Origin: Promethearchaeota archaeon
GTDB lineage: Archaea; Asgardarchaeota; Heimdallarchaeia; Hodarchaeales; Hodarchaeaceae
Length of the DNA: 64,000 nucleotides
Direction of reading: 5' to 3'
Assembly: GCA_048938105.1 (NCBI GenBank)
Contig: JBHLMN010000023.1
Span: 1 to 64,000 of the forward strand
Numbering within the stretch: the stretch's first letter is position 1; each line of letters starts with the position of its first letter. Positions 1-64,000 of this stretch are shown here, piece by piece. The notes under the pieces are model-generated. The model had not been told where the DNA came from and ran no database searches. It was given only the letters and a program-made list of their open reading frames with translations. The position numbers and the translations under genes were made by a program.

Positions 1-137
1 TTATTCCAAATATTCTCGATAGTGTATTCGACTGACACCCCCTTTGAAGCAGTAACTAAGAGAAGGGGGAGGATACCACCAAGACTCACAAGACAGAGAA
101 TTCCCCCCAAGATTAAAGCCCTACCCTGACTCTTCAG
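1..137 (-). CDS. 5' part of a putative exported/membrane protein running off the window (LKSQGRALILGGILCLVSLGGILPLLLVTAS...), probable CTG start
   Basis: Manual translation gives an open frame with a signal-peptide-like hydrophobic N-terminus. GGAGGT SD lies at 145-150, 7 nt before CTG. Not in the ORF track. Confidence 0.5.
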   Translation of the reverse strand, partial: MKSQGRALILGGILCLVSLGGILPLLLVTASKGVSVEYTIENIWN

Positions 138-240
138 TTGATATACCTCCTTACCTATTATAAACCAACCATCCTTATATAAAGATTTATTCGTAAATAC
201 AATGCTATTGGAGTCTTCTGGAAAAAATTATGCAAAAGTG

Positions 241-3200
241 TCATCCTCTAAATGACCAGGTCATTTCCTCTTCAACAATATAGATCCAATAAACGAACCA
301 TCCAGATTCTTTATAAAGGGAATGCCTTTCAGCATAATTCATAACACACCATATTGGAGCATCATCGTGGTCGTCAGCTCCAAAGTTGTGTGTAAGCTCA
401 TGTACTAAAGTTAGTTCCGCATACAATTGATCCCAGGATGCTTTGGCATTTACTTGTACTTGAGTGCCACTGATTATACCTAGTCCGCTGATATTAGCAA
501 TTCCTGTCCCTGATAAACCAACAAGAAGATCAAAACCATGATTGTTAACTGATGTGATATACCCTCCTGTTCCAGCTTGACTCCAGCTTCCAGAAAGTCC
601 AAGGTCGTCCTTTGCATGAAAATCTCTTAGATGATCCATCATCTGATGTATAGTATAATTTTCTGATGGATTCCAACCAGATCTGAATAAACAAACATAG
701 TCCACTTCCATCAATTCTTCGAGGCCATCATCACGTGTGTAAACAGTATAATTATTATCATTATTGACTTTTATTTTATGCGAAACAGCACTATAGAAAA
801 AATCACTGACTGAACTAATATAGGAAAGATCCGTAAATTCCGTGTCATAATAAACTACAGTAAAAACAAGACAACTATCAGGGTAGGTTGCACTATCTAC
901 ATCAAAAGTTTCATCATCCACATATGAATCAGTTGAGCCTTCAGCACACTTGGCATCTACCTGATCTATGATGTAATCACCTTCATTCCAAGCAAAATAC
1001 TTTCCACTATAATTGAAAAATTTGTTAAATGTCAGATAATGCCATTCTGTCTCTCCTGCGGGGAGTTCTCCATTCCAATCAAGATAATCACAGATATATT
1101 CAGCCCATGAATACGTACCGCCTTTTATCCTAATTCGCGTTTCAACATCGGTCGCAGTGGATGTTCCAATGTTCTCTATCGTAATTTTGAATTCTACAGG
1201 ATCCCCTTTTTTAGGATAATTTGTCACCGAAGTTGATTTAATGTTAAGCTCAGGATATTTCACTAACACCCCTACCCAGTCTATCAGGACTTTGTCAGCA
1301 CTACCTTGTGTATTCTTCCGGATGACCACTCGAAAATTGTTACTGTTAACTATAGTCGAATTCCATTCTGTTGCGTCTGAGAAATCAATCCAGTCTTCAT
1401 CCCAATTTTCCTGGAAAGCAGTTATGCTATTCGTCCAAGCAGAAGACCCACCAACCCAAGCTAATTTCATTCGAATTGTGTCGTCATCGACTGGTTTCCA
1501 ATGAATATAGACCCAAACTCCTTGAATCGTAACATCACTTGGCACATTCCAACCGAAATTCTTGTAACGCACATTATATCCGCTCACATGTCCCACGGCA
1601 TAATCCCCCCCTTTCGTATATGCCTCTGTTTCGGAAGACCAGGCTGAATTTGGATCTGAAAAGGAGGTGGGATCCTTGTAACCATAAGGTGGATTAGGCA
1701 TTGGGGGAATTTCTGGATTCAAGAAGAAATTGACCTCTTGATCTTCATTTGGAGTTATAACTTCACTTTGTTTCACATAATCCTGATGCCATACCCATAA
1801 ATCACAAAAATTATCTGATTTATCTACTGAAAAGGAGTAATAGCCTTGACTGTTAGTATTTGTACTAATGAGTAATGAACCATCATAATAAAGTTCAATA
1901 GTCGCTCCTTGGATCGGATCATTCTCTTGCCCACTTTCCTTGACATTCCCAGAAATTTCGACAATTTCTATTTTAGGTTCATAACTGAATGATAGCTTAG
2001 GATCATATGTTGTCCCTGACCCTGAATAAGAACTTTCACGAAAAGTGTAATAGTCACCATTCTCCGCACCATCATGATCTAAAACAAAACTGATGTATCC
2101 CTCATTATCTCCTCGATTGGCAGCCCAATAATCAGTTAAGGATTCCATTTTACTCGCAGACGCAGTTCTATACGCCCCTGACCCAATATTTCCAGAATAA
2201 ACTTTATCCGCTTCGGAATATGTGCCTAAACTATAACTAGTAGAATTCTCACGAGCAGTATTTGTATCACCGTTTCCTCCAATGTTATAGACCTTACAAT
2301 CCGCTCCTTCTGTTGAACTATCGAAACTTGAACTTGTACAATACATTTGGAATGAGACTGCAGATGTATCTGTAATAGATCCATTATCTAAGCCTGTATC
2401 AAATGCTATGAAGAGCGTTTGAATGTTCCCTGATTTGATCCCTACTTTAAAGGTTGTACTTGAAGTCACTGGCAGAAAGCTATCACGATATAAATCGTAA
2501 TTATCAATTGTATATATTGTACCAGTTGGAGGATCGATTTCTATCCTTGTTCCTGCAGAATAGTACCCAAGACCATACATTCCAGTACATAAAACTTTTT
2601 TAATAGTGTTATCAGGCATCCGTTGCTCATGAAACTTTAGATATTTTTTTGTAAATCCTGCTAATTCCATGTCGTCAAAGGCAAAACAAAATTGGACATC
2701 GTTTTCTGAGATGATGTCTACCTGTGAATGGAAATTAGCTAAATATTGTCCTGCTTGCCAAACTTCTTGAGCAGAGAGAACAATAGACTCAGTCTCATTT
2801 CTTATAACAAATTTCATAGGTTGAAAAGGAGTATTATCACTTTGAGGAGAACTAGTAATCTCATAGGCCAAACCAATATCCTCAAAATCCTGATCTAAAC
2901 ATTCGAATTCAGTGATCATATGAAATAACTGGTCTTCCATGCGATACTTAAAACCATGTTTAAAATTCCACGTTGTACCCTGAATAACTACGTCTGAAAG
3001 GGTAAAGAAAACCCCAAATTCGCTTTCCGAATTATAAAATTCCAGAGTATTGCGTGGATTTTGAGCTGTTCCTGAATACAGAGATCTATCATTGAGGATT
3101 TGGTCATACCAAATATCATTGGATTTCGCATACAAGTGAGGATAGATAGCATACAATGGTTGGTTATAGGCACTGATTTGGCTGTTTTGGAGGCGTGGCC

Positions 3201-3861
3201 AGTAGAGATATTGGGCATGGCCATTCACTAAATCTTGAAAGTTCAAATAGAATCCCATAACTCCACTAAAACTCTCGAAGCCAACGGCCCAGATTTTTGT
3301 TTTATTAATTTGGTGCAGACAAGTAGTAATTTCTGACGCTGTTTCAAAGAAGTATATCTCACCATTTCGTAAGCGGAGAAGAAATCTATGGGGATATTCC
3401 TCCGCAGTCACCCAATCTGTTTCCTCAAATACCCCTTCTTTCTGGACTAAATTATCTGATTGATAAGTATAGTTCCCAGTCGCTTTATTATAGAAGTGAC
3501 GATAAGTCCGCCCCCGAGAAGCCATTAATTCAAAGAAATCCTCAGAAAAATCCTCAAGAAAATAGCCCTCTGTTTTCCCTGTAGGATCACGAATATATGT
3601 CCTATTCACCTCTTCCAAAATTTTGGCCTTCTGGAAGGAGATTTTCTCTGAACTTACATTATTTGAGGCAAAAGAAGAAGATTCTGATGTGTTCTCGACA
3701 TCTAAGTTTTCCATATCATCAGTTATCCTATTTGAACCAAGAATGTCTACAAAAACTGGTTGAAAATCACTAATAGTCCTTATCATACCCATAGATGATG
3801 GAACTAAAGCTAAACAAAGCACAAAAACAAGAGATACAACAACTATTTGTTTCTTACTCAT
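241..3861 (-). CDS. Large secreted multidomain zinc metalloprotease (metzincin-like C-terminal domain; DNRLRE-like, carboxypeptidase-regulatory-like and CARDB/Ig-like modules)
   Basis: Signal peptide MSKKQIVVVSLVFVLCLAL (ATG 3861 after GGAG). HELTHNFGADDH zinc motif plus CVMNY Met-turn. ISGNVKES...PIQGATIELY...TNSQGYYSF and VEFKITIENIG are beta-sandwich signatures. Confidence 0.7.
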   Translation of the reverse strand: MSKKQIVVVSLVFVLCLALVPSSMGMIRTISDFQPVFVDILGSNRITDDMENLDVENTSESSSFASNNVSSEKISFQKAKILEEVNRTYIRDPTGKTEGYFLEDFSEDFFELMASRGRTYRHFYNKATGNYTYQSDNLVQKEGVFEETDWVTAEEYPHRFLLRLRNGEIYFFETASEITTCLHQINKTKIWAVGFESFSGVMGFYLNFQDLVNGHAQYLYWPRLQNSQISAYNQPLYAIYPHLYAKSNDIWYDQILNDRSLYSGTAQNPRNTLEFYNSESEFGVFFTLSDVVIQGTTWNFKHGFKYRMEDQLFHMITEFECLDQDFEDIGLAYEITSSPQSDNTPFQPMKFVIRNETESIVLSAQEVWQAGQYLANFHSQVDIISENDVQFCFAFDDMELAGFTKKYLKFHEQRMPDNTIKKVLCTGMYGLGYYSAGTRIEIDPPTGTIYTIDNYDLYRDSFLPVTSSTTFKVGIKSGNIQTLFIAFDTGLDNGSITDTSAVSFQMYCTSSSFDSSTEGADCKVYNIGGNGDTNTARENSTSYSLGTYSEADKVYSGNIGSGAYRTASASKMESLTDYWAANRGDNEGYISFVLDHDGAENGDYYTFRESSYSGSGTTYDPKLSFSYEPKIEIVEISGNVKESGQENDPIQGATIELYYDGSLLISTNTNSQGYYSFSVDKSDNFCDLWVWHQDYVKQSEVITPNEDQEVNFFLNPEIPPMPNPPYGYKDPTSFSDPNSAWSSETEAYTKGGDYAVGHVSGYNVRYKNFGWNVPSDVTIQGVWVYIHWKPVDDDTIRMKLAWVGGSSAWTNSITAFQENWDEDWIDFSDATEWNSTIVNSNNFRVVIRKNTQGSADKVLIDWVGVLVKYPELNIKSTSVTNYPKKGDPVEFKITIENIGTSTATDVETRIRIKGGTYSWAEYICDYLDWNGELPAGETEWHYLTFNKFFNYSGKYFAWNEGDYIIDQVDAKCAEGSTDSYVDDETFDVDSATYPDSCLVFTVVYYDTEFTDLSYISSVSDFFYSAVSHKIKVNNDNNYTVYTRDDGLEELMEVDYVCLFRSGWNPSENYTIHQMMDHLRDFHAKDDLGLSGSWSQAGTGGYITSVNNHGFDLLVGLSGTGIANISGLGIISGTQVQVNAKASWDQLYAELTLVHELTHNFGADDHDDAPIWCVMNYAERHSLYKESGWFVYWIYIVEEEMTWSFRG

Positions 3862-4515
3862 AATATCTCTCCAACTCCTGAATATGCATTTTAACAAAAC
3901 AACAACTTTTATATGAGTTTCAAATCTCTATTTCATATCAATTATCTAAATGAATAGGGAAGAAAAAAATGCAATTTTGTGCAAAAAAGTTGCAGCAAAA
4001 TCCGTTACACTTCTTTCCCTATTGGCTTAACAAACGAAAAAACCATTAGATTGAGTTTTAAAGGAATACTTAGATACTTAGACTGCATACCTGTAAGTTT
4101 GTTATAGAGAAATTGGGCAGTTACGAAAAATGACGGACTTTTACTAATAATTTTTTTAAGATATTAAATAATTCTCTTATTGAGTAAGTTTGAATGCTTA
4201 ATTTTATTTAATTACCACTAATACCGTAATTTCTATGTATTCCACAGAGTATCAATCTCATTTCTGCTACCTCTAACCAGTACTGATGGATTAGTCAATC
4301 TTGAATCTAATGGCTTTTTTGAGAAAATTCTTTCGATTTTCATTTTCTCCATTTTGACATATTTCTTACTACAGGTGAAAGCTCACAAGTTGATGTCATT
4401 TTTTTGAAAGAGTTTTTTTAGTCGGGGTATCTTTAAGCTCACATATATGTTTTTCAAATATTTAAGTTAGACATGGATATCAGGAGAGTAGAGTGAAAGT
4501 GTCAGAAGTGAGTTT

Positions 4516-4785
4516 ATGAATCACATCCCCTCATTTTCCATTCGAGAATTATTATTACAGGAATTACGAGTTCTCAAGACTAAATTAAAATCTAACACGA
4601 ATATAAAACGGGTACGTGTGCCTTTTTTTTGTCAACTTGACAATGAAGCACATCCAATAATAGAAAGTGCATATCAGTGTCATAGCTGTTCTCGTTACGT
4701 GTGTATTGGCTGTTATGAAAAACTTAAACTTGTACAACTCCTAAACTGTCCTTTTTGTGATGGAGAGTTATACAAGGCTCAATAA
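4516..4785 (+). CDS. Small RING-like zinc-finger protein
   Basis: C-x2-D-x12-C-x2-C-x4-C-x2-C-x11-CPFC pattern. Confidence 0.55.
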   Translation: MNHIPSFSIRELLLQELRVLKTKLKSNTNIKRVRVPFFCQLDNEAHPIIESAYQCHSCSRYVCIGCYEKLKLVQLLNCPFCDGELYKAQ

Positions 4786-4911
4786 TAAGATTCTCATGGA
4801 AAAATTGTGGTTCATAAGTAAGACCCAAAAAGGTTGAGAAAGGCCTTGTTAGAGAGAAAAACAGATTTAAAGCAGTAAAGCTAATTATGAGAGATCTTCT
4901 TTAAGAAGGAT

Positions 4912-5124
4912 TTGAAAATGAGTCGGGAATTTACTGATTGGGAAGTTCAAAAGGAACTTATTTGGAAGTTAGAAACATTAATGTCTGACAAAGAATACAA
5001 AGAAGCCAAGAAGAGGTTGATCAAGATGGGATATATCACACCAACAAGAAAAGGGGTTAAATTAACTGAAAAAGGTCTAATATACATCCAAAAGGAATTC
5101 GGAGTTGTACTTCAAGACATCTAA
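4912..5124 (+). CDS. Small winged-helix protein
   Basis: RLIKMGYITPTRKGVKLTEKG is a wHTH wing signature. Confidence 0.55.
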   Translation: MKMSREFTDWEVQKELIWKLETLMSDKEYKEAKKRLIKMGYITPTRKGVKLTEKGLIYIQKEFGVVLQDI

Positions 5125-5307
5125 TATCTTTAAATAATTTCTACAGCTAGATGTGGACTGTATCGTGTTCCGATATATTTTGAGCCACATTAAAATGAAA
5201 TACTAAGCAAAAAGTAATTTACCAAACCACCATGTATCAATATCATCCAAATGTCATCTAAACGTAAATATTCTTCCATTGAATACTAAATGGAGAAGTA
5301 ATCTGAA

Positions 5308-6717
5308 ATGGACCAAACAGGTCTTTTCATAATTATAATTGGTCTTTACATAGTCGGTATAATGTTTATATTCATTGTCGTAATAGACGTGTATTTACGT
5401 CAGAAAGAGCGAAAACACAAATATAAAGAATGGGATCAAACAAACCAAACTAAAGGGGAGTTCTTAAGGGAATATAAAAATTTTAATCAAAGTTTAGATA
5501 GTTTTGAAAGATCTATTGGAAGAAATCAAGAGAATTTTGATAAAATTGTTAATTCGATGATTGCTTCACTTCATAAGAATCTAGATGGGAAAATTGATCA
5601 TTTTGATGATTCTATTAAAACTTCTACTCAGGTGACACGAAACATCCTACAAAAAAACATTGAGGATTTTCAGCAATCAATTTCTAATATTGGAAATAGT
5701 TTTAATGACTCTATTCAACATTTTAAAAGAACTATAAACCATTCAGAAAGGATGGCGGATAATTTTCTTAATAAACTTAGTTATATTAAAAGTGAAATGT
5801 TTAAAAGTAAAGCACAGGGTGTTTTGGGCGAAGTACTAGTTAAGTCTTCTTTACGGATAATCCTAGGTGATTTCACCAAAGGGAAAATATGGTTTGATCC
5901 AAAAGAAAAGGCAGCTTATCTAAATCAATTCAGACAGGATTTAAAACACTGTGGTATTGAACCAGATTTTTTAATTCAAATTGCACGGGACAGTTGGATT
6001 ATCATCGATTCCAAGACTTACTTACCTGGAGAAAAGGCTTTAATACGAATAGATCAATTTGAAAAAGATAGCATTCTCAATAAGGATCAAATACAACAAG
6101 CACAAGAAGATATTAACAATTGGATAAGTCTTTTAGTGAAAAGTACAAGTAGAATGATTAAGAAGGGGTATTTAGATTCTTTTAAAGGTCCTAATTTCTT
6201 ATGGGTGGTCGCACCAGATAGGTTAGTTGAATACTATCTTCAAAAATATTCAACTATATACTTGGATGAGGGGATATTAAACAATGTAGTAATACCAATA
6301 AAAGATACAAGAGCCCAGTTAGTGTCATTCTCAAGTTTAACATGGATGTTGATCGAATTAAAATCTCGTGGATTTAAATCAATAGCTGACGCTGATTTTC
6401 ATAGTAATCCTGAATGGTACAAAAACTTAAAAGGTATTATTGATATTACCCAGGATGTTTTAGAGTATAATAAAGAAATGATGTCCAAAATTGTCAAAAC
6501 TCTTGATGTTCTTAAAGAATTTAAATCAGATCTTATTAATAATGAATTTTCAGAGAAACTAGGTGAACTTGAAGCCTTAACAGCAACTTTCGTTCAATAT
6601 TTTGAAGCTTTAGAGGATACTAGTTTTAATCCTAGAATAGCAGAATTTCAATTCATTCCTCCAAGAAAAACAAAGGGAATTCATGAAGCTCAGATCAACT
6701 TAGATTCCTTTTTCTAA
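5308..6717 (+). CDS. RmuC-like membrane-anchored coiled-coil PD-(D/E)xK nuclease
   Basis: N-terminal TM, long coiled coil, then QGVLGEVLV...EPDFLI...IIIDSK, matching the RmuC family pattern. Confidence 0.65.
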   Translation: MDQTGLFIIIIGLYIVGIMFIFIVVIDVYLRQKERKHKYKEWDQTNQTKGEFLREYKNFNQSLDSFERSIGRNQENFDKIVNSMIASLHKNLDGKIDHFDDSIKTSTQVTRNILQKNIEDFQQSISNIGNSFNDSIQHFKRTINHSERMADNFLNKLSYIKSEMFKSKAQGVLGEVLVKSSLRIILGDFTKGKIWFDPKEKAAYLNQFRQDLKHCGIEPDFLIQIARDSWIIIDSKTYLPGEKALIRIDQFEKDSILNKDQIQQAQEDINNWISLLVKSTSRMIKKGYLDSFKGPNFLWVVAPDRLVEYYLQKYSTIYLDEGILNNVVIPIKDTRAQLVSFSSLTWMLIELKSRGFKSIADADFHSNPEWYKNLKGIIDITQDVLEYNKEMMSKIVKTLDVLKEFKSDLINNEFSEKLGELEALTATFVQYFEALEDTSFNPRIAEFQFIPPRKTKGIHEAQINLDSFF

Positions 6718-6740
6718 TTGAGTTTTCACAGTTCAATAGA

Positions 6741-7664
6741 CTACATTTGCTTCCGAGTTGATTCAATCAATTTTGGAATATCCTCCTCTAGAATTTCTGA
6801 TTTATTAGGGACAATCATATACCCCTCATGAGGACGTTGAGGCAGGGAAATAAGTTTCATCAAAGAAAAGCCGTCAATATTAATCGTTCGCTTATTTTTC
6901 CTCATTTTTCTTTCTAGACAAAGATCTCGTAGGTGTGAGAACTTATTGAAGAAAGTGGAATACTGACAAATTTTTATTCCATTCGCATGGAATAGAATTT
7001 CAAGTTGGTCTAATTTATTCTGTAATCGGTCTTGGATGGTTTCAACTATTAAGATACGAGGAGAGAACAGAAATTCACCATATTCCTGAATGAGGTCTGT
7101 TTTTGAACGATTTACAATTCCTTTTTGTATATCAAATTGTACTGGCATTTTTCCAGGATTAATCTTTCTTTTTTTAGATTTTTCCTTCTTTGACGAAGGT
7201 AACGGGTTGAAAAGAAACTGAATAAAGGCAAAATGAGATTGGTCTGTTAATATTTCAAGCAAATCATCTGTAAAGCTTTCAGAAGGAATGGTGGGAAGAT
7301 CAGAATATTCTTTGATTCCCATCACACCACCAGAAAAATATGTAGGTCCATCTTCATTAAATTGGAAAGATTCGGTGAGGGAACTAAGAGCAGAATTGAT
7401 GTTTATTGCTTGGAATTGGTGGAAATCTCGGTGTAAACCCATTGCACTAATAAATTGCTGAAGTAGCGGGAATTCTTGTTTTTTTATTCTTTTACGGCTT
7501 TTTCTCTTTAGAATTAAGTACATATAAATGTGGACAGCCTTTGGATTAAGAATGACATATTCTAAGGAAAATCTCTCCTTTCGATCTTTAAGGATCTTAA
7601 TACACGATTTATCGCAATTTACAGGAACATGTTGAAAATAGAAACCTGGAACATATAGGCTCAA
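6741..7664 (-). CDS. Hypothetical soluble protein, last gene of a 5-gene operon
   Basis: 307-aa ORF, 19 nt from the upstream gene. Confidence 0.6.
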   Translation of the reverse strand: MSLYVPGFYFQHVPVNCDKSCIKILKDRKERFSLEYVILNPKAVHIYMYLILKRKSRKRIKKQEFPLLQQFISAMGLHRDFHQFQAININSALSSLTESFQFNEDGPTYFSGGVMGIKEYSDLPTIPSESFTDDLLEILTDQSHFAFIQFLFNPLPSSKKEKSKKRKINPGKMPVQFDIQKGIVNRSKTDLIQEYGEFLFSPRILIVETIQDRLQNKLDQLEILFHANGIKICQYSTFFNKFSHLRDLCLERKMRKNKRTINIDGFSLMKLISLPQRPHEGYMIVPNKSEILEEDIPKLIESTRKQM

Positions 7665-7683
7665 TAAAATTCACATCCAAATA

Positions 7684-8784
7684 TCATAGAGGAATTACGA
7701 CGTTTTCAAGGGCATAGATTAAAGTTATACTTATGAAGGGGTCAAATAATAAGAGGAATAAGAGAAGGTAATTCTGTATAAATGCTATATCAGATGGGTT
7801 ATACCTTTCATCTAAGATAGAAGGAGAAGATATGTGTTTCGTTTCTATGATGATATCTTGCTTAAGTCGATATCGAAATGCAGAAAGACCAATCAACATC
7901 CAGAACAAAGCGATTAGCATTCTGGTTGCTACACCAGCTCCTTCTTCTAGTGAAAAGAAAGTAGTAATTAAACTAATAATTGTGTTTAGTAATGGAATTG
8001 CAATACGACTACCACTAGGAAGAATCCAGAACGTTAGAATCATTTTATAAACAGTTCCATTCAAAAAAAGTAACACGCTAACCAAAATTGTAGATACTAC
8101 AGGTAAGACAAGCAATCCTAGTATAAAATTCAAAATTAAACTGTCTTTTGAACTAATATCAAGAATTAGGCCAGTCTCAGTGTCAGGTATTTTATAAATG
8201 TTCTTTCGGAGAAGAATATAAAGATCTAGGATGTAGAGTAATACAGAAATGACTATAAATAATAATTCAGCGATAATGCAGATAAATGTGATGATAAAAA
8301 TTGTTTTAATCAATAAATTTAACAATTCGACAATAATTAGTAAAATCGCATGAATAATTTCTCCTAGAAATAGAATTATTCCCCCAATAAATTCGGAGGC
8401 ATTGCCTTTACTCTTCTCAAAGGGGGAGGAGGACGCATTCTGAGGATTCTCCTCAATAGAGAGGACTTTAATGTTTGCTATATCATGTGCAAACACCCCT
8501 GAAAACTCAGAGAAGGCCATCATTAAACTGAATAATATATCTCCTATTATCAAAAAGAATATTGAGGTCAAGAAGCAAATAGAAAACGCTTTGATGCTGT
8601 TGAGATTTGACGAATTTTCGAATCCTGTATTTTTGTCTTTAAAACTTTCTTCATCAGTAAAGAGGGGGAACGAAATTGTCGTTTCTAGAAAATAAAAGAC
8701 GGTTTGGATCAAAAAAAGGATTACCTCAAGTATTTTCGCAAGAATTTGTCCAAATACGTTAGCAATTGCACCCAATACACCCAT
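7684..8784 (-). CDS. Multi-pass membrane protein
   Basis: 366 aa with many long hydrophobic segments. Confidence 0.7.
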   Translation of the reverse strand: MGVLGAIANVFGQILAKILEVILFLIQTVFYFLETTISFPLFTDEESFKDKNTGFENSSNLNSIKAFSICFLTSIFFLIIGDILFSLMMAFSEFSGVFAHDIANIKVLSIEENPQNASSSPFEKSKGNASEFIGGIILFLGEIIHAILLIIVELLNLLIKTIFIITFICIIAELLFIVISVLLYILDLYILLRKNIYKIPDTETGLILDISSKDSLILNFILGLLVLPVVSTILVSVLLFLNGTVYKMILTFWILPSGSRIAIPLLNTIISLITTFFSLEEGAGVATRMLIALFWMLIGLSAFRYRLKQDIIIETKHISSPSILDERYNPSDIAFIQNYLLLFLLLFDPFISITLIYALENVVIPL

Positions 8785-8812
8785 ATTTTGATCCTACTCT
8801 GATTTTATTTTC

Positions 8813-9652
8813 CTAAAAACTGGTACTTTCTATTAAATCCTCTATGATACCCTCAAGGGCAAAAAAAAGCAATTCAATGTTTGCAACCAAGAAATGAATG
8901 ATGAATACAAGAAGCGATGGGAAGAAAAGTAAAACGAAAAGAAAAACACCGATCTGCCCATAACTTTCACGCACACGTCCAGTCAGATCCGCTAACATTA
9001 ACGGGAATATCTTAAAGACATGTAGTACCCACCAAACTAAAAAAGCTATTGATAAACCAAGTACAATAATTATTACAATGAAAACGGCCGCAGTAATAGC
9101 ATTACCTTTAAGTCCGAATAGATAGAGTTGTAAATCATAATCCTCGGCATTAACGGTATAGCTAATTGTCTCAGAACGAGCTTCATTTCCCAGATTATCT
9201 CGAGCGAAAAATCGAAACAGAACTACAGTGTCACCCTCCATTCCTGGAATAGTAGCAGTATAAGTACCACTTGCTTCATCGGTGGAGAGTTTTATCCATT
9301 GTTCACCTGAATTAGTAGAATATTCACAAATAACAAAATTGATTCCCGATGCATTTTCATTCATACCCCCAACATCCTCAATAACACAGGAGACAGAGAC
9401 CGCTTCACCTTTATTGACGGCTTGTGGACTATAAGTAGGTTTTTCAAAGAGGGGTGGCAGTGTATCTTGGAGTATTGATGAGTTCAGCTGAATGACTGCA
9501 ATAGCAGTACTATTTAAATTGAAAAGAAAGACAACTAGAAAACAAATAACATAGATCTTTTTATTTCCATTCAGCTTTTCCATCTTCCTCTTGATTATTA
9601 GATTGATAGTTGTAGGGACAGTTGCCGGGACAATTAGTGATAGTTTGACCAT
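8813..9652 (-). CDS. Exported Ig/FN3-like domain protein with C-terminal TM helices (true start probably ATG 9583)
   Basis: Signal-like segment; DTLPP...VSVSCVIED...YTATIPG...FRFFARDNLGN beta-sandwich; two C-terminal hydrophobic helices. Confidence 0.65.
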   Translation of the reverse strand: MVKLSLIVPATVPTTINLIIKRKMEKLNGNKKIYVICFLVVFLFNLNSTAIAVIQLNSSILQDTLPPLFEKPTYSPQAVNKGEAVSVSCVIEDVGGMNENASGINFVICEYSTNSGEQWIKLSTDEASGTYTATIPGMEGDTVVLFRFFARDNLGNEARSETISYTVNAEDYDLQLYLFGLKGNAITAAVFIVIIIVLGLSIAFLVWWVLHVFKIFPLMLADLTGRVRESYGQIGVFLFVLLFFPSLLVFIIHFLVANIELLFFALEGIIEDLIESTSF

Positions 9653-9743
9653 AGTAAGAACAGTATCCTACACTTTCACTTGTTTGGTCTAATTTCAAAC
9701 AATCAGTGTATAATCTCCTTTTGGATTTCATTTGGGGTTCCAT
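9561..9743 (-). CDS. Small Cys-rich protein
   Basis: GGTGA SD before ATG; four Cys (DC..YC..NCPGNCP); operon spacing. Confidence 0.5.
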   Translation of the reverse strand: MEPQMKSKRRLYTDCLKLDQTSESVGYCSYYGQTITNCPGNCPYNYQSNNQEEDGKAEWK

Positions 9744-9762
9744 CTTTCACCACTTCTTTTAT

Positions 9763-10101
9763 TCAATCAATTCTTGCTTTTGTGAGTAAAATACAGGCTA
9801 TTGGTAGGAAAACCAGAGAGATGATTATTACCACTCCGCAATAGGTAGTTGAAGTGAGGTATTCGAACAAAAGGAAAGTTCTTTCGTATATTGTTAACTT
9901 TAACGTTGCTAAGTTCAGATAAATAAGAAGAAATCCTAATTCAATCAATAAAGACTGACCAAATAGAATCCCCCCCCAAACTATATCGTTATCCGTTTGG
10001 CCCGTCATGATGTTTGTGAGTTTTACAGCGATCATACACGAAACCACTGTAAATAATACACCTTCAGAAAGACCAAAAACAAGATCAAGAACTGTATCCA
10101 T
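9763..10101 (-). CDS. Small three-TM membrane protein, first gene of the operon
   Basis: 112 aa, hydrophobic; AGGTG SD. Confidence 0.65.
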   Translation of the reverse strand: MDTVLDLVFGLSEGVLFTVVSCMIAVKLTNIMTGQTDNDIVWGGILFGQSLLIELGFLLIYLNLATLKLTIYERTFLLFEYLTSTTYCGVVIIISLVFLPIACILLTKARID

Positions 10102-10449
10102 ATCTCACACCTATGACTCAATCTCACTATTGCAAATGTTGACAAAATGTTATCTATTGATGTATGATTTTATTAATCTGTAACATAACAGAGAAATAAG
10201 ATATTTAATCTCCTAAGTATTTGAAAAACTAGGGACTTATCTTAATAAAGAATTGAAAGGAGATACATGGAGATTTTAGAGTTATTGGACTTGATCTTTC
10301 TCCCTTCATGGATTATCACCCCATTCTAAATTTTTTTGCACCAATTTATTATTCTAATCCTTTTAAAAGTCATCTATGTAAACCACCGATAAATTCCTAA
10401 AAACTTGATATAATTTAGGAGTTTATAATTCAGTAGCACTAAGATTTCA

Positions 10450-10860
10450 TTGGGAAAACTTATGGTAGTATATATCAGGGATCTTAATCTAAGAGAAAAA
10501 ATAGGGTATTTACTAAAGCATCATCAGGACTTTAAACGGTTTAAAATTGTGAAAGATGCAGAATTACAAGGCCAGTACGACAAAAAGTATTTTTTCGACT
10601 ATATTTTGGTAAATGAGCAAGAACAAAACATCATAGGTATTCTGATTAAGGATTGGGAGCGGTCCTGTGGCTATCAAATCATTTTAAATGCTGAGAAATA
10701 TCAAAAGGAATGTAACCTTAGTAAGGTCATTGTGATGAGTAATACTTTTTCGGAGGTCGCTCGATCTTGGAGTAAGAAATTAAACATCATTACGTTGTCT
10801 GATGGTGAGATAGGGTCGATTTTAATTTCCAGTTTTAATATGGAAGTTATTGAACCATAG
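10450..10860 (+). CDS. Mrr-like restriction endonuclease-fold protein
   Basis: FFDYIL...GILIKDW...VIVMSNTFSEVAR...NIITL follows the Mrr_cat pattern; the catalytic ExK is degenerate (LIK). Confidence 0.6.
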   Translation: MGKLMVVYIRDLNLREKIGYLLKHHQDFKRFKIVKDAELQGQYDKKYFFDYILVNEQEQNIIGILIKDWERSCGYQIILNAEKYQKECNLSKVIVMSNTFSEVARSWSKKLNIITLSDGEIGSILISSFNMEVIEP

Positions 10861-10996
10861 CTTCTTTATCCTATCTTCTTGTAGATTCTAGGTTTTTTAA
10901 TTATATTTTTAAAAATCTTTTTTATTTTCTTGAATGTCTATACACCCTCTTTAGGACTTTTAATCACTTTAAATCATTATATTGTGCTTGAATTTC

Positions 10997-11311
10997 TTAT
11001 TTAGTGAAAAAGAGTTGCTTCATTGAGGTCGTCAAATATTGCTTAGACGAATTACTATTAAGTCTTAAATCATAAATAACAGGTATTGTATCAGTAATAG
11101 TAGGATTTTTTGTAATAGTTGCACTCGGAGTTATTGAAGCATATTCAAGATTAGAAGGATTACATACTATAATTTCTGTATTGTGTTCCCAATTCTCAAT
11201 AAACAATCTTGTTTCAATTGAATTAGAAAGTGAGTAACGATATTCACTGCGAATATGTTCTGAAATAGAATCTCTTACAAATCGTAATTCATCAATACGA
11301 ATTCCCACCAT
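10997..11311 (-). CDS. Hypothetical protein, possibly a gene remnant
   Basis: 104-aa ORF; the frame is interrupted by TAG just upstream. Confidence 0.3.
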   Translation of the reverse strand: MVGIRIDELRFVRDSISEHIRSEYRYSLSNSIETRLFIENWEHNTEIIVCNPSNLEYASITPSATITKNPTITDTIPVIYDLRLNSNSSKQYLTTSMKQLFFTK

Positions 11312-11640
11312 CCAAATATTTGTTTCATCAATTAACTAGAAAAACAAGATTTTCCAAAAGTTAAAACCATTGTGGAGCACTAGTTGAAATAAAAGAATTT
11401 CTTACTTCTATTGATTTCATCGATCTTGGTGATTTCGGGCCTTAAAGGTGAAGAAGAGGTATTTCCTCCTTACTAATGATCCTGAAAATAAATATTATAC
11501 AAATATCATGATAATGAACTGAAATAATATTGTACTATCTTCATATTCGATATGACTTAAAAAATTAAACCATCTAACGGAACTAAAAAAGATTAAATCC
11601 CTTCAAGCAAAGTTTAATAAGAAATTTAGCTTTTCTATAG

Positions 11641-12153
11641 ATGGAGATGATCAAAGTGTCTTTTAAAAATTTAGGAAAAATTCTAAAAACTATCATCGAA
11701 GATAAATCTGGCTTTTTTAAAGAAATTAGTGCCATTCCTTTTGTAATAATGGGATTAATTGCATTAGGTGTGACATTCATGGCCATAGGAGATATGGATC
11801 CAGCCCGTACACAAAATCTCCTATTATTAATCTTTGGAAGTTTTGGGGCTTATCTATTTTTAATGAGAACATATTTTGATGACCCAAAGGAGAGAAATGA
11901 GAAACAACGAACTCATATAGGGTTCATACTCGTGCTAATCTTTCTCTACTCCTTCCCTAGTCTTCTCATATCAATTTTAATAACATCACTAGGAGGGGAA
12001 CTAGATTTTCAGAATACATATGAGGCATTTGTAAGCCTTGCAGATCTTTATTTTTTACTTTGTGGCTTAATTATCATTCTCTTCTTAATTTATCTCGCAA
12101 TAATCGATCAATTGAAGAAATGGGTAAAAATTGGAGAAGAAGAAGTGGGATAA
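11641..12153 (+). CDS. Four-TM membrane protein
   Basis: 170 aa with four hydrophobic segments. Confidence 0.6.
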   Translation: MEMIKVSFKNLGKILKTIIEDKSGFFKEISAIPFVIMGLIALGVTFMAIGDMDPARTQNLLLLIFGSFGAYLFLMRTYFDDPKERNEKQRTHIGFILVLIFLYSFPSLLISILITSLGGELDFQNTYEAFVSLADLYFLLCGLIIILFLIYLAIIDQLKKWVKIGEEEVG

Positions 12154-12366
12154 TTTCTCCTGTTGCGTAATTATGGAAATATTTGATATAACAGAAAAAG
12201 CTAGAGTAATTAATACTCCTAATAGAAGTCCACATATAACTCCAATGATGAATCCTTTCTTAAAACCCATTTTTTTATTCAACTCTTTTTTTTTATTTGA
12301 TATAATACCAATGTGAAAAAAAGAGATAAACACTAGATTCACTAAAGAACAAGAAATAATCTTCAT
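12085..12366 (-). CDS. Possible small membrane protein
   Basis: MGFKKGFIIGVICGLLLGVLI TM segment; overlaps the neighbouring gene end. Confidence 0.3.
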   Translation of the reverse strand: MKIISCSLVNLVFISFFHIGIISNKKKELNKKMGFKKGFIIGVICGLLLGVLITLAFSVISNISIITQQEKLSHFFFSNFYPFLQLIDYCEIN

Positions 12367-12599
12367 CGTCTAAAGTTGGAGAGAAATAATATTTGAATAC
12401 AATAGTCATGGACATGTTTTCGACTTGAATCTTCTGACTGAGATTATCTAGTACAATTAAAATACTGAACTGATCTTTGTAGGAAATTTCATATAGACAT
12501 AATATGTCATATTGAAATTCATTGATTGTGTAGTATTTTGAGTAAGTTCCTGATGAATTAGCTCTGAATAAGGCATGGGATCAAAATTTTCTCGGATTT

Positions 12600-12905
12600 T
12601 TAAATATTTTCTTTTAATTTCTGCGCTGCTTTCAGTGTCACTTCTGTTTTACTCTTTAATTCTTCAATATCAGATTCTTTTTTATATACCCACCAGTGTA
12701 TCTCATGAGGGAGTATTTCAGATGTGAAAGGAGTTAAATATTCGCTTACTCCAATAAAACGCCTTTCTCTCCCTCCTAGCGGGTGTTTATATACTAATTT
12801 ATTCATCTCTGTTGCAGCTTTCAATAAAAACCAGAAGAAATTGCCAAGTTTAAATGATGAACCAAGAAATAGTTTCTCATGAGAGTGGATTTCTTTAAAA
12901 TCCAT
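12600..12905 (-). CDS. Hypothetical protein
   Basis: 101-aa ORF with GAAGG SD. Confidence 0.55.
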   Translation of the reverse strand: MDFKEIHSHEKLFLGSSFKLGNFFWFLLKAATEMNKLVYKHPLGGRERRFIGVSEYLTPFTSEILPHEIHWWVYKKESDIEELKSKTEVTLKAAQKLKENI

Positions 12906-12978
12906 TTTAATCCTTCATTATAAAATAATCTTACATAATTTCCAAAATATTTAATATTATTTCAAGAGTAAAATTATT

Positions 12979-14976
12979 TCAAATTGTTAAATTTGGGATC
13001 GCAGAGTTGTTTAAATTCTTTAAATTATCCAACATCTTTAGAACCATCCCAAAAATAAGTCTAGTGTTCTCTAGATGCTCTTCATCTTCTATTTCACGAA
13101 ATAATTCATGAACATAACTGTTACGCAAATAACTAATTTTAGAAATTTCTCTTTTTCGAATCCCTAGAAAATTAGCTACAGATTTCCCGTTCCCACTAAG
13201 ATTATCTTTTGGTTTTCCATTTTCATCCAATGGCAAAGTTAAATTATATTTAATTCGAATACTCCTCACAAAAGCCTCGAAAAAAGATGAGGACAATTTA
13301 TTTAAGGAGAATAAATCATTTTTCGCTATTAAAGAAATTTCAACGGTAAATTCTTTTGTTATTTCACTTTTTAATGGTAAATCAAGTATGTAGTGAGCCT
13401 CTATTATTTCAAAAAATTTTTCAAGAAGTTCTATTTTACTTTTATAAAATGGCACCTCTTTTTTTGGTAGGCTTAATTCTATACTTCTCATGCTATTCAG
13501 TACATTAAATGATAAGTCTTTGAGAATATTGTCTCTAAAAATTTCTATTAGTTTTAATGAAAGTATTCTTTTATTAGTACTTGGAACCAAATCAATAGAT
13601 TCAATAGAAACAATTTTAATGGCATCTTCATTAGAAAGTGGCTGTGTTAACCTCTCTACTTCCTTATTAAGGAAATTTGAATAATCAAATCTTTGGAAAA
13701 GATGATTCATGAGTATTACATTTAAGAATAAAAAAAGTAATGGAAAAAGCATAATACCTAATGATCTGGATAATATCTCTTCATACGCCAAGTCTTCTGA
13801 GTTCATCAGAGCTCCAAAAGCTGCAATTCCTAGGAAAAAATAAGAAATAGCTTCAATTATATTTAATCTTTTGAGGTTCGAACGAACATCGTCTAAAATC
13901 CATAGTAACATAATAATATAGATAACTTCAAGAATTAAAATAATTAACATAAATAAAGGATCAGCAATGTCAACACCATTGATGAAAAAGATAGGCAATA
14001 TAAAGACGCTAAATAAAATGACAAAAACTCTCTGAACAATTGAAGGAGAGTTGATTGGAGCTAGAGAAAGTTTCTTAATAATATTAATCGCGCGAGGATA
14101 GGTTAAAACCAAAAAATTTAGGTTATTTGCAATAAAGAGATAAAAAGTATTACCCCATGGTATATTTTCGTTTGGTTTGTAGGTAAACAATATTTTTGGG
14201 TTAAAAGTTATAAAACTCATTAGTATAATTACACAGAGGGCAACAAACAAAACTCCCTTGTTAATTTCCTCAAGTTTCTCTGAATCAATTTTTGTAAATA
14301 ATCTACTATGTATTAACACCCCTATTAGATAAAAAAACCAAAGGCCAAAACCTATCATAAAAATAGCTTCTACAAGGTTGTATATTGAGTGTTTTAGGTA
14401 TGTATCTAACAAAGCATTGGAATTAATCACCAGAAAAATCGGGGAAAATGATGCGATTAGAGTAATACATAATTGAACTCTAGTTAAAACATATGATCTA
14501 GATGGAATTATCCCAAAAAAAAAAGAATTTTTCTCTAATTTAAAGAAAATTGGAGTAATAACCAAAATTCCTGAAATAATACTTAAACCACCACCATACA
14601 ACCAAATACCTCGAAAAGGGTGGTTAATAAAAAGGGAAGCATCTATAAGATACAACCCAACTATCACGAAAACTGGTAATAAGGTAAAAAACAAAGTTTT
14701 AAATGGTTTTTCGAGTGTTTTCTCTATGAATGTTAATGACGACTGATCTTTTAACAAAAAAACTTTGATGAAGATAATACAAGTCATTAAGAATACGAGG
14801 TTGTAACTCAACATACCAAGATCGAAAAAGAGATTTGAAATTCTTAAAAAAGTAGATAAATAGAAGAGTGTTAAAGTAGTCAAAAGCCCAAAATAAACTG
14901 AATAGAAATCAGTATGACTCCATATTTTTCCGAATATTTCTTTAGCTTTATGTAATAAGTTCATATAATTCCCCAA
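12979..14976 (-). CDS. Polytopic membrane protein with a C-terminal HEPN-like domain
   Basis: About 12 hydrophobic segments in the first ~430 aa; helical C-terminus with SFFEAFVR and LRNSYVH (RxxxxH). Confidence 0.6.
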   Translation of the reverse strand: MGNYMNLLHKAKEIFGKIWSHTDFYSVYFGLLTTLTLFYLSTFLRISNLFFDLGMLSYNLVFLMTCIIFIKVFLLKDQSSLTFIEKTLEKPFKTLFFTLLPVFVIVGLYLIDASLFINHPFRGIWLYGGGLSIISGILVITPIFFKLEKNSFFFGIIPSRSYVLTRVQLCITLIASFSPIFLVINSNALLDTYLKHSIYNLVEAIFMIGFGLWFFYLIGVLIHSRLFTKIDSEKLEEINKGVLFVALCVIILMSFITFNPKILFTYKPNENIPWGNTFYLFIANNLNFLVLTYPRAINIIKKLSLAPINSPSIVQRVFVILFSVFILPIFFINGVDIADPLFMLIILILEVIYIIMLLWILDDVRSNLKRLNIIEAISYFFLGIAAFGALMNSEDLAYEEILSRSLGIMLFPLLFLFLNVILMNHLFQRFDYSNFLNKEVERLTQPLSNEDAIKIVSIESIDLVPSTNKRILSLKLIEIFRDNILKDLSFNVLNSMRSIELSLPKKEVPFYKSKIELLEKFFEIIEAHYILDLPLKSEITKEFTVEISLIAKNDLFSLNKLSSSFFEAFVRSIRIKYNLTLPLDENGKPKDNLSGNGKSVANFLGIRKREISKISYLRNSYVHELFREIEDEEHLENTRLIFGMVLKMLDNLKNLNNSAIPNLTI

Positions 14977-15024
14977 TTCTAAAAATGAGACAAAATTACC
15001 ACGAAAATTTTAGTCTTTGAAGTT

Positions 15025-15744
15025 TTAATAACGAGGTCTTTTCCCTTCTTTTATCATTTGAGCGACTTTTTTCACGTCTTCGGCATGTTTTGTTTTCCAT
15101 CCTTTTTTAATTAACCAAAGTTTTACAGAACGAGGGTCATATTCAATATTACTTGACTTTAATCTTTGAAATAACCTTATTGCTTCTCTTCTATCGGATG
15201 GATGTGAAATACCAGTCGAAAGGTTTACACCAAGAGTTAAAGATTCTAATTCATCAGCGATTTCACTGCTTATTGCTAATGTACTTCGATATTGTTTGCC
15301 AGTTAGATATTCAGTAGGAGACCATGTATCTAACCAATTCATAATATCATTTTCCCCCCAAGGAATGATAAAAACATCCTTGAGCTCATAGACATTATCA
15401 ATTTTATCGATTAAAGAAGGCATTGGAAAAATTGCCAAAACTGGTCCATCAAACCTTATTATATCAATACGATCAGTCATTAAATGAAATTTATATCCAT
15501 CTTTGGTTATAAATTTATTGGATTTAAGTAATCCTTTGATCATATTTTCAGGAAAAACAGTTGAGATGTCAGACAACTTTAATTGATTTTTAGTGGGAAC
15601 AACAATTAGTCCTTTCCCTTTTTCAGGAATTTTTTCCAACAACCATTTAAAACCAATCTGTATAGCTTTTTGGATCTTTTCTTTAAAAGCACCTTTCAAT
15701 TCTTTAACATCAATATAATAGTTATTACGTTCTCTACCCTTCAA
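15025..15744 (-). CDS. Hypothetical protein with a DUF1889/YoaC-like C-terminal helical domain
   Basis: VNLSTGISHPSD...GW...A..V..I.EGK tail resembles recalled DUF1889-type proteins; GGTGGGTGA SD. Confidence 0.45.
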   Translation of the reverse strand: MKGRERNNYYIDVKELKGAFKEKIQKAIQIGFKWLLEKIPEKGKGLIVVPTKNQLKLSDISTVFPENMIKGLLKSNKFITKDGYKFHLMTDRIDIIRFDGPVLAIFPMPSLIDKIDNVYELKDVFIIPWGENDIMNWLDTWSPTEYLTGKQYRSTLAISSEIADELESLTLGVNLSTGISHPSDRREAIRLFQRLKSSNIEYDPRSVKLWLIKKGWKTKHAEDVKKVAQMIKEGKRPRY

Positions 15745-15941
15745 GTTGATTCACCCACCTTTCAATTTGAAAAATTTCTTTTAAACGTTAATTTTAGTTG
15801 GGTTACTAAAAGTGTTTAGATTTATAATGAGTATAAAAGTCTAAGAATGATATATATTATTATATTATGGGAAATTTATAAACTCCATATACTCGAAACA
15901 TAAGAGTATATAATCATTAAAGTTTTGAATACAAGAAGTTT

Positions 15942-17018
15942 TTGGAAGTATTAAGGTTTTATTTGAAAAAGAATATCAATGATTACTGGGGTCTTTGTTT
16001 GAATAGAACTGAAAGGATGAGACTAATAAAAAAAATAGAAGAAGAAACAAAATCTAGAATGCTTATCTATATTACAGGTGACAGAAAGAATCTCGAAACA
16101 AAAATAGCAACTGATGTATTCCCGTTCATTACAAATCATCTAAATAAATTTCAAGAGGAGTACGGTGTTGAACATATCTCACTATTTATATATAGCACAG
16201 GAGGACTTATAGTAGCTGGTTTTGCTTTGGTAAATTTAATCAGAGAATATTGCAAGAAATTCACCGCGATTGTACCATTTAAAGCACATAGCTGCGCTAC
16301 ATTACTTACATTTGGAGCAAATAATATAATTATGAGCAAACTAGGCCAATTCACACCAATTGATCCTTCAATTTCATCACCTTTAGGACCAAAAATTGAT
16401 TTACCAAATATTCCAAGTCGTACTATTCCAGTAAATGTAGAGGATCTTAATGCATATATAGATATGGCAAAAAGCTTAGGAATTAGCAAACAGGAGTATC
16501 TGTGTAGTATATTTGAATATCTGACTGAGAATATTCATCCACTAGTTCTAGGTCAATCATATCGAGTAAGGGAACAAATTAAATTTTTAGCTGCCAATTT
16601 ATTGAAATCTGCAGGTTATTCAGAGGATGAAATCAATAAGATCGTTGATATATTTACAGTTGGGAGATATTCTCATGACTATGTTATCAGTAGACGTGAG
16701 GCCAAAGAAATATTTGGACTGAAAATTGCAGATATTTCCTCTAGTCTTGAAGCTGATATTTTTGAATTATTTCAAGGGTATAGCGAAATGTTAAAATTAA
16801 GCATTCCTTACTCTCTAGATTTAATACTTGGAGAATCAGATGAGGTTACAGCAGCTTTAGATAGTGCAATTATCGAATCGACTGACTTAACTTATGTGTT
16901 TAGAACCGAAAGAAAGGTTGAAAGAGTTCAATTAGTACCCCCTCAAGTTCCTGCTCCCCAATTGATACCAATGGAAAGAATAATAAGACAAGAATGGATG
17001 TTAGATAATAGAGTCTAA
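15942..17018 (+). CDS. SDH-family ClpP/crotonase-fold serine protease
   Basis: LFIYSTGG, VPFKAHSCATLLTFGA (catalytic Ser), QFTPIDP, YSHDYVISRREAK. Confidence 0.85.
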   Translation: MEVLRFYLKKNINDYWGLCLNRTERMRLIKKIEEETKSRMLIYITGDRKNLETKIATDVFPFITNHLNKFQEEYGVEHISLFIYSTGGLIVAGFALVNLIREYCKKFTAIVPFKAHSCATLLTFGANNIIMSKLGQFTPIDPSISSPLGPKIDLPNIPSRTIPVNVEDLNAYIDMAKSLGISKQEYLCSIFEYLTENIHPLVLGQSYRVREQIKFLAANLLKSAGYSEDEINKIVDIFTVGRYSHDYVISRREAKEIFGLKIADISSSLEADIFELFQGYSEMLKLSIPYSLDLILGESDEVTAALDSAIIESTDLTYVFRTERKVERVQLVPPQVPAPQLIPMERIIRQEWMLDNRV

Positions 17019-17038
17019 ACAACTAAAGGGTATGTGAA

Positions 17039-17302
17039 ATGTATACAAGAGATGAAAAGAAAGCCATCAATTCTTGGAGTATTACATCTGGTCTTACAAC
17101 GGCCTCCCAACTAGTTGATTCTACAGGTATTCAACCTAGTTCACACTATAATGATTATACTGGTCAAGATATTCCTTTACAACAGTTCATCATACCTCAG
17201 AACAACACACAACAAAAAAATATTTCTGAGATGATCGAAGAAGCAATGAATGAATCAAATCTTGAAAATGAACGTGCATTACGAAAACTAGCTAACTTAT
17301 AA
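17039..17302 (+). CDS. Putative Doc antitoxin
   Basis: Directly upstream of doc; C-terminal helix EEAMNESNLENERALRKLA resembles Doc-neutralising antitoxin tails. Confidence 0.6.
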   Translation: MYTRDEKKAINSWSITSGLTTASQLVDSTGIQPSSHYNDYTGQDIPLQQFIIPQNNTQQKNISEMIEEAMNESNLENERALRKLANL

Positions 17303-17325
17303 TTCTTTTTTTTCCTTTTTAAAAT

Positions 17326-17712
17326 ATGTTTTTTCTTTTAAGGGAAGACATTATCAAGATACATGATGATCAAATCTCCCGCTATGGAGGAGAATCAGGA
17401 ATATTACTTAGTGATAATTTAGATTTATGTGCTACAAATTATAAAAATAAGCTTTTTGGGAAAAAAACGTTTCCAGGTTTAATAAATAAAGCAGCGGCTC
17501 TGTTGAGAGACATCATAAAATTACATCCTTTTGTTGATGGTAATAAAAGGACTGCTTTTCAATGTGCGAATACTTTTTTAAAATTAAATGGATATTCAAT
17601 CTATACGAAGGGTTTTGAAGTAATTATAACTACAATGACGATAGCATCTTGTGAATGGGAATTTGACGAAGCAACTAAATGGATTCAACGATATATACAA
17701 TATAGAAAGTAA
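17326..17712 (+). CDS. doc: Death-on-curing (Doc/Fic family) toxin
   Basis: IHDDQISRYGGESG, KAAAL, HPFVDGNKRTA. Confidence 0.92.
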   Translation: MFFLLREDIIKIHDDQISRYGGESGILLSDNLDLCATNYKNKLFGKKTFPGLINKAAALLRDIIKLHPFVDGNKRTAFQCANTFLKLNGYSIYTKGFEVIITTMTIASCEWEFDEATKWIQRYIQYRK

Positions 17713-18001
17713 AAAAATGAATTCGGGTCATCTCTTCAAAATTTAATACTTTATTTGTCATATAATATAATAAGAGAACCAACAATCATAACAATGGTCA
17801 ATAATCACTACATAAGGGATAAAATGATAGTGATAGTAAAACACAAGTGTGATAATTGGAATAATTCTCTCTAAAAATTTTCTCATGATAGGTGCATACC
17901 AAAAAAGTTGATAACAATCTTGCCTCTCCTGAAGCAAGAATATAGACCCTATCGAATTTATTTAATCTTCGAATTTCGTCTCTGATGAAGGACATCTTTT
18001 T

Positions 18002-18292
18002 TTAATTCCTTAGATTTTTGCATAAATCTTTAGAATAAGAATACTCAGTCATTTGTATCCATTTGTCAAGATTTTGTTGGATGTAATGAATAATAGAATC
18101 CTTTTTATCGAAGTCTGCCTCCCAGGAGATTTGTCCACACCAAAGACACTTATAGGTTACTTTCGTGATCTCATAAAAATCCTCATCCTTAAGCTTCTTT
18201 AAAGTGAGTGTTAATAAATGAGGTCTACAATCGGTTAATTTCTTACAGCAATATTTACAATAAACAAAGGCTCTTCTTTCAATTTCAGTCAA
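18002..18292 (-). CDS. Small zinc-ribbon protein
   Basis: CKYC...CLWC; GAGGAAGTGA SD. Confidence 0.55.
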   Translation of the reverse strand: MTEIERRAFVYCKYCCKKLTDCRPHLLTLTLKKLKDEDFYEITKVTYKCLWCGQISWEADFDKKDSIIHYIQQNLDKWIQMTEYSYSKDLCKNLRN

Positions 18293-18402
18293 ATGTTTAT
18301 CACTTCCTCAAATTTTCATCTGACTCTATACCAATGGCAAAAAAACGACACAGAAGATCCTTAATGGAAAGTTTCTTGTTTATGAATAGTTTTAAGTATT
18401 TT

Positions 18403-18798
18403 TTACTGGTGTTCAGGTTCTTTCACCTCTTTTAAATGAGTAGGATGGATCATATACCTCTCTTTCTTTCCTTTCTCCTTTTTCTCCAGAATCAGTCCCC
18501 CTTCCACTAATTTTTTAAAATTAAGATAGCTAGTGTTTATTTCACTGCGAAGATTACGGCATATCTCTTTGTAAGTATACCCCGATCGCTTGGGATAAGT
18601 CCGTAGAAAGCTCAGGATTAACTGCTTCACACAATAATCGAGATCTTCCCTAACTTTCGCCAATCGATCTAAATATAACTCAATCGATATCGGCTTGTTC
18701 ACCAAGTCGTTATATTCTTGAATGCGAAGGTTGATTCGATCCTCTATAGCCAGGACTTGACTTTTCAATTTCATGGCTTGAATCTGCTGACTCTCCAT
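18403..18798 (-). CDS. Winged-helix DNA-binding protein with an N-terminal coiled coil
   Basis: YTYKEICRNL...FKKLVEGGLILEKK...RYMI. Confidence 0.6.
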   Translation of the reverse strand: MESQQIQAMKLKSQVLAIEDRINLRIQEYNDLVNKPISIELYLDRLAKVREDLDYCVKQLILSFLRTYPKRSGYTYKEICRNLRSEINTSYLNFKKLVEGGLILEKKEKGKKERYMIHPTHLKEVKEPEHQ

Positions 18799-18988
18799 GT
18801 GCCCAATTGCCGTCGAAAAACGGATTCGTCTGAAGCAACCATGGCATGTTTTGGTTTAGCAAAAAGGGGAGCTAGGAGTAAGAGGAGAACGGGTAGTACC
18901 TCATTTAGAAGAAATTTTAAAATCGTTTTCAGATCCAAATTATGGAACAAGAACATTTACTTTTAATTTATTTCCATATTCAAACCTT

Positions 18989-19405
18989 GTGAGACATAAT
19001 AATTTTTTAAAAATGCCAAGGCATTTGATTGAAGATGTGAAAGCAAATGAAGCTGGTGTTATCATGATGGGTTACTGGTGTGAAGGCCCAGATTGGATGA
19101 GTAGATTTGGTGAGGTATACAGTGCGACAAGGTTAGCAGCTTTTCATAATAGAACTGGTAGACGTTTAGTTAGAGACATCGATGAGTGTATGGACGAAAT
19201 TATTAGATGGGTATCTGGTGGTGAAGATGTATTAGAAGGAAGAGAGAGATTGGCAATTAATCCAAGTCAATGGGAAGTAATTCTATCTTTATTAGAGCTA
19301 GAGAGCTATACTACCATTATTCGCTGGACAACCAATGTTATTCTCAAGTTAATCGCAAAATACTTCAAATACATGAATAATATCCAGATTCATGATGAAT
19401 TATAG
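18989..19405 (+). CDS. Hypothetical protein
   Basis: 138-aa ORF; the frame stays open for 43 codons beyond its TAG. Confidence 0.5.
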   Translation: MRHNNFLKMPRHLIEDVKANEAGVIMMGYWCEGPDWMSRFGEVYSATRLAAFHNRTGRRLVRDIDECMDEIIRWVSGGEDVLEGRERLAINPSQWEVILSLLELESYTTIIRWTTNVILKLIAKYFKYMNNIQIHDEL

Positions 19406-20010
19406 ATCGACCCTGACTGTGTGTCGCATACTGCTAAAGAAGATTTTCTTTTCTTTGAAAAAACTGGGATGGTTGGAATTGTACGGCATGGCAACATCTA
19501 CGAACCAGGGAGCTGGGATGTGGCTATAAATTCTTAATTTATTTAGTAAACTTAGAAAATAACAAATAATATTCTAATCTAGAATGAGTGATTGATTTCT
19601 CTTTTCAATATAGTATGTTGGTTATGATTATTATATGCTGCTGATCTTATTTTTCTTCAAATGAAAGAGTGTTTAATCATTATTTAATAGATCTTATAGG
19701 CATGGAGAGGCATCTCTTGAATATTTTTTATGTTTTCTTTTCTAAGCTTTCTGCAGTCAATCCAGTCATGATTTTTCAAGGGAGAAAGTGATAAAGTTTC
19801 TAATTGATAAAATAAACTGGAAATTCAAAGTATCAAACTATTATTTTCTACATCATTCTGTTTAAAGCGGAATTAAGTAATTAAAAGGATAAAACTTCAA
19901 ATACAACTTATTTTCTTTTCCTAGAAACTAAAGTGAAAAAATAAAATGTTTGGGTATAAATAGAGAAATATATTTTAGAGGTGAATTTGAAGAGAGGGAT
20001 GTTTTATAGA

Positions 20011-20091
20011 TTTCACTAGACTTTTTAAGTAGACTTCTGATATAATGATAATAATGGATTTTTCAGAATTGGTGATAAGGAGATCTAATAG
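20011..20091 (+). promoter_or_regulatory. Conserved promoter/5' region of membrane-polyPro paralogue 1
   Basis: TTTCACTAGACTTTTTAAGTAGACTTCTGATATAATGATAATAAT...AGGAG is near-identical to 22268-22348; TATA-like TTTTAA and GGAG SD. Confidence 0.65.
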
Positions 20092-21780
20092 TTGAGAAAA
20101 ACAGTTGTAAGATCATCAAATATACTTCTCACCTTGGCTGGTATTGGCATATTGACGATAATTCTCGGTATTCTTTACTTTTCAGGTGCTGGAGGTATTG
20201 AAGGTGAACTTTTTTATGGATTTAATTATGGTGTACTATTAGCTTTTGGTTTCTACTTATCCTTAATAGGACTTTTTCCTGTCTTAACATCATTAGATGC
20301 AAGTGGAAAAAATACCATAAAAAAATTTTATCCTCATTTACTCCTTATAACTGGTATTGGAGTAATTTTCTTGATTTATTCATCTTTAGTTCCCCATACT
20401 CTTGCACCATTAACTCCTAGCCATACATGGTTTGATTATTATATTTTAGGTGCCGTGTTAATCATTTTTGGTTTCTCATCGATTCTGTTGGCCATTCGTG
20501 AACGTGAGAGGTTATGGAATTTTAAAATAATTCTATTCATCATATTTATAATTGGAATCCTCATTGAAATTGCCAGTTTATTAACTTATTTCGATCTTTT
20601 AGAGTCTTTTGACATCGAAAAGAGCATGTGGCTCACTTTTTACCTATTTGGAGGCGTAATATTATTCATTGGAATGATTCCCCTCTTAATAGGTGCCAGT
20701 TCGAGGTTTCGTTCAATTATCCATCGTTTAAGATTTATATGGATCTTAATAGCATTAATCGGAATAGTTACCTATGTTATTCCAACTTTAGCGATCAATG
20801 AAATTCTTCCTCTAACAGTATTTGAGTTTATGAATTACTTTGATTTCTTATTATTTGGCAGTCTTGCTATATTAATTAGTCTTTTATTAATTTCAGCTTC
20901 AGATGAAGCTTATGACTTTATTTACAGGCTTCGTTTTGTATTCCTGTTTCTCCTCCTTGTGGGAACTATCCAACTAATTATTTCTTTTGTACTTGTACTT
21001 CCCACCTCAGAGTACATTGATATTCCACAACTTGAACTTATTCCTCTAATGACAGTATCTGACTATCCAAATACTTTTGGAATGCTAATGTTGGTAGGAA
21101 TGACTTGGGACGTATATTATGTCAATGGAATAATAATGACTTTTATCTCTATCATATTCATATGCTCAATTGTATTTTTCGAATCTGAAGAAATTAGTGT
21201 TGATATTGGAGCACTTATGGCTGTTGAAGACGATAAATTACCTGGTATTGATACGACACCAAGTGAGATGTTAGCTTATTTAGAAATTGTGAATAGATCC
21301 CAAGTAGAAATGATTAAGTATTTCAAAGAAGCTTTTAGACAAGACAGATTCCGAGGACGAACATTTGAAGCAATAACTAAACAATATCAAGATCTAAATA
21401 AACTGATAAAGACAAAGATAAACTCCTACCGAGAGAAAGTCCCAAGTAGTGCTAAATTTTTGTTTGATGCAGCATTAAGTGAAGAACCGACAGCTGTTAT
21501 TTCTGAACCAACAATAACTCCTTCCATTCCAGAAGAAAGAAAGCCTCCAACTCCACCTCCAAGTGTCCCACCACCATCCCCTCCTATACCTACCACTGGT
21601 CCTCCTATCCCAACCCCATCCCCTATTGCGCCTCCTCCCGCTCCTGTTACCGCACCCGCTCCCCCAGCACAATCCTCTCTTGATTTAATAGCAGATGCCA
21701 GATCTACAAGTATAGCTGAATTACGTGGAGAGATGCTAAAGGAGTTGTCAAGACTGCGAGAGATATTCAAAGAAGATTAA
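20092..21780 (+). CDS. 10-TM membrane protein with cytoplasmic helical hairpin, polyproline linker and WH2-like C-terminal helix (paralogue 1)
   Basis: Five 2-TM repeats; PPTPPPSVPPPSPP tract; tail LDLIADARSTSIAELRGEMLKELSRLREIFKED. Confidence 0.8.
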   Translation: MRKTVVRSSNILLTLAGIGILTIILGILYFSGAGGIEGELFYGFNYGVLLAFGFYLSLIGLFPVLTSLDASGKNTIKKFYPHLLLITGIGVIFLIYSSLVPHTLAPLTPSHTWFDYYILGAVLIIFGFSSILLAIRERERLWNFKIILFIIFIIGILIEIASLLTYFDLLESFDIEKSMWLTFYLFGGVILFIGMIPLLIGASSRFRSIIHRLRFIWILIALIGIVTYVIPTLAINEILPLTVFEFMNYFDFLLFGSLAILISLLLISASDEAYDFIYRLRFVFLFLLLVGTIQLIISFVLVLPTSEYIDIPQLELIPLMTVSDYPNTFGMLMLVGMTWDVYYVNGIIMTFISIIFICSIVFFESEEISVDIGALMAVEDDKLPGIDTTPSEMLAYLEIVNRSQVEMIKYFKEAFRQDRFRGRTFEAITKQYQDLNKLIKTKINSYREKVPSSAKFLFDAALSEEPTAVISEPTITPSIPEERKPPTPPPSVPPPSPPIPTTGPPIPTPSPIAPPPAPVTAPAPPAQSSLDLIADARSTSIAELRGEMLKELSRLREIFKED

Positions 21781-22267
21781 ATTTTGGTAATTCAATATTA
21801 TTCAATGATAGAAAAATCCCCATATTTATATTCCGATTCATTGAGTTCAGGTTATGATTGAGAAGCTTTTTAATAAGAATCATCACGAAAACGGTTTATA
21901 AGAGAGAAAAACAGTTTTCTTACCTCCCATTTTTTTGGTTTATTATTTGATAAAAAAAATCAATGTTATCCCCTTCTGAAGCATGAAAAATGACTTTTTT
22001 CTTATCAATTGACCTAGTTTTCTTCTATGAGTATAAATTCGGAATAAAACAACGAAATTTGTTCCCATCTGTACAACATAACCACGATTTCGATGATCTT
22101 AGTATACTCGAAAATGACTCAAAATGTTCTTCTGGATTTTTAAAAAAGGAGTAATAGTCTCAGAAGAGTTAATTCGCCTCATTGTTGTAGAATTATAAAT
22201 CTCTATTAGTCCCCGATCGATTAGAAGAAGAATCTCTATATTTATCCCTGATTTATAAGAAGAGGAA

Positions 22268-22348
22268 TTTCACTAGACTTTATAAGTAAACTTTTGATAT
22301 AATGATAATAATTGGTTTTATAGTATTGATGATTAGGAGTTTATTTTG
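22268..22348 (+). promoter_or_regulatory. Conserved promoter/5' region of membrane-polyPro paralogue 2
   Basis: TTTCACTAGACTTTATAAGTAAACTTTTGATATAATGATAATAAT...AGGAG; TATA TTTATAA. Confidence 0.65.
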
Positions 22349-24040
22349 TTGAGAAAAATGGTAGTTAGATCATCAAAAGTGCTTCTTACTCTGGCTGGTA
22401 TTGGTATACTGATCATGGCCATTGCTCTATTATTTTTCACAGGAGTAGCATCATCAGTTGACATTACTACAGATCCTCCAACGTGGAATCGCTTAGTTTT
22501 TGGATTTGATTATCAGACTTTAACTGCATTTGGATTTTTCTTATTACTATTCCTTTCACCCGTTCTTGCCTCTTTAGATACCAATGCAAAAAAGAGTGTT
22601 AAAAAAATATATGTTTACTTGGTCTTACTAGTTGGTATGGGCATTATAATGCTGATTTATTCAGCTTTAGTCTATGGAGAATTTCTTAATCCATTTGATC
22701 CCCTTCATTCATGGTTTGATTATTATATTATTGGTGCATTGCTGATTATCATTGGTTTGGCAATCATCTTATTTTCTGTCCAGGATCGTGAACGATTGTG
22801 GAATTTCAAGCTTCTCTTTGCATTAATTATTTTAATTGGACTTCTACTGGAAATCTTAAGTTTAATTCTTTATAGTCAAGTTATAGTTATGCCAGAAATT
22901 GGATGGGACATTTCTTTCTTGTTGGGGGTTATAACACTATTCATCGGAGTGGTTCCTCTTTTATTGACTGCTAGTACACGCTTCCGTAATATTCTTCGCC
23001 GCTTGGGAATTATTTGGATATTAGGTGTATTAATTGGAATCGTAATAATCATTATTTCCAGTTTAGTTTATGCTGAGATTATTCCTCAATCACTTGTTCT
23101 CGATACTGATTGGTTTGTAATCTTAGCTTATGGCAGCCTTTTCACCTTATTATTTATTTTGTTACTAGCGAGTGTAGGATATGAGATTACCTATAAATTA
23201 CGATTTATATGGTTGATTACCTTTTTCCTTGGAGTAATATTTGTTATTATTTCTGTGGTTTTAGTCTTACCTGAATCACCTGAAATTGAGGGAGCTGTCG
23301 GAACACTCATTGGAAATGATTTCCTCGGAGCAACCTGGGATATATTTTACATGTATGGAACCATAATTATGATTTTTTCCCTCTCATTCATATCTTCGGT
23401 TTTGTATTTTGAAACAGAAGAGTATAGTGGCCCAGAAGGTTTATTAGAAAGTGTAGATAGACTACCTGATATTGAAACCACTCCAAGTGAGATGATAGCA
23501 TATCTGGAGATTCTAAGTAAATCCCAAGAAAACATAATTAATCAGTTCAAAGAAGCAGTTAGGGCAGATAAGTTTCGACCACGAGTTTATGAATCCATAG
23601 TTAAAATATACCAAGATCGTAATCGAATTATAAAATCGAGAATAGAAAAATTTCAGAAGGCGGGTCACCTAGTTTCAGCAGGAGAGGATGTAGAAGCACT
23701 CTTTGATGTAGCATTAGGAGAACCTTCTGAAGTTACTCCAATAACCAAACCAGCAGCTCCACCTACAGTATCTACAGCCGAAGTACCACCTGGACCCCCG
23801 CCTATCTCCGTTAAGGCTCCTCCAACTGGCCCGCCTGTTCCGCCTCCCTCAATCACTCTACCCACTCCACCCCCTAGTCCATTAGAAAGTGCTCCTCCTG
23901 CTCCTGGAGCTACAGTCACTCAACCCACAGAGTCTCCACTTGATTTAATAGCTGATGCAAGGTCAACAAGTATTGCAGAGTTGAGAGGGGAAATGCTAAA
24001 GGAGTTACGAAGACTGCGAGAGATCTTCAAAGAAGAATAG
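22346..24040 (+). CDS. 10-TM membrane protein with helical hairpin, polyproline linker and WH2-like C-terminal helix (paralogue 2)
   Basis: Same architecture as 20092-21780; last 33 aa are 31/33 identical. Confidence 0.8.
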   Translation: MLRKMVVRSSKVLLTLAGIGILIMAIALLFFTGVASSVDITTDPPTWNRLVFGFDYQTLTAFGFFLLLFLSPVLASLDTNAKKSVKKIYVYLVLLVGMGIIMLIYSALVYGEFLNPFDPLHSWFDYYIIGALLIIIGLAIILFSVQDRERLWNFKLLFALIILIGLLLEILSLILYSQVIVMPEIGWDISFLLGVITLFIGVVPLLLTASTRFRNILRRLGIIWILGVLIGIVIIIISSLVYAEIIPQSLVLDTDWFVILAYGSLFTLLFILLLASVGYEITYKLRFIWLITFFLGVIFVIISVVLVLPESPEIEGAVGTLIGNDFLGATWDIFYMYGTIIMIFSLSFISSVLYFETEEYSGPEGLLESVDRLPDIETTPSEMIAYLEILSKSQENIINQFKEAVRADKFRPRVYESIVKIYQDRNRIIKSRIEKFQKAGHLVSAGEDVEALFDVALGEPSEVTPITKPAAPPTVSTAEVPPGPPPISVKAPPTGPPVPPPSITLPTPPPSPLESAPPAPGATVTQPTESPLDLIADARSTSIAELRGEMLKELRRLREIFKEE

Positions 24041-24059
24041 GCCCTTTGAGGGATTTTTA

Positions 24060-24770
24060 ATATCAAAAAAAGGATTAAACAGATCTGAAGAGATCTCAAA
24101 ACAAGCGGCTGCAACTGAAGCTTTAAATTTTCTTTCCTCTGGCCAATATGTAGGGATAGGTAGTGGAACGACTATACATTGGTTAATATCACTCTTACCT
24201 GAAACTAAAATCTCCAATCTTTTTTTGGTACCTTCCTCTTTAGATACTCTAGTGAGATTACAAAATAATATCAAACAAAACTATAAAATTGTTGATCTAC
24301 CACCTCATGGTTTGGATATCACTATCGATGGAGCAGATAAAGTTAATCCAGAGAAGCAATCTGTAAAAGGGGGAGGAGGGGCATTAACACGCGAGAAAAT
24401 CATAAGGGAAGCTTCAAAGAAGTTTATTTTGATAGTTAGCTCTGAAAAAGTTGTTCCAAAGCTTCCTATGTTCCCAATTGCAGTTGAGATCCTTCCTTTC
24501 GGATGGAGACATACTATTAAACGTCTAGAATTGTTTGGAAAAAAAGCTATTCTACGGATAGCTAAGAACAAGCTTGGTCCAGTTATTTCCGATAATAACG
24601 GATATATAGTTGATCTTGATCTAGGTGATCGATTTCTTGAACCTAATGAAGTTCAAACATTAGAAGATAAACTGAATACTATTCCAGGAGTAATTGAGAA
24701 CGGGTTGTTCGGTCATGCTGCTGATGAAGTAATTGTTGGACACAATTCAGGAAATATCACAAGATATTAG
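24060..24770 (+). CDS. rpiA: Ribose-5-phosphate isomerase A (N-terminus extends upstream of the track start; probable ATA start)
   Basis: DGADKV, KGGGGALTREKI, PGVIENGLF; in-frame KQAAATEAL...VGIGSGTT begins at 24099. Confidence 0.93.
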   Translation: MSKKGLNRSEEISKQAAATEALNFLSSGQYVGIGSGTTIHWLISLLPETKISNLFLVPSSLDTLVRLQNNIKQNYKIVDLPPHGLDITIDGADKVNPEKQSVKGGGGALTREKIIREASKKFILIVSSEKVVPKLPMFPIAVEILPFGWRHTIKRLELFGKKAILRIAKNKLGPVISDNNGYIVDLDLGDRFLEPNEVQTLEDKLNTIPGVIENGLFGHAADEVIVGHNSGNITRY

Positions 24771-24784
24771 GAACATCTCATCTG

Positions 24785-26680
24785 TTATGAAATCTGTTTC
24801 CAGTATAATACCACAGAATTTTCTTCTAGTTTTTCTTTAAAGATACGACCAGCGTCACTGCGAGACGATAACTTAATCTTTCCTGATCTAGAGGTCGTTC
24901 CTACAAAAAATGGTTTTCTTTTTCCATTTAATTGGTCTTGAGTGAAGAATTGGATAGTAACGTTTCTCATGCGTTTTGGAAAGCTAATATACAAAGTATT
25001 TTTTCGAAAGGAAATCATTTTGTCCTTAATAATAGCAAGGTCAAAGGAAGCTGAATCTTTGCCTGATTTATTAACATCTAGCTTTACATGGAATGTTCTT
25101 TCTAACATTCGGATATTTTCTCCTCCTCTTCCTAGAATTGCTGGAACATCATTTTGATTACACTGAATCTCAAATCTTCTCCCATAACGGTCTTTGGGAA
25201 TAAGAACAACAGGATGAGTCGAAAACTCTTCGATAGCTTCCGTAATATCCTGAATAGTGCGACCATCAACCTTAACCAGGTTTAGATCTTCGTTTTCTAA
25301 AGGAATAACCACAGCTTGCTCGCCAAAAGTATAAATCTCATAAACTGGTTCTTTAGTCTCAAAATCCCGTACCTCAACAACAGGTCGAGCTAAATCACTT
25401 ACAACCAACCCTGCGGGAACTTTAACTGTCATCTTTACATCCAAAACGCGACTAATTCTACCTGCTTCAATATATATAATTGTATCAAGAACACTAGGGA
25501 TCATTCCCAATTCCAATCTTCCGATAAACCGTTGAATAGCGTCTATTGCTGTACTAGAGTGGATAACACCCACTAAACCGATCCCAGCTAGTCGAAGATC
25601 TGTGTATAGTTTAAAATCTTCTGTATCTCTTATTTCATCAAAAATAGTATAATCAGGACGGGAAAGAAGGAGTATATCATGAATTTCAGTGTGAGTGCCG
25701 AAATTCTTGGAATATTGGGTGATTTCAGCTTTCAGATCTAAGTCACGTGGTGATTCAATTGTCTTTACTACTTTGGATTTGCTTTCGTAAAAAAGAGCTA
25801 GAGCTCTCGTAAATGTTGTTTTTCCAGCCCCAGGACTCCCTGCAACAAGGACTCCTTCTGCTTTATCTTTCAAACGACTATACAGGTTGGATGAAAGATT
25901 ATAATCCTCAATTCTGAGTTTTTTCAGTGGACGAGCTGCTGTTATTTCCCACCCATCTGAAAATGGAGGTCTACAGATCACAATTCGAATGTTACCATAT
26001 TGAATAATAGTTGAACCTGGACGATCGATTTCAATGAAAGTGTCTTCAAATTTGAGTGCTTTTTCAATGATTTCTTCACTTAATTCTTTGAGAAAGTTTT
26101 TAGTACAAATCTTTTCAGAAAGTTGATCGAAACGAACATTACTAGGTGTGCCACGTTTTACAGAAATAGGGACTCCTTGCTTTAAATGGATACTCATGGT
26201 TTCTTTATCGAAATAATCCTCAATATGAAGCGTTTTTTCAAGAGTAGGTTTTTTTATTGGCACATAAATTACTTGAATTCCAACTGATTTCGCGACTAAA
26301 TGTTGAATATTATCTGATGTGACAAGAGTACCGTTTTCTTTCCAGGCATAATCTCGAATGATGGCGTCAATTTCACCACTCCGCGCCCTTTTAATCTCAG
26401 AGAGGTGTGGTCTTCGTCCCCCGTATTCTAAAAGAATACCTAAATCACCACACATTTGTTGAATTATCGTAAGTTCGTTCAATCCCTCGATACCACTTTT
26501 TCTTCCAGAATTTGCCTGATGTTCGAGTTCTGCAATTAATGATGCATGAATCGTTATTCTAGATTCAGTTTCGATCTCTCTAGTCTCGATTAGGCCTCTC
26601 AAACCGCCATTGATAATAGCTGATGTATCAGGAACATAAAGGGCCTCCTCAGATGCTAGTGAATATCTTCTCTCCTCCAT
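24785..26680 (-). CDS. PINA-type ATPase (PIN domain, VirB11/PilT-like ATPase, KH domain)
   Basis: YVPDTSAII PIN motif; GSPGAGKTT; DEIRD; ILGRGGENIR KH loop. Confidence 0.9.
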   Translation of the reverse strand: MEERRYSLASEEALYVPDTSAIINGGLRGLIETREIETESRITIHASLIAELEHQANSGRKSGIEGLNELTIIQQMCGDLGILLEYGGRRPHLSEIKRARSGEIDAIIRDYAWKENGTLVTSDNIQHLVAKSVGIQVIYVPIKKPTLEKTLHIEDYFDKETMSIHLKQGVPISVKRGTPSNVRFDQLSEKICTKNFLKELSEEIIEKALKFEDTFIEIDRPGSTIIQYGNIRIVICRPPFSDGWEITAARPLKKLRIEDYNLSSNLYSRLKDKAEGVLVAGSPGAGKTTFTRALALFYESKSKVVKTIESPRDLDLKAEITQYSKNFGTHTEIHDILLLSRPDYTIFDEIRDTEDFKLYTDLRLAGIGLVGVIHSSTAIDAIQRFIGRLELGMIPSVLDTIIYIEAGRISRVLDVKMTVKVPAGLVVSDLARPVVEVRDFETKEPVYEIYTFGEQAVVIPLENEDLNLVKVDGRTIQDITEAIEEFSTHPVVLIPKDRYGRRFEIQCNQNDVPAILGRGGENIRMLERTFHVKLDVNKSGKDSASFDLAIIKDKMISFRKNTLYISFPKRMRNVTIQFFTQDQLNGKRKPFFVGTTSRSGKIKLSSRSDAGRIFKEKLEENSVVLYWKQIS

Positions 26681-26684
26681 CTTT

Positions 26685-27341
26685 TTAAACCTCAATTTGC
26701 TCATTAGACGGTGTCAATTCATCTCTATATTCATATTCTAACTCATTAGGTTCAAGCTCTAATTGTGATGCTTGGTAATAAGTAACATCCCCAAGACGGT
26801 CAACCACAGAGAGGAGTAGAATTTTTCGGTCAATTTTTGTTTGATTCACAATTTGATCTAAGAAATCAAGGTCAAGATGTTCACCCTCGGATAGGGGAAA
26901 AATAACCTTTTTGCTTACTGATTCTCCTGGTTTTCCACCTCGAGAATAAATTCTAAAAGGTGCTGTGATTTGGGTCCCTATACGCACTACATAACCCCGA
27001 TTTCGAAGATCCTTATACACAAGATAACGACTCCAGAAGTCATTATTTTTTTCTGTGAAATGAGCTACAATCTCTGAGGAGGTGATTTTCTTGTTTGTAG
27101 TGGTATTGAGAACTTCTATTCTTTTACGATCCATAAGAAGCAAAATTTCTTCTGGTTCTAAGACAAGAGAATTCTCTGAAGTCCATTGACCAAAATAGCC
27201 ATTATTAAAGATTTCATGCGCAACATGATCATGGACTGTTAGAGTCGAACATTCCATATCAAAATACAATATTGGAACAATAATTTCCTCATTAGCAGAA
27301 TCTAGGTCAGGGGCCATGATGGGTAAGTACCAACCAGACAA
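26685..27341 (-). CDS. tRNA-splicing endonuclease, structural (non-catalytic) subunit
   Basis: YLVYKDLRNRGYVVR and VVDRLGDVTYY present; catalytic His missing. Confidence 0.8.
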   Translation of the reverse strand: MSGWYLPIMAPDLDSANEEIIVPILYFDMECSTLTVHDHVAHEIFNNGYFGQWTSENSLVLEPEEILLLMDRKRIEVLNTTTNKKITSSEIVAHFTEKNNDFWSRYLVYKDLRNRGYVVRIGTQITAPFRIYSRGGKPGESVSKKVIFPLSEGEHLDLDFLDQIVNQTKIDRKILLLSVVDRLGDVTYYQASQLELEPNELEYEYRDELTPSNEQIEV

Positions 27342-27788
27342 GTGAATAGTCTTATAATTATATTTTCTAGCTCTTTCTTTACTATTTAAGCGTACGGAAG
27401 CTTCGTGTTTAGCCTTAATTTCCTTTCCCTTTTAAGTTAAATACTGTCAGATACTCGATAACTGCTAGAATTTGAGATTATAAATGGGTAATTACCAAAA
27501 TGAAAAAGAACCTATAGGTGTAAGGTCTGAGAATATTACCAAGATATTAATTCTTCAAAAGATAGTGAGAAATTCAAGAAATCCTGGAGAGAAAATCCCT
27601 CAATAGAGTCTTTTTTAACGGGCCTCCAATCACACAAGTCAGATTTTTGGGAGGTTGAAAGAAACAGTACGGAGGGTTTAAATCAGTTGTTGAAAACTGA
27701 CGACAACGACGTGTACCAAGCTTTAGAAACAAGTTTGATTGCTAGAGTACATCTATTCTGAAATAATTAAAGATTGGAGACCGTAAGC

Positions 27789-28796
27789 ATGGGTCATAGG
27801 AAAAAACACGCGCCACACCGAGGATCTCTTGGCTATCGACGAAAAAGAGCAAGAAGACATACAGCCCGATTGAGAACGTGGCCAGAGTCAAGTGATGCAA
27901 TTGAACCTAGATTGTTAGGACATGCGGGGTATAAGGCTGGAATGACGCATTTAGCAATGGTAAATACTGATAGAAAATCTCCTTTTTTCAAACAAGAACA
28001 ATTTGTACCAGTCACCATAATTGAAACTCCACCAATAGTCATTTTTGGTATACGAATTTATATAACTGACCAGTTCACTAAAAAACCTCGTGTTATGACC
28101 CAAATTTGGGGAGATAGCATTGAAAAGGATCTAAGTCTTCGGATTAAGATTCCGAAAGAACAACAAAATAAAGAACAAAGAATCAGTGAGGTACAGAATA
28201 TCATCGCAAATGTTAAGGAAATTCGTGTATTAGCTCATACTTCACCTAGAGAAGCTGGTTTTCCTCAAAAAACTCCTGATATTTTGGAAATTAAGGTAGG
28301 GGGTTCAGTTGATGAAGCATTCAATTATGCTTTGCAGATCTTAGATCAAAAAATCTCTATAGATGATGTCTATAAACCTAGTGATTTTATAGATGTGATC
28401 GCTACTACAAAAGGGAAAGGATTCGCTGGGCCTGTTAAACGACACGGAATTAAAATTCTTCCTCGTAAAACTCGTAAGGGTCGAAGAGTTGTTGGATGTA
28501 TTGGACCTTGGCATCCTGCTCGAGTAATGTGGACTGTTCCCCGTGCTGGGCAGCTAGGCTATTTTGCACGAACAGAATATAACAAACAAATTCTCAAGAT
28601 AGGCGAAGATGGAGAGGAAGTAACTCCTGTGAGCGGTTTTAAACGATATGGAAAAGTTGGGAAACATTGTATTCTTCGCGGGAGCGTTCCTGGCTCATCT
28701 AAACGTCTAGTTCGCTTAAGAGATCCAATAAGACCAAAACCTACGGAAATTGAAGAGCTTCAGATTACTTATATCAGTACTACAGCTAAGAATTGA
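27789..28796 (+). CDS. rpl3: 50S ribosomal protein L3 (uL3)
   Basis: GYKAGMTH, TKGKGFAGPVKR, GPWHPARV. Confidence 0.97.
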   Translation: MGHRKKHAPHRGSLGYRRKRARRHTARLRTWPESSDAIEPRLLGHAGYKAGMTHLAMVNTDRKSPFFKQEQFVPVTIIETPPIVIFGIRIYITDQFTKKPRVMTQIWGDSIEKDLSLRIKIPKEQQNKEQRISEVQNIIANVKEIRVLAHTSPREAGFPQKTPDILEIKVGGSVDEAFNYALQILDQKISIDDVYKPSDFIDVIATTKGKGFAGPVKRHGIKILPRKTRKGRRVVGCIGPWHPARVMWTVPRAGQLGYFARTEYNKQILKIGEDGEEVTPVSGFKRYGKVGKHCILRGSVPGSSKRLVRLRDPIRPKPTEIEELQITYISTTAKN

Positions 28797-28803
28797 AAAT
28801 AAT

Positions 28804-29622
28804 TTGGCGATAAAATTGAGTTTCTCTAAGGTTCCTGTTTATGATTTAAAAGGAAAGGAAATCGATAAGGTCGATGTTAGTTCGGTATTTAAAACTCCAT
28901 TTCGTCCTAATGTGATCAAGCGTTCCGTATTAGCTAGTCGTAGAAATCGACAAATACCTTATGGTGTCAACCCCCGTGCTGGGAAAAGAACATCTGCAGA
29001 GAGTTGGGGTGCTGGTCGTGGTGCAGCACGAATCCCAAGAGTAAAGGGATCACAAACACATTCGGCTAGTCGTGGTGCATTCATACCATTCGCCGTAGGA
29101 GGTCGTCGCGCACATCCACCTAGCGGATTTAAGAAATTTAAGGAGAAAATAAACAAAAAAGAAAAAATCTTAGCTAAAAAATCTGCAATTGCTGCAACCG
29201 CTAATCCAGTTTTAGTTGAGTCACGTGGTCACATCATTGAGGAGATTAAGTCTTTACCATTGATAGTAAGTGATGATTTAGAGTCGTTGAATAAAACCAA
29301 CGAAGTGGAAGCTGCTTTCAGAAACCTGGGTTTATCATATGATTTAGCTAAAGCTAAAAGACGAAATACTCAGATTCGGCCAGGTAAAGGGAAAAGACGT
29401 GGAAGGAAATATAAGAAGGGAAAATCGGTACTGATTGTTGTTGGGCATGATTATGGAGTTGTAGCTGCAGCAAGAAACCTACCAGGTGTTGATGTTGTTG
29501 TCGCTGATCAATTAAATATAGAACATCTTGCACCTGGGACTCATGCAGGACGGTTAACATTATGGACAAAATCTGCGATTTCCTATTTGGACGAACTTCT
29601 AATTGAAAAAATGGCAAACTGA
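28804..29622 (+). CDS. rpl4: 50S ribosomal protein L4 (uL4)
   Basis: AGKRTSAESWG, GGRRAHPP, LAPGTHAGRLT; start approximate. Confidence 0.97.
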   Translation: MAIKLSFSKVPVYDLKGKEIDKVDVSSVFKTPFRPNVIKRSVLASRRNRQIPYGVNPRAGKRTSAESWGAGRGAARIPRVKGSQTHSASRGAFIPFAVGGRRAHPPSGFKKFKEKINKKEKILAKKSAIAATANPVLVESRGHIIEEIKSLPLIVSDDLESLNKTNEVEAAFRNLGLSYDLAKAKRRNTQIRPGKGKRRGRKYKKGKSVLIVVGHDYGVVAAARNLPGVDVVVADQLNIEHLAPGTHAGRLTLWTKSAISYLDELLIEKMAN

Positions 29623-29661
29623 TTATACAAAATGACTCTGAAAAAATGAGGTGGAACCAAG

Positions 29662-29937
29662 CTGAAATTCAGACAACCTCAAGATATTATAAAATATCCA
29701 TTGATCACAGAGGCGGCCTTCAATAAAATGGATAATATTCATGAAAATGCTTTAGTTTTCATTGTTGACCGCCGAGCTACAAAACACGAAATTAAGCAAG
29801 CCTTCGAGACACTTTATAAGGTGAAAATAGTCAAGGTTAATACCCTTATAACTCCGAAAGGTGAAAAAAAAGCATTCATAAAGCTTTCACAAGATTATAG
29901 TGCCTTGGATCTGGCGACTGAAGTTGGAATCATTTAA
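29662..29937 (+). CDS. rpl23: 50S ribosomal protein L23 (uL23), probable CTG start
   Basis: DIIKYPLITE...KVNTLITPKGEKKAFIKL; GAGGTG SD 8 nt before CTG; in-frame TGA at 29647. Confidence 0.95.
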   Translation: MKFRQPQDIIKYPLITEAAFNKMDNIHENALVFIVDRRATKHEIKQAFETLYKVKIVKVNTLITPKGEKKAFIKLSQDYSALDLATEVGII

Positions 29938-29950
29938 ATAGGTGAAAAAA

Positions 29951-30694
29951 ATGGGAAAACGTATTTTAGTTCAGCGTCGTGGACGAGGCTCACCAACCTT
30001 TCGATCTTTGTCGCATCGAAAACGAGGAAAAGCTCGATATTTACCACTCACAGAAAAAGAACTCAATGATAAAGTAAAATTCACGATTATTGACTTCACT
30101 CACGAGCGGGGCCGAGGTGTCCCCTTAATGCTTGTAAAGTATGAGAATGGCAGTGAATGCTTTCTTCCAGCCCCCGAAGGTGTCTATGTAGGTCAAAAGC
30201 GAGAACAAGGTGTAAATGCAGCTTTAGAAGTTGGAAATATTTTGCCTATTTTTAAAATTCCCGAAGGGATATGGATCTGTAATGTAGAAATGCGTCCTGG
30301 TGATGGAGGAGCATTGTGTCGATCTTCAGGAACCCATGGACTAGTAAGAAGCCAGTCTAAAGATGGTTCTTCTATCCAACTGCCTTCTCGAAAAGTTAAA
30401 ACGATTGATAATAATGCTCGTGCAATGATAGGCATTATTTCGGCAGGTGGAAGACCAGACCGCCCTTTTGTTAAAGCTGGGCTTAAAAGAGCTTTCATGC
30501 GAGCAAAAGGACATAAATCATTTCCAGTTGTCCGTGGTGTGGCAATGAACATCGCCTCACATCCGTTTGGAGGAGGATCGCACCAAGGCCCTGGGCAACC
30601 CACTACTGTTTCCCGTAATGCCCCCCCAGGGAGGAAAGTGGGATTGATTGCAGCTCGTCGAACTGGATTAAGGCGTGGACGTATTCGAGATTAA
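29951..30694 (+). CDS. rpl2: 50S ribosomal protein L2 (uL2)
   Basis: MGKRILVQRRGRG, VRGVAMN..HPFGGG, KVGLIAARRTG. Confidence 0.97.
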   Translation: MGKRILVQRRGRGSPTFRSLSHRKRGKARYLPLTEKELNDKVKFTIIDFTHERGRGVPLMLVKYENGSECFLPAPEGVYVGQKREQGVNAALEVGNILPIFKIPEGIWICNVEMRPGDGGALCRSSGTHGLVRSQSKDGSSIQLPSRKVKTIDNNARAMIGIISAGGRPDRPFVKAGLKRAFMRAKGHKSFPVVRGVAMNIASHPFGGGSHQGPGQPTTVSRNAPPGRKVGLIAARRTGLRRGRIRD

Positions 30695-30730
30695 AACTTA
30701 AAATAATAACTCTTCCTCTTTCTTTGTAGT

Positions 30731-31378
30731 TTATTGTTTAGAGAGTTTCTTTTTCACTTTCTTTAATCTTACAAAAGCTTCTCGCTCGCGCTCAGCTAGA
30801 GTTAATTTGATCCATCTTACTGTAGCCTCGATACGGGGAATGATGATGTAATTCAAGGCATTAACACGGCGTTTTGTTTCGATTATTTCTCCTGCAAGTC
30901 TAGTTAATGTTGACTGAGTCTCTGCGAGATTAATAATTGCTTGAAGAGCCTCTTCAAAGATTTTTAAAGCTGAATCAAATTTTGCAGTCGTTTCACGCAT
31001 AGAGTAGTATATTGAATCGCTAAGGAAAGTTTCTTCCTTATGGATATTGAAGATAGGGACAGAAATTCCCATCAATCTTCTACTCTTACTTTCTATTCGA
31101 AACTTACGGGGATAATTCAAGACTATGTCTTGGACTGTTAATTCCCCTATCTGGAGGTTTAGTTCGATCATTTGATCTTGAGAGTCTTTAATTGTCCCCT
31201 GAACTTTTTTTCGTTTTTGTTTATACAACATGACTGTTGAGAACAGCTCCCCTGTTAAAGCTTCGAGTTTTTCACTCAAAAGCTCATAACCTTTGTTAGC
31301 AAGTTCCAATCTTTGCTTTAACTCTAATAATTGCATACGAGTCGGCGTTATTCCTGGAATTATGTTTTCTGTACTCAT
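30731..31378 (-). CDS. atpD: A/V-type ATP synthase subunit D
   Basis: PTRMQLLELK...GYELL..K, TKRRVNAL, EREREAFVRLK. Confidence 0.93.
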   Translation of the reverse strand: MSTENIIPGITPTRMQLLELKQRLELANKGYELLSEKLEALTGELFSTVMLYKQKRKKVQGTIKDSQDQMIELNLQIGELTVQDIVLNYPRKFRIESKSRRLMGISVPIFNIHKEETFLSDSIYYSMRETTAKFDSALKIFEEALQAIINLAETQSTLTRLAGEIIETKRRVNALNYIIIPRIEATVRWIKLTLAEREREAFVRLKKVKKKLSKQ

Positions 31379-31427
31379 ACAAGGACCTCTGCAGCGAATA
31401 AGGAACATCTATCTAACTAGGGTAAAC

Positions 31428-31545
31428 TGGTGCGGGGGATGAGATTTGAACTCACGAACGCCTATGCGAGCAGATCTTGAGTCTGCCCCCGTTGACCTGG
31501 CAGAATCTTTATCTTATCCAATTGACCTGGCTAGGGAACCCCCGC
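31428..31545 (-). tRNA. tRNA-Leu(CAA) with a 30-nt intron at position 21/22 (intron 31492-31521) and encoded CCA
   Basis: GCGGGGG acceptor, GCAGA-CTCAAGA-TCTGC anticodon arm, long variable arm, GTTCAAAT T-loop; removing 30 nt restores the D-arm. Confidence 0.9.
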
Positions 31546-31914
31546 ATATTGTGTGTTGTATTAGAGTTTTTTTTTTCGCTAATAGAGAAGGAATTTTTTT
31601 ATTTTAAAAAGTTTGGAATATTCCTAATGAAGAATCTTAATCTTATCTAAAATTTCTTTTAGAGATAAGATTTGAATTTTAACATCATTTTGGAATTAAT
31701 ATAATAAATGAGAAATTAAGATATGTTTAGGAGGAGATAGACTAATGTCTGTTCTACATATTTTTTACAGAATTCACAATAATTTCATTTTTAGTTCAGT
31801 ACCGACTTCAACTACGATCATAACAGATCTTTTTTTGTTTGTTCTTTTTAGATAAATTGTAACCTTGACACAGTTATTCAGATATCTAAATAGGAAATCA
31901 TCAAAGTATTAGAT

Positions 31915-32751
31915 CTATTGACTAATCCAATCTTCAAGTTTACTTAAAGTAATCATCATAGCCTCTTCTAATCGAAGAGAACGAGTGCCATAATTTTGTA
32001 AAATACTGAAACAACAATCGAATAAATCACTGATCTTTTTACCTTCAGCTTTAACCATCTCTGGGATTCCATGATAAGGGCCCCCAAAGGCAATTAAAAG
32101 CCTCTTCTTGCTGATAATTTCGACAGAAAATGATGATAATGGTTGACAAGATTTAGAAGTAGCAATTTTAAATTCAGATCTATTTATAAGAAGTTTTCCA
32201 AGAGTTGTTGCAGACGGATGGACAGAAAATCCCCAGTATATATTTTTTGGGGGATTATCAAGGACAATTGCTTTGTACCCTTCCTTTGTTCTTTGAATTT
32301 TTGTTGTGACTCTTATAGTTTTATTTGAAAGCGATCTTTTAGGAGGAGAAAGCACTTCAAGGAGCTGTGTCCCTCCAACGTCTGCAACAACGCGATTTTG
32401 ATTAAGAAAAATAGCTGCTTCTCTAATTTCGTTTGGTTTTAACTCCCGTGAACGAATGTGGTGTGGTGTTGCCAAAGGAGAAAGAATACCAACAGCAGAA
32501 GTATCACGAGAAAGAGGAAACAGCCTCTTTCGAAGATATTGAGGACATTCAATATATTCAAGAATTCTAGTGATGATACGTCTTTCACGGTTTGAACGAG
32601 AGGGTTTTAAAAAGGGATCATGAAAGATAAGTATATCTTGGGCCATGAAAATTGCAGCGATCCGTGCAATCTGAAAAATCTTTTCAGTTTTTGAACGAAG
32701 ATCATTACAATCAGTGACAGCTGAATCTGGAATAGCAATTGTAAGTAACAA
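31915..32751 (-). CDS. SPOUT-family RNA methyltransferase (DUF171/C9orf114-like)
   Basis: IAIPDS, YIECPQYLRK, YWG, FGGP, GTRSLRLEEA. Confidence 0.88.
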   Translation of the reverse strand: MLLTIAIPDSAVTDCNDLRSKTEKIFQIARIAAIFMAQDILIFHDPFLKPSRSNRERRIITRILEYIECPQYLRKRLFPLSRDTSAVGILSPLATPHHIRSRELKPNEIREAAIFLNQNRVVADVGGTQLLEVLSPPKRSLSNKTIRVTTKIQRTKEGYKAIVLDNPPKNIYWGFSVHPSATTLGKLLINRSEFKIATSKSCQPLSSFSVEIISKKRLLIAFGGPYHGIPEMVKAEGKKISDLFDCCFSILQNYGTRSLRLEEAMMITLSKLEDWISQ

Positions 32752-32816
32752 AGGGAGATTTCACTTCTGGTGTTCAAAATGGATATGTATAAATCTAGAG
32801 GAACCAATAAATTATG

Positions 32817-33704
32817 TTAAGTTAGTGTTTTTTCGTAATATGAGTCAACATAAGCTCTAATTACATCCTTTTGATTGATAATTCCAAGAAGTTTACCATC
32901 TGCACTTACCACAGGGAGTTGGTCGAATTGTTTTGAGCTCATTTTTCTCGAAACATCACTGATTGTACTACCTTTGTAACAAACTTCAACATTTCGTTCC
33001 ATTATCTCGCCAACTCTCATGTTAGGAGGTAAAGTTAATGTTTTAGAGCCAATTATCAAAACTGATTCGCTATCCCAAGAGGAGCTGTCATTTTCTGCAC
33101 CGTGGCCTGTACGGCTCTTACTTTGAGAGTCGAGAATTTCTGCTACCTTAAGAAAATCATGTTGGGTTATTATTCCTACCATTTTCGATTCATTTATTAC
33201 TGGGATTCCTTTTTGATGACTCAAACGAAGTACCATAGCTGCATCAGGAAGTGGGGTTCCTTCCCAAATGGTTGTAATATTGGGAGAAAAATAGTTTTCA
33301 ACATCAGATAGGATTTTAGCTGGTACAATAACTTTTTTTACAATATCATTCCGCGAAACAATGCCAACAAGGGACTTACCATCTTTTTCATCTACAATGG
33401 GGATTCGCTGAAAAACCTCTCTGACAAAAATACGCGCAGCAGTAATGGCTTTATCACTAGGTTTGAGTGTGACAACATCTCGAACCATTAATAACGAAAT
33501 CTGGGTTTCATCAGGATTTCTGAAAAGATCAGAGCGTGAAACAATTCCAACAAGTTCTTTCGAGTCTTTTTTCAAAACAGGATATACACTTAGACCTGTT
33601 TTTCGGATTTCATCTAATAGAATGTCCCTATTCCCAGGAATGGTCATTGTAACAAGATCTTCTCTCTTCGTCATAATTCTGGAAATTTGGATGTCTTTTG
33701 CCAT
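32817..33704 (-). CDS. Four-CBS-domain protein
   Basis: Repeated PV...LVGIVSR.D CBS motifs. Confidence 0.9.
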   Translation of the reverse strand: MAKDIQISRIMTKREDLVTMTIPGNRDILLDEIRKTGLSVYPVLKKDSKELVGIVSRSDLFRNPDETQISLLMVRDVVTLKPSDKAITAARIFVREVFQRIPIVDEKDGKSLVGIVSRNDIVKKVIVPAKILSDVENYFSPNITTIWEGTPLPDAAMVLRLSHQKGIPVINESKMVGIITQHDFLKVAEILDSQSKSRTGHGAENDSSSWDSESVLIIGSKTLTLPPNMRVGEIMERNVEVCYKGSTISDVSRKMSSKQFDQLPVVSADGKLLGIINQKDVIRAYVDSYYEKTLT

Positions 33705-33812
33705 AAGTTTCCACCTATTGATCAATTTTATTTTGTTTCTCAACGAAAATTGGTTTTCTCTATTTCCCCAATCAAGAAATGAAAGGAAAACAAGATAAGA
33801 GTAAAAACCAAG

Positions 33813-33998
33813 CTAAGCATTAAGTTGGAGCAAATTTAAGATTAAAATTATTGCTATAAATGCGATAGCTATCGCAACAGTCCAATATGGCCCCATCTTT
33901 AAACCTGGTGAGTCTGATTCTGAATAAAACCTTATTAATCCAGCTCCAGTTGCAGGCATCGGAGAATCATCTCGTCGCTTAGCTTTTCTAACACTCAA
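33813..33998 (-). CDS. Preprotein translocase subunit Sec61beta
   Basis: MPATGAGLIRFYSE...KMGP followed by a C-terminal TM. Confidence 0.9.
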   Translation of the reverse strand: MSVRKAKRRDDSPMPATGAGLIRFYSESDSPGLKMGPYWTVAIAIAFIAIILILNLLQLNA

Positions 33999-34225
33999 TA
34001 TTAAAACCCACTTTATTTTTAGATATTCATAGAGATCTGCTTATTGTGACCTACTTCAATAATCATTATAAAGTTTTATATAATTACCACTTTTTTCTGG
34101 GATTTGAGAAATAATCTTATTTTATTGTTTTGACAATCAAGTACCATTTTCATGTAATTCTTGAGTTTTCTAGTACTGTTATCACATAACATCGAATTTC
34201 TCTTTAATCGTAATATGAAAGGATT

Positions 34226-34999
34226 TTAATGGAAAATTCGGGTATAAAATCTGCTTACTCGCCACCACATCCAATCTAACCAGTCTGCAAATTGATCAAT
34301 GATCGGAACATCGAATTTCTCAATAACAAAAGCAAATAAGATGGTTCCGAAAAAACCAATGATCTTAGACGAGACATCATGAGCCCAATAAAATGCTTCG
34401 TTAGGATCCATTTGAAACTGCATAATTAAGATATAAACACACCATAAATGGAATGTGATTCGGAGAGCATTTCCAATGAAGAGTACGGAAAAGAAAGCAA
34501 TACTAGCACGGATTTTAGCGATCCATGGAGCTTCAGTTACCATGATGATAGCAATTAGTAATCCACCGGCCTGCATTCCTGTGCATGCTTTGACTATCCA
34601 GTAATCTCCGTCTGGAATAGGGTCCGGGTATGAAATTCTAATACCTGGCGTGTGAATCGTAGCTTCGAGGAAAGGGAAGGATCCTCCCCTCAGTGATTCA
34701 GGGATGATAGTATTGGGGTCAACATTAGGGATAAGGGTGTTTTCAATTCCTATTATGTTTAATAATGTATGTATAATATCTCGAGTGGGAATCTCAATGA
34801 ATACCCAATCAGGAAGCGTATACAACAAAAAAGTAATGAGCGTTGCTATCCCCAACGTCATTAACATAAGTTTGTCATCATGAAATCGTTTTGAAACAGT
34901 TTTGACGGGCTCATGTTGAGATTTGGGTGTAATTTTGTCCAAAGTTTTTATATCAGAGGGATAAGCAGGAGTCGATGATGTATGTGTATCGCTAGTCAT
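34226..34999 (-). CDS. Archaeosortase/exosortase family transpeptidase
   Basis: IVKACTG (Cys), NALRI (Arg), AHD (His) in a multi-TM protein. Confidence 0.8.
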   Translation of the reverse strand: MTSDTHTSSTPAYPSDIKTLDKITPKSQHEPVKTVSKRFHDDKLMLMTLGIATLITFLLYTLPDWVFIEIPTRDIIHTLLNIIGIENTLIPNVDPNTIIPESLRGGSFPFLEATIHTPGIRISYPDPIPDGDYWIVKACTGMQAGGLLIAIIMVTEAPWIAKIRASIAFFSVLFIGNALRITFHLWCVYILIMQFQMDPNEAFYWAHDVSSKIIGFFGTILFAFVIEKFDVPIIDQFADWLDWMWWRVSRFYTRIFH

Positions 35000-35202
35000 A
35001 AGATTCTATCTTCTGTTAAATAATTAAGATTGAATGAAACGAATTGCCTTTATTTAAATTATTTTTTCTTCGAAGGAAGAAACTAATTGAGGCAGAATCT
35101 TTTTTCACGTTGACCATACAAACATATCATTCGACATCTTCGATACGGAAGGTCGTACTCGTCCACAAGAAAATGGTTAAAAAGTAAATCCTAGTTTATG
35201 CT

Positions 35203-36906
35203 TCAAGACGACTGAAATTGCTTAGGATCTTTTAAACAATACCAACCGAATTTTACGGTGCAAATATCTTTTTCTACTAACTCTCTTAACACTTGCTTTA
35301 TTTGCTCCTTGGGTAGTTTGACATCAGATGTCAGAAGATTTGATTGTGCTTTATAATGGGGCCTTTGTAAAAGAGCTTTGATTACTTGTTCCTCAGATGG
35401 AGTAAGACTTAACCCTTTTGGTATTTTATATTTCACAGACTCCTTGACTTGATCAAGTGTCGAGCCTCGTTTGTGTTCTAGGATATTTTTATCCTTTAGA
35501 ATATACCAACCATAGGAAACACGTAAAATTCCTTTTTCAACCAAGTTCCTTAAAACTTCTTTTAAAATACTCTGTTTTAACCCAGTTGGCCGTGTTAGGA
35601 GATTTGATTGCGCTTTAAGGTTTGGTCTTGATTTAATTGCCTTAATAGTAGCAATTTCTTCAGGTGTCAATCCTTCACCCACACGGGAAATACGAGGAGA
35701 CTTCTTTTTTTTCTTCTTTTTCTCGCCATCGCTGAAGGTTTTCTTAAAGAAGGGTAAATGGCTTTTCTTAATAATATACCATCCTACCTGGGTTCGAAGA
35801 AGACCTTTTGATATTAGGGATCGTAAAAGTGTTTCTGCTTTATCAATAGGGATACCTAAATCCTTAGCTAAAATTTCTGGCTTTGTTCGATGTTTGATCC
35901 TCATATAAGTACGTTCTAATATCTCCATTTCTATTTCTGTAGGTAAATCTTCTTCCCAGTTATCACGTCTAAATAATGAAGTTGTTTGTTTTAAATAAGG
36001 TTTGATATTACTTGAGTAGGCTTTTTGAGGAGGTTTGGGATGGAAGAGATCTCCTTCTAGATCCTCAGTGGATATTCCGACGTCATTGAATTTTTCATTC
36101 AGAAAATCTTCCTCTCCTTGCGCTCTGTCAAGATCATTCTCTTTATAATCGATAATGCCTCTATCAGTTGCAGATGAACTCTCTGTAATTATTTCTGAAG
36201 TTTTTCTCTCAATAGTTGAGGGTAGAGGAAAGGATTTTATCACTTCATTCTCTGTTACATCTTCGGATTGAGAGGGGTCAATATCACTTGATTGATCTAA
36301 ATATTCTGGCGATGTACTCGATTGAAGCTTCGGAAGTACCTGTTCTTGTTGAAAGGTAGTTTTTTTAGCAGGACTTTCAGAAACAATGGTTTGTGGCGTT
36401 GTTGGTGGGCGTATAGTTTGAGTACGAGTTTGTGGTTTAATTATTTGTCGAGCTTGTAATTGAGGTCTTTTAGACTCAATTTTTTCAGGACTGAAAATAA
36501 GTGTTTTTTGAGTCGTTGTAATAGAGTAGTGTTGAGTCTCGAAGAGAGTGATAACATGATTTATCAATGTTTCAAACGGTGGACCAATCCCCTCGGTTTC
36601 AACAATGAGAGATTCACCTGCTTCTGTTTTAAGGTAATGTTTTACCTTGATCTTCTTTAAACCCAGCTGATTCAATTGAAAAAATTCTTGGATTTCTCGG
36701 TTCATAACAGTCGATTCATTACCATGAATTTCAAGAATGTAATGTTGCTCTTGACGGTTTTCCTCGATATAAAAAACAAGAGTTGGAAAATCCGGAATCC
36801 TAGGTGTGGCGTGAACGGAATTCTCTATGAATTCAATTTCACGAAATCGGCCTCGCGCTTTCAAGAAATTCACAAAATCATTTAAAACAGTATTTTGCCG
36901 GAACAA
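35203..36906 (-). CDS. Protein with an N-terminal globular domain, disordered linker and three tandem winged-helix repeats
   Basis: Three ~60-aa repeats ending LR.L..K......GWY..K. Confidence 0.75.
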   Translation of the reverse strand: MFRQNTVLNDFVNFLKARGRFREIEFIENSVHATPRIPDFPTLVFYIEENRQEQHYILEIHGNESTVMNREIQEFFQLNQLGLKKIKVKHYLKTEAGESLIVETEGIGPPFETLINHVITLFETQHYSITTTQKTLIFSPEKIESKRPQLQARQIIKPQTRTQTIRPPTTPQTIVSESPAKKTTFQQEQVLPKLQSSTSPEYLDQSSDIDPSQSEDVTENEVIKSFPLPSTIERKTSEIITESSSATDRGIIDYKENDLDRAQGEEDFLNEKFNDVGISTEDLEGDLFHPKPPQKAYSSNIKPYLKQTTSLFRRDNWEEDLPTEIEMEILERTYMRIKHRTKPEILAKDLGIPIDKAETLLRSLISKGLLRTQVGWYIIKKSHLPFFKKTFSDGEKKKKKKKSPRISRVGEGLTPEEIATIKAIKSRPNLKAQSNLLTRPTGLKQSILKEVLRNLVEKGILRVSYGWYILKDKNILEHKRGSTLDQVKESVKYKIPKGLSLTPSEEQVIKALLQRPHYKAQSNLLTSDVKLPKEQIKQVLRELVEKDICTVKFGWYCLKDPKQFQSS

Positions 36907-37232
36907 CTTAAAACATTTCCCTGATTACAGAATAAAGCCCGACAACAAAAAGACAATAGGCAGAATCCGACTAGAAGCTCTTTTATATCGTCTTGAAAAA
37001 CTTTTTGGTGATTTTGAGAAAAATCCTAGCTATTTAAGAGACATCAGCATTATAATGCTTGTAATCTTGGTTTTTTCAGATATTATACGAGGTGAAATTA
37101 GGATTCTTAACTTTAAGTTATCCTCGTATTGTAAATAAAGAGAATGGTTTTGAGGAATGGTTAGGAAAGTAAAACTTCAATACAAATCATTTTTAGATGA
37201 AAAATTGAATAAATTGAGAATGAAAGAGAATA

Positions 37233-37697
37233 TTAGTAAGATTTATTCAATAGTTTAAGGCGAATTTCTTCTAACGTTAAATTCTCAATTTCTTTTCGAA
37301 GATAATTAGGCACTGTAAAGATCCAATTATTTAGCTTCTTGGAATTCAACTGATCAGGATGTTGGAGAACTTCTTCCCACACAGAAACATAGTCATGTAA
37401 TGGAATTCCTAAAGGTGTTGTATAAATCTTTGGCCCTGGTTCTTGAAGAAAGTGTTGTTCTGGTGAAATCCGATTTTGATTGGGAAGATTTTTTTCAAGG
37501 GTTTCAAATCTTTCTACTAGACCAAAATGATAAAGCTCTCCTAGAATTGCAATTACTGTTTGTATATCAGCATCAATGTTTTGCAAAGATTTTGTAATCT
37601 GAGGTATTGTTAGCTGTTTTTTTGTCAGTAATTTCAATATTGGTATTGAAAGTGGATTATCCAACAACTTTGCTATCTTGTTATGAATCTGCATCAT
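37233..37697 (-). CDS. Winged-helix (ArsR-like) protein
   Basis: LLDNPLSIPILKLL...LTIPQI...LGELYHFGLVER. Confidence 0.6.
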   Translation of the reverse strand: MMQIHNKIAKLLDNPLSIPILKLLTKKQLTIPQITKSLQNIDADIQTVIAILGELYHFGLVERFETLEKNLPNQNRISPEQHFLQEPGPKIYTTPLGIPLHDYVSVWEEVLQHPDQLNSKKLNNWIFTVPNYLRKEIENLTLEEIRLKLLNKSY

Positions 37698-37945
37698 TCG
37701 AAAGAAAAATCAATTTAGTATATTAAATATGATCTAAATATTCATAAGAATTTATTTGCATTATAAAAAGACAACTTAAATACATTGTCATAAAATCCAA
37801 TATAGAGTGCAAATATCAAAGAAAAAGGAGAAAAGATAAGAGCAGCTAAGCGATATCTATGTTAACTATTCTTATAAGTAATTCATAACATTCAGGCACA
37901 CTTTTTATATGATCAAGCAAATAAAAGGAGATAATAGAGGAAACA

Positions 37946-38659
37946 ATGATGGTAGAAGAAGCACCCGTTGGAAGTGATGTTATTGTTGAATGTATCGATT
38001 TAAAAAAATCTTATATTCTAGGAGAAGTGAAAGTGGAGGCACTAAGAGGGATCAATATGGAAATACAGAGGGGAGAAATGGTTGCTATCCAAGGGCCTTC
38101 TGGTTGCGGTAAAACAACCTTACTGAATATCATTGGATCATTAGATTCTCCAACTTCTGGGAAAGTTCTTCTTGAGGGGAGAGAAATATCTAATGCATCA
38201 GAGCGTGAACTCACAGAAATCCGTAGAAAAAGTGTGGGATTTATTTTCCAGTTTTACAATCTACTTCCAGTCTTAACTGCACTGGAGAATGTTGAGCTTC
38301 CAATGCTGATAGCAGGAATATCTAAAACGAAGAGACATGAGAGAGCAATAGATTTATTAGGAAAAGTGGATTTACTTGACAGGAAAGATCATAAACCTGA
38401 CGAATTGAGTGGTGGAGAGCGTCAGAGAGTAGCAATAGCACGTGCTCTAGCAAACAATCCTTTAATTCTTTTAGCAGACGAACCTACTGGAGATTTAGAT
38501 ACAGAAACAGGGGAAACAATTTTAGAAGAACTAAGAAGGGTTAACAAAACAGAGAACCAAACACTCGTGATAGTAACTCATGATACAAGTATAGCAAAAA
38601 AAGCTCAACGTATTTTTCATATTAAAGATGGAGTTATAGTTTCTGTGGAAAAGAACTAA
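37946..38659 (+). CDS. ABC transporter ATP-binding protein (LolD/MacB type)
   Basis: GPSGCGKTT, LSGGERQRVAIARAL, ADEPTG. Confidence 0.95.
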   Translation: MMVEEAPVGSDVIVECIDLKKSYILGEVKVEALRGINMEIQRGEMVAIQGPSGCGKTTLLNIIGSLDSPTSGKVLLEGREISNASERELTEIRRKSVGFIFQFYNLLPVLTALENVELPMLIAGISKTKRHERAIDLLGKVDLLDRKDHKPDELSGGERQRVAIARALANNPLILLADEPTGDLDTETGETILEELRRVNKTENQTLVIVTHDTSIAKKAQRIFHIKDGVIVSVEKN

Positions 38660-38675
38660 TATCCCCTTGTTAATC

Positions 38676-39650
38676 TCAAATAAGTAACGTTCTTAGTGAA
38701 TCATTTCCTGTTCTTTTGGATTCAGCGTCCAGAATCTTCACTAGCTCTTTAAAACGATTCCTTATTGTCACAGGAGTGATTTTAGCTATGTTTGCGATCT
38801 CCTGTTGTGTTCTTCGCTCACCAGTCTGAATAGTAGAGATGTAAAGCGCAGCTGCAGCGAGACTCATGGGATTCTTACCGACAGTAGCTCCTTTTGATCG
38901 TGCAATGTTGAGAATAACAACAGCTTGTCTCCGCGCTTTCATTGTAACACGAAGACTAATGCCCAAACGATGCACTAACGCGGAGTAGTCGCTTGGGAAC
39001 ACCTTTAAATCTAGCTTTTGGAGAATTATTCGAATACAACGTCCAAGTTCTTTGGATGAAATATTAGACACCGAAGCGATATCTTTTAAAGTTTGAGGTA
39101 ACTTCTTTCTTCGACAGGCTAAATAAAGACTAGCTGAGATCATACCATCAATCGAACGGCCCCGAATGAGATTTTTCTTCAACGCTTTTCGATATATCAT
39201 TGCCCCCATTTCAGCAACATCTTCAGGTAGCTCCAACTGACTTTTAATACGTTTTAGCTCTTTTAGGGCGAATCTAAGGTTTCGTATTTCTGATTTTCTG
39301 GTACGATTGTCAATTCGCGATAAACGTCGATATTTAGTTTGAGAGGAAAAGGGTAATGTCCTACCAGTAATGTCTTTTCTGATATTCCCAATCTGAGTCC
39401 GTAATCCCATTTCCGCTTTTAAGGGAGTGATCGGACTTCCCGTACGGGAACGTTCTGCGAGCTCATTGGAATTATAGGCTCTCCATTCAGGCCCCATATC
39501 AATTTGCATATCTAAAACGAGACCACAAGATGCACAAATAGATGTTCCTTTGGTAGAGTCTACAACAATATCAGTACTACCACATTCAGGACATTTTGGC
39601 TCTCGTGATGAAAGAGGTGGCAAAAGAGGGCCCTCCGGAAATTTATACAA
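38676..39650 (-). CDS. tfb: Transcription initiation factor IIB (TFB)
   Basis: CPEC..CASC zinc ribbon, GPEWRAY, two cyclin folds, VTIRNRFKEL. Confidence 0.95.
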   Translation of the reverse strand: MYKFPEGPLLPPLSSREPKCPECGSTDIVVDSTKGTSICASCGLVLDMQIDMGPEWRAYNSNELAERSRTGSPITPLKAEMGLRTQIGNIRKDITGRTLPFSSQTKYRRLSRIDNRTRKSEIRNLRFALKELKRIKSQLELPEDVAEMGAMIYRKALKKNLIRGRSIDGMISASLYLACRRKKLPQTLKDIASVSNISSKELGRCIRIILQKLDLKVFPSDYSALVHRLGISLRVTMKARRQAVVILNIARSKGATVGKNPMSLAAAALYISTIQTGERRTQQEIANIAKITPVTIRNRFKELVKILDAESKRTGNDSLRTLLI

Positions 39651-40443
39651 ATTTCTTGAAAAAGCTTTTAAATGTCTATTGGCTTAGTATCGAAAATTCT
39701 TTGTTTGCTAGCTATAACATATTCAATATATGACCATTTTTGTTTCAAAAATAATGTTCTATTCTAGATTATATGATTTAAATTCTGCTCTAAAGGCAAG
39801 ACGACGGGATTCTGCTTTATATCATTGCTAAACCATAATAGAAATCTCCCTCAACATTCTTCTTAAGTGTCATTCCCATGAATTCATTGATGGCGAGGCT
39901 TACCACTCTCTATTAACGAATGGGTAATGTGTTAAGTTTATTACGTTCTGGGTATAGTCAATTTGGATTATTATTTCAGGGAGTCCAAAAAACGATTTCT
40001 TAATCGAAGAGTTTTTGGAAAGTTGGTATCAGGAGGCTAAGAATCGGATGAAACTAATTTGGCTTTGTGAGATAGTGAAATCCTGAACAGAGTTATCAGA
40101 AAAATACACTGATTTACAACTAAACAAGTACCTACAAAAGGAGAAAAAATAATTAATTCCTGATCTATCCCTTCACGCTCTGGTATAATTAATTCTAAAT
40201 CAAACAAATATAGTAAAAATTCGTTAAATGGATTCCTGAAAAAGTATAAAACCAATGGGAAAAAAATTCTTAAAATTAAAGAAAATACTCAGTGTAGGTA
40301 CATTATTTTCATGTTCATTTATAAACTATTTAAACCAAAGTATTTAAACTTTTGAGAAAACACTAGAGAATGTCTAATTACTCTCCATTCTTCTCATTAT
40401 ATCCAATTTGTGGTCTTATGATTAATTTATTTTGGTGAGGTTC

Positions 40444-41040
40444 GTGTCTAACGATTCAGAAAGAGATGACCTCTTTGCAGAGGTACAAAATGTAGTTGCT
40501 TCAGTTGATTTACGATGTAAGATCAAATTAGAAAAAGCAGCTAGCCGTTTACCTGGTGATGTTCAGGTGTCCTATATCCCCGAACAATTTCCAGGTGTTG
40601 TTGTAAAGATCAAGAAACCAAAGGTTTCGATATTAGTTTTTTCCTCAGGTAAATTGGTTGTCACAGGAGCAAAATCAGTCCCTATGATTGAAGAAGCGGT
40701 TGAAGTAATTTCAGAATTGTTAAGACAAGCTGGCCATAATGTTAAACACGAGGCTACCATCACTGTACAGAATATTGTTGCATCGGGAACCTTGGGAAAA
40801 CGAATCAATTTAGAACTCGCTGCTTTATTATTAGAACATTCTATGTATGAACCCGAGCAATTTCCTGGCCTGATCTATCGAATGCAGGATCCTAAGGTTG
40901 TACTTCTTCTTTTTCAATCTGGAAAACTAGTTTGTACTGGCGCAAAAAAGGAAGAGTACGTATATCAGTCAATTCAGAAGATCTATGGGATTCTCGAAGA
41001 GATTGACGCGTTTGAGGTCAGTGGGATGCAGTTTTCGTGA
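40444..41040 (+). CDS. tbp: TATA-box binding protein
   Basis: Two NVVAS/NIVAS...PEQFPG...F.SGKLV.TGAK repeats. Confidence 0.97.
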   Translation: MSNDSERDDLFAEVQNVVASVDLRCKIKLEKAASRLPGDVQVSYIPEQFPGVVVKIKKPKVSILVFSSGKLVVTGAKSVPMIEEAVEVISELLRQAGHNVKHEATITVQNIVASGTLGKRINLELAALLLEHSMYEPEQFPGLIYRMQDPKVVLLLFQSGKLVCTGAKKEEYVYQSIQKIYGILEEIDAFEVSGMQFS

Positions 41041-42556
41041 TAGAATCTTTTTGAATAAAGTCAAAACTTTCCTTCAAGGCGATAGGTATCTGACGAAGGA
41101 GATTAGAAAGATTAAAATCTCTTTCCGCAAGTTCTCCTGCTCTTCCATTAATATATGCACCAATGCAAGCAGCATGAAAAGGCATTTCTACTTGCGTAAT
41201 AAATCCAGCAATCAAACCTGCTAATATATCTCCCGTTCCTCCTCGTGTCATCCGAGGTGTACCACTTTTATTTATCTTCATATAGCCTGAACTATCAGTA
41301 ACAATATCCCAGTGCCCTTTTATTACCCACACGTTGGAATATTGAGCTGAGACATCTTGTACCAACTGATATCGTTTAATGAACTCATGGGGACTACCAG
41401 GAAGTGATATATCTGTTAATACAGAAAATTCTCCAGCATGAGGCGTCAAGATAGTTTTTGAAGTAACATCCACTATGTCTAGAAGTTTGAGGGCATCTGC
41501 ATCAATAACAATATGTTTATCAAATTTTTTTACTAAATTTAAAACTTTTGAAACAGCTTTTTGTGTATCAGAGTGCTGTCCTAGTCCTGGCCCAAGAACA
41601 ATGACGTCACTTTGCTTAATTAAGTCTATTGAAAGTACTTCTTCAGTTAAATGAGTAGAAGCATAATCATACACAATAAACTCAGGTGAATAAGATCGAA
41701 TAGCTGAACTGACTTTCTGAGGTGTTAAAATTGATACTAAATCGACCCCTGATTGAACAGCACCCATAGCAGCAAGCGCAGGAGCACCAGAATACGTCTC
41801 ATTTCCTCCAATGATTAATATTCTTCCATTATCTCCTTTTTTTGACCACGAAGAACGGGATCTAAGGGCTAACAAGTCACCTGGGCCAATAATTCTTTCA
41901 GCTTCGGGAGGTACCCCGATAGGGATGATTCTTATCTTCCCAGCATTTTTTGATGAGAGTCCTTGCTTTTGTTTGTGAAATATTCCAGTCCATTGTGGTG
42001 ATAAAAACACATTAGCCTTTTCCCCTGTGTTAGGGTCAATCCCTGTAGGTGTATCCGCGCTTATAATAATAGCTCCCTTTTCCTGCCATTTAGTAATTGA
42101 CTGTACTAGTGTTGCAAGTGGCTCCCGCAAACTACCTCTTATCCCAGTCCCAAGTATTGAATCCACGATGAGTGTTGTTGATTTAATTTCAATTTTCTCA
42201 ATGTCTTCTACTTGTTTTAACTCAAGAAGTTTGATAGATTCCGACATATTCTGTAGAATTTTCCAATTTTGAAATGTTGATCGCTTTGTAATATCTTTTT
42301 GGATCCCTACTAAATATAATCGAATTGGTACATTTCGGGAAAGATGTCGTGCTGCAACCATTCCATCGCCGCCATTTCCGCCTTTTCCAGCGAATATTAC
42401 AATGTCAGATCTATTAGTTGTGTTATATACCTCCCAAATTAATTCCCCTAGCCCTCTTCCTGCGTTCTCCATCAAAATAATCCGATTTACTCCAAGATAT
42501 TCGGAGTTTACATCTGCAATACTCATTTCGAGCGTGGAAATCATCTCTGAATTCAC
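41018..42556 (-). CDS. nnr: Bifunctional NAD(P)HX epimerase/dehydratase
   Basis: LMENAG, GKGGNGGDG, KGDNG, DADAL, TPHAGEF, GGTGDILAG. Confidence 0.93.
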   Translation of the reverse strand: MNSEMISTLEMSIADVNSEYLGVNRIILMENAGRGLGELIWEVYNTTNRSDIVIFAGKGGNGGDGMVAARHLSRNVPIRLYLVGIQKDITKRSTFQNWKILQNMSESIKLLELKQVEDIEKIEIKSTTLIVDSILGTGIRGSLREPLATLVQSITKWQEKGAIIISADTPTGIDPNTGEKANVFLSPQWTGIFHKQKQGLSSKNAGKIRIIPIGVPPEAERIIGPGDLLALRSRSSWSKKGDNGRILIIGGNETYSGAPALAAMGAVQSGVDLVSILTPQKVSSAIRSYSPEFIVYDYASTHLTEEVLSIDLIKQSDVIVLGPGLGQHSDTQKAVSKVLNLVKKFDKHIVIDADALKLLDIVDVTSKTILTPHAGEFSVLTDISLPGSPHEFIKRYQLVQDVSAQYSNVWVIKGHWDIVTDSSGYMKINKSGTPRMTRGGTGDILAGLIAGFITQVEMPFHAACIGAYINGRAGELAERDFNLSNLLRQIPIALKESFDFIQKDSITKTASH

Positions 42557-42621
42557 TTTAAATCACCAGAGAGAATAAAATGAAGGATAATAAAGATCGA
42601 TTAGACTGTTACTAATTCTTT

Positions 42622-44157
42622 ATGAAAAATTTTGCTACCAATAAATTTTCAAAGTCCTCAAAACAGTACAAAGCATCAAAGGATAGATGTGATTTGGACT
42701 ATCTATTTCTATTCATCCTAATCGTTAACATCATTTCAGGAATTCTTCTTCTTCCTTATCCAATCAATCTCTTTCTACTTGCGATTTCTTCACGTAAATG
42801 GAAAGATCCTCGAGTTCAAGAGTATTATAAGGAATTTGAGTATCCTAGTGTCACAATTCAACTACCTATATTCAATGAGTCTAGGGTCATTCAACATACT
42901 CTTTCTACTATTACCAAGCTAGTATATCCTCGGGAGAAATTACACATCCAGATTCTTGATGATTCTACTGACCAAACATCAGTAATTATAGAAAAAGAGG
43001 TTTTATCTCTTGAAAAGGAAGGAATTATCTGCGAAATAATTCGTAGGAATAATAGAGAAGGGTATAAAGCTGGAGCACTAGCAAATGGACTAAAACATGG
43101 AGTATCCGAGTTTGTGGCAATATTTGATGCTGATTTTATCGTTAATCCTCATTTTTTGGAACGATGTGTTCACTATTTCAAAAATAATGATCAAATTGGC
43201 GCAGTTCAAACCAGATGGGCTCATTCCAATCTTCATTATTCATTTTTTACTCGTTCTATGTCAATTGGGCTCGATGGACATTTTCTTGTGGAAAAGACTG
43301 GAAGAAAGAAGAGAAATGCCTTCATTACTTTTAATGGTACAGGTGGAATATGGCGACGCTCAGCAATAGAAGAAAGTGGAGGGTGGTCTTCAACAACACT
43401 TGCAGAAGATTTGGACTTAGCTTATCGTACTCAGGCGAATGGGTATGAAATTGTTTATTTGAGGGATGTGACAAACTTACAAGAAATTCCTCCTACTCTA
43501 AGATGTTGGATTATCCAACAAAGTAGATGGTCAAAAGGATTTTCTCAAAACTTTAGGAAAAATTTTGTTCTATTTTGGAGGAATTCATACGGAAAATCAC
43601 GTATTCAAGGTACAATTCATTTCACTCAATATTTCGTACCAGTATTGATCTTAATTAATACTAGTACAGGTTCACTATTACTGTATTTTTCGCAGTTCGA
43701 AGGTGGTATGTTTTTTATTTTTGGTATATTGTTTTCTATTGCATCCATATTAGGAATACTTGCATATATATTTGCTATTTTGCGAGCAAAAAGACCTATA
43801 GCAAATATTATATTGATTCCACTATTCTTGTTTTGGGGAGCTGGGTTAGTAGTTAGGATGGGATTAGGTGCCCTTAATGGACTATGGAGAAAGGGAGGAG
43901 AATTTATTAAAACACCCAAGTTCGGTTTATCAGATAATTACAAAAGTAAGAGCGTTAATATTCGTGAAAAAATTCCCTTAGATAAAATATTTATTGCTGA
44001 GATAATATACATAGGGATTTTAAGCCTGGGAATAATAAAAGCCCTTGAATTAGGAGTCTCATACCTATCACAAGCGGTATTTTATATTTTTCTTCTTCTC
44101 AGTATGATTAATTTAGTCATATCTGAACTCTTACACGCAATAAGCACTCAAAAATAG
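42622..44157 (+). CDS. Processive GT2 glycosyltransferase (cellulose-synthase-like)
   Basis: QLPIFNE, LDDSTD, KAGAL, FDADF, TLAED, QQSRW; flanking TMs. Confidence 0.9.
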   Translation: MKNFATNKFSKSSKQYKASKDRCDLDYLFLFILIVNIISGILLLPYPINLFLLAISSRKWKDPRVQEYYKEFEYPSVTIQLPIFNESRVIQHTLSTITKLVYPREKLHIQILDDSTDQTSVIIEKEVLSLEKEGIICEIIRRNNREGYKAGALANGLKHGVSEFVAIFDADFIVNPHFLERCVHYFKNNDQIGAVQTRWAHSNLHYSFFTRSMSIGLDGHFLVEKTGRKKRNAFITFNGTGGIWRRSAIEESGGWSSTTLAEDLDLAYRTQANGYEIVYLRDVTNLQEIPPTLRCWIIQQSRWSKGFSQNFRKNFVLFWRNSYGKSRIQGTIHFTQYFVPVLILINTSTGSLLLYFSQFEGGMFFIFGILFSIASILGILAYIFAILRAKRPIANIILIPLFLFWGAGLVVRMGLGALNGLWRKGGEFIKTPKFGLSDNYKSKSVNIREKIPLDKIFIAEIIYIGILSLGIIKALELGVSYLSQAVFYIFLLLSMINLVISELLHAISTQK

Positions 44158-44159
44158 TA

Positions 44160-44567
44160 TTAACGTAGTTTTACACATCCATGTTTCTCTGGTAATCTGT
44201 GTTCTGTGCAAAAATATCCGTCACAATAACTACAAGTGAATCCCATTAGTTCCCTTTTTCCACAATATTCACAAGATCCTCTCGTTATAGTTTTTTTTAC
44301 TTTTTTAGGAGGAGGGATGATAGTAGGCCTGAAAGATGGAGAAGTGTAATATTGATTATAGGGGTAATGTCTGATTGGTCCCTTCATAGGTTGAAGAATA
44401 AAGATATAGATGATTATTAAAGAAAATGCAACTGTTGTTCCACCTAAGAAGAGTGTATATGACATCAAATTCGATGAAAAAAATAGTGTCTCTAAAACAA
44501 TTAGAATAACAGAAATTAATCCTAATATCAGAGCTATTTGCTCTTGTTGTGTAAGCTTATACAACAA
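44160..44567 (-). CDS. Membrane-anchored AN1-type zinc-finger protein
   Basis: Two N-terminal TMs; CEYC...FTCSYCDGYFCTEHRLPEKHGC. Confidence 0.85.
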   Translation of the reverse strand: MLYKLTQQEQIALILGLISVILIVLETLFFSSNLMSYTLFLGGTTVAFSLIIIYIFILQPMKGPIRHYPYNQYYTSPSFRPTIIPPPKKVKKTITRGSCEYCGKRELMGFTCSYCDGYFCTEHRLPEKHGCVKLR

Positions 44568-45159
44568 TTATCCCTCCTAGGATTCCTAATGGGTGAAATA
44601 GCCATAATACTAAAACTAAGGAAAAAATTAAGGCAAAAATTGCCTGACTCCATCTGAGAACCTTTGCACCATCCAGTACAGAGAATGGTAACATATTAAA
44701 CAAAGCTAGATCAAGAGAGGCCTTACTTGCATATAAAAGAACGTCTATAGCCCAATCTAGCGGCATAAAAGATGAAAAAAGTAAAAAAAGACCTCCAATG
44801 AGAATGTTTGTCAGGGGTCCTGCTATTGAAATACGACCTGATGTATCTAACCGATATTCACCAGAAGAAAAAACAACTCCTGGGGCAATGATCTTTATTG
44901 GTATTATCGGTATTATCGAAAGTAAAGAAATTAGAGCCATATTTGGGTCAAGCCGAAAGAACGAGGTTAATCCATTACCTTGAGCTACGAATTTGTGTGC
45001 TAATTCATGAAAAAACCAAAGAGGGATGATGAGTATGCCTAGAATTAATAGTTCTAAAGGTGTTTTGAAATAATATATTGCAATAGATAATTCGACTAGA
45101 ACAAATATCGTTGTTCCAATTAATAAATCTCGTTTTTCGGTTGATGTGAATGAATACAT
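44557..45159 (-). CDS. Site-2 protease (M50 family) intramembrane metalloprotease
   Basis: HELAH, AGPLTN, FNMLPFSVLDG. Confidence 0.9.
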   Translation of the reverse strand: MYSFTSTEKRDLLIGTTIFVLVELSIAIYYFKTPLELLILGILIIPLWFFHELAHKFVAQGNGLTSFFRLDPNMALISLLSIIPIIPIKIIAPGVVFSSGEYRLDTSGRISIAGPLTNILIGGLFLLFSSFMPLDWAIDVLLYASKASLDLALFNMLPFSVLDGAKVLRWSQAIFALIFSLVLVLWLFHPLGILGGIIVV

Positions 45160-45180
45160 TCTAATTAGCTACCTCTCTCC

Positions 45181-45375
45181 TCACTTCTCACTAATTTGGT
45201 TGACTAATTTTTCCCAAGTACCGATTTCCTGTTTCAGGAGTTCTTCAATAGCGATTCTTAGAAAATGAGACCGAGACTCATACTGTTCGAGTCGCACAAA
45301 ATTATCGATTAATATCAATATTTGGTCTGGAATTTTGATACTTATGGGTTTCTGACGTGTCATTGATGTTTTCAC
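45181..45375 (-). CDS. Ribbon-helix-helix (CopG/NikR-like) regulator
   Basis: ISIKIPD...ID.FV...YESRSHFLRIAI. Confidence 0.8.
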   Translation of the reverse strand: MKTSMTRQKPISIKIPDQILILIDNFVRLEQYESRSHFLRIAIEELLKQEIGTWEKLVNQISEK

Positions 45376-45653
45376 CCATTTTTTTTAGTTTAAAACCAGT
45401 TTCATTATTTCTTGAACTAATTCTATATTTTTTTAAATGGTTTCTCTGAGCTATCAACTTCTTTTATTTCCTTAGAAATGGCGAATTTGCATGTCTAGTA
45501 TTTTCTAAAGGAGATAAAAGGAAGTGATACAAAAAAGTAACCGTTCTTACTTCCTTTCTTAATAAAAACACGAAAGAATCAATCAGTTATTAAAAAAGAA
45601 ACAGTTTTATGTTTTGATCAGCTTGCTTAATTCTTAGAATCAGGTGTTCTAAA

Positions 45654-46928
45654 TTGAAATGTGTTTTATTAGTGGCAACTGGTATTCTCATTGGGGAAAA
45701 AATCGATAGCACTTCTAAAATTATTGATTCTATATGGTTTGATGAGGAAACTGCCATAACTAATGGAGAATTAAAGGATTTCATCGAACAAAAGGGAGAT
45801 GAAATCGTTGAACTTCTTGATCAAACCCAAGAAGAAATTATTTCCGATAACTCGCAGATTGTAGACTTTTTACGGCAGAGAGGTTTTGAGAATGCCAGAT
45901 TCGCTATTTCAGGGGAATTAATCTCTTTTCGTGCTTTAATATCTGATTTTATTAGTAATAGTAGGAAGATGGAGACTTCTATAGCGATATCTCAACTTAT
46001 TCGAGAAAGAGCAATGCAACGAACACGCATGCTTTTGAGGGAGAAAGTAGAAGCGCGAGATGTTTATATTGCGCAAGCGATCAAGAGTATTGATGATGTG
46101 AATTCCATTCTAAACTTGATTTATGCCCGATTATCCGAATGGTATGGAATCCATTTTCCTGAATTACAGGAGTTAGTTCGAGACAATCCTCAATATATTA
46201 AACTAATTTCTAGAACAGGTGGTGCTATTCGCTCCAATCTAGATGATGATTTGTTATCTCACCTGTCTGATAAACGACGTGAACTCATTTTGCAGGCAGC
46301 AAACCAATCCCTTGGTACTGATATCTCACCATATGATATGAATCCTATCTCCCAGTTGGCACGTTTTGGGGTTGAGATTCTTAAAATAAAAGATAATTTA
46401 GAGACATATATAGAGGAAAGTATGAAAGAAGTTGCCCCAAATATTCAATGTCTTGTAGGAAGCCTTCTTGGAGCACGATTAATAGCTCTTGCTGGGAGCC
46501 TCGAAGACTTAGCTAAACGTTCCTCTGGGACAATTCAGGTTTTAGGGGCGGAAAAAGCATTATTTCGACACCTTCGATCAGGAGAGGATCCACCAAAACA
46601 TGGAGTTATTTTTCAGTCTTCTTACATTCATTCATCTAAAAAACATCAACGAGGGAAGATTGCACGAGCACTAGCTGGTAAATTAACCATTGCTGCTAGA
46701 GTCGATTATTTTAGTGGAGAATTTATTGGAGCTACTCTCTTAGCAGATTTGGAAAAAAAAGTTGAAGATATTAAATCTTCATTCCCAGAGCTATCAGAAC
46801 AGCAGTTAGAACAAAAACGTCTTCAAAAAGAGAGAAAGCGTAAAAAAACATTTAAGAAAGGAAAAAAAGATTTTAAAGGCCGAAGGAAGCCCAAAAGTCA
46901 AAGAAAGATAGAAAAGAGAAAAGAATAA
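45654..46928 (+). CDS. nop5: C/D box sRNP protein Nop5 (Nop56/58)
   Basis: EWYGIHFPEL, IQVLGAEKALFRHL, PKHG, Lys-rich tail. Confidence 0.95.
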   Translation: MKCVLLVATGILIGEKIDSTSKIIDSIWFDEETAITNGELKDFIEQKGDEIVELLDQTQEEIISDNSQIVDFLRQRGFENARFAISGELISFRALISDFISNSRKMETSIAISQLIRERAMQRTRMLLREKVEARDVYIAQAIKSIDDVNSILNLIYARLSEWYGIHFPELQELVRDNPQYIKLISRTGGAIRSNLDDDLLSHLSDKRRELILQAANQSLGTDISPYDMNPISQLARFGVEILKIKDNLETYIEESMKEVAPNIQCLVGSLLGARLIALAGSLEDLAKRSSGTIQVLGAEKALFRHLRSGEDPPKHGVIFQSSYIHSSKKHQRGKIARALAGKLTIAARVDYFSGEFIGATLLADLEKKVEDIKSSFPELSEQQLEQKRLQKERKRKKTFKKGKKDFKGRRKPKSQRKIEKRKE

Positions 46929-46935
46929 GCAATTA

Positions 46936-47631
46936 GTGAGAGAGAAAGGAATGGAACTCGCAAAAACCAGCATAAAAGGGATGTTTCAAGTAAAAATTAA
47001 TGGAAAATCCCGATTAGTAACACGTAACAAAATACCAGGTAATTCTGTTTATGGTGAACAATTACTCTCTATCAATGATAAAGAGTATCGTGTTTGGGAT
47101 CCCTATCGGTCAAAATTTGCAGCTGCCTTTTTATCAGGGATGAAGAAACTCCCACAGATCTACGAAAAAAGGATCTTATATCTAGGAGTATCAACTGGAA
47201 CAACTGCTTCTCATTTTTCCGACATCTTGGATAATGGGATATTATTTGGAATTGAATTTTCACCCAAGGTAATGAGAAGATTCTTTCGTTTATCGGAACA
47301 AAGACCCAATCTAATTCCGATCCTTGCTGATGCTAGACGGCCAGAAGAATACTCTCCATTTGTTTATGAAGTAGACTTGATCTATCAGGATATAGCGCAG
47401 CCAGATCAAGCAACAATATTTGGTCGTAATGCTCTAGAATTTTTAAAATCTGGAGGACTAGGTTTCTTAGCGATCAAGTCTCAAAGTATTGATGTCGTTC
47501 TCAAGCCTGATGAAATATTTTCCATGCAGATAACTAAATTAGAACAAGAATTTAAATTTGAAATTCAAGAATATCAATCTATCGATGATTTTGAGAAAAA
47601 ACATGCTGTAATAATTATTAGAAAGCCGTAA
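46936..47631 (+). CDS. flpA: Fibrillarin-like rRNA/tRNA 2'-O-methyltransferase
   Basis: YRVWDPYRSK, LYLGVSTGTTASH, DIAQPDQ. Confidence 0.95.
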   Translation: MREKGMELAKTSIKGMFQVKINGKSRLVTRNKIPGNSVYGEQLLSINDKEYRVWDPYRSKFAAAFLSGMKKLPQIYEKRILYLGVSTGTTASHFSDILDNGILFGIEFSPKVMRRFFRLSEQRPNLIPILADARRPEEYSPFVYEVDLIYQDIAQPDQATIFGRNALEFLKSGGLGFLAIKSQSIDVVLKPDEIFSMQITKLEQEFKFEIQEYQSIDDFEKKHAVIIIRKP

Positions 47632-47741
47632 GTAGAGTCTTAAGTAACAGTTTCTTAACTTTGATCGAAATTAAACCTCTACACAGAACTAATGGTGAAA
47701 TTTGGATTATAAAGGAGAAAAGGAGCCCATTTAGGTATAAT

Positions 47742-48089
47742 TCACCCATAATCCCTCCAAGTGTGTCCACATCGCTTACAACGATAAAATGTTGTTTCAG
47801 CCTCATCAGCGCTTCGTGTTTGTAATTGCCAATAAACAGCTTCGTTGTTACTGCATTTTTCACAATTAACATTCGCTGTTGGCATTGTTTCAATGCCAAG
47901 GGGTTTTTCAATAATAACAGTTTTCTCTTGTTCAGAATGTGGTATCTTTTGTGTTATTTCAAAAGCTTTTGAATTTGAATCAGAACTGATAGTTTTCCCA
48001 CATGCTGGACATCTCATCTGAATATTTCCATCAGATTGTCGGTCAGGAACTAGAAGTGCACCACATTCACAAAACTGCATGGTCATCAT
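47742..48089 (-). CDS. tfs: Transcription factor S (TFS/RpoM)
   Basis: Two zinc ribbons, QTRSADE. Confidence 0.93.
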   Translation of the reverse strand: MMTMQFCECGALLVPDRQSDGNIQMRCPACGKTISSDSNSKAFEITQKIPHSEQEKTVIIEKPLGIETMPTANVNCEKCSNNEAVYWQLQTRSADEAETTFYRCKRCGHTWRDYG

Positions 48090-48384
48090 CAGAATTACGC
48101 CGAGAGAACATATTAAGCTAAATTAAGGTGCTTTTTTAAAGTAGTTGGATCATTAACTAAGTCTTTTAGACAAAATCATCCGTTGAAGTTCTAAGAGTTA
48201 TCGGATTACTTAAAAAATGCCGGGATATAGTTCATAATGAAGGTATTTATCAATTTTAATCGAAAGATGACCTTATCTTCAAAAAAAAAGCCAAATCAAG
48301 TCAGCAATGAGTGAATATCATTAGGATTAACATTGACATATCTTACACATTTTCCATGAAATAATACTAGACAGAGGATATGGT

Positions 48385-48693
48385 ATGAGAAGGAAGTCTT
48401 CAATACCTTATGAAGAAACCACTGTACTGTCTCTCTTAAGTCTAACCGCTGATATAAAGTTTCAGTTAATTGCTAAGGTTAAGAGTGTTGATCAAAAAAA
48501 GATTATAGTTACTGATGATCATGAAGACTTGGAAATACCTCTTGAGGAAGAAGAAATGATAGATTTCAAAGCTGGGGATACAATCACCATATTTGGAGAG
48601 AAATTAGATTCTAAGATCAAGAGAGAACACATCATTAAATTGAATTTAAATTGGGATCTCTATCAGCAAACTAGAGAAATAGAGTTAAAATAA
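48385..48693 (+). CDS. Small OB-fold protein, RPA14/RPA3-like
   Basis: IAKVKSVD...IIVTD...FKAGDTITIFG OB pattern. Confidence 0.55.
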   Translation: MRRKSSIPYEETTVLSLLSLTADIKFQLIAKVKSVDQKKIIVTDDHEDLEIPLEEEEMIDFKAGDTITIFGEKLDSKIKREHIIKLNLNWDLYQQTREIELK

Positions 48694-49013
48694 TTGATAT
48701 TACTCAATAAATCTTTTTTGAAAAATTCCTAAAGAATTTAACTGCTTCGCTGTTTCAATTCAATAGATATTAGTTATATGATTTCTTGATTAGAATGGAT
48801 TTTATACTATTTCTAGTGGGTTTGTTTCTAAAAGGAGAGTATCTCTGCTTTTTCTGGTAAAAGATTTAAACCTAGTAAGGGGGTTCTAAATTGATTGTGT
48901 TTTGCCTAATCCCTGAACCTTAGGCAAGTAGAAAAGAATATTTTCTCAGTATTGTTACAATTTTCCTAAGTTGGGCTTGCAGCAATCATCCTAATTTATT
49001 GGAGGTATTTGAG

Positions 49014-49463
49014 TTGTCTATGATTGGAGCTGCTAAAAGAGCATATCAAAAAGAGATTATCTCATTTGTTAACAAGAGAGTAGCAGTCATTTTAAAAAAC
49101 CAAAAGAAGTATGTGGGTGAATTGAAAGGAGTTAACCCTGAAACTCTTACATGTGTTCTAATAAAAGCAAAACGGGAAGATGAGACAACTGAACTTCATC
49201 GTATCTGTTTGAATGGTGATCAAATATCAGAAATATATTTAGAGGAAGCCCCCTTCGACCTCTTGGGATTGAAGGACGAATTAGAACAGATTTTTCGTCG
49301 TCCTGGAGATGTGAAGGTTTATGATGAAGCAGGATTAATAGTTGTACTTGAAAGAGTTCGAGTTTCAGAGAGTGGTGTGGAAGGAACAGGACCCGTAGCT
49401 GATCGTGTTCGTGCTATTTTCGATCGTTATGCTTTGACTCAGAGTGCAGAGGCAGAGGATTAA
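49014..49463 (+). CDS. Augmented Sm-like protein (SmAP3, Lsm plus C-terminal domain)
   Basis: Sm1/Sm2 motifs plus VKVYDEAGLIVVLERVRVSESGVEGTGP..DRV; GGAGGT SD. Confidence 0.85.
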   Translation: MSMIGAAKRAYQKEIISFVNKRVAVILKNQKKYVGELKGVNPETLTCVLIKAKREDETTELHRICLNGDQISEIYLEEAPFDLLGLKDELEQIFRRPGDVKVYDEAGLIVVLERVRVSESGVEGTGPVADRVRAIFDRYALTQSAEAED

Positions 49464-49473
49464 GGGATTATTT

Positions 49474-49836
49474 ATGATTATTCAAGCTGAAAGGATGCGA
49501 ACTGAACATGATTCAGATAATGATCTGTTCTTAATTGATTTCCGTGATGAAGATAAAGGATTGCGAGGAAAAATCGAAATCCCTTCTCGAATTGTTGATA
49601 TGGAAGAGGAAAAATCTTTTGAAGTCGAAATTATTCCTCTCGATTCTATAAAAGATCCTTTAGATTATACAGATGCAAAAATAGTTTTTAATGCTGTAAA
49701 TTTTCGAACGAAACCCCTGGGTACCGAGAGAATATACTCATTCTCTTCTGGTGGTCTAATACTACGATTATTTTCTGGAAAACCTTTACCAGAGTTTAAA
49801 ACTGTCCTTAGAAAATTTGTAATAATCGTAAGATAG
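49474..49836 (+). CDS. rpo8: RNA polymerase subunit Rpo8 (RpoG/Rpb8-like)
   Basis: YSFSSGGLILRL resembles the Rpb8 SxGGLL motif; adjacent to SmAP3 as in TACK archaea. Confidence 0.65.
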   Translation: MIIQAERMRTEHDSDNDLFLIDFRDEDKGLRGKIEIPSRIVDMEEEKSFEVEIIPLDSIKDPLDYTDAKIVFNAVNFRTKPLGTERIYSFSSGGLILRLFSGKPLPEFKTVLRKFVIIVR

Positions 49837-49919
49837 GATATGATGATTATTCAGAGTAACTCTCTATAGCCAAACCGAAATAAAAATAATAAATAATATA
49901 ATAAAAAGCATCATCCAAA

Positions 49920-50004
49920 GCGGGGGTTTCCCAGCCAGGTCAAAGGAGCTAGGTTGAGGTCCTAGTCGCATAGGCGTTCGTGAGTTCAAATCTCACCCCC
50001 CGCA
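49920..50004 (+). tRNA. tRNA-Leu(GAG), intronless, CCA not encoded
   Basis: CTAGG-TTGAGGT-CCTAG anticodon arm, long variable arm, T-loop GTTCAAAT, followed by a T-tract. Confidence 0.93.
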
Positions 50005-50222
50005 CTTTTTATTTACGAAATTTTACATTGTTGTGATCAGAGAAATAAGAATTACTCTAAAACTGGTTAAATCTTTTTTAAGATCAGTATTTGTTGAATT
50101 AGGAATTTAAATCATCTCAACAACGTAATTTATCATGCTAGAAACTGCGGAATATTGAATCAATAATCATTTTAATTCTAATATCGTACTTATTCAAATG
50201 ACTTCTGGGCTGGCCGATAAAA

Positions 50223-51002
50223 GTGATATTTGATTCAATACTTTACCGTCTTTACGAGAGAAGATTGTGGGCTCAAATCAAAGATGGTATAAATAAAGGA
50301 GTCCATCCTCGCCATGTTGCATTAATCATGGATGGCAATCGCCGTTATGCTCGTGCGAATAATTTACCAAGTAGTTTAGGACACCATTTGGGCCGTGAAA
50401 AACTTAAAGAAATTTTAGGCTGGTTTTATGATTTACAGATTGATTATGTCACTTTATACGCTTTTTCAACCGAAAATTTTGAACGGGACGAAGAGGAAGT
50501 CAAAGAATTGATGCAACTCTTTGAAAAAAGTTTCCGTGAAATCGTGAATCATCCTGAAATTAAAAAACGTAATATTAAAATTAAAGTTATTGGCCGAACT
50601 CATCTTCTTCCTCCAGAAGTGCAAAATGCAATACGAGACGCGGAAAAGAGTACACATACAGATGAAGAAGGACCAACTTTGATCATCGCTGTTGGTTATG
50701 GAGGTCGAGCAGAGATGATCGATGCTATCAAGTCAATTGCAAGAAAAATCGAAAATGGCGAGATGACTGTTAATGATATTAATGAAGTTGTAGTGGAACG
50801 ACATCTCTACACCAATGGAATTCCCGATCCTGATCTCATCATTCGAACCTCAGGAGAGGAGCGACTCTCTGGTTTTCTAACTTGGCAATCAGCTTATAGT
50901 GAGCTATATTTTGCTGATGTTTACTTCCCTGGATTTCGTAAAATTGATCTATGGCGAGCTGTCCGTACATATCAATCCAGAAAACGACGGTTTGGGAAGT
51001 AA
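50223..51002 (+). CDS. uppS: cis-prenyltransferase (polyprenyl diphosphate synthase)
   Basis: HVALIMDGNRR, YAFSTENF, DLIIRTSGEERLSGFL. Confidence 0.95.
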   Translation: MIFDSILYRLYERRLWAQIKDGINKGVHPRHVALIMDGNRRYARANNLPSSLGHHLGREKLKEILGWFYDLQIDYVTLYAFSTENFERDEEEVKELMQLFEKSFREIVNHPEIKKRNIKIKVIGRTHLLPPEVQNAIRDAEKSTHTDEEGPTLIIAVGYGGRAEMIDAIKSIARKIENGEMTVNDINEVVVERHLYTNGIPDPDLIIRTSGEERLSGFLTWQSAYSELYFADVYFPGFRKIDLWRAVRTYQSRKRRFGK

Positions 51003-51045
51003 TTCCTCTATATAAAAATGGTAACGGATTTAATTTTGCAAATCT

Positions 51046-51801
51046 TCAGGTATACATTCTCCTTGAAGATAACCTGTCTTTTTCTGTGTCTTCCATAGGC
51101 GCTAGTTGCCTTTTTATTTCCTCTTCGATCACACGAGCATTTCTTATTAACTCTTCGGTTTGAATTTCAACATTTAAAAGATTACTGAGTTTTTCAACCG
51201 CAGCAACCGCTCCCAGTGGATCGGGGCGATCTCTTTCCGCATATGCAAGAAGACCAACCGCAGGGAACATGTTCATATCTAGATATCCAAGCATTATCGC
51301 AAGTGGTCCAGCAACAAATAATCCAGGGTTTAGTAAATTCGTTTTTACTTCTTCAATGAATCCATCTGGTAAACTAGAATGAGAAAAAAGCGCTCGGCTT
51401 GGAATATATTGCAAAGGGTTGTCTGACGCTTTTAAATTTATATCAACTCCCCCAATAAAGTAAGTAATTTCGAAGTTCTTGTGGCTTAGAATCCATTCGG
51501 AGAGTTTTTCAGAAAATTCAATCTGAACATGACGATACGGTTGTAGATGAGGAATAAAGACAGCAAAATCTAGCTCATTTCCCCCATAAATCTCAAATGG
51601 TAATCTTAACCTGTTTTCCTGTACTGAAATGAACGGTGGGGCCCCACTTGACATAATTGTAGCAATCCTCTGCATTTTTAGTTCTTGAATTAAATGAGAA
51701 ACAGAAATGTATCCTATCTCTCCTAGACCATGCCATCCTCCAATGAATATGTTACATTGATCTAGAATTTCAGGCTGTTCAATGAAAATCTTAAACTTCA
51801 T
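51046..51801 (-). CDS. Proteasome assembly chaperone, PAC2 family
   Basis: GWHGLGEIGYIS, PDPLGA. Confidence 0.85.
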   Translation of the reverse strand: MKFKIFIEQPEILDQCNIFIGGWHGLGEIGYISVSHLIQELKMQRIATIMSSGAPPFISVQENRLRLPFEIYGGNELDFAVFIPHLQPYRHVQIEFSEKLSEWILSHKNFEITYFIGGVDINLKASDNPLQYIPSRALFSHSSLPDGFIEEVKTNLLNPGLFVAGPLAIMLGYLDMNMFPAVGLLAYAERDRPDPLGAVAAVEKLSNLLNVEIQTEELIRNARVIEEEIKRQLAPMEDTEKDRLSSRRMYT

Positions 51802-51825
51802 TGGTTACCACTCCTTATGATTTTG

Positions 51826-52488
51826 TCACTCTAGTCGGTTCTCTCTTGCGATATATCTAGCCCGGCTTTGGATTTTTTTCATATGTTCAAAAGTTTTCCT
51901 GCCTTTCTTGGATATCTCAATATATCCAAGTTTAAACAAGTCAAATAGATTTTGGAAATCTGAGCTGATTGCCTTTAATGTACTGTAGAACGTTAATAAA
52001 TCGTCAGCTTTTTTTTCTATCTCCATTGATACGTGGCTTAATCCAAAATCGATCAACCATGGTTCGTTATGTTTATTAATAACAATATTAAAGACAGTTA
52101 AATCCCCGTGTGTAATATCATTCTTGTGAAGAAGACCAACTTGCTGACCTATGGCTTTAAAAATTGATTTTAATTCAATGAGAGGTGCTGTATTCATTAA
52201 AAAAAAGAGGATTTCTCCTTGGATTTCCTCAATCAACAAAGTTCGGTTACCAAAATCAATTCCAAGAAGAACTGGTACTCGAGCACCGATCTTCCACGCA
52301 GACACCATTATTCGAGCTTCTGCTCTTAATCTTTGTAAACGGATCGCATTGTCTATTTGTGGTAATCTATAAATTTTTGGAAGCCGATGTTTCAGAACTA
52401 TTGGAGTTTGAAGAAATGAACCACGATAAATTATAGCTTCTGCACCTTTCGCTAGTATTTTATCTTGTTTAATCATCAATGGATCCAA
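51826..52488 (-). CDS. bud32: KEOPS kinase Bud32
   Basis: KGAEA, HGDLT..N, IDFGL. Confidence 0.92.
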   Translation of the reverse strand: MDPLMIKQDKILAKGAEAIIYRGSFLQTPIVLKHRLPKIYRLPQIDNAIRLQRLRAEARIMVSAWKIGARVPVLLGIDFGNRTLLIEEIQGEILFFLMNTAPLIELKSIFKAIGQQVGLLHKNDITHGDLTVFNIVINKHNEPWLIDFGLSHVSMEIEKKADDLLTFYSTLKAISSDFQNLFDLFKLGYIEISKKGRKTFEHMKKIQSRARYIARENRLE

Positions 52489-53468
52489 TTCACTTCTACT
52501 TGGTCAGTTCGCCAACGAGGAATTACATGACTTTGTTTAATTTTTATGAAATCGTTAACTTCATACATTTTTACACCAGCTAAGGCAATCATTGCTCCAT
52601 TATCCCCAGCAAGGTTTTTTGGAACTACAAAAAATTTGATTGATTGCTCTGATGCTACTCCTTGCATCATTTCTTGAAGTCTTTTATTCGCTGCTACACC
52701 CCCTGTTAATAAAAGGGAAGATTTTTTGGTACATGACAAAGCTCGTTCTGTAGCCTCAGCTAATGCTGCAAAAGTATATTCTTGAAAAGAATAACAAATG
52801 TCAGAAACATCATTTTTTGAAATGAGTTTTTGAGCAGCAGTAATAACACCAGAAAAGGAGAATGACATACCTTTTATTGTATATGGAAGAGAAAGTAAAG
52901 TTTTCCCCTTTTTCGCTTCTTGTTCAATATAAGGTCCTCCAGGGTGAGGGAGTCCTAATTTTCTCCCAAGACTGTCTAATGCATTACCAATAGCTACATC
53001 TAATGTTTCTCCAAGGATACGGTATTTTCCATTCAGGAAAGTGATAAGCTGAGTATTTCCCCCACTCACATAAAGGACCAAAGGGTCTTCAGCTGGTGTA
53101 AGCATTCTTCCAAGCTCGACATGGGCAATACAATGGTTAACACCAATCAATGGTCTCTTTATCAGTAAAGAAATAGCCCGAGCAATAGTTGCAGTTATTC
53201 TAAGACATGGTCCAAGACCTGGTCCTTGAGAGAAGGCAATTGCATCTATTTTATGTACTTTAAAGGGCAATTTATCAAAGATGTGTTCCAAGAGTCTTGG
53301 GAAATGTTTGGCAAGAAAATCTGATGCTTCCCTCGGATGTATACCACCCTGTGTTGGAAAATAGGTAGCTGACTCATTGATAATTATTTTTTTACCCTTT
53401 ACTACAGCTATTCCTGCGGTATGAGCCGTTCCTTCAAATCCTAAAATTATAGGTTCATTTTTCACCAT
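52476..53468 (-). CDS. kae1: KEOPS t6A synthase Kae1 (start corrected to ATG 53468)
   Basis: GFEGTAHT, GGIHPREA, NHCIAH, DNGAMIA; the track's upstream extension overlaps rps27ae. Confidence 0.95.
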   Translation of the reverse strand: MVKNEPIILGFEGTAHTAGIAVVKGKKIIINESATYFPTQGGIHPREASDFLAKHFPRLLEHIFDKLPFKVHKIDAIAFSQGPGLGPCLRITATIARAISLLIKRPLIGVNHCIAHVELGRMLTPAEDPLVLYVSGGNTQLITFLNGKYRILGETLDVAIGNALDSLGRKLGLPHPGGPYIEQEAKKGKTLLSLPYTIKGMSFSFSGVITAAQKLISKNDVSDICYSFQEYTFAALAEATERALSCTKKSSLLLTGGVAANKRLQEMMQGVASEQSIKFFVVPKNLAGDNGAMIALAGVKMYEVNDFIKIKQSHVIPRWRTDQVEVNWIH

Positions 53469-53490
53469 GTCAGAGTCAGAAGAATCTGAT

Positions 53491-53655
53491 TTAGAATTCC
53501 GTGTATCCACATAAACCACAAGAAATCCTTCTATCTTTATGTTGTGCCATAAACGATCCTTTACAACGAGGACAAAATTCATGCGTTCTTTTTATTGCCC
53601 CCTTTTTATAATCAACTTTATAATATGCGTTTGTGGGCTTCCTTCTTGTAGTCAT
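53491..53655 (-). CDS. rps27ae: 30S ribosomal protein S27ae (eS31), 54 aa, missing from the ORF track
   Basis: [54 protein letters not shown]; canonical position after rps24e. Confidence 0.95.
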
Positions 53656-53660
53656 GATGG

Positions 53661-53963
53661 TCAGCTCTTTTTACTTTCTTCATTTACGAATTTATTCCTT
53701 TTTAAGCGAAATTTCGGCTCGAAAATATATACATCTTCCGTATTATCATAACAATGAACTGTTACATGAGATCTCGGTTCCCCAAAATGTCCATGGATAC
53801 TCTGTATAACAACATGATCAAGATCCATATTTAATTGAGCAGCAATTTTAGACCTAACGGCCTCTCGTGTTGGGGTCACCTCTCCTAAATGAGTAAGGAG
53901 AACATCAACTTCCTTTCGGCCTATTAATGGGTTGTATTTTTCTTCAATAATTGTGGTCTCCAT
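53661..53963 (-). CDS. rps24e: 30S ribosomal protein S24e
   Basis: [18 protein letters not shown]. Confidence 0.92.
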
Positions 53964-54522
53964 AAGTGGATTCCTCATGAACTTCGAATTTTTTTAGCAA
54001 TTTTTGCACTAACTTCTTTAGGCTAGGAGTAATCAGAGCTACAACAATACCTTCATCAGTATTAATAGGAGGTTGGCCGTAAACAACCATACTTCCAAGG
54101 GGTAATAAAATAATCGCAGGGATTACTAGAAGATCCTCTTCGCCATCAATCCTGACAGCGACACGACATTTATCTGAGGTATATGTTTGTATTTGTTTGA
54201 TTGTGTGTTCAATAACTCCCCAAGCAGCGTTCGAGATCCATTCTGGAGGATTGGAAACATTCATATCTTGATATAGTTTGAGATCAAGGGTAATTTCTTG
54301 TTTTCTGAGGGTTTTTCCATCGTATATTACGATGTCAGGATAAAAATTAACATCAAATAGTGTTTTAGTACAATAATCCCCTATAGATATTGTAATAGGA
54401 GGTTTTTTCCTGTTAATATAGTTCTTTGCGTTTCTTGCAGCGTTGAGAGCTGTTCCTGTATATAGTATTCCAAATGGATCACGTAATGATGTTCTTAACA
54501 TCTGTGGAAGTTTGTAACCCAA
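53944..54522 (-). CDS. GTP-dependent dephospho-CoA kinase (DUF359)
   Basis: IGD, DGKTLR, NPP..I, DGEEDLL, YGQP. Confidence 0.88.
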   Translation of the reverse strand: MGYKLPQMLRTSLRDPFGILYTGTALNAARNAKNYINRKKPPITISIGDYCTKTLFDVNFYPDIVIYDGKTLRKQEITLDLKLYQDMNVSNPPEWISNAAWGVIEHTIKQIQTYTSDKCRVAVRIDGEEDLLVIPAIILLPLGSMVVYGQPPINTDEGIVVALITPSLKKLVQKLLKKFEVHEESTYGDHNY

Positions 54523-54532
54523 AAAGAAACCT

Positions 54533-54727
54533 CTAGCGTACTTTGATAGCATATTTCCCAGGTCGAGTAACATTGAGTTTGTGAGCTATTTTGCTTTTAT
54601 TGACATCTCTTATAATAACCATACCAACAAAGGATTTAGAAAGATGATTATGAGTTTTACAAATGGGACAGACCTCCTCTCCATGTACTATGCTATTACA
54701 TTTCTTACATGCTTTTAATTTTACCAT
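54533..54727 (-). CDS. spt4: Transcription elongation factor Spt4 (RpoE'')
   Basis: ACKKC..CPIC, SKIA..L...PGKYAIKVR. Confidence 0.93.
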   Translation of the reverse strand: MVKLKACKKCNSIVHGEEVCPICKTHNHLSKSFVGMVIIRDVNKSKIAHKLNVTRPGKYAIKVR

Positions 54728-55279
54728 TTAAGAATTCTCCTTTGTTGTAGATTCTTCAATCCAGCTTTTCAAGCCAAGACCTTCCCCCTTCATTGTGACT
54801 GCGATTTTCATGCTTACATGATCAACAGTTGCCGTAATGATCTTTCCACGGACAAGATCCCCTGGCCTAATTGTACGACCTGATTCTCGTCCTACTAAAA
54901 CACCAGAAGATCGAGAAGACATCTGGAAATACTCTTCCGCAATCTGACTGATATGAGCTAATGCGTCAGTACAGCCTATTCTCATGAAAAAACCAAATTT
55001 TGTAGTTTCTACTACCTCTCCTTCGGATACTTCATCATCTAGTGGTCGAAAGGTGATAGCTTCATATTCAACATCATGAAACGTTGCTCCATCGCCTGGA
55101 ACAATCCTACCTGGCGAAACTTCGATGATAGACAATATTGCAACAATCATTCCAACATCTGCACCAATTGTAGTTTCATTTTTTGCCCGAGAGATATCAA
55201 GTATGACCTTTGCTATTGACTCCCCAAAACGGTTTGGAGGAACACGGATTGTTTCACGGATTCGAGTTAAGTAGTACAT
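54728..55279 (-). CDS. rpo7: RNA polymerase subunit Rpo7 (RpoE')
   Basis: IRVPPNRFG, PGDGA, S1 domain, GLG. Confidence 0.93.
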   Translation of the reverse strand: MYYLTRIRETIRVPPNRFGESIAKVILDISRAKNETTIGADVGMIVAILSIIEVSPGRIVPGDGATFHDVEYEAITFRPLDDEVSEGEVVETTKFGFFMRIGCTDALAHISQIAEEYFQMSSRSSGVLVGRESGRTIRPGDLVRGKIITATVDHVSMKIAVTMKGEGLGLKSWIEESTTKENS

Positions 55280-55607
55280 AGTTCTTAAGCCTCAGTACGT
55301 TACCCTAGTACTGCAACTACTAAAAAATAGATCACATTGGGGTTTATTCATTAGACTATTGAGTGTTTCCACAAAACAATTCTTACAGAGATTGTATAAG
55401 AAAATCTCTTAACTTTAAGATAAGAAAAAACTAGCCAAAAAAGGGATTTATTTCCATTTGGAAGAATGATATTTTCTTGAACGAAAATAATTGAGCTAAA
55501 TGAATAGTTGATATTCACAATATGACACTTATTTGTCCATACGAATAAAAAAAGGGGTGTGGGGATCAGACCCACTTTTAAGATATTGATTTAGGATATT
55601 TTCGAGA

Positions 55608-58094
55608 TTATTCTCTAATTGATGTTATTTTTCGATTACTTTTCCTATATGCCCATATAAACAATACAAAAAGTCCGGCCGCAACTATCATTAGAATTAA
55701 ACTAAGATCTGGTTTGACAGTTGATTCTACTAAAAGTGGAGCCAATATAAGACTTACTAAGTTAACAACTTTTATCATAGGATTAATTGCTGGACCTGCT
55801 GTATCTTTCAAGGGATCACCAACTGTATCACCAACAACACCCGCTTTATGACGTTCGGAACCTTTCCCCATATTCTTTTCTATGTCCCGAGGCTCGTCCT
55901 CTACAGCCTTCTTAGCATTGTCCCAAGCACCGCCAGCATTCGCCATGAATACTGCTAGTAATTGTCCAGAAGCAATTATTCCTGCTTGGAAACCCCCTAG
56001 TACTTCAACCCCAGAACCAATTGTTTGTCGCGCGGCCTCAGAAATGTTGGAAATGGTTGCTCCTTGGACTATTAGTACACTGAATAAAATCGCTACCATA
56101 ATAGGAACTGAAACAGCAATAACGGCTAAACTTACTAATTCTTTCTGTGCTGCTGATGTGGAGATTGATACGGCTCGTCCGTAATCAGGTTTTTTTGTTC
56201 CTTCCATAACACCAGGAATTTTAAATTGGTGCCTAACTTCCTCAATAATGTCACCTGCAGCTCGACTGACTGCTCTGATGTTGAAAGCAGCAAAAATCCA
56301 TGGTAAAGCTGCACCAAGCAAAAGACCAACAAAAACCGCAGGAATATTAACACGCAAACCGTTTAAAAGCGGATTTACTAAATCTGGATACCCAGCGTCC
56401 ACCAAATTATCTACAACAACTTGTATATCGGTAACAAAGGATGCAAACAAGCTAACCGCGGCAATAACAGCGGAAGCAATAGCTATACCCTTTGTAATCG
56501 CCTTTGTGGTGTTACCAACGGCATCTAGTTCTTCTAAAACGCCTGCTGATTCCTTATCCATAGATGTAAGTTCAGCAATACCTTGCGCATTATCACTAAT
56601 TGGCCCAAATGAATCCATTGCTACATTATTACCTGTGTGAGAAAGCATACCAATTCCAATTAGTGATATCCCATAAAGCATGTATTGTAAAATCTGTGAG
56701 GAATCAACATATAATTCTCGAATTCCAAGAAATCCACCAAAGATCTGATTACCTGGAAGAATAAGAAATGTACAAACAGCTATTACAAATGAGATGCAGA
56801 TTGTAACAACAGCCCAAACACTAGATTCATACCCAAGAGCAAGTCCAGAGAGAATAGTTGTTGCAGGGCCCCCATCCATTGACTCAACTACCTCTTTAAC
56901 AGGGCCTCGTTCTTTCGAGGTAAATCTAGCTGTAATAGGATTAAAAGATACAGCTAACATCACACCTGTAGCTGTAAGAAATGCTAGTCTCCAATCACCT
57001 ATGTAAAAAATGGCAAAAATAAACGAGGTTACAATGGTAATTGCACTAGAAAGTTCATATGATTGGAACATTGCTTTCTCTGCATCAGGTGTCTTCCAGA
57101 GGGCAACTGCAAAAGTACCAACCATTGAACTGATTACACCAATTCCTCTTACAATAAGGGGATACATTATCCAAACAATAGCCTCTGTGATCGGAGTGCC
57201 TGGTACATCTAGTGCTAATCCATATAAAAATAAACCGAGAATGAGTGATGAAACGATAGTAACTTCATAAGACTCAAAGATGTCTGCAGCCATCCCTGCA
57301 CAGTCTCCAACATTATCTCCTACGAGATCCGCGATAACAGCCGCATTGCGTGGATCATCTTCAGGGATATCCTTCTCAACTTTACCAACGAGGTCTGCTC
57401 CGACATCGGCAGCTTTTGTATAAATACCACCACCTACTCTCATGAAAAGGGCAAGAATTGTACCACCAAATCCAAAACCAAGAAGTGCATCCGGGGCAGC
57501 CGTTCCAAGAACTATAAAAATGAGCGTACCTCCTAAAAGACCAAATCCATCAGTCAACATCCCTGTGACAGTACCAGCATGATATGCTATCGAAAGTGCT
57601 TTGTTATATCGTCTGTCAACATCCATAACCTGTCCATTCTCGTCCGTTGCTCCTTGAGCAGCAGCAGCAACCCTTAAGTTACCTTGAACTGCAATTCGCA
57701 TCCCAAATTGACCAACCATTAAAGAAAAGCTTGCCCCCATAATGAAAGCAATTGTCCTCCCAATCGCTAGTATCAATGTTCTTGTCTGTTTGGGGAATGC
57801 TTCCAGTTCATATTGCGCCGCTTCAGATGTATGGATTAAATAAACACTCAGAAAAAGGGCGCCTGTCAGTAGGATTACAATCGGTAGAATTGTTTTTAAT
57901 TGTTTCCCAAGATAGGCATCAGCACCTTCCTTAATGGCACTCCAAACCTGTTTCATGTCATCGGTTCCAGTGTCGTGCTTCATAACATCTTGTTTTAACC
58001 ACCAAGAATATATGAAGCTCAAAATGGCTACAATGATGACACCAATGAGAACTAATTGTTCAAAAGGATCTAAACGCATAAATGTAGTGAACAT
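55608..58094 (-). CDS. hppA: Membrane-bound pyrophosphatase, probably a K+-independent H+ pump
   Basis: GGGIYTKAADVGADLVGKVE, DNVGDCAG, GNTTKA (Lys at the K+-dependence site), GDTVGDPLKDT. Confidence 0.95.
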   Translation of the reverse strand: MFTTFMRLDPFEQLVLIGVIIVAILSFIYSWWLKQDVMKHDTGTDDMKQVWSAIKEGADAYLGKQLKTILPIVILLTGALFLSVYLIHTSEAAQYELEAFPKQTRTLILAIGRTIAFIMGASFSLMVGQFGMRIAVQGNLRVAAAAQGATDENGQVMDVDRRYNKALSIAYHAGTVTGMLTDGFGLLGGTLIFIVLGTAAPDALLGFGFGGTILALFMRVGGGIYTKAADVGADLVGKVEKDIPEDDPRNAAVIADLVGDNVGDCAGMAADIFESYEVTIVSSLILGLFLYGLALDVPGTPITEAIVWIMYPLIVRGIGVISSMVGTFAVALWKTPDAEKAMFQSYELSSAITIVTSFIFAIFYIGDWRLAFLTATGVMLAVSFNPITARFTSKERGPVKEVVESMDGGPATTILSGLALGYESSVWAVVTICISFVIAVCTFLILPGNQIFGGFLGIRELYVDSSQILQYMLYGISLIGIGMLSHTGNNVAMDSFGPISDNAQGIAELTSMDKESAGVLEELDAVGNTTKAITKGIAIASAVIAAVSLFASFVTDIQVVVDNLVDAGYPDLVNPLLNGLRVNIPAVFVGLLLGAALPWIFAAFNIRAVSRAAGDIIEEVRHQFKIPGVMEGTKKPDYGRAVSISTSAAQKELVSLAVIAVSVPIMVAILFSVLIVQGATISNISEAARQTIGSGVEVLGGFQAGIIASGQLLAVFMANAGGAWDNAKKAVEDEPRDIEKNMGKGSERHKAGVVGDTVGDPLKDTAGPAINPMIKVVNLVSLILAPLLVESTVKPDLSLILMIVAAGLFVLFIWAYRKSNRKITSIRE

Positions 58095-58527
58095 GGTTTC
58101 ACTTTTCCTTTCTACAAATTTATCAGAACCTTGAATTCAATGATAGGTAAACTATATATCTTTTTCAAAGAATAAAAGGATCCTCATGAGCTATTCTTTT
58201 GATTTTTATACATAAAGTTGTTTATAGTTTGTAACAGACCTGAAAAACAAGTGGTTCTGCCTAAACAACTTAACAAGAAACCAATTTTAAAAATTTTAAA
58301 TAATTTTTTCCTTTTTTTGGATTCAAAATTCTTAGGTTGCCTTTTTTGGAAGTAATTTTAACATATTTATATTGTAATTGTTGATAGAAGAAGGATGATC
58401 TTTAATGACAAGGACATTATTTCAAATAGAAGAGTCTTAGTAACTTTCTTATGAGGGAGAAATTATTTTTGATTTAGCGACTAGAACGAGTAAAGTAATT
58501 CCAAATCAGGAATTCTGGGTGTATAAA

Positions 58528-58977
58528 ATGACTGAAAAGACGCTTTTGGTGATTAAACCCGATGCTGTCCAAAGATCGTTGATTGGACAAATTATTTCCC
58601 GGATCGAGGAGAAAGGTCTTAAAATAATCGGCCTGCAAATACAAAAATTAACAGAATCACAAGTAGATCAATTATATGACATTCATGTAGGAAAAACCTT
58701 TTATCCTTTATTACAGTCATTTATTCTCTCTGGCCCTATTGTTGCAATTGGGATTCAAGGTGAAAATGCTGTCAAAGTCGTACGAAAACTGGCTGGTATA
58801 ACAAACTCCCCTGAAGCCGAACCTGGGACAATTCGTGGAGATTATGGACTTGATTTAACAAAAAATATTGTTCATGCTTCTGATGCTATTGAACGGGCAC
58901 AATATGAGTTAAGTATTTTATTCAAAAAAGATCAATTGGTAGAATATGAACTGATAAATAAAAATTGGATAAAATAA
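58528..58977 (+). CDS. ndk: Nucleoside diphosphate kinase
   Basis: IKPDAV, PGTIRGD, NIVHASD. Confidence 0.96.
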   Translation: MTEKTLLVIKPDAVQRSLIGQIISRIEEKGLKIIGLQIQKLTESQVDQLYDIHVGKTFYPLLQSFILSGPIVAIGIQGENAVKVVRKLAGITNSPEAEPGTIRGDYGLDLTKNIVHASDAIERAQYELSILFKKDQLVEYELINKNWIK

Positions 58978-59054
58978 TTAAATGATGTCCTTGAAGGTTT
59001 GAATATAATGGCACCTAAAATATCAAAACGAATTTTAAAAGGGAGGAATCTTTA

Positions 59055-59711
59055 ATTCAGCGACGTTATCCCTATAAGAGAATGCGAATAGAAAATTTAA
59101 ACCGTTCACAGCTCATTAAAGATGAAGAAGATCGTTGGAGATTAGTTACACCAAGTGGGGATTACATTTTCCGAATATGGATCATGGGAATTGTCACAGA
59201 AAGATATACTGGGGAAAATTACTATCTTGGGTTGAAAGTGGAGGATGGGAGTGGAGCAATTATAGTAAAAACTTGGGACGGCAGACTTGATCAATTTCAG
59301 AAGTGGGATAAAATCGAGGTTTTAGGCCAAGTGCAAATGTCTGAGAGAGATGAAGAAATTGATGTTTTTATCTCTCCTGATATTTTTCAATCTATTTCAG
59401 ATGATAACTGGTTCTTAGTACATAGGTTAAAAATTGCTCAACAACTCCAAAGTGACACCTCGATTGAAGTTAAGTCTGCAACTGTAGGAGGTATTGAACT
59501 TGGTGTTGCCTCTATAGAAGATCTGAAAATAAAATTACACGAGGCTGTTAAGAAGTTTGATAAGGGGGGAGGTGTAACATATAACCAACTAGTAAGGATA
59601 TTTTCCGATATTGATGAGGTTCAGCTTGATGAAGCTATTACCGAGTTACTGGAATCTGGAGAGTTTTTTGAACCTAAAGCAGGGATTTTTTCCTCAGCTG
59701 TTGATTCATGA
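59055..59711 (+). CDS. RPA32/RPA2-like single-stranded DNA-binding protein (OB fold plus C-terminal winged helix); start uncertain
   Basis: RIWIMGIV...VEDGSGAI OB fold; LLESGEFFEPKAG wHTH; in-frame RRYPYKR upstream of ATG 59082. Confidence 0.8.
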   Translation: MQRRYPYKRMRIENLNRSQLIKDEEDRWRLVTPSGDYIFRIWIMGIVTERYTGENYYLGLKVEDGSGAIIVKTWDGRLDQFQKWDKIEVLGQVQMSERDEEIDVFISPDIFQSISDDNWFLVHRLKIAQQLQSDTSIEVKSATVGGIELGVASIEDLKIKLHEAVKKFDKGGGVTYNQLVRIFSDIDEVQLDEAITELLESGEFFEPKAGIFSSAVDS

Positions 59712-59741
59712 AGTTATTTAATATGATTCTAGAAGAAAGTC

Positions 59742-60308
59742 TTAAGGACGATTCCACTGAAAAACATAGTATCGAATCTGTTGGTCTGATAAAACAGTTG
59801 CAATAACATATCTTTTTCTTACTGATGTTGCAAGTCTTCCAGCACGGACTAGATCAATAGGTTTGATCGTTGACGCCTTTGGAAAGATTGAAACTAGAAA
59901 TGGAGCGTGATCAATTCCTGGGCCACGACGATAAACAGCATAATCAGTCCCAAATTTAAGACCAGGACGTACAATGTAACGCTTATTACGGAGGTCCAAA
60001 AAAACCGCATAAAAATCATCAAATTTTGGAAATCGTTCCTTACAAATGTTTAAGAATTCATCTTGGGAAAGAAATTTTGAATCGTCACTATAAATAGAGA
60101 TTTTCTTCTTCTCCTGTAGAAATGCAGCCTCTAAAAGGGTTAGTTCTAGAGGACGATCAAATCTGGGTGATTTAGGTTTTCTAATCCCTACTGGTTTTCC
60201 AAAATACCCTAGTTGGTAAATATAGCTTCCCTGATTTGGGTTCCATATGATCACATGCTTATTAACTATTTGAGCTGGAATTGGGATTTCCATTGATTTT
60301 GCTTCCAA
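59742..60308 (-). CDS. endA: tRNA-splicing endonuclease, catalytic subunit
   Basis: GLKFGTDYAVY, GPGIDHA and SVRK give the Tyr/His/Lys triad. Confidence 0.92.
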   Translation of the reverse strand: MEAKSMEIPIPAQIVNKHVIIWNPNQGSYIYQLGYFGKPVGIRKPKSPRFDRPLELTLLEAAFLQEKKKISIYSDDSKFLSQDEFLNICKERFPKFDDFYAVFLDLRNKRYIVRPGLKFGTDYAVYRRGPGIDHAPFLVSIFPKASTIKPIDLVRAGRLATSVRKRYVIATVLSDQQIRYYVFQWNRP

Positions 60309-60333
60309 AAGGAAAGTAAAATTTCAGATCAAC

Positions 60334-60960
60334 TTATCTCTCGTTGCCCCTTCGATTTAACATTGGGGCAATCAATCTAATAACTAAGAGTATGTCAAGA
60401 ATTACAAGGGTAATAAGTAGAGTAATAGCAGCATAAAAATTAGCCAAAGAAAAATCTTCTGGAGTTTCAATGACTGTAATCTCAACATTATTGCTGATTG
60501 TCTTAAATTTCGTAGGATTGAGTTCTGAGTCATAATACTCAACGAGTGCCGAGAATAAGTAATATGTACCTAGCGATTTTGCTGTAACTAAATAACTAAA
60601 TTTACGAGTTTCATTAACATCAATTTGACCATAAGAGAGTTGTGTTAAACCTGATACCTCAAAAACCCACGGTTGATTTAATTGATCAATAAAAGTAACA
60701 TTGTAAGCTGTTTTGTTACCAAAGTTATTAATGATCACATTGACTACAAAACTCTCCCCTCTAACTACCTCAGTTTTATCAACGTTTTTTACAACAAATA
60801 ATTTCGGGTAAATAAAATTTGTTTTCTCCACTTCTGCTGTTGAAGCCCTGACATGTGTTGTTGTTTGATTTAGGGCAATACCAACAATATTCAGACTTAC
60901 TACTGTTAAGAAAACAAAGCAAATCCGTTTTGTCTTACTATTCAATAATAAAAACCCCAT
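60334..60960 (-). CDS. TRAP-beta (SSR2)-like type I membrane protein (BatD/DUF11-like Ig fold)
   Basis: Signal segment; L.V.K...V.G...I.N.G...A.NV...D...F.VSG...G.Y...A.V.Y; C-terminal TM. Confidence 0.6.
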   Translation of the reverse strand: MGFLLLNSKTKRICFVFLTVVSLNIVGIALNQTTTHVRASTAEVEKTNFIYPKLFVVKNVDKTEVVRGESFVVNVIINNFGNKTAYNVTFIDQLNQPWVFEVSGLTQLSYGQIDVNETRKFSYLVTAKSLGTYYLFSALVEYYDSELNPTKFKTISNNVEITVIETPEDFSLANFYAAITLLITLVILDILLVIRLIAPMLNRRGNER

Positions 60961-61076
60961 TAAGGCGCAGTTACACTCCTGTAGATTATCTTGTTAAAGA
61001 TTCTTGTTTCTATTCTTTTTATCTTCAAATTTTCTTAACAAAACATTCTTGTTTTACTTTTTTCCTTTAACTTAAC

Positions 61077-62030
61077 ATGGCACATTCTTTATTTGAAAAG
61101 AGATTTCTGTTCTTTGGAGGAAAAGGAGGAGTTGGTAAGACCACCATGGCAGCTGCTACAGCTATAAGAGCGGCTGACCGTGAATATCGTACTTTATTAG
61201 TTTCAACAGATCCAGCTCATTCTGTCTCAGATAGTCTAGACCAACGAATTGGAGGGGAGACTTACACAAAAGTGAATAATGTCTCAAATTTATGGGCTAT
61301 CGAGCTGAATACAGAAGAGGCTATGCGGAATTACAGTCAAATTGTAAGTCAACAGGATCCTTCAGGAACTGTTTCAGAATTTCTTGGTGGGGATGATCCT
61401 GCTTCTTTATCCCCACCAGGAGCGGATGAAACAGTAGCATTTATACAGCTGTTAGAATATATTCAAAATCCTGAATATGATATAGTTGTATTTGATACAG
61501 CTCCAACTGGGCATACACTTAAACTGCTTCAACTACCAGAGATGACCCAAAGTTGGTTATATCGACTCATTAAAATGAGACGACGGCTAGGAGGGATGAT
61601 GGCTGGTTTTAAAGCCATTTTTGGGGGAAATTCTGGTACAAGCGAACAAGAAGCCTTTGATAAGCTAGAGGAATTAAGAGACCAAGTAGAAATTGCACGA
61701 GTTCATTTAGCCAATGCAAAAGAAACAGAATTTGTTGCTGTTATGATTCCTACTATAATGGCGATTTGGGAAACAGAACGTCTGATTCGAGCATTGTTTG
61801 AAGTGGCTTTTCCAATATCACAAATCTTTATCAATCAAATCCAGCCTAAAAATCTAGAATGTGCCTATTGTAGAGCAAGATATGGGAGTCAACAGGAGAA
61901 TTTACAAAAAATTCAGGAATTATACTCTGAATTTGACCTAATTGAAATTCCAATGTTTGAATATGAAATTAGAGGTATTGAGCGCCTTCGAGAATTAGGT
62001 CTCTTATTGTACCAAGAAGATTCTAATTGA
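61077..62030 (+). CDS. ArsA/Get3 (TRC40)-family ATPase
   Basis: GKGGVGKTT, STDPAH, DTAPTGHTL, C-terminal CAYC. Confidence 0.92.
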   Translation: MAHSLFEKRFLFFGGKGGVGKTTMAAATAIRAADREYRTLLVSTDPAHSVSDSLDQRIGGETYTKVNNVSNLWAIELNTEEAMRNYSQIVSQQDPSGTVSEFLGGDDPASLSPPGADETVAFIQLLEYIQNPEYDIVVFDTAPTGHTLKLLQLPEMTQSWLYRLIKMRRRLGGMMAGFKAIFGGNSGTSEQEAFDKLEELRDQVEIARVHLANAKETEFVAVMIPTIMAIWETERLIRALFEVAFPISQIFINQIQPKNLECAYCRARYGSQQENLQKIQELYSEFDLIEIPMFEYEIRGIERLRELGLLLYQEDSN

Positions 62031-62046
62031 AGAGAGATATTAGATA

Positions 62047-62646
62047 TTATCCGTCTTCGTCCCAACCTTTCTTAATTCTAGCAAAAGCCTCTTTAAGTTC
62101 CATGTTCATTTGAGCTTTTAAACTCATTGGAGAAGCTCTTGCTGGGGGAGCAGCTGGTTGTGGTGCCGGTGGTTGTCCGAAACTTGGTTGTGGAGCTGGA
62201 GATAAACCAGGTAGAGGGGGAAGACCTGGTGGTGCCGATGGAGAAGAGGGAGGAGAAGTCGGACTTGAGGGGGGAGCCGAAGCCGTTGCTGGAGTTGGGG
62301 GTGTTGGAAGTCCTGGTGGTACACTTGTTGTTGCTGGTGCTGGAGGTGGTACACTTGTTGTTGCTGGTGTTGGAGGTGGTACACTTGTTGTTGCTGGTGT
62401 TGGAGGTGGTACACTTGCTACTGGTGTTGAAAGTGGTCTAGAAGCAGCTGTTACACCTGGGTTTGTTGAAAGTTGATCTACTTTGATAGTTAATTCATCT
62501 AAGCTATTTGCTAAGCTATCTACAATCTCTGCGAGCTGAGACACAAAACCAAAGAACTTTTTTGTCACTTCAATTAATGTTTTTACATTCTGGGACTCAT
62601 CATCACCAAAGAAATCATCTATGTTTTTCATAGACACCAAGAACAC
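62047..62646 (-). CDS. Small coiled-coil/polyproline protein with a C-terminal helix and acidic Trp tail
   Basis: Heptad N-terminus, ~100-aa Pro-rich tract, tail SLKAQMNMELKEAFARIKKGWDEDG. Confidence 0.8.
   Translation of the reverse strand: MFLVSMKNIDDFFGDDESQNVKTLIEVTKKFFGFVSQLAEIVDSLANSLDELTIKVDQLSTNPGVTAASRPLSTPVASVPPPTPATTSVPPPTPATTSVPPPAPATTSVPPGLPTPPTPATASAPPSSPTSPPSSPSAPPGLPPLPGLSPAPQPSFGQPPAPQPAAPPARASPMSLKAQMNMELKEAFARIKKGWDEDG
62311..62417. repeat. 30-bp coding tandem repeat, about 3.5 copies (TSVPPPTPAT)
   Basis: TGGAGGTGGTACACTTGTTGTTGCTGGTGT units at 62311, 62341, 62371 and 62401 (partial). Confidence 0.9.
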
Positions 62647-63022
62647 CTAATCATTTAGAAGGCTGTTTACTAATTATTACTTTAATATAGTGACTCTACA
62701 TTAATAATGAAACTTTTTTTTTGATAATTGCCCTTTTTAAGCCAGATAAATAAGCTTTAAGAGGAAATCTACGTAAGTAAGTCATCCACTATATTCATGG
62801 ATATTTTGAGATTTCATTGTTATAAATAGTTCTGTTCCTTCTCTAGAGAAAATAAGAATTTCTGAATATTTTAACTAGCGCTTAGCTATTAAAATCGTGT
62901 TATCTAAAATACAGATAGATATGCAAAGATGCAACTATATATGGATAATTCAAAGAAATATTGATTGAGATCAAAGAATTATGACTAGAAGAGCGATATA
63001 AGATAGGGTTCTTGTTCCACAA

Positions 63023-63886
63023 TTAAAAACTGGTTTTTTTTTGAAAATTTTTAATATAATCAGTAATTAAGCAAACATCTTTGGTTGCTTTTATATCATG
63101 GGTTCTAATGATATGTGCACCATTCAGTATAGCTACTGTAGTTGCTGCTAATGATCCCCATAATCTTTTTTCAGGAGGAACATTTAGAATTTTGCCAATG
63201 AAGGATTTACGTGATATTCCTACAAGAATACAATGTTTTAATTCACGAAGCTTGGCTAAATTAACGATTAATTTGTAATCGTTTTCTGTCTGTCGTGTAG
63301 TTACCCAACTACCTAAACCAGGGTCAATAATTATTCTCGATTTTTCAATACCTGCATTAACACCTAATTGGATGCTGTTACCAAGTTCAATAAGAACCTC
63401 TTTTATTGAAAATACATCCCCTGGGACTCGACGACAGGCCATTACAATTGCAGAGGCAGAATATTCAGAAACAACATACGGAAGTTTGGGGTCGGATTTA
63501 AACCCAGAAATATCATTAATAATCGTTGTACCTTGGGAGAGAGCATATTCTGCTGTTATCGATGATTGTGTATCAACTGAAATGGGGATATTCAATCCCA
63601 TCTCATTGTAAACCTTAAAGAAATAAGAAAGACGATCTATTTCGGTGGATTCAGAAACTTTTTCCTTACCTTTATATAGAAAAGCTGGGGCGCTGGAAAT
63701 GGCACCTATGTCAATGAAGTCTGCCCCTCCCTCAATTATGTGTTCTAAATAGAACCGAATCTCATCTTCAGACTGTTTAATGCTTCCTTTAAAGAAAGAA
63801 CTTGGTGAAAGATTTATAATTGCCATAAGATGGGTTCTAACACGATCACCAACCTCTATATTACCTAATCGTCCTTTTATTAACAT
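63023..63886 (-). CDS. folP: Dihydropteroate synthase
   Basis: INLSPSSF, IDIGA, ISVDT, INDISG, IDPG, GISRKSFIG, IRTHD. Confidence 0.92.
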   Translation of the reverse strand: MLIKGRLGNIEVGDRVRTHLMAIINLSPSSFFKGSIKQSEDEIRFYLEHIIEGGADFIDIGAISSAPAFLYKGKEKVSESTEIDRLSYFFKVYNEMGLNIPISVDTQSSITAEYALSQGTTIINDISGFKSDPKLPYVVSEYSASAIVMACRRVPGDVFSIKEVLIELGNSIQLGVNAGIEKSRIIIDPGLGSWVTTRQTENDYKLIVNLAKLRELKHCILVGISRKSFIGKILNVPPEKRLWGSLAATTVAILNGAHIIRTHDIKATKDVCLITDYIKNFQKKTSF

Positions 63887-64000
63887 ATTTCCTTACCTTT
63901 TATTGCTTCATTTTAGATTTTCTTTTGAACCAAAGGGGCCCCATGTAAATACAATTGTTTGGGGGAATTTTCATGGTTGAATTGTATTTCTCGCTCTCTC

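Follow-up and report, generated by a model that had tools for sequence, protein, structure and literature searches.

The C-terminal helix of the archaeal protein arcadin-2 (Pyrobaculum) binds the hydrophobic groove of crenactin, and this binding relies on a Trp residue (PMC5173319; PDB 5LY3). The helix is short and set apart from the body of the protein, and it is the only actin-binding element of arcadin-2, which is soluble and sequesters monomers; the arcadin-2 gene adjoins an actin-family gene. Ena/VASP proteins have a head that oligomerises or anchors, then a proline-rich arm, and end in conserved helices; their EVH2 region holds G-actin-binding and F-actin-binding motifs and a C-terminal tetramerisation helix. 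In WASP/WAVE/WIP proteins, a Pro-rich region lies upstream of the WH2 domain (PF02205), an amphipathic helix with an L-basic-basic-hydrophobic element. In the bacterial cytoskeleton tethers ZipA, FtsZ (C-terminal peptide) and ParR-ParM, a membrane or DNA anchor is joined through a long flexible Pro-rich linker to a small conserved cytoskeletal docking element. Asgard archaea possess actin, profilin and gelsolin of eukaryote-like type, and in cultured members protrusions filled with actin are seen. In our literature searches, no protein linking Asgard actin to the membrane and no Asgard nucleation or elongation factor was found, nor any description of Asgard membrane-anchored Pro-rich actin regulators.

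Two paralogous ORFs lie in tandem in the window, the whole stretch of 64,000 nucleotides analysed, which comes from an Asgard (Hodarchaeales-like) archaeon (Table 1). They share 46% identity over their full length (BLASTP E 4e-117) and fall in deeply separated clades of the family tree. The start of paralogue B may be an ATG four codons in, because the database copy has 560 aa. A sequence-only reading of this DNA had proposed a pair of paralogues, each with five 2-TM repeats, a helical domain, a Pro-rich linker and a conserved tail, and had known of no described family with such an architecture. The ORFs, structure models and repeat profiles bear out this layout, and no such family was found in the literature searched.

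Table 1. Features of the two paralogous genes and of the spacer between them (positions in the window).
Feature	Position	Strand	Remarks
Paralogue A (P0001), 562 aa	20092..21780	+	TTG start; deep, separate family clade
Paralogue A membrane domain, about aa 1-370	20092..21201	+	Ten TM helices, five hairpin repeats, N-in/C-in
Paralogue A cytoplasmic helical hairpin, about aa 388-452, family-invariant residues	21253..21447	+	Mapped from paralogue B, offset +10
Paralogue A disordered Pro/Ser/Thr/Ala-rich arm	21448..21678	+	
Paralogue A end helix (putative docking helix), aa 530-562	21679..21777	+	Ser where B has R555
Spacer between paralogues, 565 bp	21781..22345	.	No ORFs >=60 aa
Paralogue B (P0002), 564 aa	22346..24040	+	
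Paralogue B membrane domain, aa 1-360	22346..23425	+	Ten TM helices, five hairpin repeats; model pLDDT 90
Paralogue B cytoplasmic helical hairpin, helices 380-406 and 412-441	23477..23671	+	
Paralogue B disordered proline-rich arm	23672..23938	+	pLDDT below 50
Paralogue B end helix (putative docking helix), aa 532-564	23939..24037	+	Nearly invariant family-wide

Ten TM helices were modelled with high confidence, both in the whole-protein model and in a model of the TM domain only (pLDDT 90, pTM 0.87). Profile-profile comparison related the second of the 2-TM repeat units to the third with a probability of 96.7%, the third to the fourth with 97.4% and the fourth to the fifth with 97.3%, the first unit being weaker. 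In paralogue A, 16 Lys and Arg residues are located in the N-terminus and the even loops and only 1 in the odd loops, indicating that the N- and C-termini are both cytoplasmic, which agrees with the side of the membrane previously assigned to the tail. Foldseek searches against the PDB returned nothing at E<=0.001 for the TM-only model and no match for the whole-protein model. In the ESM Atlas, every TM-score by query in the shape search was 0.23 or lower, and the feature search gave no usable match. The best VIA-align matches of the TM-only model were designed helical-repeat proteins, 5cwq_A (Z 8.6, rmsd 5.2, 219 aligned) and 8qai_B (Z 8.1), which are in the noise range for helical repeats. 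In a wide VIA fold search, residues 377-445 superposed on generic helical hairpins at Z 8-9, among them those of ESCRT-I and CHMP4B and the cytoplasmic domain of archaeal ribophorin I; this is the noise level for helical hairpins, and the resemblance was judged non-specific. A PDB sequence search with the hairpin domain found nothing below E 0.08, and Pfam searches with the whole proteins and their C-terminal halves gave sub-threshold noise only (OAR motif, pRN1_helical).

The hairpin is followed by a Pro-rich arm of ~60-90 aa, which is predicted to be disordered (pLDDT below 50). In the arm statistics it measures 59-71 aa in the two genes (family median, 71 aa), with a Pro content of 37-44%. 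No Pro run in either gene exceeds 3 residues, so the label "polyproline" originally given to this linker is generous. For Asgard profilins, published binding to polyproline ranges from weak to none (PMC8410842). The arm of the Heimdall LC3 orthologue contains G-P-P-P-L-P-type units resembling a VASP peptide for which the LC3 profilin shows weak binding (PMC8410842).

The conservation of the end helix is far beyond chance. As the sequence-only reading had noted, the last 33 residues of paralogues A and B are identical at 31 of 33 positions, the exceptions being S/R at B555 and D/E at the final residue. At the DNA level, the two tails differ by about 12 synonymous changes versus 2 replacements, which shows that the identity reflects purifying selection on the peptide and neither gene conversion nor a nucleotide element. 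Almost all of positions 532-563 are invariant among 48 homologues whose overall identity to P0002 goes down to 44%, and the near-invariance holds across about 125 Asgard homologues. The tail peptide is kept more strictly than actin, which shows 72-85% identity across the Asgard phylum. T541, I543, R547, E549, M550, L551, E553 and L557 (B numbering) are invariant, and a broad helix face composed of I543, L546, R547, E549, M550, L551, E553, L554, L557 and F561 is nearly so. On a helical wheel, the conserved positions occupy the 80-280 degree face, with the variable positions 545, 548, 552, 555 and 559 opposite. The tail was modelled as a single continuous helix of about 33 residues and carries the conserved core (T/S)-x-(I/L)-(A/S)-x-L-R-x-(E/Q)-M-L-x-E-(L/I)-x-(R/K)-(L/I)-(R/K). 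From these features we infer that the end helix probably serves to dock a conserved partner. Readings of the tail by eye as a UIM, IQ or RPEL motif were dropped, as spacing or key residues misfit or vary in distant orthologues.

The distribution of the family, which the sequence-only reading had proposed to survey, was determined by an exhaustive scan of 1.84 billion proteins, and homologues were found in Asgard genomes only. Public runs with matching sequence were DNA only, from sediment and mangrove metagenomes, and in small shares. In genomes of Odin, Heimdall LC3 and Hodarchaeales, positional orthologues are located upstream of rpiA, endA and the rpl3 operon; the paralogue genes adjoin ribosomal-protein operons, not cytoskeletal genes. 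In the source genome, the end-helix profile matches exactly four ORFs at E<1e-13, among them those of two soluble proteins that end in the same arm-plus-helix module. In other Asgard families, the profile matches C-terminal helices behind Pro-rich arms, where the module is carried on other heads, including coiled-coil proteins (family f10) and single-pass membrane proteins (family f7), and an Odin protein carries three tandem copies of the end helix. By hhalign, no homology among the module heads was detectable, and the hairpin domain proved unrelated to the heads on which the soluble proteins carry their end helix (probability below 1%). No telling neighbours were seen for the two soluble end-helix genes of the source genome (inositol-1-phosphate synthase, Ras-like GTPase, TetR, flavodoxin, ABC transporter) or for the Odin triple-repeat gene (RadA and others). 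The arm-plus-end-helix family stands as a putative adaptor across Asgard lineages, undescribed in the literature searched.

The features of the helix bear on what it may bind. Its hydrophobic stripe is heptad-like (543, 546, 550, 554, 557, 561), many i/i+4 salt bridges are possible and the net charge is 0, all of which would suit a self-association coiled coil similar to the C-terminal tetramerisation helix of Ena/VASP, clustering the membrane proteins or bridging them to soluble carriers. The four proteins of the source genome bear related helices able to pair, and the sole match in a PDB sequence search with the tail was a designed toroid repeat (helix-loop-helix). However, simple coiled coils tolerate K/R, D/E and I/L/V exchange, and invariance of R547, E549, E553 and T541 at phylum scale would be unusual for one; moreover, a Glu occupies a core-like position, and the three tandem Odin copies suit a ligand motif better, making self-association rather unlikely. 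In MinD and FtsA, the membrane-targeting sequence is an amphipathic helix that terminates a flexible linker, and the end helix, likewise amphipathic (hydrophobic moment 0.41) and placed behind such a linker, might fold back on the bilayer or bridge to a second membrane. This is highly improbable for a helix with a mean hydrophobicity of -0.33, zero net charge and invariant polar residues unexpected for lipid binding, in a protein already integral to the membrane.

The end helix may instead dock onto another conserved Asgard machine. One candidate is the MIT domain of Vps4 (ESCRT), to which it would bind in the manner of a MIM1 helix, preceded by a MIM2-like Pro-rich stretch; small GTPases, trafficking complexes and the ribosome or translocon are others. 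ESCRT-III MIMs are located at the C-terminus after a Pro-rich segment, as is this amphipathic, Leu/Arg-rich helix; M550, L554, L557 and R558 are spaced in a MIM1-like manner, and the source genome encodes three MIT-AAA proteins, two of them Vps4-type. The noise-level superposition of the hairpin on ESCRT-I, CHMP4B and ribophorin I points in the same direction, and the place beside rpiA, endA and the rpl3 operon, kept from Odin to Heimdall, could hint at a housekeeping or translation-linked role. However, the MIM1 consensus is a C-terminal (D/E)xxLxxRLxxL(K/R), and in the best register, M550-x-x-E553-L554-x-x-L557-R558, the invariant Glu replaces the key Arg. The paralogues also differ from ESCRT-III in having no Snf7 domain, ESCRT genes are absent from the neighbourhoods examined, and the tail, with its net charge of 0, is unlike basic ribosome-binding tails. 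With an actin-family gene as the sole conserved linkage found, docking onto such a machine is conceivable but doubtful.

The sequence-only reading had taken the tail for a WAVE-type WH2-like motif. In this special case of the actin-partner explanation, the tail would be a true divergent WH2, homologous to that of WAVE/WASP, and the proteins would work as nucleation or elongation factors embedded in the membrane, feeding profilin-actin to filament ends. As in WASP/WAVE/WIP proteins, a Pro-rich segment lies upstream of an amphipathic helix with an L-basic-basic-hydrophobic element, and the hosts possess actin and profilin. The local likeness to the WAVE WH2 includes an Arg, hydrophobic residues at +4 and +7, an Arg at +8, a Gly and L-R-R-L; the three tandem copies in the Odin protein recall tandem-WH2 nucleators, and the units like the VASP peptide in the arm of the LC3 orthologue also count in favour of this reading. 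WH2-like motifs themselves vary, with LRRV, LKHV and LVDV among them (PMC9433394). However, PF02205 found nothing in either protein at E<=10 (hmmscan, including the C-terminal halves), and a six-frame scan of the genome at E<=10 gave four weak matches, none of them in the contig of the window. For L554-R-R-L557 to fit the WH2 pattern, an L-K-K-T/V-type motif at a fixed short distance behind a three-turn amphipathic helix, a 2-residue insertion is needed. Distant orthologues have other residues in place of the "DARS" anchor used in the earlier alignment, and at R555, the first Arg of its LRRL motif, paralogue A has Ser and relatives have E, G, N, Q or K; R/K556 is kept. The invariant E549 and E553 lie within the stretch that had been read as WH2 linker or basic motif. 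Whereas WH2 domains are not known to be conserved in the turns after the LKKV site, the conservation of the end helix continues two more turns past the LKKV-like site. The end helix is longer than that of WH2 and conserved to its very end, and it lies at the extreme C-terminus without a C/A region, on a ten-helix membrane domain. Homology to WH2 is very unlikely on these grounds.

A single finding from gene context connects the module in its wider sense with an actin-family gene. In family f10 (7 genera), the gene of a soluble protein made of coiled coil, Pro-arm and end helix lies within 2.2 kb upstream of an actin-related-protein (ARP) gene on the same strand in 34 of the 36 genomes where both genes were found, and the outer flanks of the pair vary among genera. 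The linkage represents one lineage-level event, its neighbour is an ARP and not actin, and the f10 helix is a sister form, about 45% identical to the window tail. No actin-family linkage of end-helix genes was seen in families f22-f25 or in other lineages with coordinates compared. The f10 linkage makes an actin-family partner the best guess. In the source genome, one actin (441.8 bits) and a profilin-like gene were found. We therefore tentatively propose, at somewhat less than even probability, that the paralogues are membrane adaptors with a docking helix, the most likely partner of which is an actin-fold protein, here the single actin of the genome.

In such an adaptor, the five TM hairpins in a row would serve as anchor or scaffold, followed by the cytoplasmic helical hairpin, a disordered Pro-rich arm of about 70 residues and an amphipathic docking helix of roughly 25 residues. 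The docking helix would insert into a groove on some highly conserved protein of the cytoplasm and tie it to the membrane with a reach of up to some 20 nm; the arm would serve as a spacer and might also offer a weak site for profilin. The binding mode could be that of arcadin-2, ParR or WH2-type helices, in which the hydrophobic groove of the actin fold is occupied. Three helical turns fill the actin cleft in WH2 complexes; the end helix, modelled at ~33 residues, is longer than that, which counts against the actin reading. So do the short Pro runs, the weak or missing polyproline binding of Asgard profilins, the failure of the WH2 profile and the location of the paralogue genes by ribosomal-protein operons.

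The proposed adaptor shares with arcadin-2 an archaeal host, a C-terminal helix set apart from the body and, in the f10 pair, a gene adjoining an actin-family gene. Different from arcadin-2, with which it has no known sequence similarity, the Asgard end helix contains no Trp, its actin binding is putative and the paralogues are not soluble. The head, proline-rich arm and terminal helix are laid out as in Ena/VASP EVH2, and the M-L ... R-R pattern of the end helix recalls the Ena/VASP F-actin-binding (FAB) motif; by contrast, only one helix is present here, in a membrane-embedded protein, and Pfam searches at E<=10 detected neither EVH1 nor a VASP family in the two proteins. The bacterial tethers named above (ZipA, FtsZ, ParR-ParM) offer the same plan with unrelated proteins and partners, the putative docking element here being carried on the membrane protein. 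In a bolder form of the actin reading, which we consider unlikely, the end helix would be an actin-binding peptide of ancient Asgard origin, related to WH2/FAB-type motifs as their forerunner or resembling them by convergence, and the polytopic proteins would be membrane-embedded actin tethers or elongation factors.

The membrane end-helix family is a core Asgard gene, conserved in position from Odin to Heimdall and built like a tether, and the f10 module and ARP genes provide a concrete pair for bench work. If the partner is something other than actin, the end helix would mark a hub interaction into which many Asgard proteins plug. If it is actin, the family speaks directly to how membrane-directed actin assembly arose. 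Were the end helix indeed an ancient actin-binding peptide, actin, or profilin-actin via the arm, would be captured at the cell membrane, and these proteins would represent a prokaryotic antecedent of actin assembly directed to the membrane in the WASP/VASP/formin style; they would also offer a molecular handle on the building of Asgard protrusions.

The two genes that the sequence-only reading had described as adjacent paralogues were recovered at those positions, both on the forward strand, and the 565-bp spacer between them holds no ORF of at least 60 aa. The encoded proteins, P0001 (paralogue A) and P0002 (paralogue B), are 46% identical, and their 33-residue tails differ at just two positions, as had been noted. 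About 12 synonymous differences separate the tails in the DNA, so their identity reflects selection on the peptide; neither a nucleic-acid element nor recent gene conversion accounts for it. The family tree puts paralogue A, together with the relatives P0052, P0062 and P0063, into a separate deep clade far from paralogue B, which groups with P0004 and P0005; the duplication must therefore be old. Despite this age, the tail has not drifted.

An AlphaFold2 model of the whole protein, with a 48-sequence alignment as input, placed ten TM helices with confidence, followed by a helical hairpin (helices 380-406 and 412-441, pLDDT ~77), a disordered stretch at residues 442-529 (pLDDT <50) and a terminal helix at residues 531-563 (tail residues in P0002 numbering). 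The membrane domain modelled by itself reached a pLDDT of 90 and a pTM of 0.87. Profile-profile comparison of its five 2-TM units matched neighbours from the second to the fifth unit at 88-97% probability, backing the five repeats proposed earlier. Lys and Arg total 16 on the inside versus 1 on the outside, which places the N-terminus, the even loops and the entire C-terminal part, including the tail as originally suggested, in the cytoplasm. Foldseek found no structural relative of the membrane domain, and the best VIA-align rows were 5cwq_A (Z 8.6, rmsd 5.2, 219 aligned) and 8qai_B (Z 8.1), scores at the level expected of any helical repeat, so that neither is a convincing structural relative. 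The ten-helix domain (22346-23425) is modelled with high confidence as five hairpins stacked in a row, and judging by the model it looks unlike a transporter bundle. Structurally, this model (mfc25231e2da1) comes closest to helical-repeat proteins designed de novo, not to natural membrane proteins. The disordered arm before the tail spans 59-71 aa in the two proteins (family median 71) and consists of ~40% Pro and ~75% Pro/Ser/Thr/Ala without sequence conservation; its longest Pro run is 3 in both proteins and 2-6 across the family.

A word-indexed search, queried with the full-length protein, returned 66 relatives, all labelled Asgard (Heimdall, Hodarchaeales, 'Promethearchaeota' and others) and none with a Pfam domain; no such family was described in the literature searched. 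In 48 of these relatives, whose overall identity falls as low as 44%, nearly every position of the tail (532-563) is invariant. An exhaustive HMMER scan of the 37-residue tail against 1.84 billion representatives gave 18 clusters. Fragments aside, these are polytopic proteins, 540-630 aa long, that come from Odin, Thor and Hodarchaeales genomes and share the layout and core helix of the window's pair. Among the clusters is also one soluble Odin protein, P0070, with three tandem end-helix motifs at its N-terminus. A second search allowing longer proteins yielded 125 matches, all polytopic membrane proteins of the same type or fragments thereof. By hhalign, the window's membrane domain matched P0080 (98.1%, E 1e-13) and Odin P0077 (97.5%, E 6e-12), which establishes the 600-aa forms as its distant relatives. 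One distant relative has a single copy; tandem pairs occur in the source genome and in a few others. None of the public data sets listed as holding the locus is an RNA data set.

The polytopic gene lies directly upstream of rpiA, a tRNA-splicing endonuclease gene (endA) and the rpl3-rpl4-rpl23-rpl2 operon in Hodarchaeales relatives, Heimdall LC3 and one Odin genome, and the same order (rpiA, a PIN/ATPase gene, endA, rpl3) follows paralogue B. From Odin to Heimdall it is a positional orthologue, and the shared chromosomal place together with the distant homology makes it an old, core Asgard gene. Such stable synteny is unusual for a gene with no evident tie to translation. The first ATG, GTG or TTG codon of rpiA, at 24225, would remove the N-terminus, and the RpiA of a relative has 236 aa; a non-canonical start codon right behind the stop of paralogue B is suggested. 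Upstream of paralogue A, ~10000-19400 has a GC content of 28-33% versus 35-39% elsewhere and mostly family-less ORFs. In two relatives rpS13-S4-S11 stands directly upstream of the membrane gene in place of this stretch, which accordingly looks like an inserted island.

Features of the window and related loci
Feature	Location	Strand	Remarks
ClpP-like SDH-type protease	15942-17018		in low-GC stretch
Fic/DOC gene	17326-17712		in low-GC stretch; small ORF just before
Paralogue A, P0001	20092-21780	+	562 aa ORF
Paralogue B, P0002	22346-24040	+	564 aa ORF
rpiA	24048-24770	+	frame open from 24048; RpiA domain begins at residue 61 of that reading
Soluble end-helix protein, 260 aa	G000:C61:26501-26587 (L003:841-1623)		source genome
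Soluble end-helix protein, 218 aa	G000:C39:155135-155218 (L004:973-1629)		source genome
Single-pass proteins, Asgard family f7	L071:607-1566; L072:532-1575
Gene pair, Asgard family f10	L061:3236-6026	-	coiled-coil/Pro-arm/helix protein 5334-6026, actin-related protein 3236-4354; also L062, L063, L064 and 30 further genomes
P0070 (Odin MAG)	L021:8001-9035		344 aa, soluble; uncharacterised helical C-terminal part; adjoins radA
Polytopic gene upstream of rpiA, endA, rpl3 operon	L019, L020, L065, L066, L067		position kept

The tail had been interpreted as a WAVE-type WH2 motif following polyproline, and the proteins as candidate membrane-anchored actin regulators. The Pfam WH2 profile matched neither protein at E<=10, and scanning the complete genome with it in six frames gave four weak matches elsewhere and none at these genes. 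Across distant orthologues and sister forms, T541, S542, I543, L546, R547, E549, M550, L551, E553, L557 and F561 are invariant or nearly so, with R/K at 556. The supposed 'DARS' anchor gives way to different residues in both the 600-aa forms and the Odin repeats, R555 of the LRRV-like LRRL is Ser in paralogue A and highly variable elsewhere, aligning L554-R-R-L557 with the WAVE L-R-R-V requires a 2-residue insertion, and two invariant Glu fall inside the supposed linker and basic motif. The WH2 identification is thus not supported by sequence comparison, and a true WH2 relative, itself one form of an actin-binding tail, seems improbable. On the profilin side, the source genome has a profilin-like gene (L006:1501-1866) scoring 22.6-23.3 bits, under the 25-bit cut-off. 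Heimdall LC3 profilin binds a VASP peptide with only millimolar affinity, and Loki and Odin profilins show no binding (PMC8410842). The arm of the LC3 orthologue contains G-P-P-P-L-P-type units like the VASP peptide, whereas Pro runs in the window's arms do not exceed 3.

The conserved tail positions line one broad side of a roughly six-turn helix, with variable residues 545, 548, 552, 555 and 559 opposite, which fits a helix lying in the groove of a partner. Docking to another conserved machine such as Vps4/ESCRT, for which a MIM1-like register (M550, L554, L557, R558) is present although a Glu occupies the consensus Arg position, is a rather unlikely alternative; self-association of the helix is less likely again. 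The source genome encodes two Vps4 proteins with MIT domains (L008, L007). With a net charge of 0 and a mean hydrophobicity of -0.33, the tail is a very poor candidate for a lipid-binding helix.

In the source genome the end-helix profile detected four ORFs: paralogues A and B themselves and two soluble paralogues. The soluble pair, 40% identical to each other, are non-membrane carriers of the arm-plus-helix module; in each, a basic N-terminus leads into a helical part and a Pro/Ser/Thr arm, with a related helix at the end. In family f10 the helix terminates coiled-coil proteins with G-P-P repeats, and in f7, in diverged form, single-pass membrane proteins that combine a coiled-coil region with S-G-G-P-P repeats. 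On more than one occasion the module was fused to a membrane anchor; no homology is detectable among the heads that carry it.

Coordinates of end-helix matches were compared with those of actin-family matches. In f10 a gene pair emerged, in which an actin-related protein (ARP) gene is preceded, in the same orientation, by the coiled-coil/Pro-arm/end-helix gene, directly adjacent or separated by one PIG-L-family (deacetylase) gene. The ARP is 44% identical to the source genome's actin (L005:1474-2613). Among 41 f10 genomes sampled, 36 had a strong helix match, and 34 of these 36, from 7 genera, had an ARP orthologue <=2.2 kb away; one exception is at a contig end and the other has the pair split over different contigs. 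ARP identity falls to 60% within this set and the outer flanking genes differ among genera, a pattern that looks like maintenance of the pair and not mere inheritance. Substantial caveats apply. The linkage was not seen in the Asgard families f22-f25, nor for end-helix genes of other lineages whose coordinates were compared, and it is a single lineage-level event. The helix in these pairs is a sister form, and linkage does not imply that the helix itself makes the contact. Still, the pair is the sole contextual pointer to a partner. This arrangement agrees with arcadin-2, whose gene also sits by an actin-family gene, within the crenactin cluster, and whose C-terminal helix binds a hydrophobic groove of crenactin (PMC5173319). 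We tentatively propose an actin-fold protein as the putative partner, a possibility that falls somewhat short of even.

Taken together, these results confirm the original observation and make it stronger than first recognized: conservation of the peptide extends across Asgard lineages, and its gene keeps its place from Odin to Heimdall. The best-supported reading is that both proteins would act as membrane-embedded adaptors presenting a docking helix on a flexible arm.

Follow-up and report, generated by a model that had tools for sequence, protein, structure and literature searches.

Two tandem membrane proteins of a Hodarchaeales genome, memA and memB, carry a helix of about 25 residues that is nearly invariant and lies in the cytoplasm at the tip of a disordered, proline-rich arm. 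This tail is a portable, pan-Asgard module, now attached to a number of unrelated scaffolds, both membrane-bound and soluble. A third protein in the window (the whole 64,000-nucleotide stretch of DNA analysed), the soluble protein sol199, ends in what is probably a diverged version of the module. Taken as a whole this is the best explanation of the data, with a probability of about 0.5. Over much of the Asgard phylum, the peptide varies less than the proteins that carry it. Such tight conservation, together with its movement between unrelated scaffolds, points towards a hub protein to which many Asgard proteins need access.

memA (positions 20092..21780, forward strand) is an open reading frame (ORF) of 562 amino acids with 10 predicted transmembrane (TM) helices, a cytosolic helical region, a proline-rich arm and the terminal helix, and it lacks a match to any Pfam family. 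Its tandem paralogue memB (22346..24040, forward strand; 564 amino acids), an ORF with 10 TM segments, has the same layout and is 45% identical to memA over the full length. Lysine and arginine are found at the N-terminus and on every other loop between the 10 hydrophobic segments of memA, and the C-terminal 205 residues are therefore predicted to be cytoplasmic. The arms, delimited by composition at 21457..21678 in memA (37% Pro) and 23711..23938 in memB (35% Pro), both on the forward strand, are each about 75 residues long and are not conserved in sequence between the two proteins. The terminal helices, both of M type, follow on the same strand at 21679..21777 in memA, identified as a copy of the module with tail profile A4, and at 23939..24037 in memB, identified with the tail profile and an alignment of homologues. 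An earlier note on this DNA had placed the two peptides here, and the sol199 reading frame (reverse strand) at 62047-62646, and had described the motif as directly following a polyproline tract at the extreme C-terminus; both observations are correct for all three proteins.

The tail peptides of memA and memB agree at 31 of 33 residues. Among the last 33 codons of the two genes, 18 are identical, 13 differ synonymously and 2 non-synonymously, which indicates that the tail peptide itself is under strong selection. It is near-invariant across 117 database homologues, some of which are about 25-30% identical elsewhere, and homologues recorded for Hodarchaeales, Kariarchaeaceae and Heimdall LC_3 have a tail identical to that of memB. 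This conservation is far above chance. Near-invariance fits binding to a conserved partner, and the terminal helix most likely docks a putative partner of this kind. In eukaryotes, cytoskeletal and ESCRT networks are wired by short docking helices on disordered arms. The Asgard tail may be a tethered docking helix that would bring one conserved cytosolic partner to any scaffold that carries it.

Scanning this and other Asgard proteomes with an HMM of the tails, as the earlier note had proposed, reveals the module on several unrelated scaffolds. Of 399 Asgard genomes, 129 have a match to profile A4, and a set of 1.84 billion (1.84e9) proteins yields 55 clusters with the module, nearly all at the C-terminus. 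Positioned always at or near the C-terminus, after proline-rich arms, it has the consensus [RK]-[ST]-T-[SG]-I-[AS]-x-L-R-x-[EQ]-M-L-x-E-L-[KR]-[KR]-[LI]-[KR]-x-[IV]-[FM]. In this genome, A4 finds four carriers, two membrane and two soluble, at E 1e-15 to 1e-20, and the next match is at E 0.03. The family profile recognises the C-terminal tails of memA and memB with 66 bits each, at E 1e-15 within the proteome; for memA the E-value per genome is 1e-17. The soluble pair, designated S2 type, are proteins of 218 and 260 amino acids encoded on contigs C39 and C61. A 64-residue ORF at about 45074-45265, to which the tail HMM assigns E 0.03-0.3, was rejected as a spurious AT-rich frame.

Across Asgard genomes, carriers include 10-TM proteins, 1-TM proteins, S2 soluble proteins, a soluble coil-plus-polyproline family with 8-10 tandem GPP or APPA units, and others. 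Comparison of the cytosolic domains of the membrane carriers with those of S2 detected no relation (probability 0.3%), so the tail alone is common to both. Homology between the juxtamembrane helices of memA and memB and the S2 N-domain had been suspected by eye, and the same value leaves it unsupported. The proposal in the earlier note that one module sits on soluble and membrane scaffolds holds by virtue of these other soluble carriers, sol199 not being the reason. At six loci of S2 and coil-type carriers, the neighbouring genes are housekeeping genes with no recurrent partner. The tail peptide is described by no Pfam family or solved structure, and searches of the literature turned up no account of the motif. 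Neither tail profile found anything relevant among PDB sequences, and the ESM Atlas returned only unnamed Asgard clusters.

The tail has an invariant version of its own in every scaffold family, and one database protein has three tandem copies of the module. Both features would also suit a helix of assembly, whose copies bundle into homo- or hetero-oligomers, as the C-terminal tetramerisation helix of VASP does, or fold onto their own helical domain, cross-linking the carriers into a network. The heptad-like stripe at positions -3, 0, 4, 8, 11 and 15, with its i/i+4 charge pairs, and the conservation on all faces of the helix agree with this. However, AlphaFold2 sets the sol199 tail apart as a helix of its own, at a low pTM for the whole chain (0.23), such that no packing is predicted, contacts being neither shown nor excluded by the output. 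Assembly appears distinctly unlikely. Far more improbable is membrane targeting in the manner of the C-terminal helices of MinD or FtsA. The helix is amphipathic, basic and C-terminal to a flexible linker, and soluble carriers exist, but 10-TM and 1-TM carriers need no targeting, and invariant acidic or polar positions (E3, E7 and the S/T of the N-flank) are unexpected for lipid binding.

For a docking helix, an MIT-type partner is suggested by a 12-residue resemblance to ESCRT-III tails. The MIM1 tails of Vps2/24/46-class ESCRT-III proteins, with the C-terminal consensus (D/E)xxLxxRLxxL(K/R), are read by the MIT domain of Vps4 in its helix 2/3 groove. The genome encodes three MIT-AAA ATPases. 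The pattern [LM]xxELx[KR][LI][KR] occurs 19 times in the proteome, and the 7 that lie within 15 residues of a C-terminus are those of the four carriers, of two ESCRT-III proteins of Vps2/24/46 type and of one further protein. With the tail profile, ESCRT-III tails reach scores of 17-18, which at most one of 380 random tails exceeds, and an alignment of ESCRT-III tails from 29 genomes, this one included, matches the profile over 12 in-register columns (P 0.0011; 0 of 120 shuffles). In terms of the MIM1 consensus, L3 (as M), L7, L10 and K/R11 of the module fit, while Arg6 is replaced by Glu and position 0 by Arg; the Glu6 deviation is also present in the genome's own ESCRT-III tails. Three findings count against an MIT partner: identity of the MIT domain across the class is only 31-41%, whereas the tail does not vary inside a scaffold family; ESCRT-III tails have nothing that corresponds to the strongly conserved N-flank STSIA; and the module has Glu for the canonical Arg of MIM1. 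The Snf7 core (PF03357) is present on no carrier, the genome's three Snf7 proteins lying elsewhere, and the sol199 tail lacks L10 and K11 of MIM1, having lost the L-K end of the core. A predicted complex between the M/S2 tail (A4) and the MIT domain of the canonical Vps4 (alignment A7), run without controls, scored 0.27 against a mark of 0.32 and counts neither for nor against such binding. It is a tentative suggestion that the partner might be the MIT domain of one of the three Vps4-like ATPases, bound in MIM1 fashion.

The regularity of the proline repeats, which recalls FH1 and VASP (an invariant LPPLPG in sol199, GPP or APPA units in the coil-type carriers), offers another possible function, as does the extreme conservation of the tail, which fits a highly conserved target, for instance actin. 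The repeats, with regular PPxP as profilin sites, could recruit profilin-actin, and the helix could bind the hydrophobic cleft of Asgard actin in the manner of WH2 or arcadin-2 helices, making the carriers membrane-anchored and soluble polymerisation factors. In favour of this adaptor function, Heimdall-group profilin binds polyproline, albeit weakly (PMC8410842). Against it, WH2 (PF02205) has no match in six tails, even at E 10, or in the whole proteins, and LKK[TV] does not follow the helix in any tail. Nor does any PDB chain resemble the tail profile, and at the loci examined no linkage to genes for actin or profilin is conserved. An actin/profilin adaptor is considered unlikely.

The two types of partner could also be combined. 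An Asgard MIM1-like 'tag' outside ESCRT-III might recruit Vps4-type MIT-AAA ATPases while the proline repeats bind profilin, a speculative arrangement with a low probability. The tag would be borne by membrane proteins (multi-pass, single-pass and bPH_2) and by several soluble coil proteins, the sol199 family among them. If true, membrane remodelling would have been physically coupled to actin dynamics before eukaryotes arose. There is also a substantial chance, although well short of even, that the partner is something other than an MIT domain, actin/profilin or the tails themselves. Should the hub prove to be Vps4, actin or profilin, the module would bear on how membrane-cytoskeleton coupling predates eukaryotes.

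The remaining protein, sol199 (62047..62631, reverse strand), is soluble and has 194 amino acids from its likely ATG at 62631; a GTG at 62646 gives 199. A near-invariant long N-terminal helix (residues 12-56; 62464..62598, reverse strand) is supported by invariant alignment columns and an AlphaFold2 pLDDT of about 90. It is followed by a disordered proline-rich arm (62137..62463, reverse strand; pLDDT 50-59, no secondary structure, 37% Pro), within which lies an invariant G-L-P-P-L-P-G (62206-62226, reverse strand), defined from alignment columns; its LPPLPG columns are invariant or nearly so in 35 family sequences. The proline tract, 115 residues with 37% Pro, directly precedes the terminal peptide, which holds the S1-type terminal helix (62050..62136, reverse strand; residues 171-191; pLDDT 79-86) and has 18 invariant columns in the family alignment. 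The layout of helix, proline arm and terminal helix would be the one seen in carriers of the module. All 35 sol199 homologues are labelled Hodarchaeales/Heimdall. The N-domain profile matches in 20 of 20 genomes of family f1 and 1 of 2 of f2, and beyond these it has no credible match in 399 Asgard genomes (three are marginal, E 0.002-0.008); the sol199 family is restricted to the window's own order, Hodarchaeales. The gene lies in a conserved Pterin_bind-sol199-Get3-TRAPbeta-EndA block, convergent with Get3, and this conservation is general synteny.

Whether the sol199 tail belongs to the module depends on features that point in different directions. As in the module, its helix (residues 171-191 of 194) is C-terminal to a disordered proline-rich region (57-170) and has the core L-[RK]-x-[EQ]-M-x-x-E-L-[RK]. 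This core, a pattern defined post hoc on sequences already seen, occurs 4 times against 0.027 expected in 1.87 million residues of ORFs of at least 100 amino acids. The four proteins are memB, sol199 and a further two that are soluble, memA deviating by an S in the final position, and in 4 of 4 the core lies 8-14 residues from the C-terminus. An ungapped alignment of the sol199 and membrane tails retains S(-4), L0, M4, E7, L8 and hydrophobic residues at 11/12 and 15. Of the longer motif beginning with AR that the earlier note had drawn across both families, the 10-residue core and hydrophobic spacing thus survive. The 'AR' does not, being replaced in the sol199 family by PR, PG, PS, AH or PT, and the proposed one-residue shift after it is both unneeded and not conserved there. 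The flanks of the module, [RK]-[ST]-T-[SG]-I-[AS] on the N-side and [KR]-[LI]-[KR]-x-[IV]-[FM] on the C-side, are absent from sol199, whose core is preceded by S-P-M-S and followed by E-A-F-A-R-I-K-K-G-W, with only Ser -4 and the hydrophobic spacing kept.

These differences would be expected if the sol199 tail were an independent, order-specific helix with its own partner, similar to the module by chance or by convergence of K/E/L-rich sequences. Cross-detection by HMMs, which the earlier note had itself set as the refuting test, goes against the link: HMMs of M plus S2 tails or of 116 pan-Asgard tails miss sol199 (ranks 1527 and 3039), and the S1 HMM misses the other carriers (rank 347). Smith-Waterman ranks are within background (134-2104 of 5883), the first hhalign comparison of S1 tails with the module gave a probability of only 10% (P 0.003), and the single sequence of the sol199 tail obtains 14.7 with the tail profile, a score that 2 of 380 random C-terminal 32-mers exceed.

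Independent origin is nevertheless doubtful, as the core is unique in the proteome to proteins in which it lies equally far from the C-terminus after a proline arm. With order-wide S1 tails, hhalign against the pan-Asgard tail profile gives 80% (P 1.4e-5) in register, and 0 of 150 column shuffles reach the real score (best 18.4, real 21.5), although such statistics are poorly calibrated on helices of 17-36 columns. Homologues from a sister family, related through the S1 N-domain profile (E 5e-9) and a protein search (E 2e-21), have intermediate tails, and one of them ranks 5th with the pan-Asgard HMM (E 0.045), just after the four true carriers. A parallel, weak match exists between the N-helices of sol199 and of the coil-type carriers (profile-profile probability 20%, P 0.0011). 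The S1 N-domain HMM did not find coil-type carriers directly, and the tail profile found none in f1 or f2, to which the S1 family is confined; among the f1 matches listed, typed by ORF length, only S2 (about 250 amino acids) and 10-TM (about 565) fit.

On balance, sequence comparison suggests that the sol199 tail probably derives from the module by divergence within the window's own order. The helix would have retained its first half and, at 0, 4, 8, 11/12 and 15, its hydrophobic stripe, and may have gained a new C-terminal half that closes with K-G-W and acidic residues. This link is of smaller value, adding one likely diverged, order-restricted family to the set. Two known domains were also considered and rejected. 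The Get5/Mdy2 C-terminal dimerisation domain (PF18514), considered because Get3 is a neighbour, matches the sol199 tail at E 0.11, with 12.7 bits against a cut-off of 25; genome-wide the tail ranks third (E 2.3), a level at which 12 of 14 control genomes match, and GET4, the expected Get5 partner, was not found in the genome. For the OAR motif (PF03826), whose cut-off is 20.1 bits, matches reach 11-15 bits and extend over STSIAxLR alone, and no homeodomain is present.

The module has parallels in several known systems. WASP/WAVE/WIP and Ena/VASP proteins, in which WH2/GAB (PF02205) follows a proline-rich region, have the same layout of a scaffold, multivalent proline repeats and then a short terminal helix, whereas the module has neither PF02205 nor LKK[TV] and its helix is longer and coiled-coil-like. 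The C-terminal tetramerisation helix of Ena/VASP is also a terminal amphipathic helix after proline-rich and linker regions, but the likeness is in layout alone, with no sequence relation shown. In Pyrobaculum, the C-terminal helix of arcadin-2 reportedly binds crenactin. Like the putative docking tails, arcadin-2 is an archaeal protein with a short C-terminal helix, in its case docking on an actin homologue, but it comes from another lineage and shares no sequence similarity, the tail profile finding no such PDB chain at E up to 10. MIM1 of ESCRT-III differs from the module, which has no Snf7 core, an extra invariant N-flank R-S-T-S-I-A, Glu in place of the canonical Arg and additional hydrophobic C-terminal residues. 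Both, however, are helices at the extreme C-terminus after a flexible, proline-containing linker, and the module core E-[ML]-x-K-E-[LI]-[KR]-[KR]-L-K closely resembles the Asgard ESCRT-III core E-L-E-K-E-[IL]-x-[KR]-L-K.

The tandem membrane paralogues memA (20092-21780, + strand) and memB (22346-24040, +) lie on contig C38, whose positions 1-64000 make up the window, in a 5.85-Mb genome of 35% GC; close protein homologues of the window come from Hodarchaeales/Heimdall-group MAGs. Each combines 10 predicted transmembrane (TM) helices with a C-terminal part of ~205 residues, predicted to be cytoplasmic because basic residues lie on the N-terminus and alternate loops. This part is made up of a helical stretch, a ~75-residue tract in which Pro accounts for 35-37%, and a tail of 33 residues (21679-21777 and 23939-24037, both +). 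The paralogues are 45% identical overall, and their last 33 codons comprise 18 identical codons, 13 synonymous differences and 2 non-synonymous ones; selection therefore acts on the tail peptide, and it is extreme. Recent gene conversion as the cause of the likeness is ruled out by the same synonymous differences. Across 117 database homologues of memA/memB the tail is essentially invariant, even with the remaining cytosolic part only about 25-30% identical.

The neighboring rpiA frame (24000-24770, +) is open from 24000, and its first ATG, GTG or TTG is a TTG at 24225, a start that would remove ~55 residues and with them the N-terminal motif G-I-G-S-G-T-T, which is conserved. The likely start is a non-canonical ATA at 24060, since GAGGG lies 8 nt upstream. 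Between rpiA and a tRNA intron endonuclease paralog (26685-27341, -) is encoded a 639-aa protein (24785-26704, -) with PIN, T2SSE-type ATPase and KH domains.

The earlier note had described one post-polyproline helix on memA, memB and the soluble protein sol199, and proposed that it binds a common partner (actin or MIT-type). The membrane tail is indeed conserved and portable. In a whole-genome scan, the same tail type was found to end a 218-aa and a 260-aa soluble protein (contigs C39 and C61), and 96 homologues of this pair (the S2 family) retain their own invariant version. Run on the genome, a profile of the membrane and S2 tails picks out these four proteins and no others at E 1e-15 to 1e-20, with the following match at E 0.03. 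It also matches 129 of 399 genomes of the Asgard phylum and, among 1.84 billion representative proteins, 55 clusters, with the match at the C-terminus in almost every case. Besides 10-TM proteins and the S2 family, carriers include 1-TM proteins of ~300 aa and a soluble coil-type family in which regular Pro repeats lie between an N-terminal helix and the tail. No relation between the juxtamembrane helices of memA/memB and the S2 N-domain is detectable; what these proteins have in common is the tail. All 116 distinct tails of a pan-Asgard set, gathered by anchoring on the core pattern, align gap-free. By these comparisons the membrane tail is a module.

Two carriers were noticed with the motif off the C-terminus: cluster P0249 (344 aa), with three tandem N-terminal copies and neither Pro arm nor TM segment, and P0277 (672 aa), with one internal copy. 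A tail-like helix without a Pro arm also ends each of three bPH_2 (PF03703) membrane proteins encoded in tandem outside the window (G000:C64:18808-20855, locus L110); these helices score 22.7-23.2 against the pan-Asgard profile (probability 85-87%), exceeding all 380 random tails.

The place of sol199 (62047-62631, -; 194 residues from ATG) is less clear. Like memA and memB, it matches no Pfam family. AlphaFold2 with 35 homologues predicts a confident helix at residues 12-56 and a second at 171-191, residues 57-170 (37% Pro) being without structure. Its gene lies in a block (60334-63886) with those for a pterin-binding enzyme, an ArsA/Get3 ATPase (61077-62030), a TRAP-beta-like protein (60334-60960) and a tRNA-splicing endonuclease (59742-60308, -), the second tRNA intron endonuclease paralog of the 64-kb window. 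The block keeps its gene order in Hodarchaeales genomes with sol199 homologues of only 46-50% identity. An EndA gene also lies ~1.2 kb from a coil-type carrier in another Asgard family (L097).

Within the sol199 family (35 sequences) the tail is of a type of its own and hardly varies. Of the motif proposed earlier, the core recurs in sol199, memB and S2, but the 'AR' part varies inside the sol199 family, and the HMMs do not cross-detect: sol199 ranks 1527 with the membrane-plus-S2 HMM and 3039 with the 116-tail HMM, and memB ranks 347 with the sol199-family HMM. Smith-Waterman ranks between tail types are unremarkable. These failures of direct tests favor chance or convergence, a serious rival although the less likely reading. 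Against it, L[RK]x[EQ]MxxEL[RK], a pattern picked post hoc, has 0.027 expected occurrences in the genome (1.87 million residues) but is present in four proteins (memB, sol199 and the S2 pair) and no others, each time 8-14 residues from the C-terminus. A comparison of the two tail alignments by hhalign yields P 0.003 at a probability of 10%. The single sol199 tail reaches 14.7 with the 116-tail profile, exceeded by 2 of 380 random C-terminal 32-mers.

Sister-family intermediates also speak against coincidence. By N-domain profile, the sol199 family is present only in families f1 (20/20) and f2 of the window's order. The two homologues from f2, with E 5e-9 in the profile search and 2e-21 in the protein search, have intermediate tails with cores S-L-R-S-Q-M-M-S-E-L or S-L-Q-A-Q-L-R-S-E-L, and one ranks fifth in a proteome-sized search, directly below the four true carriers (E 0.045). 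With the f2 tails added, the sol199 profile aligns to the pan-Asgard profile over 17 in-register, gap-free columns (probability 80%, P 1.4e-5); the real score, 21.5, is not attained in 150 column shuffles, the best of which gives 18.4. The N-terminal helix of sol199 weakly matches that of coil-type carriers (P 0.0011). Tail-profile matches in f1 and f2 have ORF lengths of S2 and 10-TM carriers only, so that, judged by length, no coil-type carrier surfaced where the sol199 family occurs. We put at roughly 60% the probability that sol199 is a diverged relative of coil-type carriers, restricted to this order. The earlier observation is confirmed in part and its interpretation supported in part: the idea of one tail on soluble and membrane scaffolds survives for S2, 1-TM, 10-TM and coil-type carriers; for sol199 membership is plausible, and the 40-kb link to memA/memB is unproven.

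That both hydrophobic and polar positions are invariant, and that the helix is terminal and sits on a flexible arm, points to a putative role in tethered docking or assembly. Gene neighborhoods of carriers are uninformative on the partner, and PDB searches with tail profiles found no solved relative. An actin/profilin role is kept open by regular Pro repeats: LPPLPG is invariant in sol199, and coil-type carriers have GPP or APPA in 8-10 tandem units. Heimdall-group profilin binds polyproline weakly (PMC8410842). Against such a role, Pfam gives no WH2 signal in the tails or proteins. A second short acidic/aromatic motif adjoins the helical parts (21457-21483, 23687-23713 and 62596-62625) and may be a further docking site. 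In memA/memB it reads F-D-x-x-L-[GS]-E, and across that family F, D and L vary little or not at all; coil-type carriers have L-F-D-F-L-E-G-D, and the sol199 N-terminus has [LI]-D-[DE]-F-F-G-D-D-E.

A literature search found no description of the tail module. New here are this genome's pair of soluble carriers, the bPH_2 carriers and the tests on the link to sol199, sister-family intermediates among them. The tail is classed as a candidate tethered docking helix, and the closest known systems are MIM1 tails, polyproline-plus-WH2 adaptors and arcadin-2-type actin-docking helices. Neither WH2 feature is seen in the module. For MIM1, the genome's two Vps2/24/46-type ESCRT-III proteins end in E-L-x-x-E-L-x-K-[LI]-K, and [LM]xxELx[KR][LI][KR] has 19 proteome matches, seven of them C-terminal, six of which are these two proteins and the four carriers. 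With the tail profile, ESCRT-III tails reach 17-18, level with the highest random scores, but the Vps20/32/60-type tail does not; aligned from 29 genomes, this one included, ESCRT-III tails match over 12 in-register columns (P 0.0011; 0/120 shuffles reach the score). The genome encodes three MIT-AAA ATPases, the MIT domain being only 31-41% identical across the class; the third, divergent one (G000:C46:45007-50789, outside the window) precedes two ORFs, one of 221 aa that is very acidic and one of 1263 aa. The module shares the positional features of MIM1 but lacks its ESCRT-III core feature, the consensus fitting only in the Asgard variant; its conserved N-flank has no ESCRT-III counterpart, and the end of the core is absent from sol199. 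What likens the tail to MIM1 is the similarity of a short K/E/L-rich core, which falls short of proof.

Follow-up and report, generated by a model that had tools for sequence, protein, structure and literature searches.

Asgard archaea possess eukaryote-like actin, profilins and gelsolins, and no factor that starts or elongates their filaments has been found (PMC9433394, PMC12050087); their nucleation machineries are still unknown (PMC9433394). A short gene in the window, the whole 64,000-nucleotide stretch of DNA analysed here, raises the question of whether such a factor is encoded there and, if so, of what kind. The original prediction described its product (below, the window protein) as a miniature WAVE/SCAR-type nucleation-promoting factor with a WAVE- or BRK1-like coiled coil at its start, and with a helix and acidic tryptophan motif at its end that would engage Arp2/3. 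The three-part layout stood, and a broad link to actin remains the best single guess because the layout is shared with eukaryotic actin-assembly factors. The WAVE/SCAR and Arp2/3 specifics did not stand. The best reading, which we put forward tentatively, is that of an oligomeric, Ena/VASP-like tether with a candidate actin-docking helix and profilin-type proline motifs.

Gene, conserved parts and family

The window DNA is low-GC and archaeal, and the genome to which it belongs is 5.85 Mb in size and 99% complete. The ORF at 62047-62646 on the minus strand is present, and its named homologues lie in Hodarchaeales and Heimdallarchaeota assemblies. The alignment shows that the orthologues share a start at the ATG at 62631; an upstream GTG would add five residues, which are not conserved. 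The alignment analysed runs from this ATG and contains 35 full-length orthologues and the window protein, that is, 36 members. The following features were recognised.

62047..62631, minus strand: coding sequence, 194 aa and a stop codon, the start being taken as the ATG at 62631 (MKNIDD...)
62599..62625, minus strand: N-terminal acidic/aromatic motif, residues 3-11, with the pattern hydrophobic-x-x-hydrophobic-hydrophobic among acidic residues; assigned by conservation
62464..62598, minus strand: long heptad helix (N-helix), residues 12-56; assigned by AlphaFold2 (pLDDT about 90), a/d pattern and hhalign
62134..62463, minus strand: disordered Pro/Ala/Ser/Thr-rich linker, residues 57-166, pLDDT about 50-60, without secondary structure
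62315..62417, no strand: 30-bp tandem repeat in the linker, 3.4 copies, 98% matches
62206..62226, minus strand: GLPPLPG, residues 136-142, a proline motif of the FH1/VASP type; L137, P138, L140 and P141 are invariant, P139 and G142 at least 90% conserved
62050..62133, minus strand: C-terminal block, residues 167-194, with a Pro-Met-Ser cap, an amphipathic basic helix (171-191), KKGW and an acidic end
62062..62064, minus strand: codon of W190, invariant in the 36 family members

All three structural parts named in the original prediction, namely an N-terminal heptad helix, a proline-rich middle of about 100 residues and an amphipathic C-terminal helix followed by a Trp-acidic end, were borne out. 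The AlphaFold2 model, based on 36 orthologues, contains helices at residues 12-56 (pLDDT about 90) and 171-191 (pLDDT about 80), with residues 57-170 unstructured. In the best heptad register of the N-helix, which follows a 3-4 pattern, 11 of the 13 a/d positions are hydrophobic. Residues 15-40 of this helix are conserved; residues 41-56 are variable and form a canonical coiled coil. N3, D5, F7 and F8 of the preceding acidic/aromatic motif are each conserved in at least 90% of the 36 members. The motif has a counterpart in the sister family, in Thor members and in other lineages, and is a short separate helix in the model of a Thor member. FFAT-like and LIR-like readings of it were considered and rejected, as the key positions fail when the alignments are inspected by eye.

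The linker of the window protein contains 40 prolines in 108 residues (37%). In the 36 orthologues it is 100-132 residues long with 28-40% proline, and LPPLP[GN] occurs in every one of them (36/36); the sister-family orthologue has two copies of GLPPPPG. The 30-bp tandem repeat encodes three 10-residue linker units, which suggests that the length of the arm changes by slippage, and this fits the range of 100-132 residues. The C-terminal block S167-W190 is nearly invariant within the family: 18 of 32 columns, that of W190 included, are invariant. The polar helix residues Q174, N176 and E178 are among the invariant ones, and K180 is conserved in at least 90% of members. Conservation of the heptad helix, the proline-rich linker and the C-terminal block is far above chance.

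The gene represents, in Hodarchaeaceae, an undescribed protein family that is single-copy and nearly pan-Asgard. The common layout comprises a homologous N-helix, a low-complexity linker, and an end helix with a Glu-Leu-Lys core and then a basic run, in an ORF of about 135-240 aa. Over the N-helix, comparison by hhalign of the Hodarchaeaceae alignment with that of members from Thor and lineage f21 gave 96% probability and E 3.6e-9. End helices from 11 Asgard families (that of the window and ten others) can be aligned, with a Pro-x-Ser cap, Glu-Leu-Lys, a hydrophobic pair and the basic run. The profile of these helices matches 78 of the 100 sampled Asgard genomes, nearly always once and in ORFs of 135-240 aa. 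Every sampled genome was positive in Thor (20/20), Loki-type f14 (19/19), f17, f8, f12, f18, f15 and f25. The N-helix profile matches 84 of 150 genomes; Thorarchaeota loci number 69.

A narrow profile made without the sister-family orthologue found the gene in 20/20 Hodarchaeaceae genomes and in 0/61 genomes from the rest of the class. When this orthologue was added, ORFs of 135-160 aa with a like layout were found in other lineages. The orthologue itself (P0053, 150 aa), from the same order, has all three parts. Within the window's class most families besides Hodarchaeaceae are negative with these profiles. A diverged member of 280 aa (L191:556-1395, plus strand), which belongs to another family of the Heimdall class, matches the profile weakly; its N-helix and linker are of the usual kind. 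This protein carries two copies of the end helix in tandem. Two traits are peculiar to Hodarchaeaceae, the ending in KKGW and acidic residues and the very high content of proline: proline makes up 5-10% of Thor and f21 members, and Loki-type members have repeated Gly-Pro5 tracts. An aminotransferase, a prefoldin-like ORF and generic coiled coils among the profile matches proved on inspection to be false positives.

No Pfam family scores above threshold on the window protein (E up to 1), on the 36 members (E up to 10) or on nine Thor/f21 members; the matches below the cut-off are to generic coiled-coil families only. Among PDB chain sequences the N-helix profile has no match better than E 0.007, and those obtained are confined to designed helices, GCN4 and L7/L12 fragments; the end-helix profile has no meaningful match. 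An L7/L12 N-terminal match at E 0.5 was discarded as coiled-coil noise. In a set of 1.84 billion representative proteins the matches of the N-helix profile are confined to its own family and to repetitive coiled coils, and the ESM Atlas yields only unnamed Asgard clusters under a useful score and single-helix structural matches. A literature search found neither the end-helix sequences of the family nor a paper describing an Asgard factor of such a kind.

In the Hodarchaeaceae family folP and a convergent gene of a Get3-type ATPase invariably flank the gene. The sister-family orthologue is situated between the genes of a MoxR-type ATPase and of ribosomal protein S8e, and the Thor members are beside sugar-metabolism genes. 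No actin, profilin or gelsolin gene adjoins the gene here or at the loci examined. A functional link to the Get3-type ATPase (conserved tail-to-tail position; weak Get5 C-domain match at E 0.16 in 2 of the 36 members) was rejected, since synteny within the family extends over the entire region and the neighbours are others in the sister family and in Thor. In the window region 60334-62030 the genes of a TRAP-beta-like membrane protein (PF05753, E 2e-13) and of a single-domain ArsA/Get3-type ATPase (286 bits) are divergently oriented. The gene order cofE-folP-[window gene]-Get3-TRAPbeta-endA-NDK-H+-PPase, and with it the pair of Get3 and TRAP-beta genes, is kept in two other Hodarchaeales assemblies.

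The WAVE/SCAR reading

Three observations speak for a WAVE-type factor. The order of coiled coil, proline-rich region, helix and Trp-acidic end mimics that of WAVE; W190 and the acidic end do not vary within Hodarchaeaceae; and the genome contains an ARPC4-like ORF (PF05856, 32.8 bits, above the cut-off; G000:C9:118593-119063, L003:1333-1803). However, the similarity does not extend to the sequence of the N-helix. A helix of the WAVE homology domain had been reported to match it at 8 of 18 positions. The count is right, but the match is not specific: at least 8/18 is reached in 13 windows of the genome's own ORFs, two of which lie in the window protein in different registers, and the match is at chance level. 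The matched stretch is the variable half of the N-helix. The resemblance to WAVE or BRK1 likewise found no support, as no WAVE, BRK1/HSPC300 or Abi chain was listed among the PDB chain sequences matched by the N-helix profile at E up to 10; the profile finds its own family and generic coiled-coil repeats.

The expected actin-related partners are missing as well. The genome contains one actin gene (442 bits to PF00022). A tblastn search with this actin at E up to 10 found no second actin-family gene in the 99%-complete genome, and hence no Arp2 or Arp3. Neither the genome scan nor hmmscan of the 36 members gave a WH2 (PF02205) match on the window protein at E up to 10, and no similarity to WH1 was found. 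The sister-family orthologue does have an LKKV tetrad, which aligns with F183-I186. However, it lies in a predicted continuous helix and its hydrophobic residues are spaced i, i+4, which is not the WH2 spacing. With no Arp2/Arp3 paralogue, no WH2 match and no similarity to WAVE, BRK1 or Abi, the claim of an Arp2/3-engaging nucleation-promoting factor fails.

The terminal tryptophan and acidic residues are kept within one family (36 members) but are absent from the sister family and from most other Asgard lineages. The position of W190 is occupied by Ile in the sister-family orthologue and by Leu in f17, and is absent or polar elsewhere. In members from Thor, Loki-type lineages, f21, f12, f8 and f22 a basic, Trp-free end replaces the acidic one. 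The Trp-acidic end is an innovation of that one family and not a general feature of the pan-Asgard one. The protein is not a WAVE/WASP-type activator of Arp2/3, a reading refuted on conservation, and it is very improbable that its end helix and acidic tryptophan activate an Arp2/3-like complex. This corrects an attractive but wrong reading: the tail that resembles the A part of Arp2/3 activators arose recently within a single family, and the organism has no Arp2/3. New here are the finding that the Trp-acidic end is confined to a single family and the absence of an Arp paralogue from the window genome, together with two results described below, the shuffle test of each lineage's helix against the VASP site and the copies of the modules linked to PAC2, zinc-ribbon and GTPase proteins.

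The end helix and its candidate partners

In the reading preferred here, the N-helix would oligomerise the protein or anchor it in a helical bundle, and the proline-rich arm of 100-130 residues would act as a flexible spacer. The invariant GLPPLPG is a putative ligand of the profilin-like protein of the genome. The end helix would be a docking peptide, most likely for actin, either in the manner of the F-actin site of Ena/VASP or in the hydrophobic groove, as WH2-type helices or the C-terminal helix of arcadin-2. An oligomer would gather several actin-binding helices and landing sites for profilin-actin, and filament assembly would be promoted, or filaments tethered, without Arp2/3.

Several components of such a system are present. 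The genome contains a profilin-like gene (23.3 bits), and five of its loci have gelsolin domains; a search of it for WW and SH3_1 domains, which could also read a proline motif, found none. A Heimdall profilin binds the VASP polyproline weakly (PMC8410842), and the last 17 residues of arcadin-2, a Trp-bearing helix, bind the groove of crenactin (PMC5173319). Profilin recruitment is not a universal function of the family, given the low proline content (5-10%) of Thor and f21 members. A gelsolin-domain protein of the same genome (G000:C52:422366-423289) has, besides a C-terminal domain, a linker of about 65 residues rich in Pro, Ala and Thr, and is a second proline-arm protein of its actin system.

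The end helices of individual lineages were compared with the F-actin-binding site of human VASP, residues 259-278 (PMC10340426), with 3000 composition-preserving shuffles as controls. Thor end helices match it with 14/19 identity at E 7.7e-6 (database of 1.7 Mresidues), the best unrelated ORF being at 0.043, and no shuffle out of 3000 reached the Thor score. The score was reached by 7-18 of 3000 shuffles for the Loki-type and f17 helices and by 89-220 for the window's family; the sister family is at chance. The likeness of the window helix to the VASP site is therefore little better than chance and, with the sister family at chance, the link to VASP rests for the window gene on transitive homology to the Thor members. 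The likeness could also be a convergence of basic amphipathic helices.

Other observations count against actin as the partner. The end helix is predicted as one continuous helix, as opposed to the helix-plus-extended-LKKV shape of WH2, and there is no WH2 match in Pfam; the gene is unlinked to actin, profilin and gelsolin genes at the loci examined. The helix also occurs on proteins of other kinds, and any hub partner would account for this equally well. The invariant polar residues of the end helix favour a specific, highly conserved protein over lipid as its partner. Actin, whose identity is 97-100% within the family and, over most of the phylum, 72-85%, fits such a partner, but other machines would too.

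The main rival to an actin adaptor is a general adaptor, whose end helix docks on a hub other than actin and whose proline arm is only a spacer. Possible hubs are a small-GTPase or roadblock/longin module, an ESCRT MIT-domain protein, or the proteasome. We regard this as possible, if rather doubtful. It is favoured by the lack of linkage to actin genes and of a WH2 match, and by the occurrence of the helix on unrelated proteins. On a 5-kb contig of genome G054 (L018, G054:C162) a PAC2-family protein, homologous to proteasome chaperones (752-1447, plus strand; PAC2 E 1.4e-21), has its tail replaced by a diverged end helix; the PAC2 orthologue of the window genome (G000:C65:5436-6236) has a Tyr-Ile tail of the HbYX type instead. 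Beside the PAC2 protein gene is that of a 385-aa RagA/Gtr1-like GTPase (1485-2642, plus strand), and a 48-aa ORF consisting of the N-helix only (2763-2909, minus strand) overlaps the end of a Ras-like GTPase gene (2903-3439, minus strand). The locus resembles a duplicate of a family gene whose two end modules have been separated.

Further copies were found elsewhere. A 196-aa zinc-ribbon protein from another Hodarchaeota assembly (P0037, L040:125-715) contains a 19-residue stretch identical to the window end helix; a mobile or defence element could have captured the motif. In a Loki-type genome, a Ras-family GTPase (L189:1154-2299, plus strand; E 4e-37) has the end helix inside its C-terminal tail, and a phage-integrase-family protein of a Heimdall-class genome (L190:505-2196, plus strand; E 8e-18) has a proline-rich stretch and then a weak copy of the helix. 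A dedicated search found no longer proteins bearing the end helix of the Hodarchaeaceae family. As far as sequences can tell, reuse on unrelated proteins is the behaviour of a short docking motif for a common partner. On the other hand, the tests point to no candidate hub, eukaryotic WH2-type actin motifs are equally portable, and a hub other than actin leaves the likeness between Thor helices and VASP unexplained. For an MIT-domain partner, the alignment shows the MIM1 pattern only half present, the third Leu being missing; MIM1 and UIM readings of the end helix were both rejected, as key positions fail in the alignments by eye. Two features of the surroundings may be recorded: the PAC2 homologue gene of the window genome directly follows a Cdc48-like AAA ATPase gene, and the contig of P0037 also carries a weak JetD_C-like gene.

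The partner of the end helix may also lie within the protein itself. Docking on the conserved half of the N-helix, in the same or another copy, would lead to autoinhibition, to head-to-tail chains, or to a condensate scaffold recruiting other helix-bearing proteins. Both ends are conserved together across the phylum, and the conserved half of the N-helix has further hydrophobic residues outside the a/d positions (I20, F27, F29, I36). The split duplicate of G054, in which one contig carries the N-helix as an ORF of its own and the end helix on a PAC2 protein, is consistent with such pairing too. However, AlphaFold2 does not pack the two helices confidently: the model of the window protein has pTM 0.23, and that of a Thor member with a short linker, consisting of a short N-terminal helix, a long helix, disorder and the end helix, has pTM 0.39 with the helices unpacked. 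Covariation between the ends is not measurable, as both are nearly invariant. Self-association seems unlikely to us. There is a slimmer chance still that the end helix binds membranes and that the protein is a peripheral membrane tether. MinD and FtsA are targeted to membranes by C-terminal amphipathic helices, and the end helix is basic and amphipathic, with a net charge of +3 over residues 171-190 and Phe, Ile and Trp on one face. Yet its hydrophobic moment is modest (0.31) and its mean hydrophobicity negative, its invariant polar residues are not needed for lipid binding, an acidic tail follows it in the Hodarchaeaceae family, and the helix is also present on soluble proteins.

We therefore return to the oligomeric, Ena/VASP-like tether as the preferred reading. 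A small, single-copy and almost universal Asgard protein with modules of the Ena/VASP kind is the most concrete candidate for an assembly factor. If the helix binds another partner, the family still defines a portable docking motif, and this would lead to an unknown hub of Asgard cell biology. A bolder proposal, which we consider a long shot, identifies the family with the missing factor of Asgard actin assembly: it would act as an oligomeric polymerase or tether independent of Arp2/3, its proline motifs delivering profilin-actin and its end helix binding actin. Eukaryotic actin-binding helices (the F-actin site of VASP, perhaps WH2/C-type ones) would then descend from an archaeal docking helix, to which Hodarchaeaceae added a Trp-acidic extension.

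Comparison with known systems

With WAVE/SCAR and WASP the protein shares an N-terminal helix, a proline-rich middle and a C-terminal helix, followed in Hodarchaeaceae by Trp and acidic residues. Those proteins consist of a WHD or WH1, a proline-rich region and V-C-A; the window protein differs in having no WH2 match and no similarity to WHD, BRK1 or Abi, and its genome has no Arp2/3. A likeness in working principle exists to the ribosomal stalk proteins P1/P2 (aL12-type) and to the C-terminal peptide of FtsZ, without homology. In such tethered-peptide systems an oligomerising head carries a long flexible linker with a conserved terminal peptide that captures a partner.

Arcadin-2 of Pyrobaculum is, by description, similar in being a small archaeal protein with a conserved, Trp-bearing C-terminal helix (PMC5173319). 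This helix is its sole contact with its actin, in the hydrophobic groove (PMC5173319). However, the gene of arcadin-2 lies next to that of crenactin, in the arcade cluster, and the protein has no proline arm; the window gene is unlinked to actin.

The closest parallels are with Ena/VASP, namely an oligomerising coiled coil (predicted here), profilin-type proline motifs and a short basic amphipathic helix. Ena/VASP proteins have a proline-rich region and EVH2, which comprises a G-actin site, an F-actin site and a tetramerising coiled coil. The human F-actin site is matched at 14/19 positions by Thor members, and the window helix resembles it little more than chance would give. The window protein lacks EVH1 and a separate WH2-like G-actin site, and it matches no Pfam family, the EVH1 and EVH2 tetramerisation families included (window protein, E up to 1; 36 members, E up to 10). 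Finally, the order of the modules is reversed: in the Asgard family the coil comes first and the helix last.
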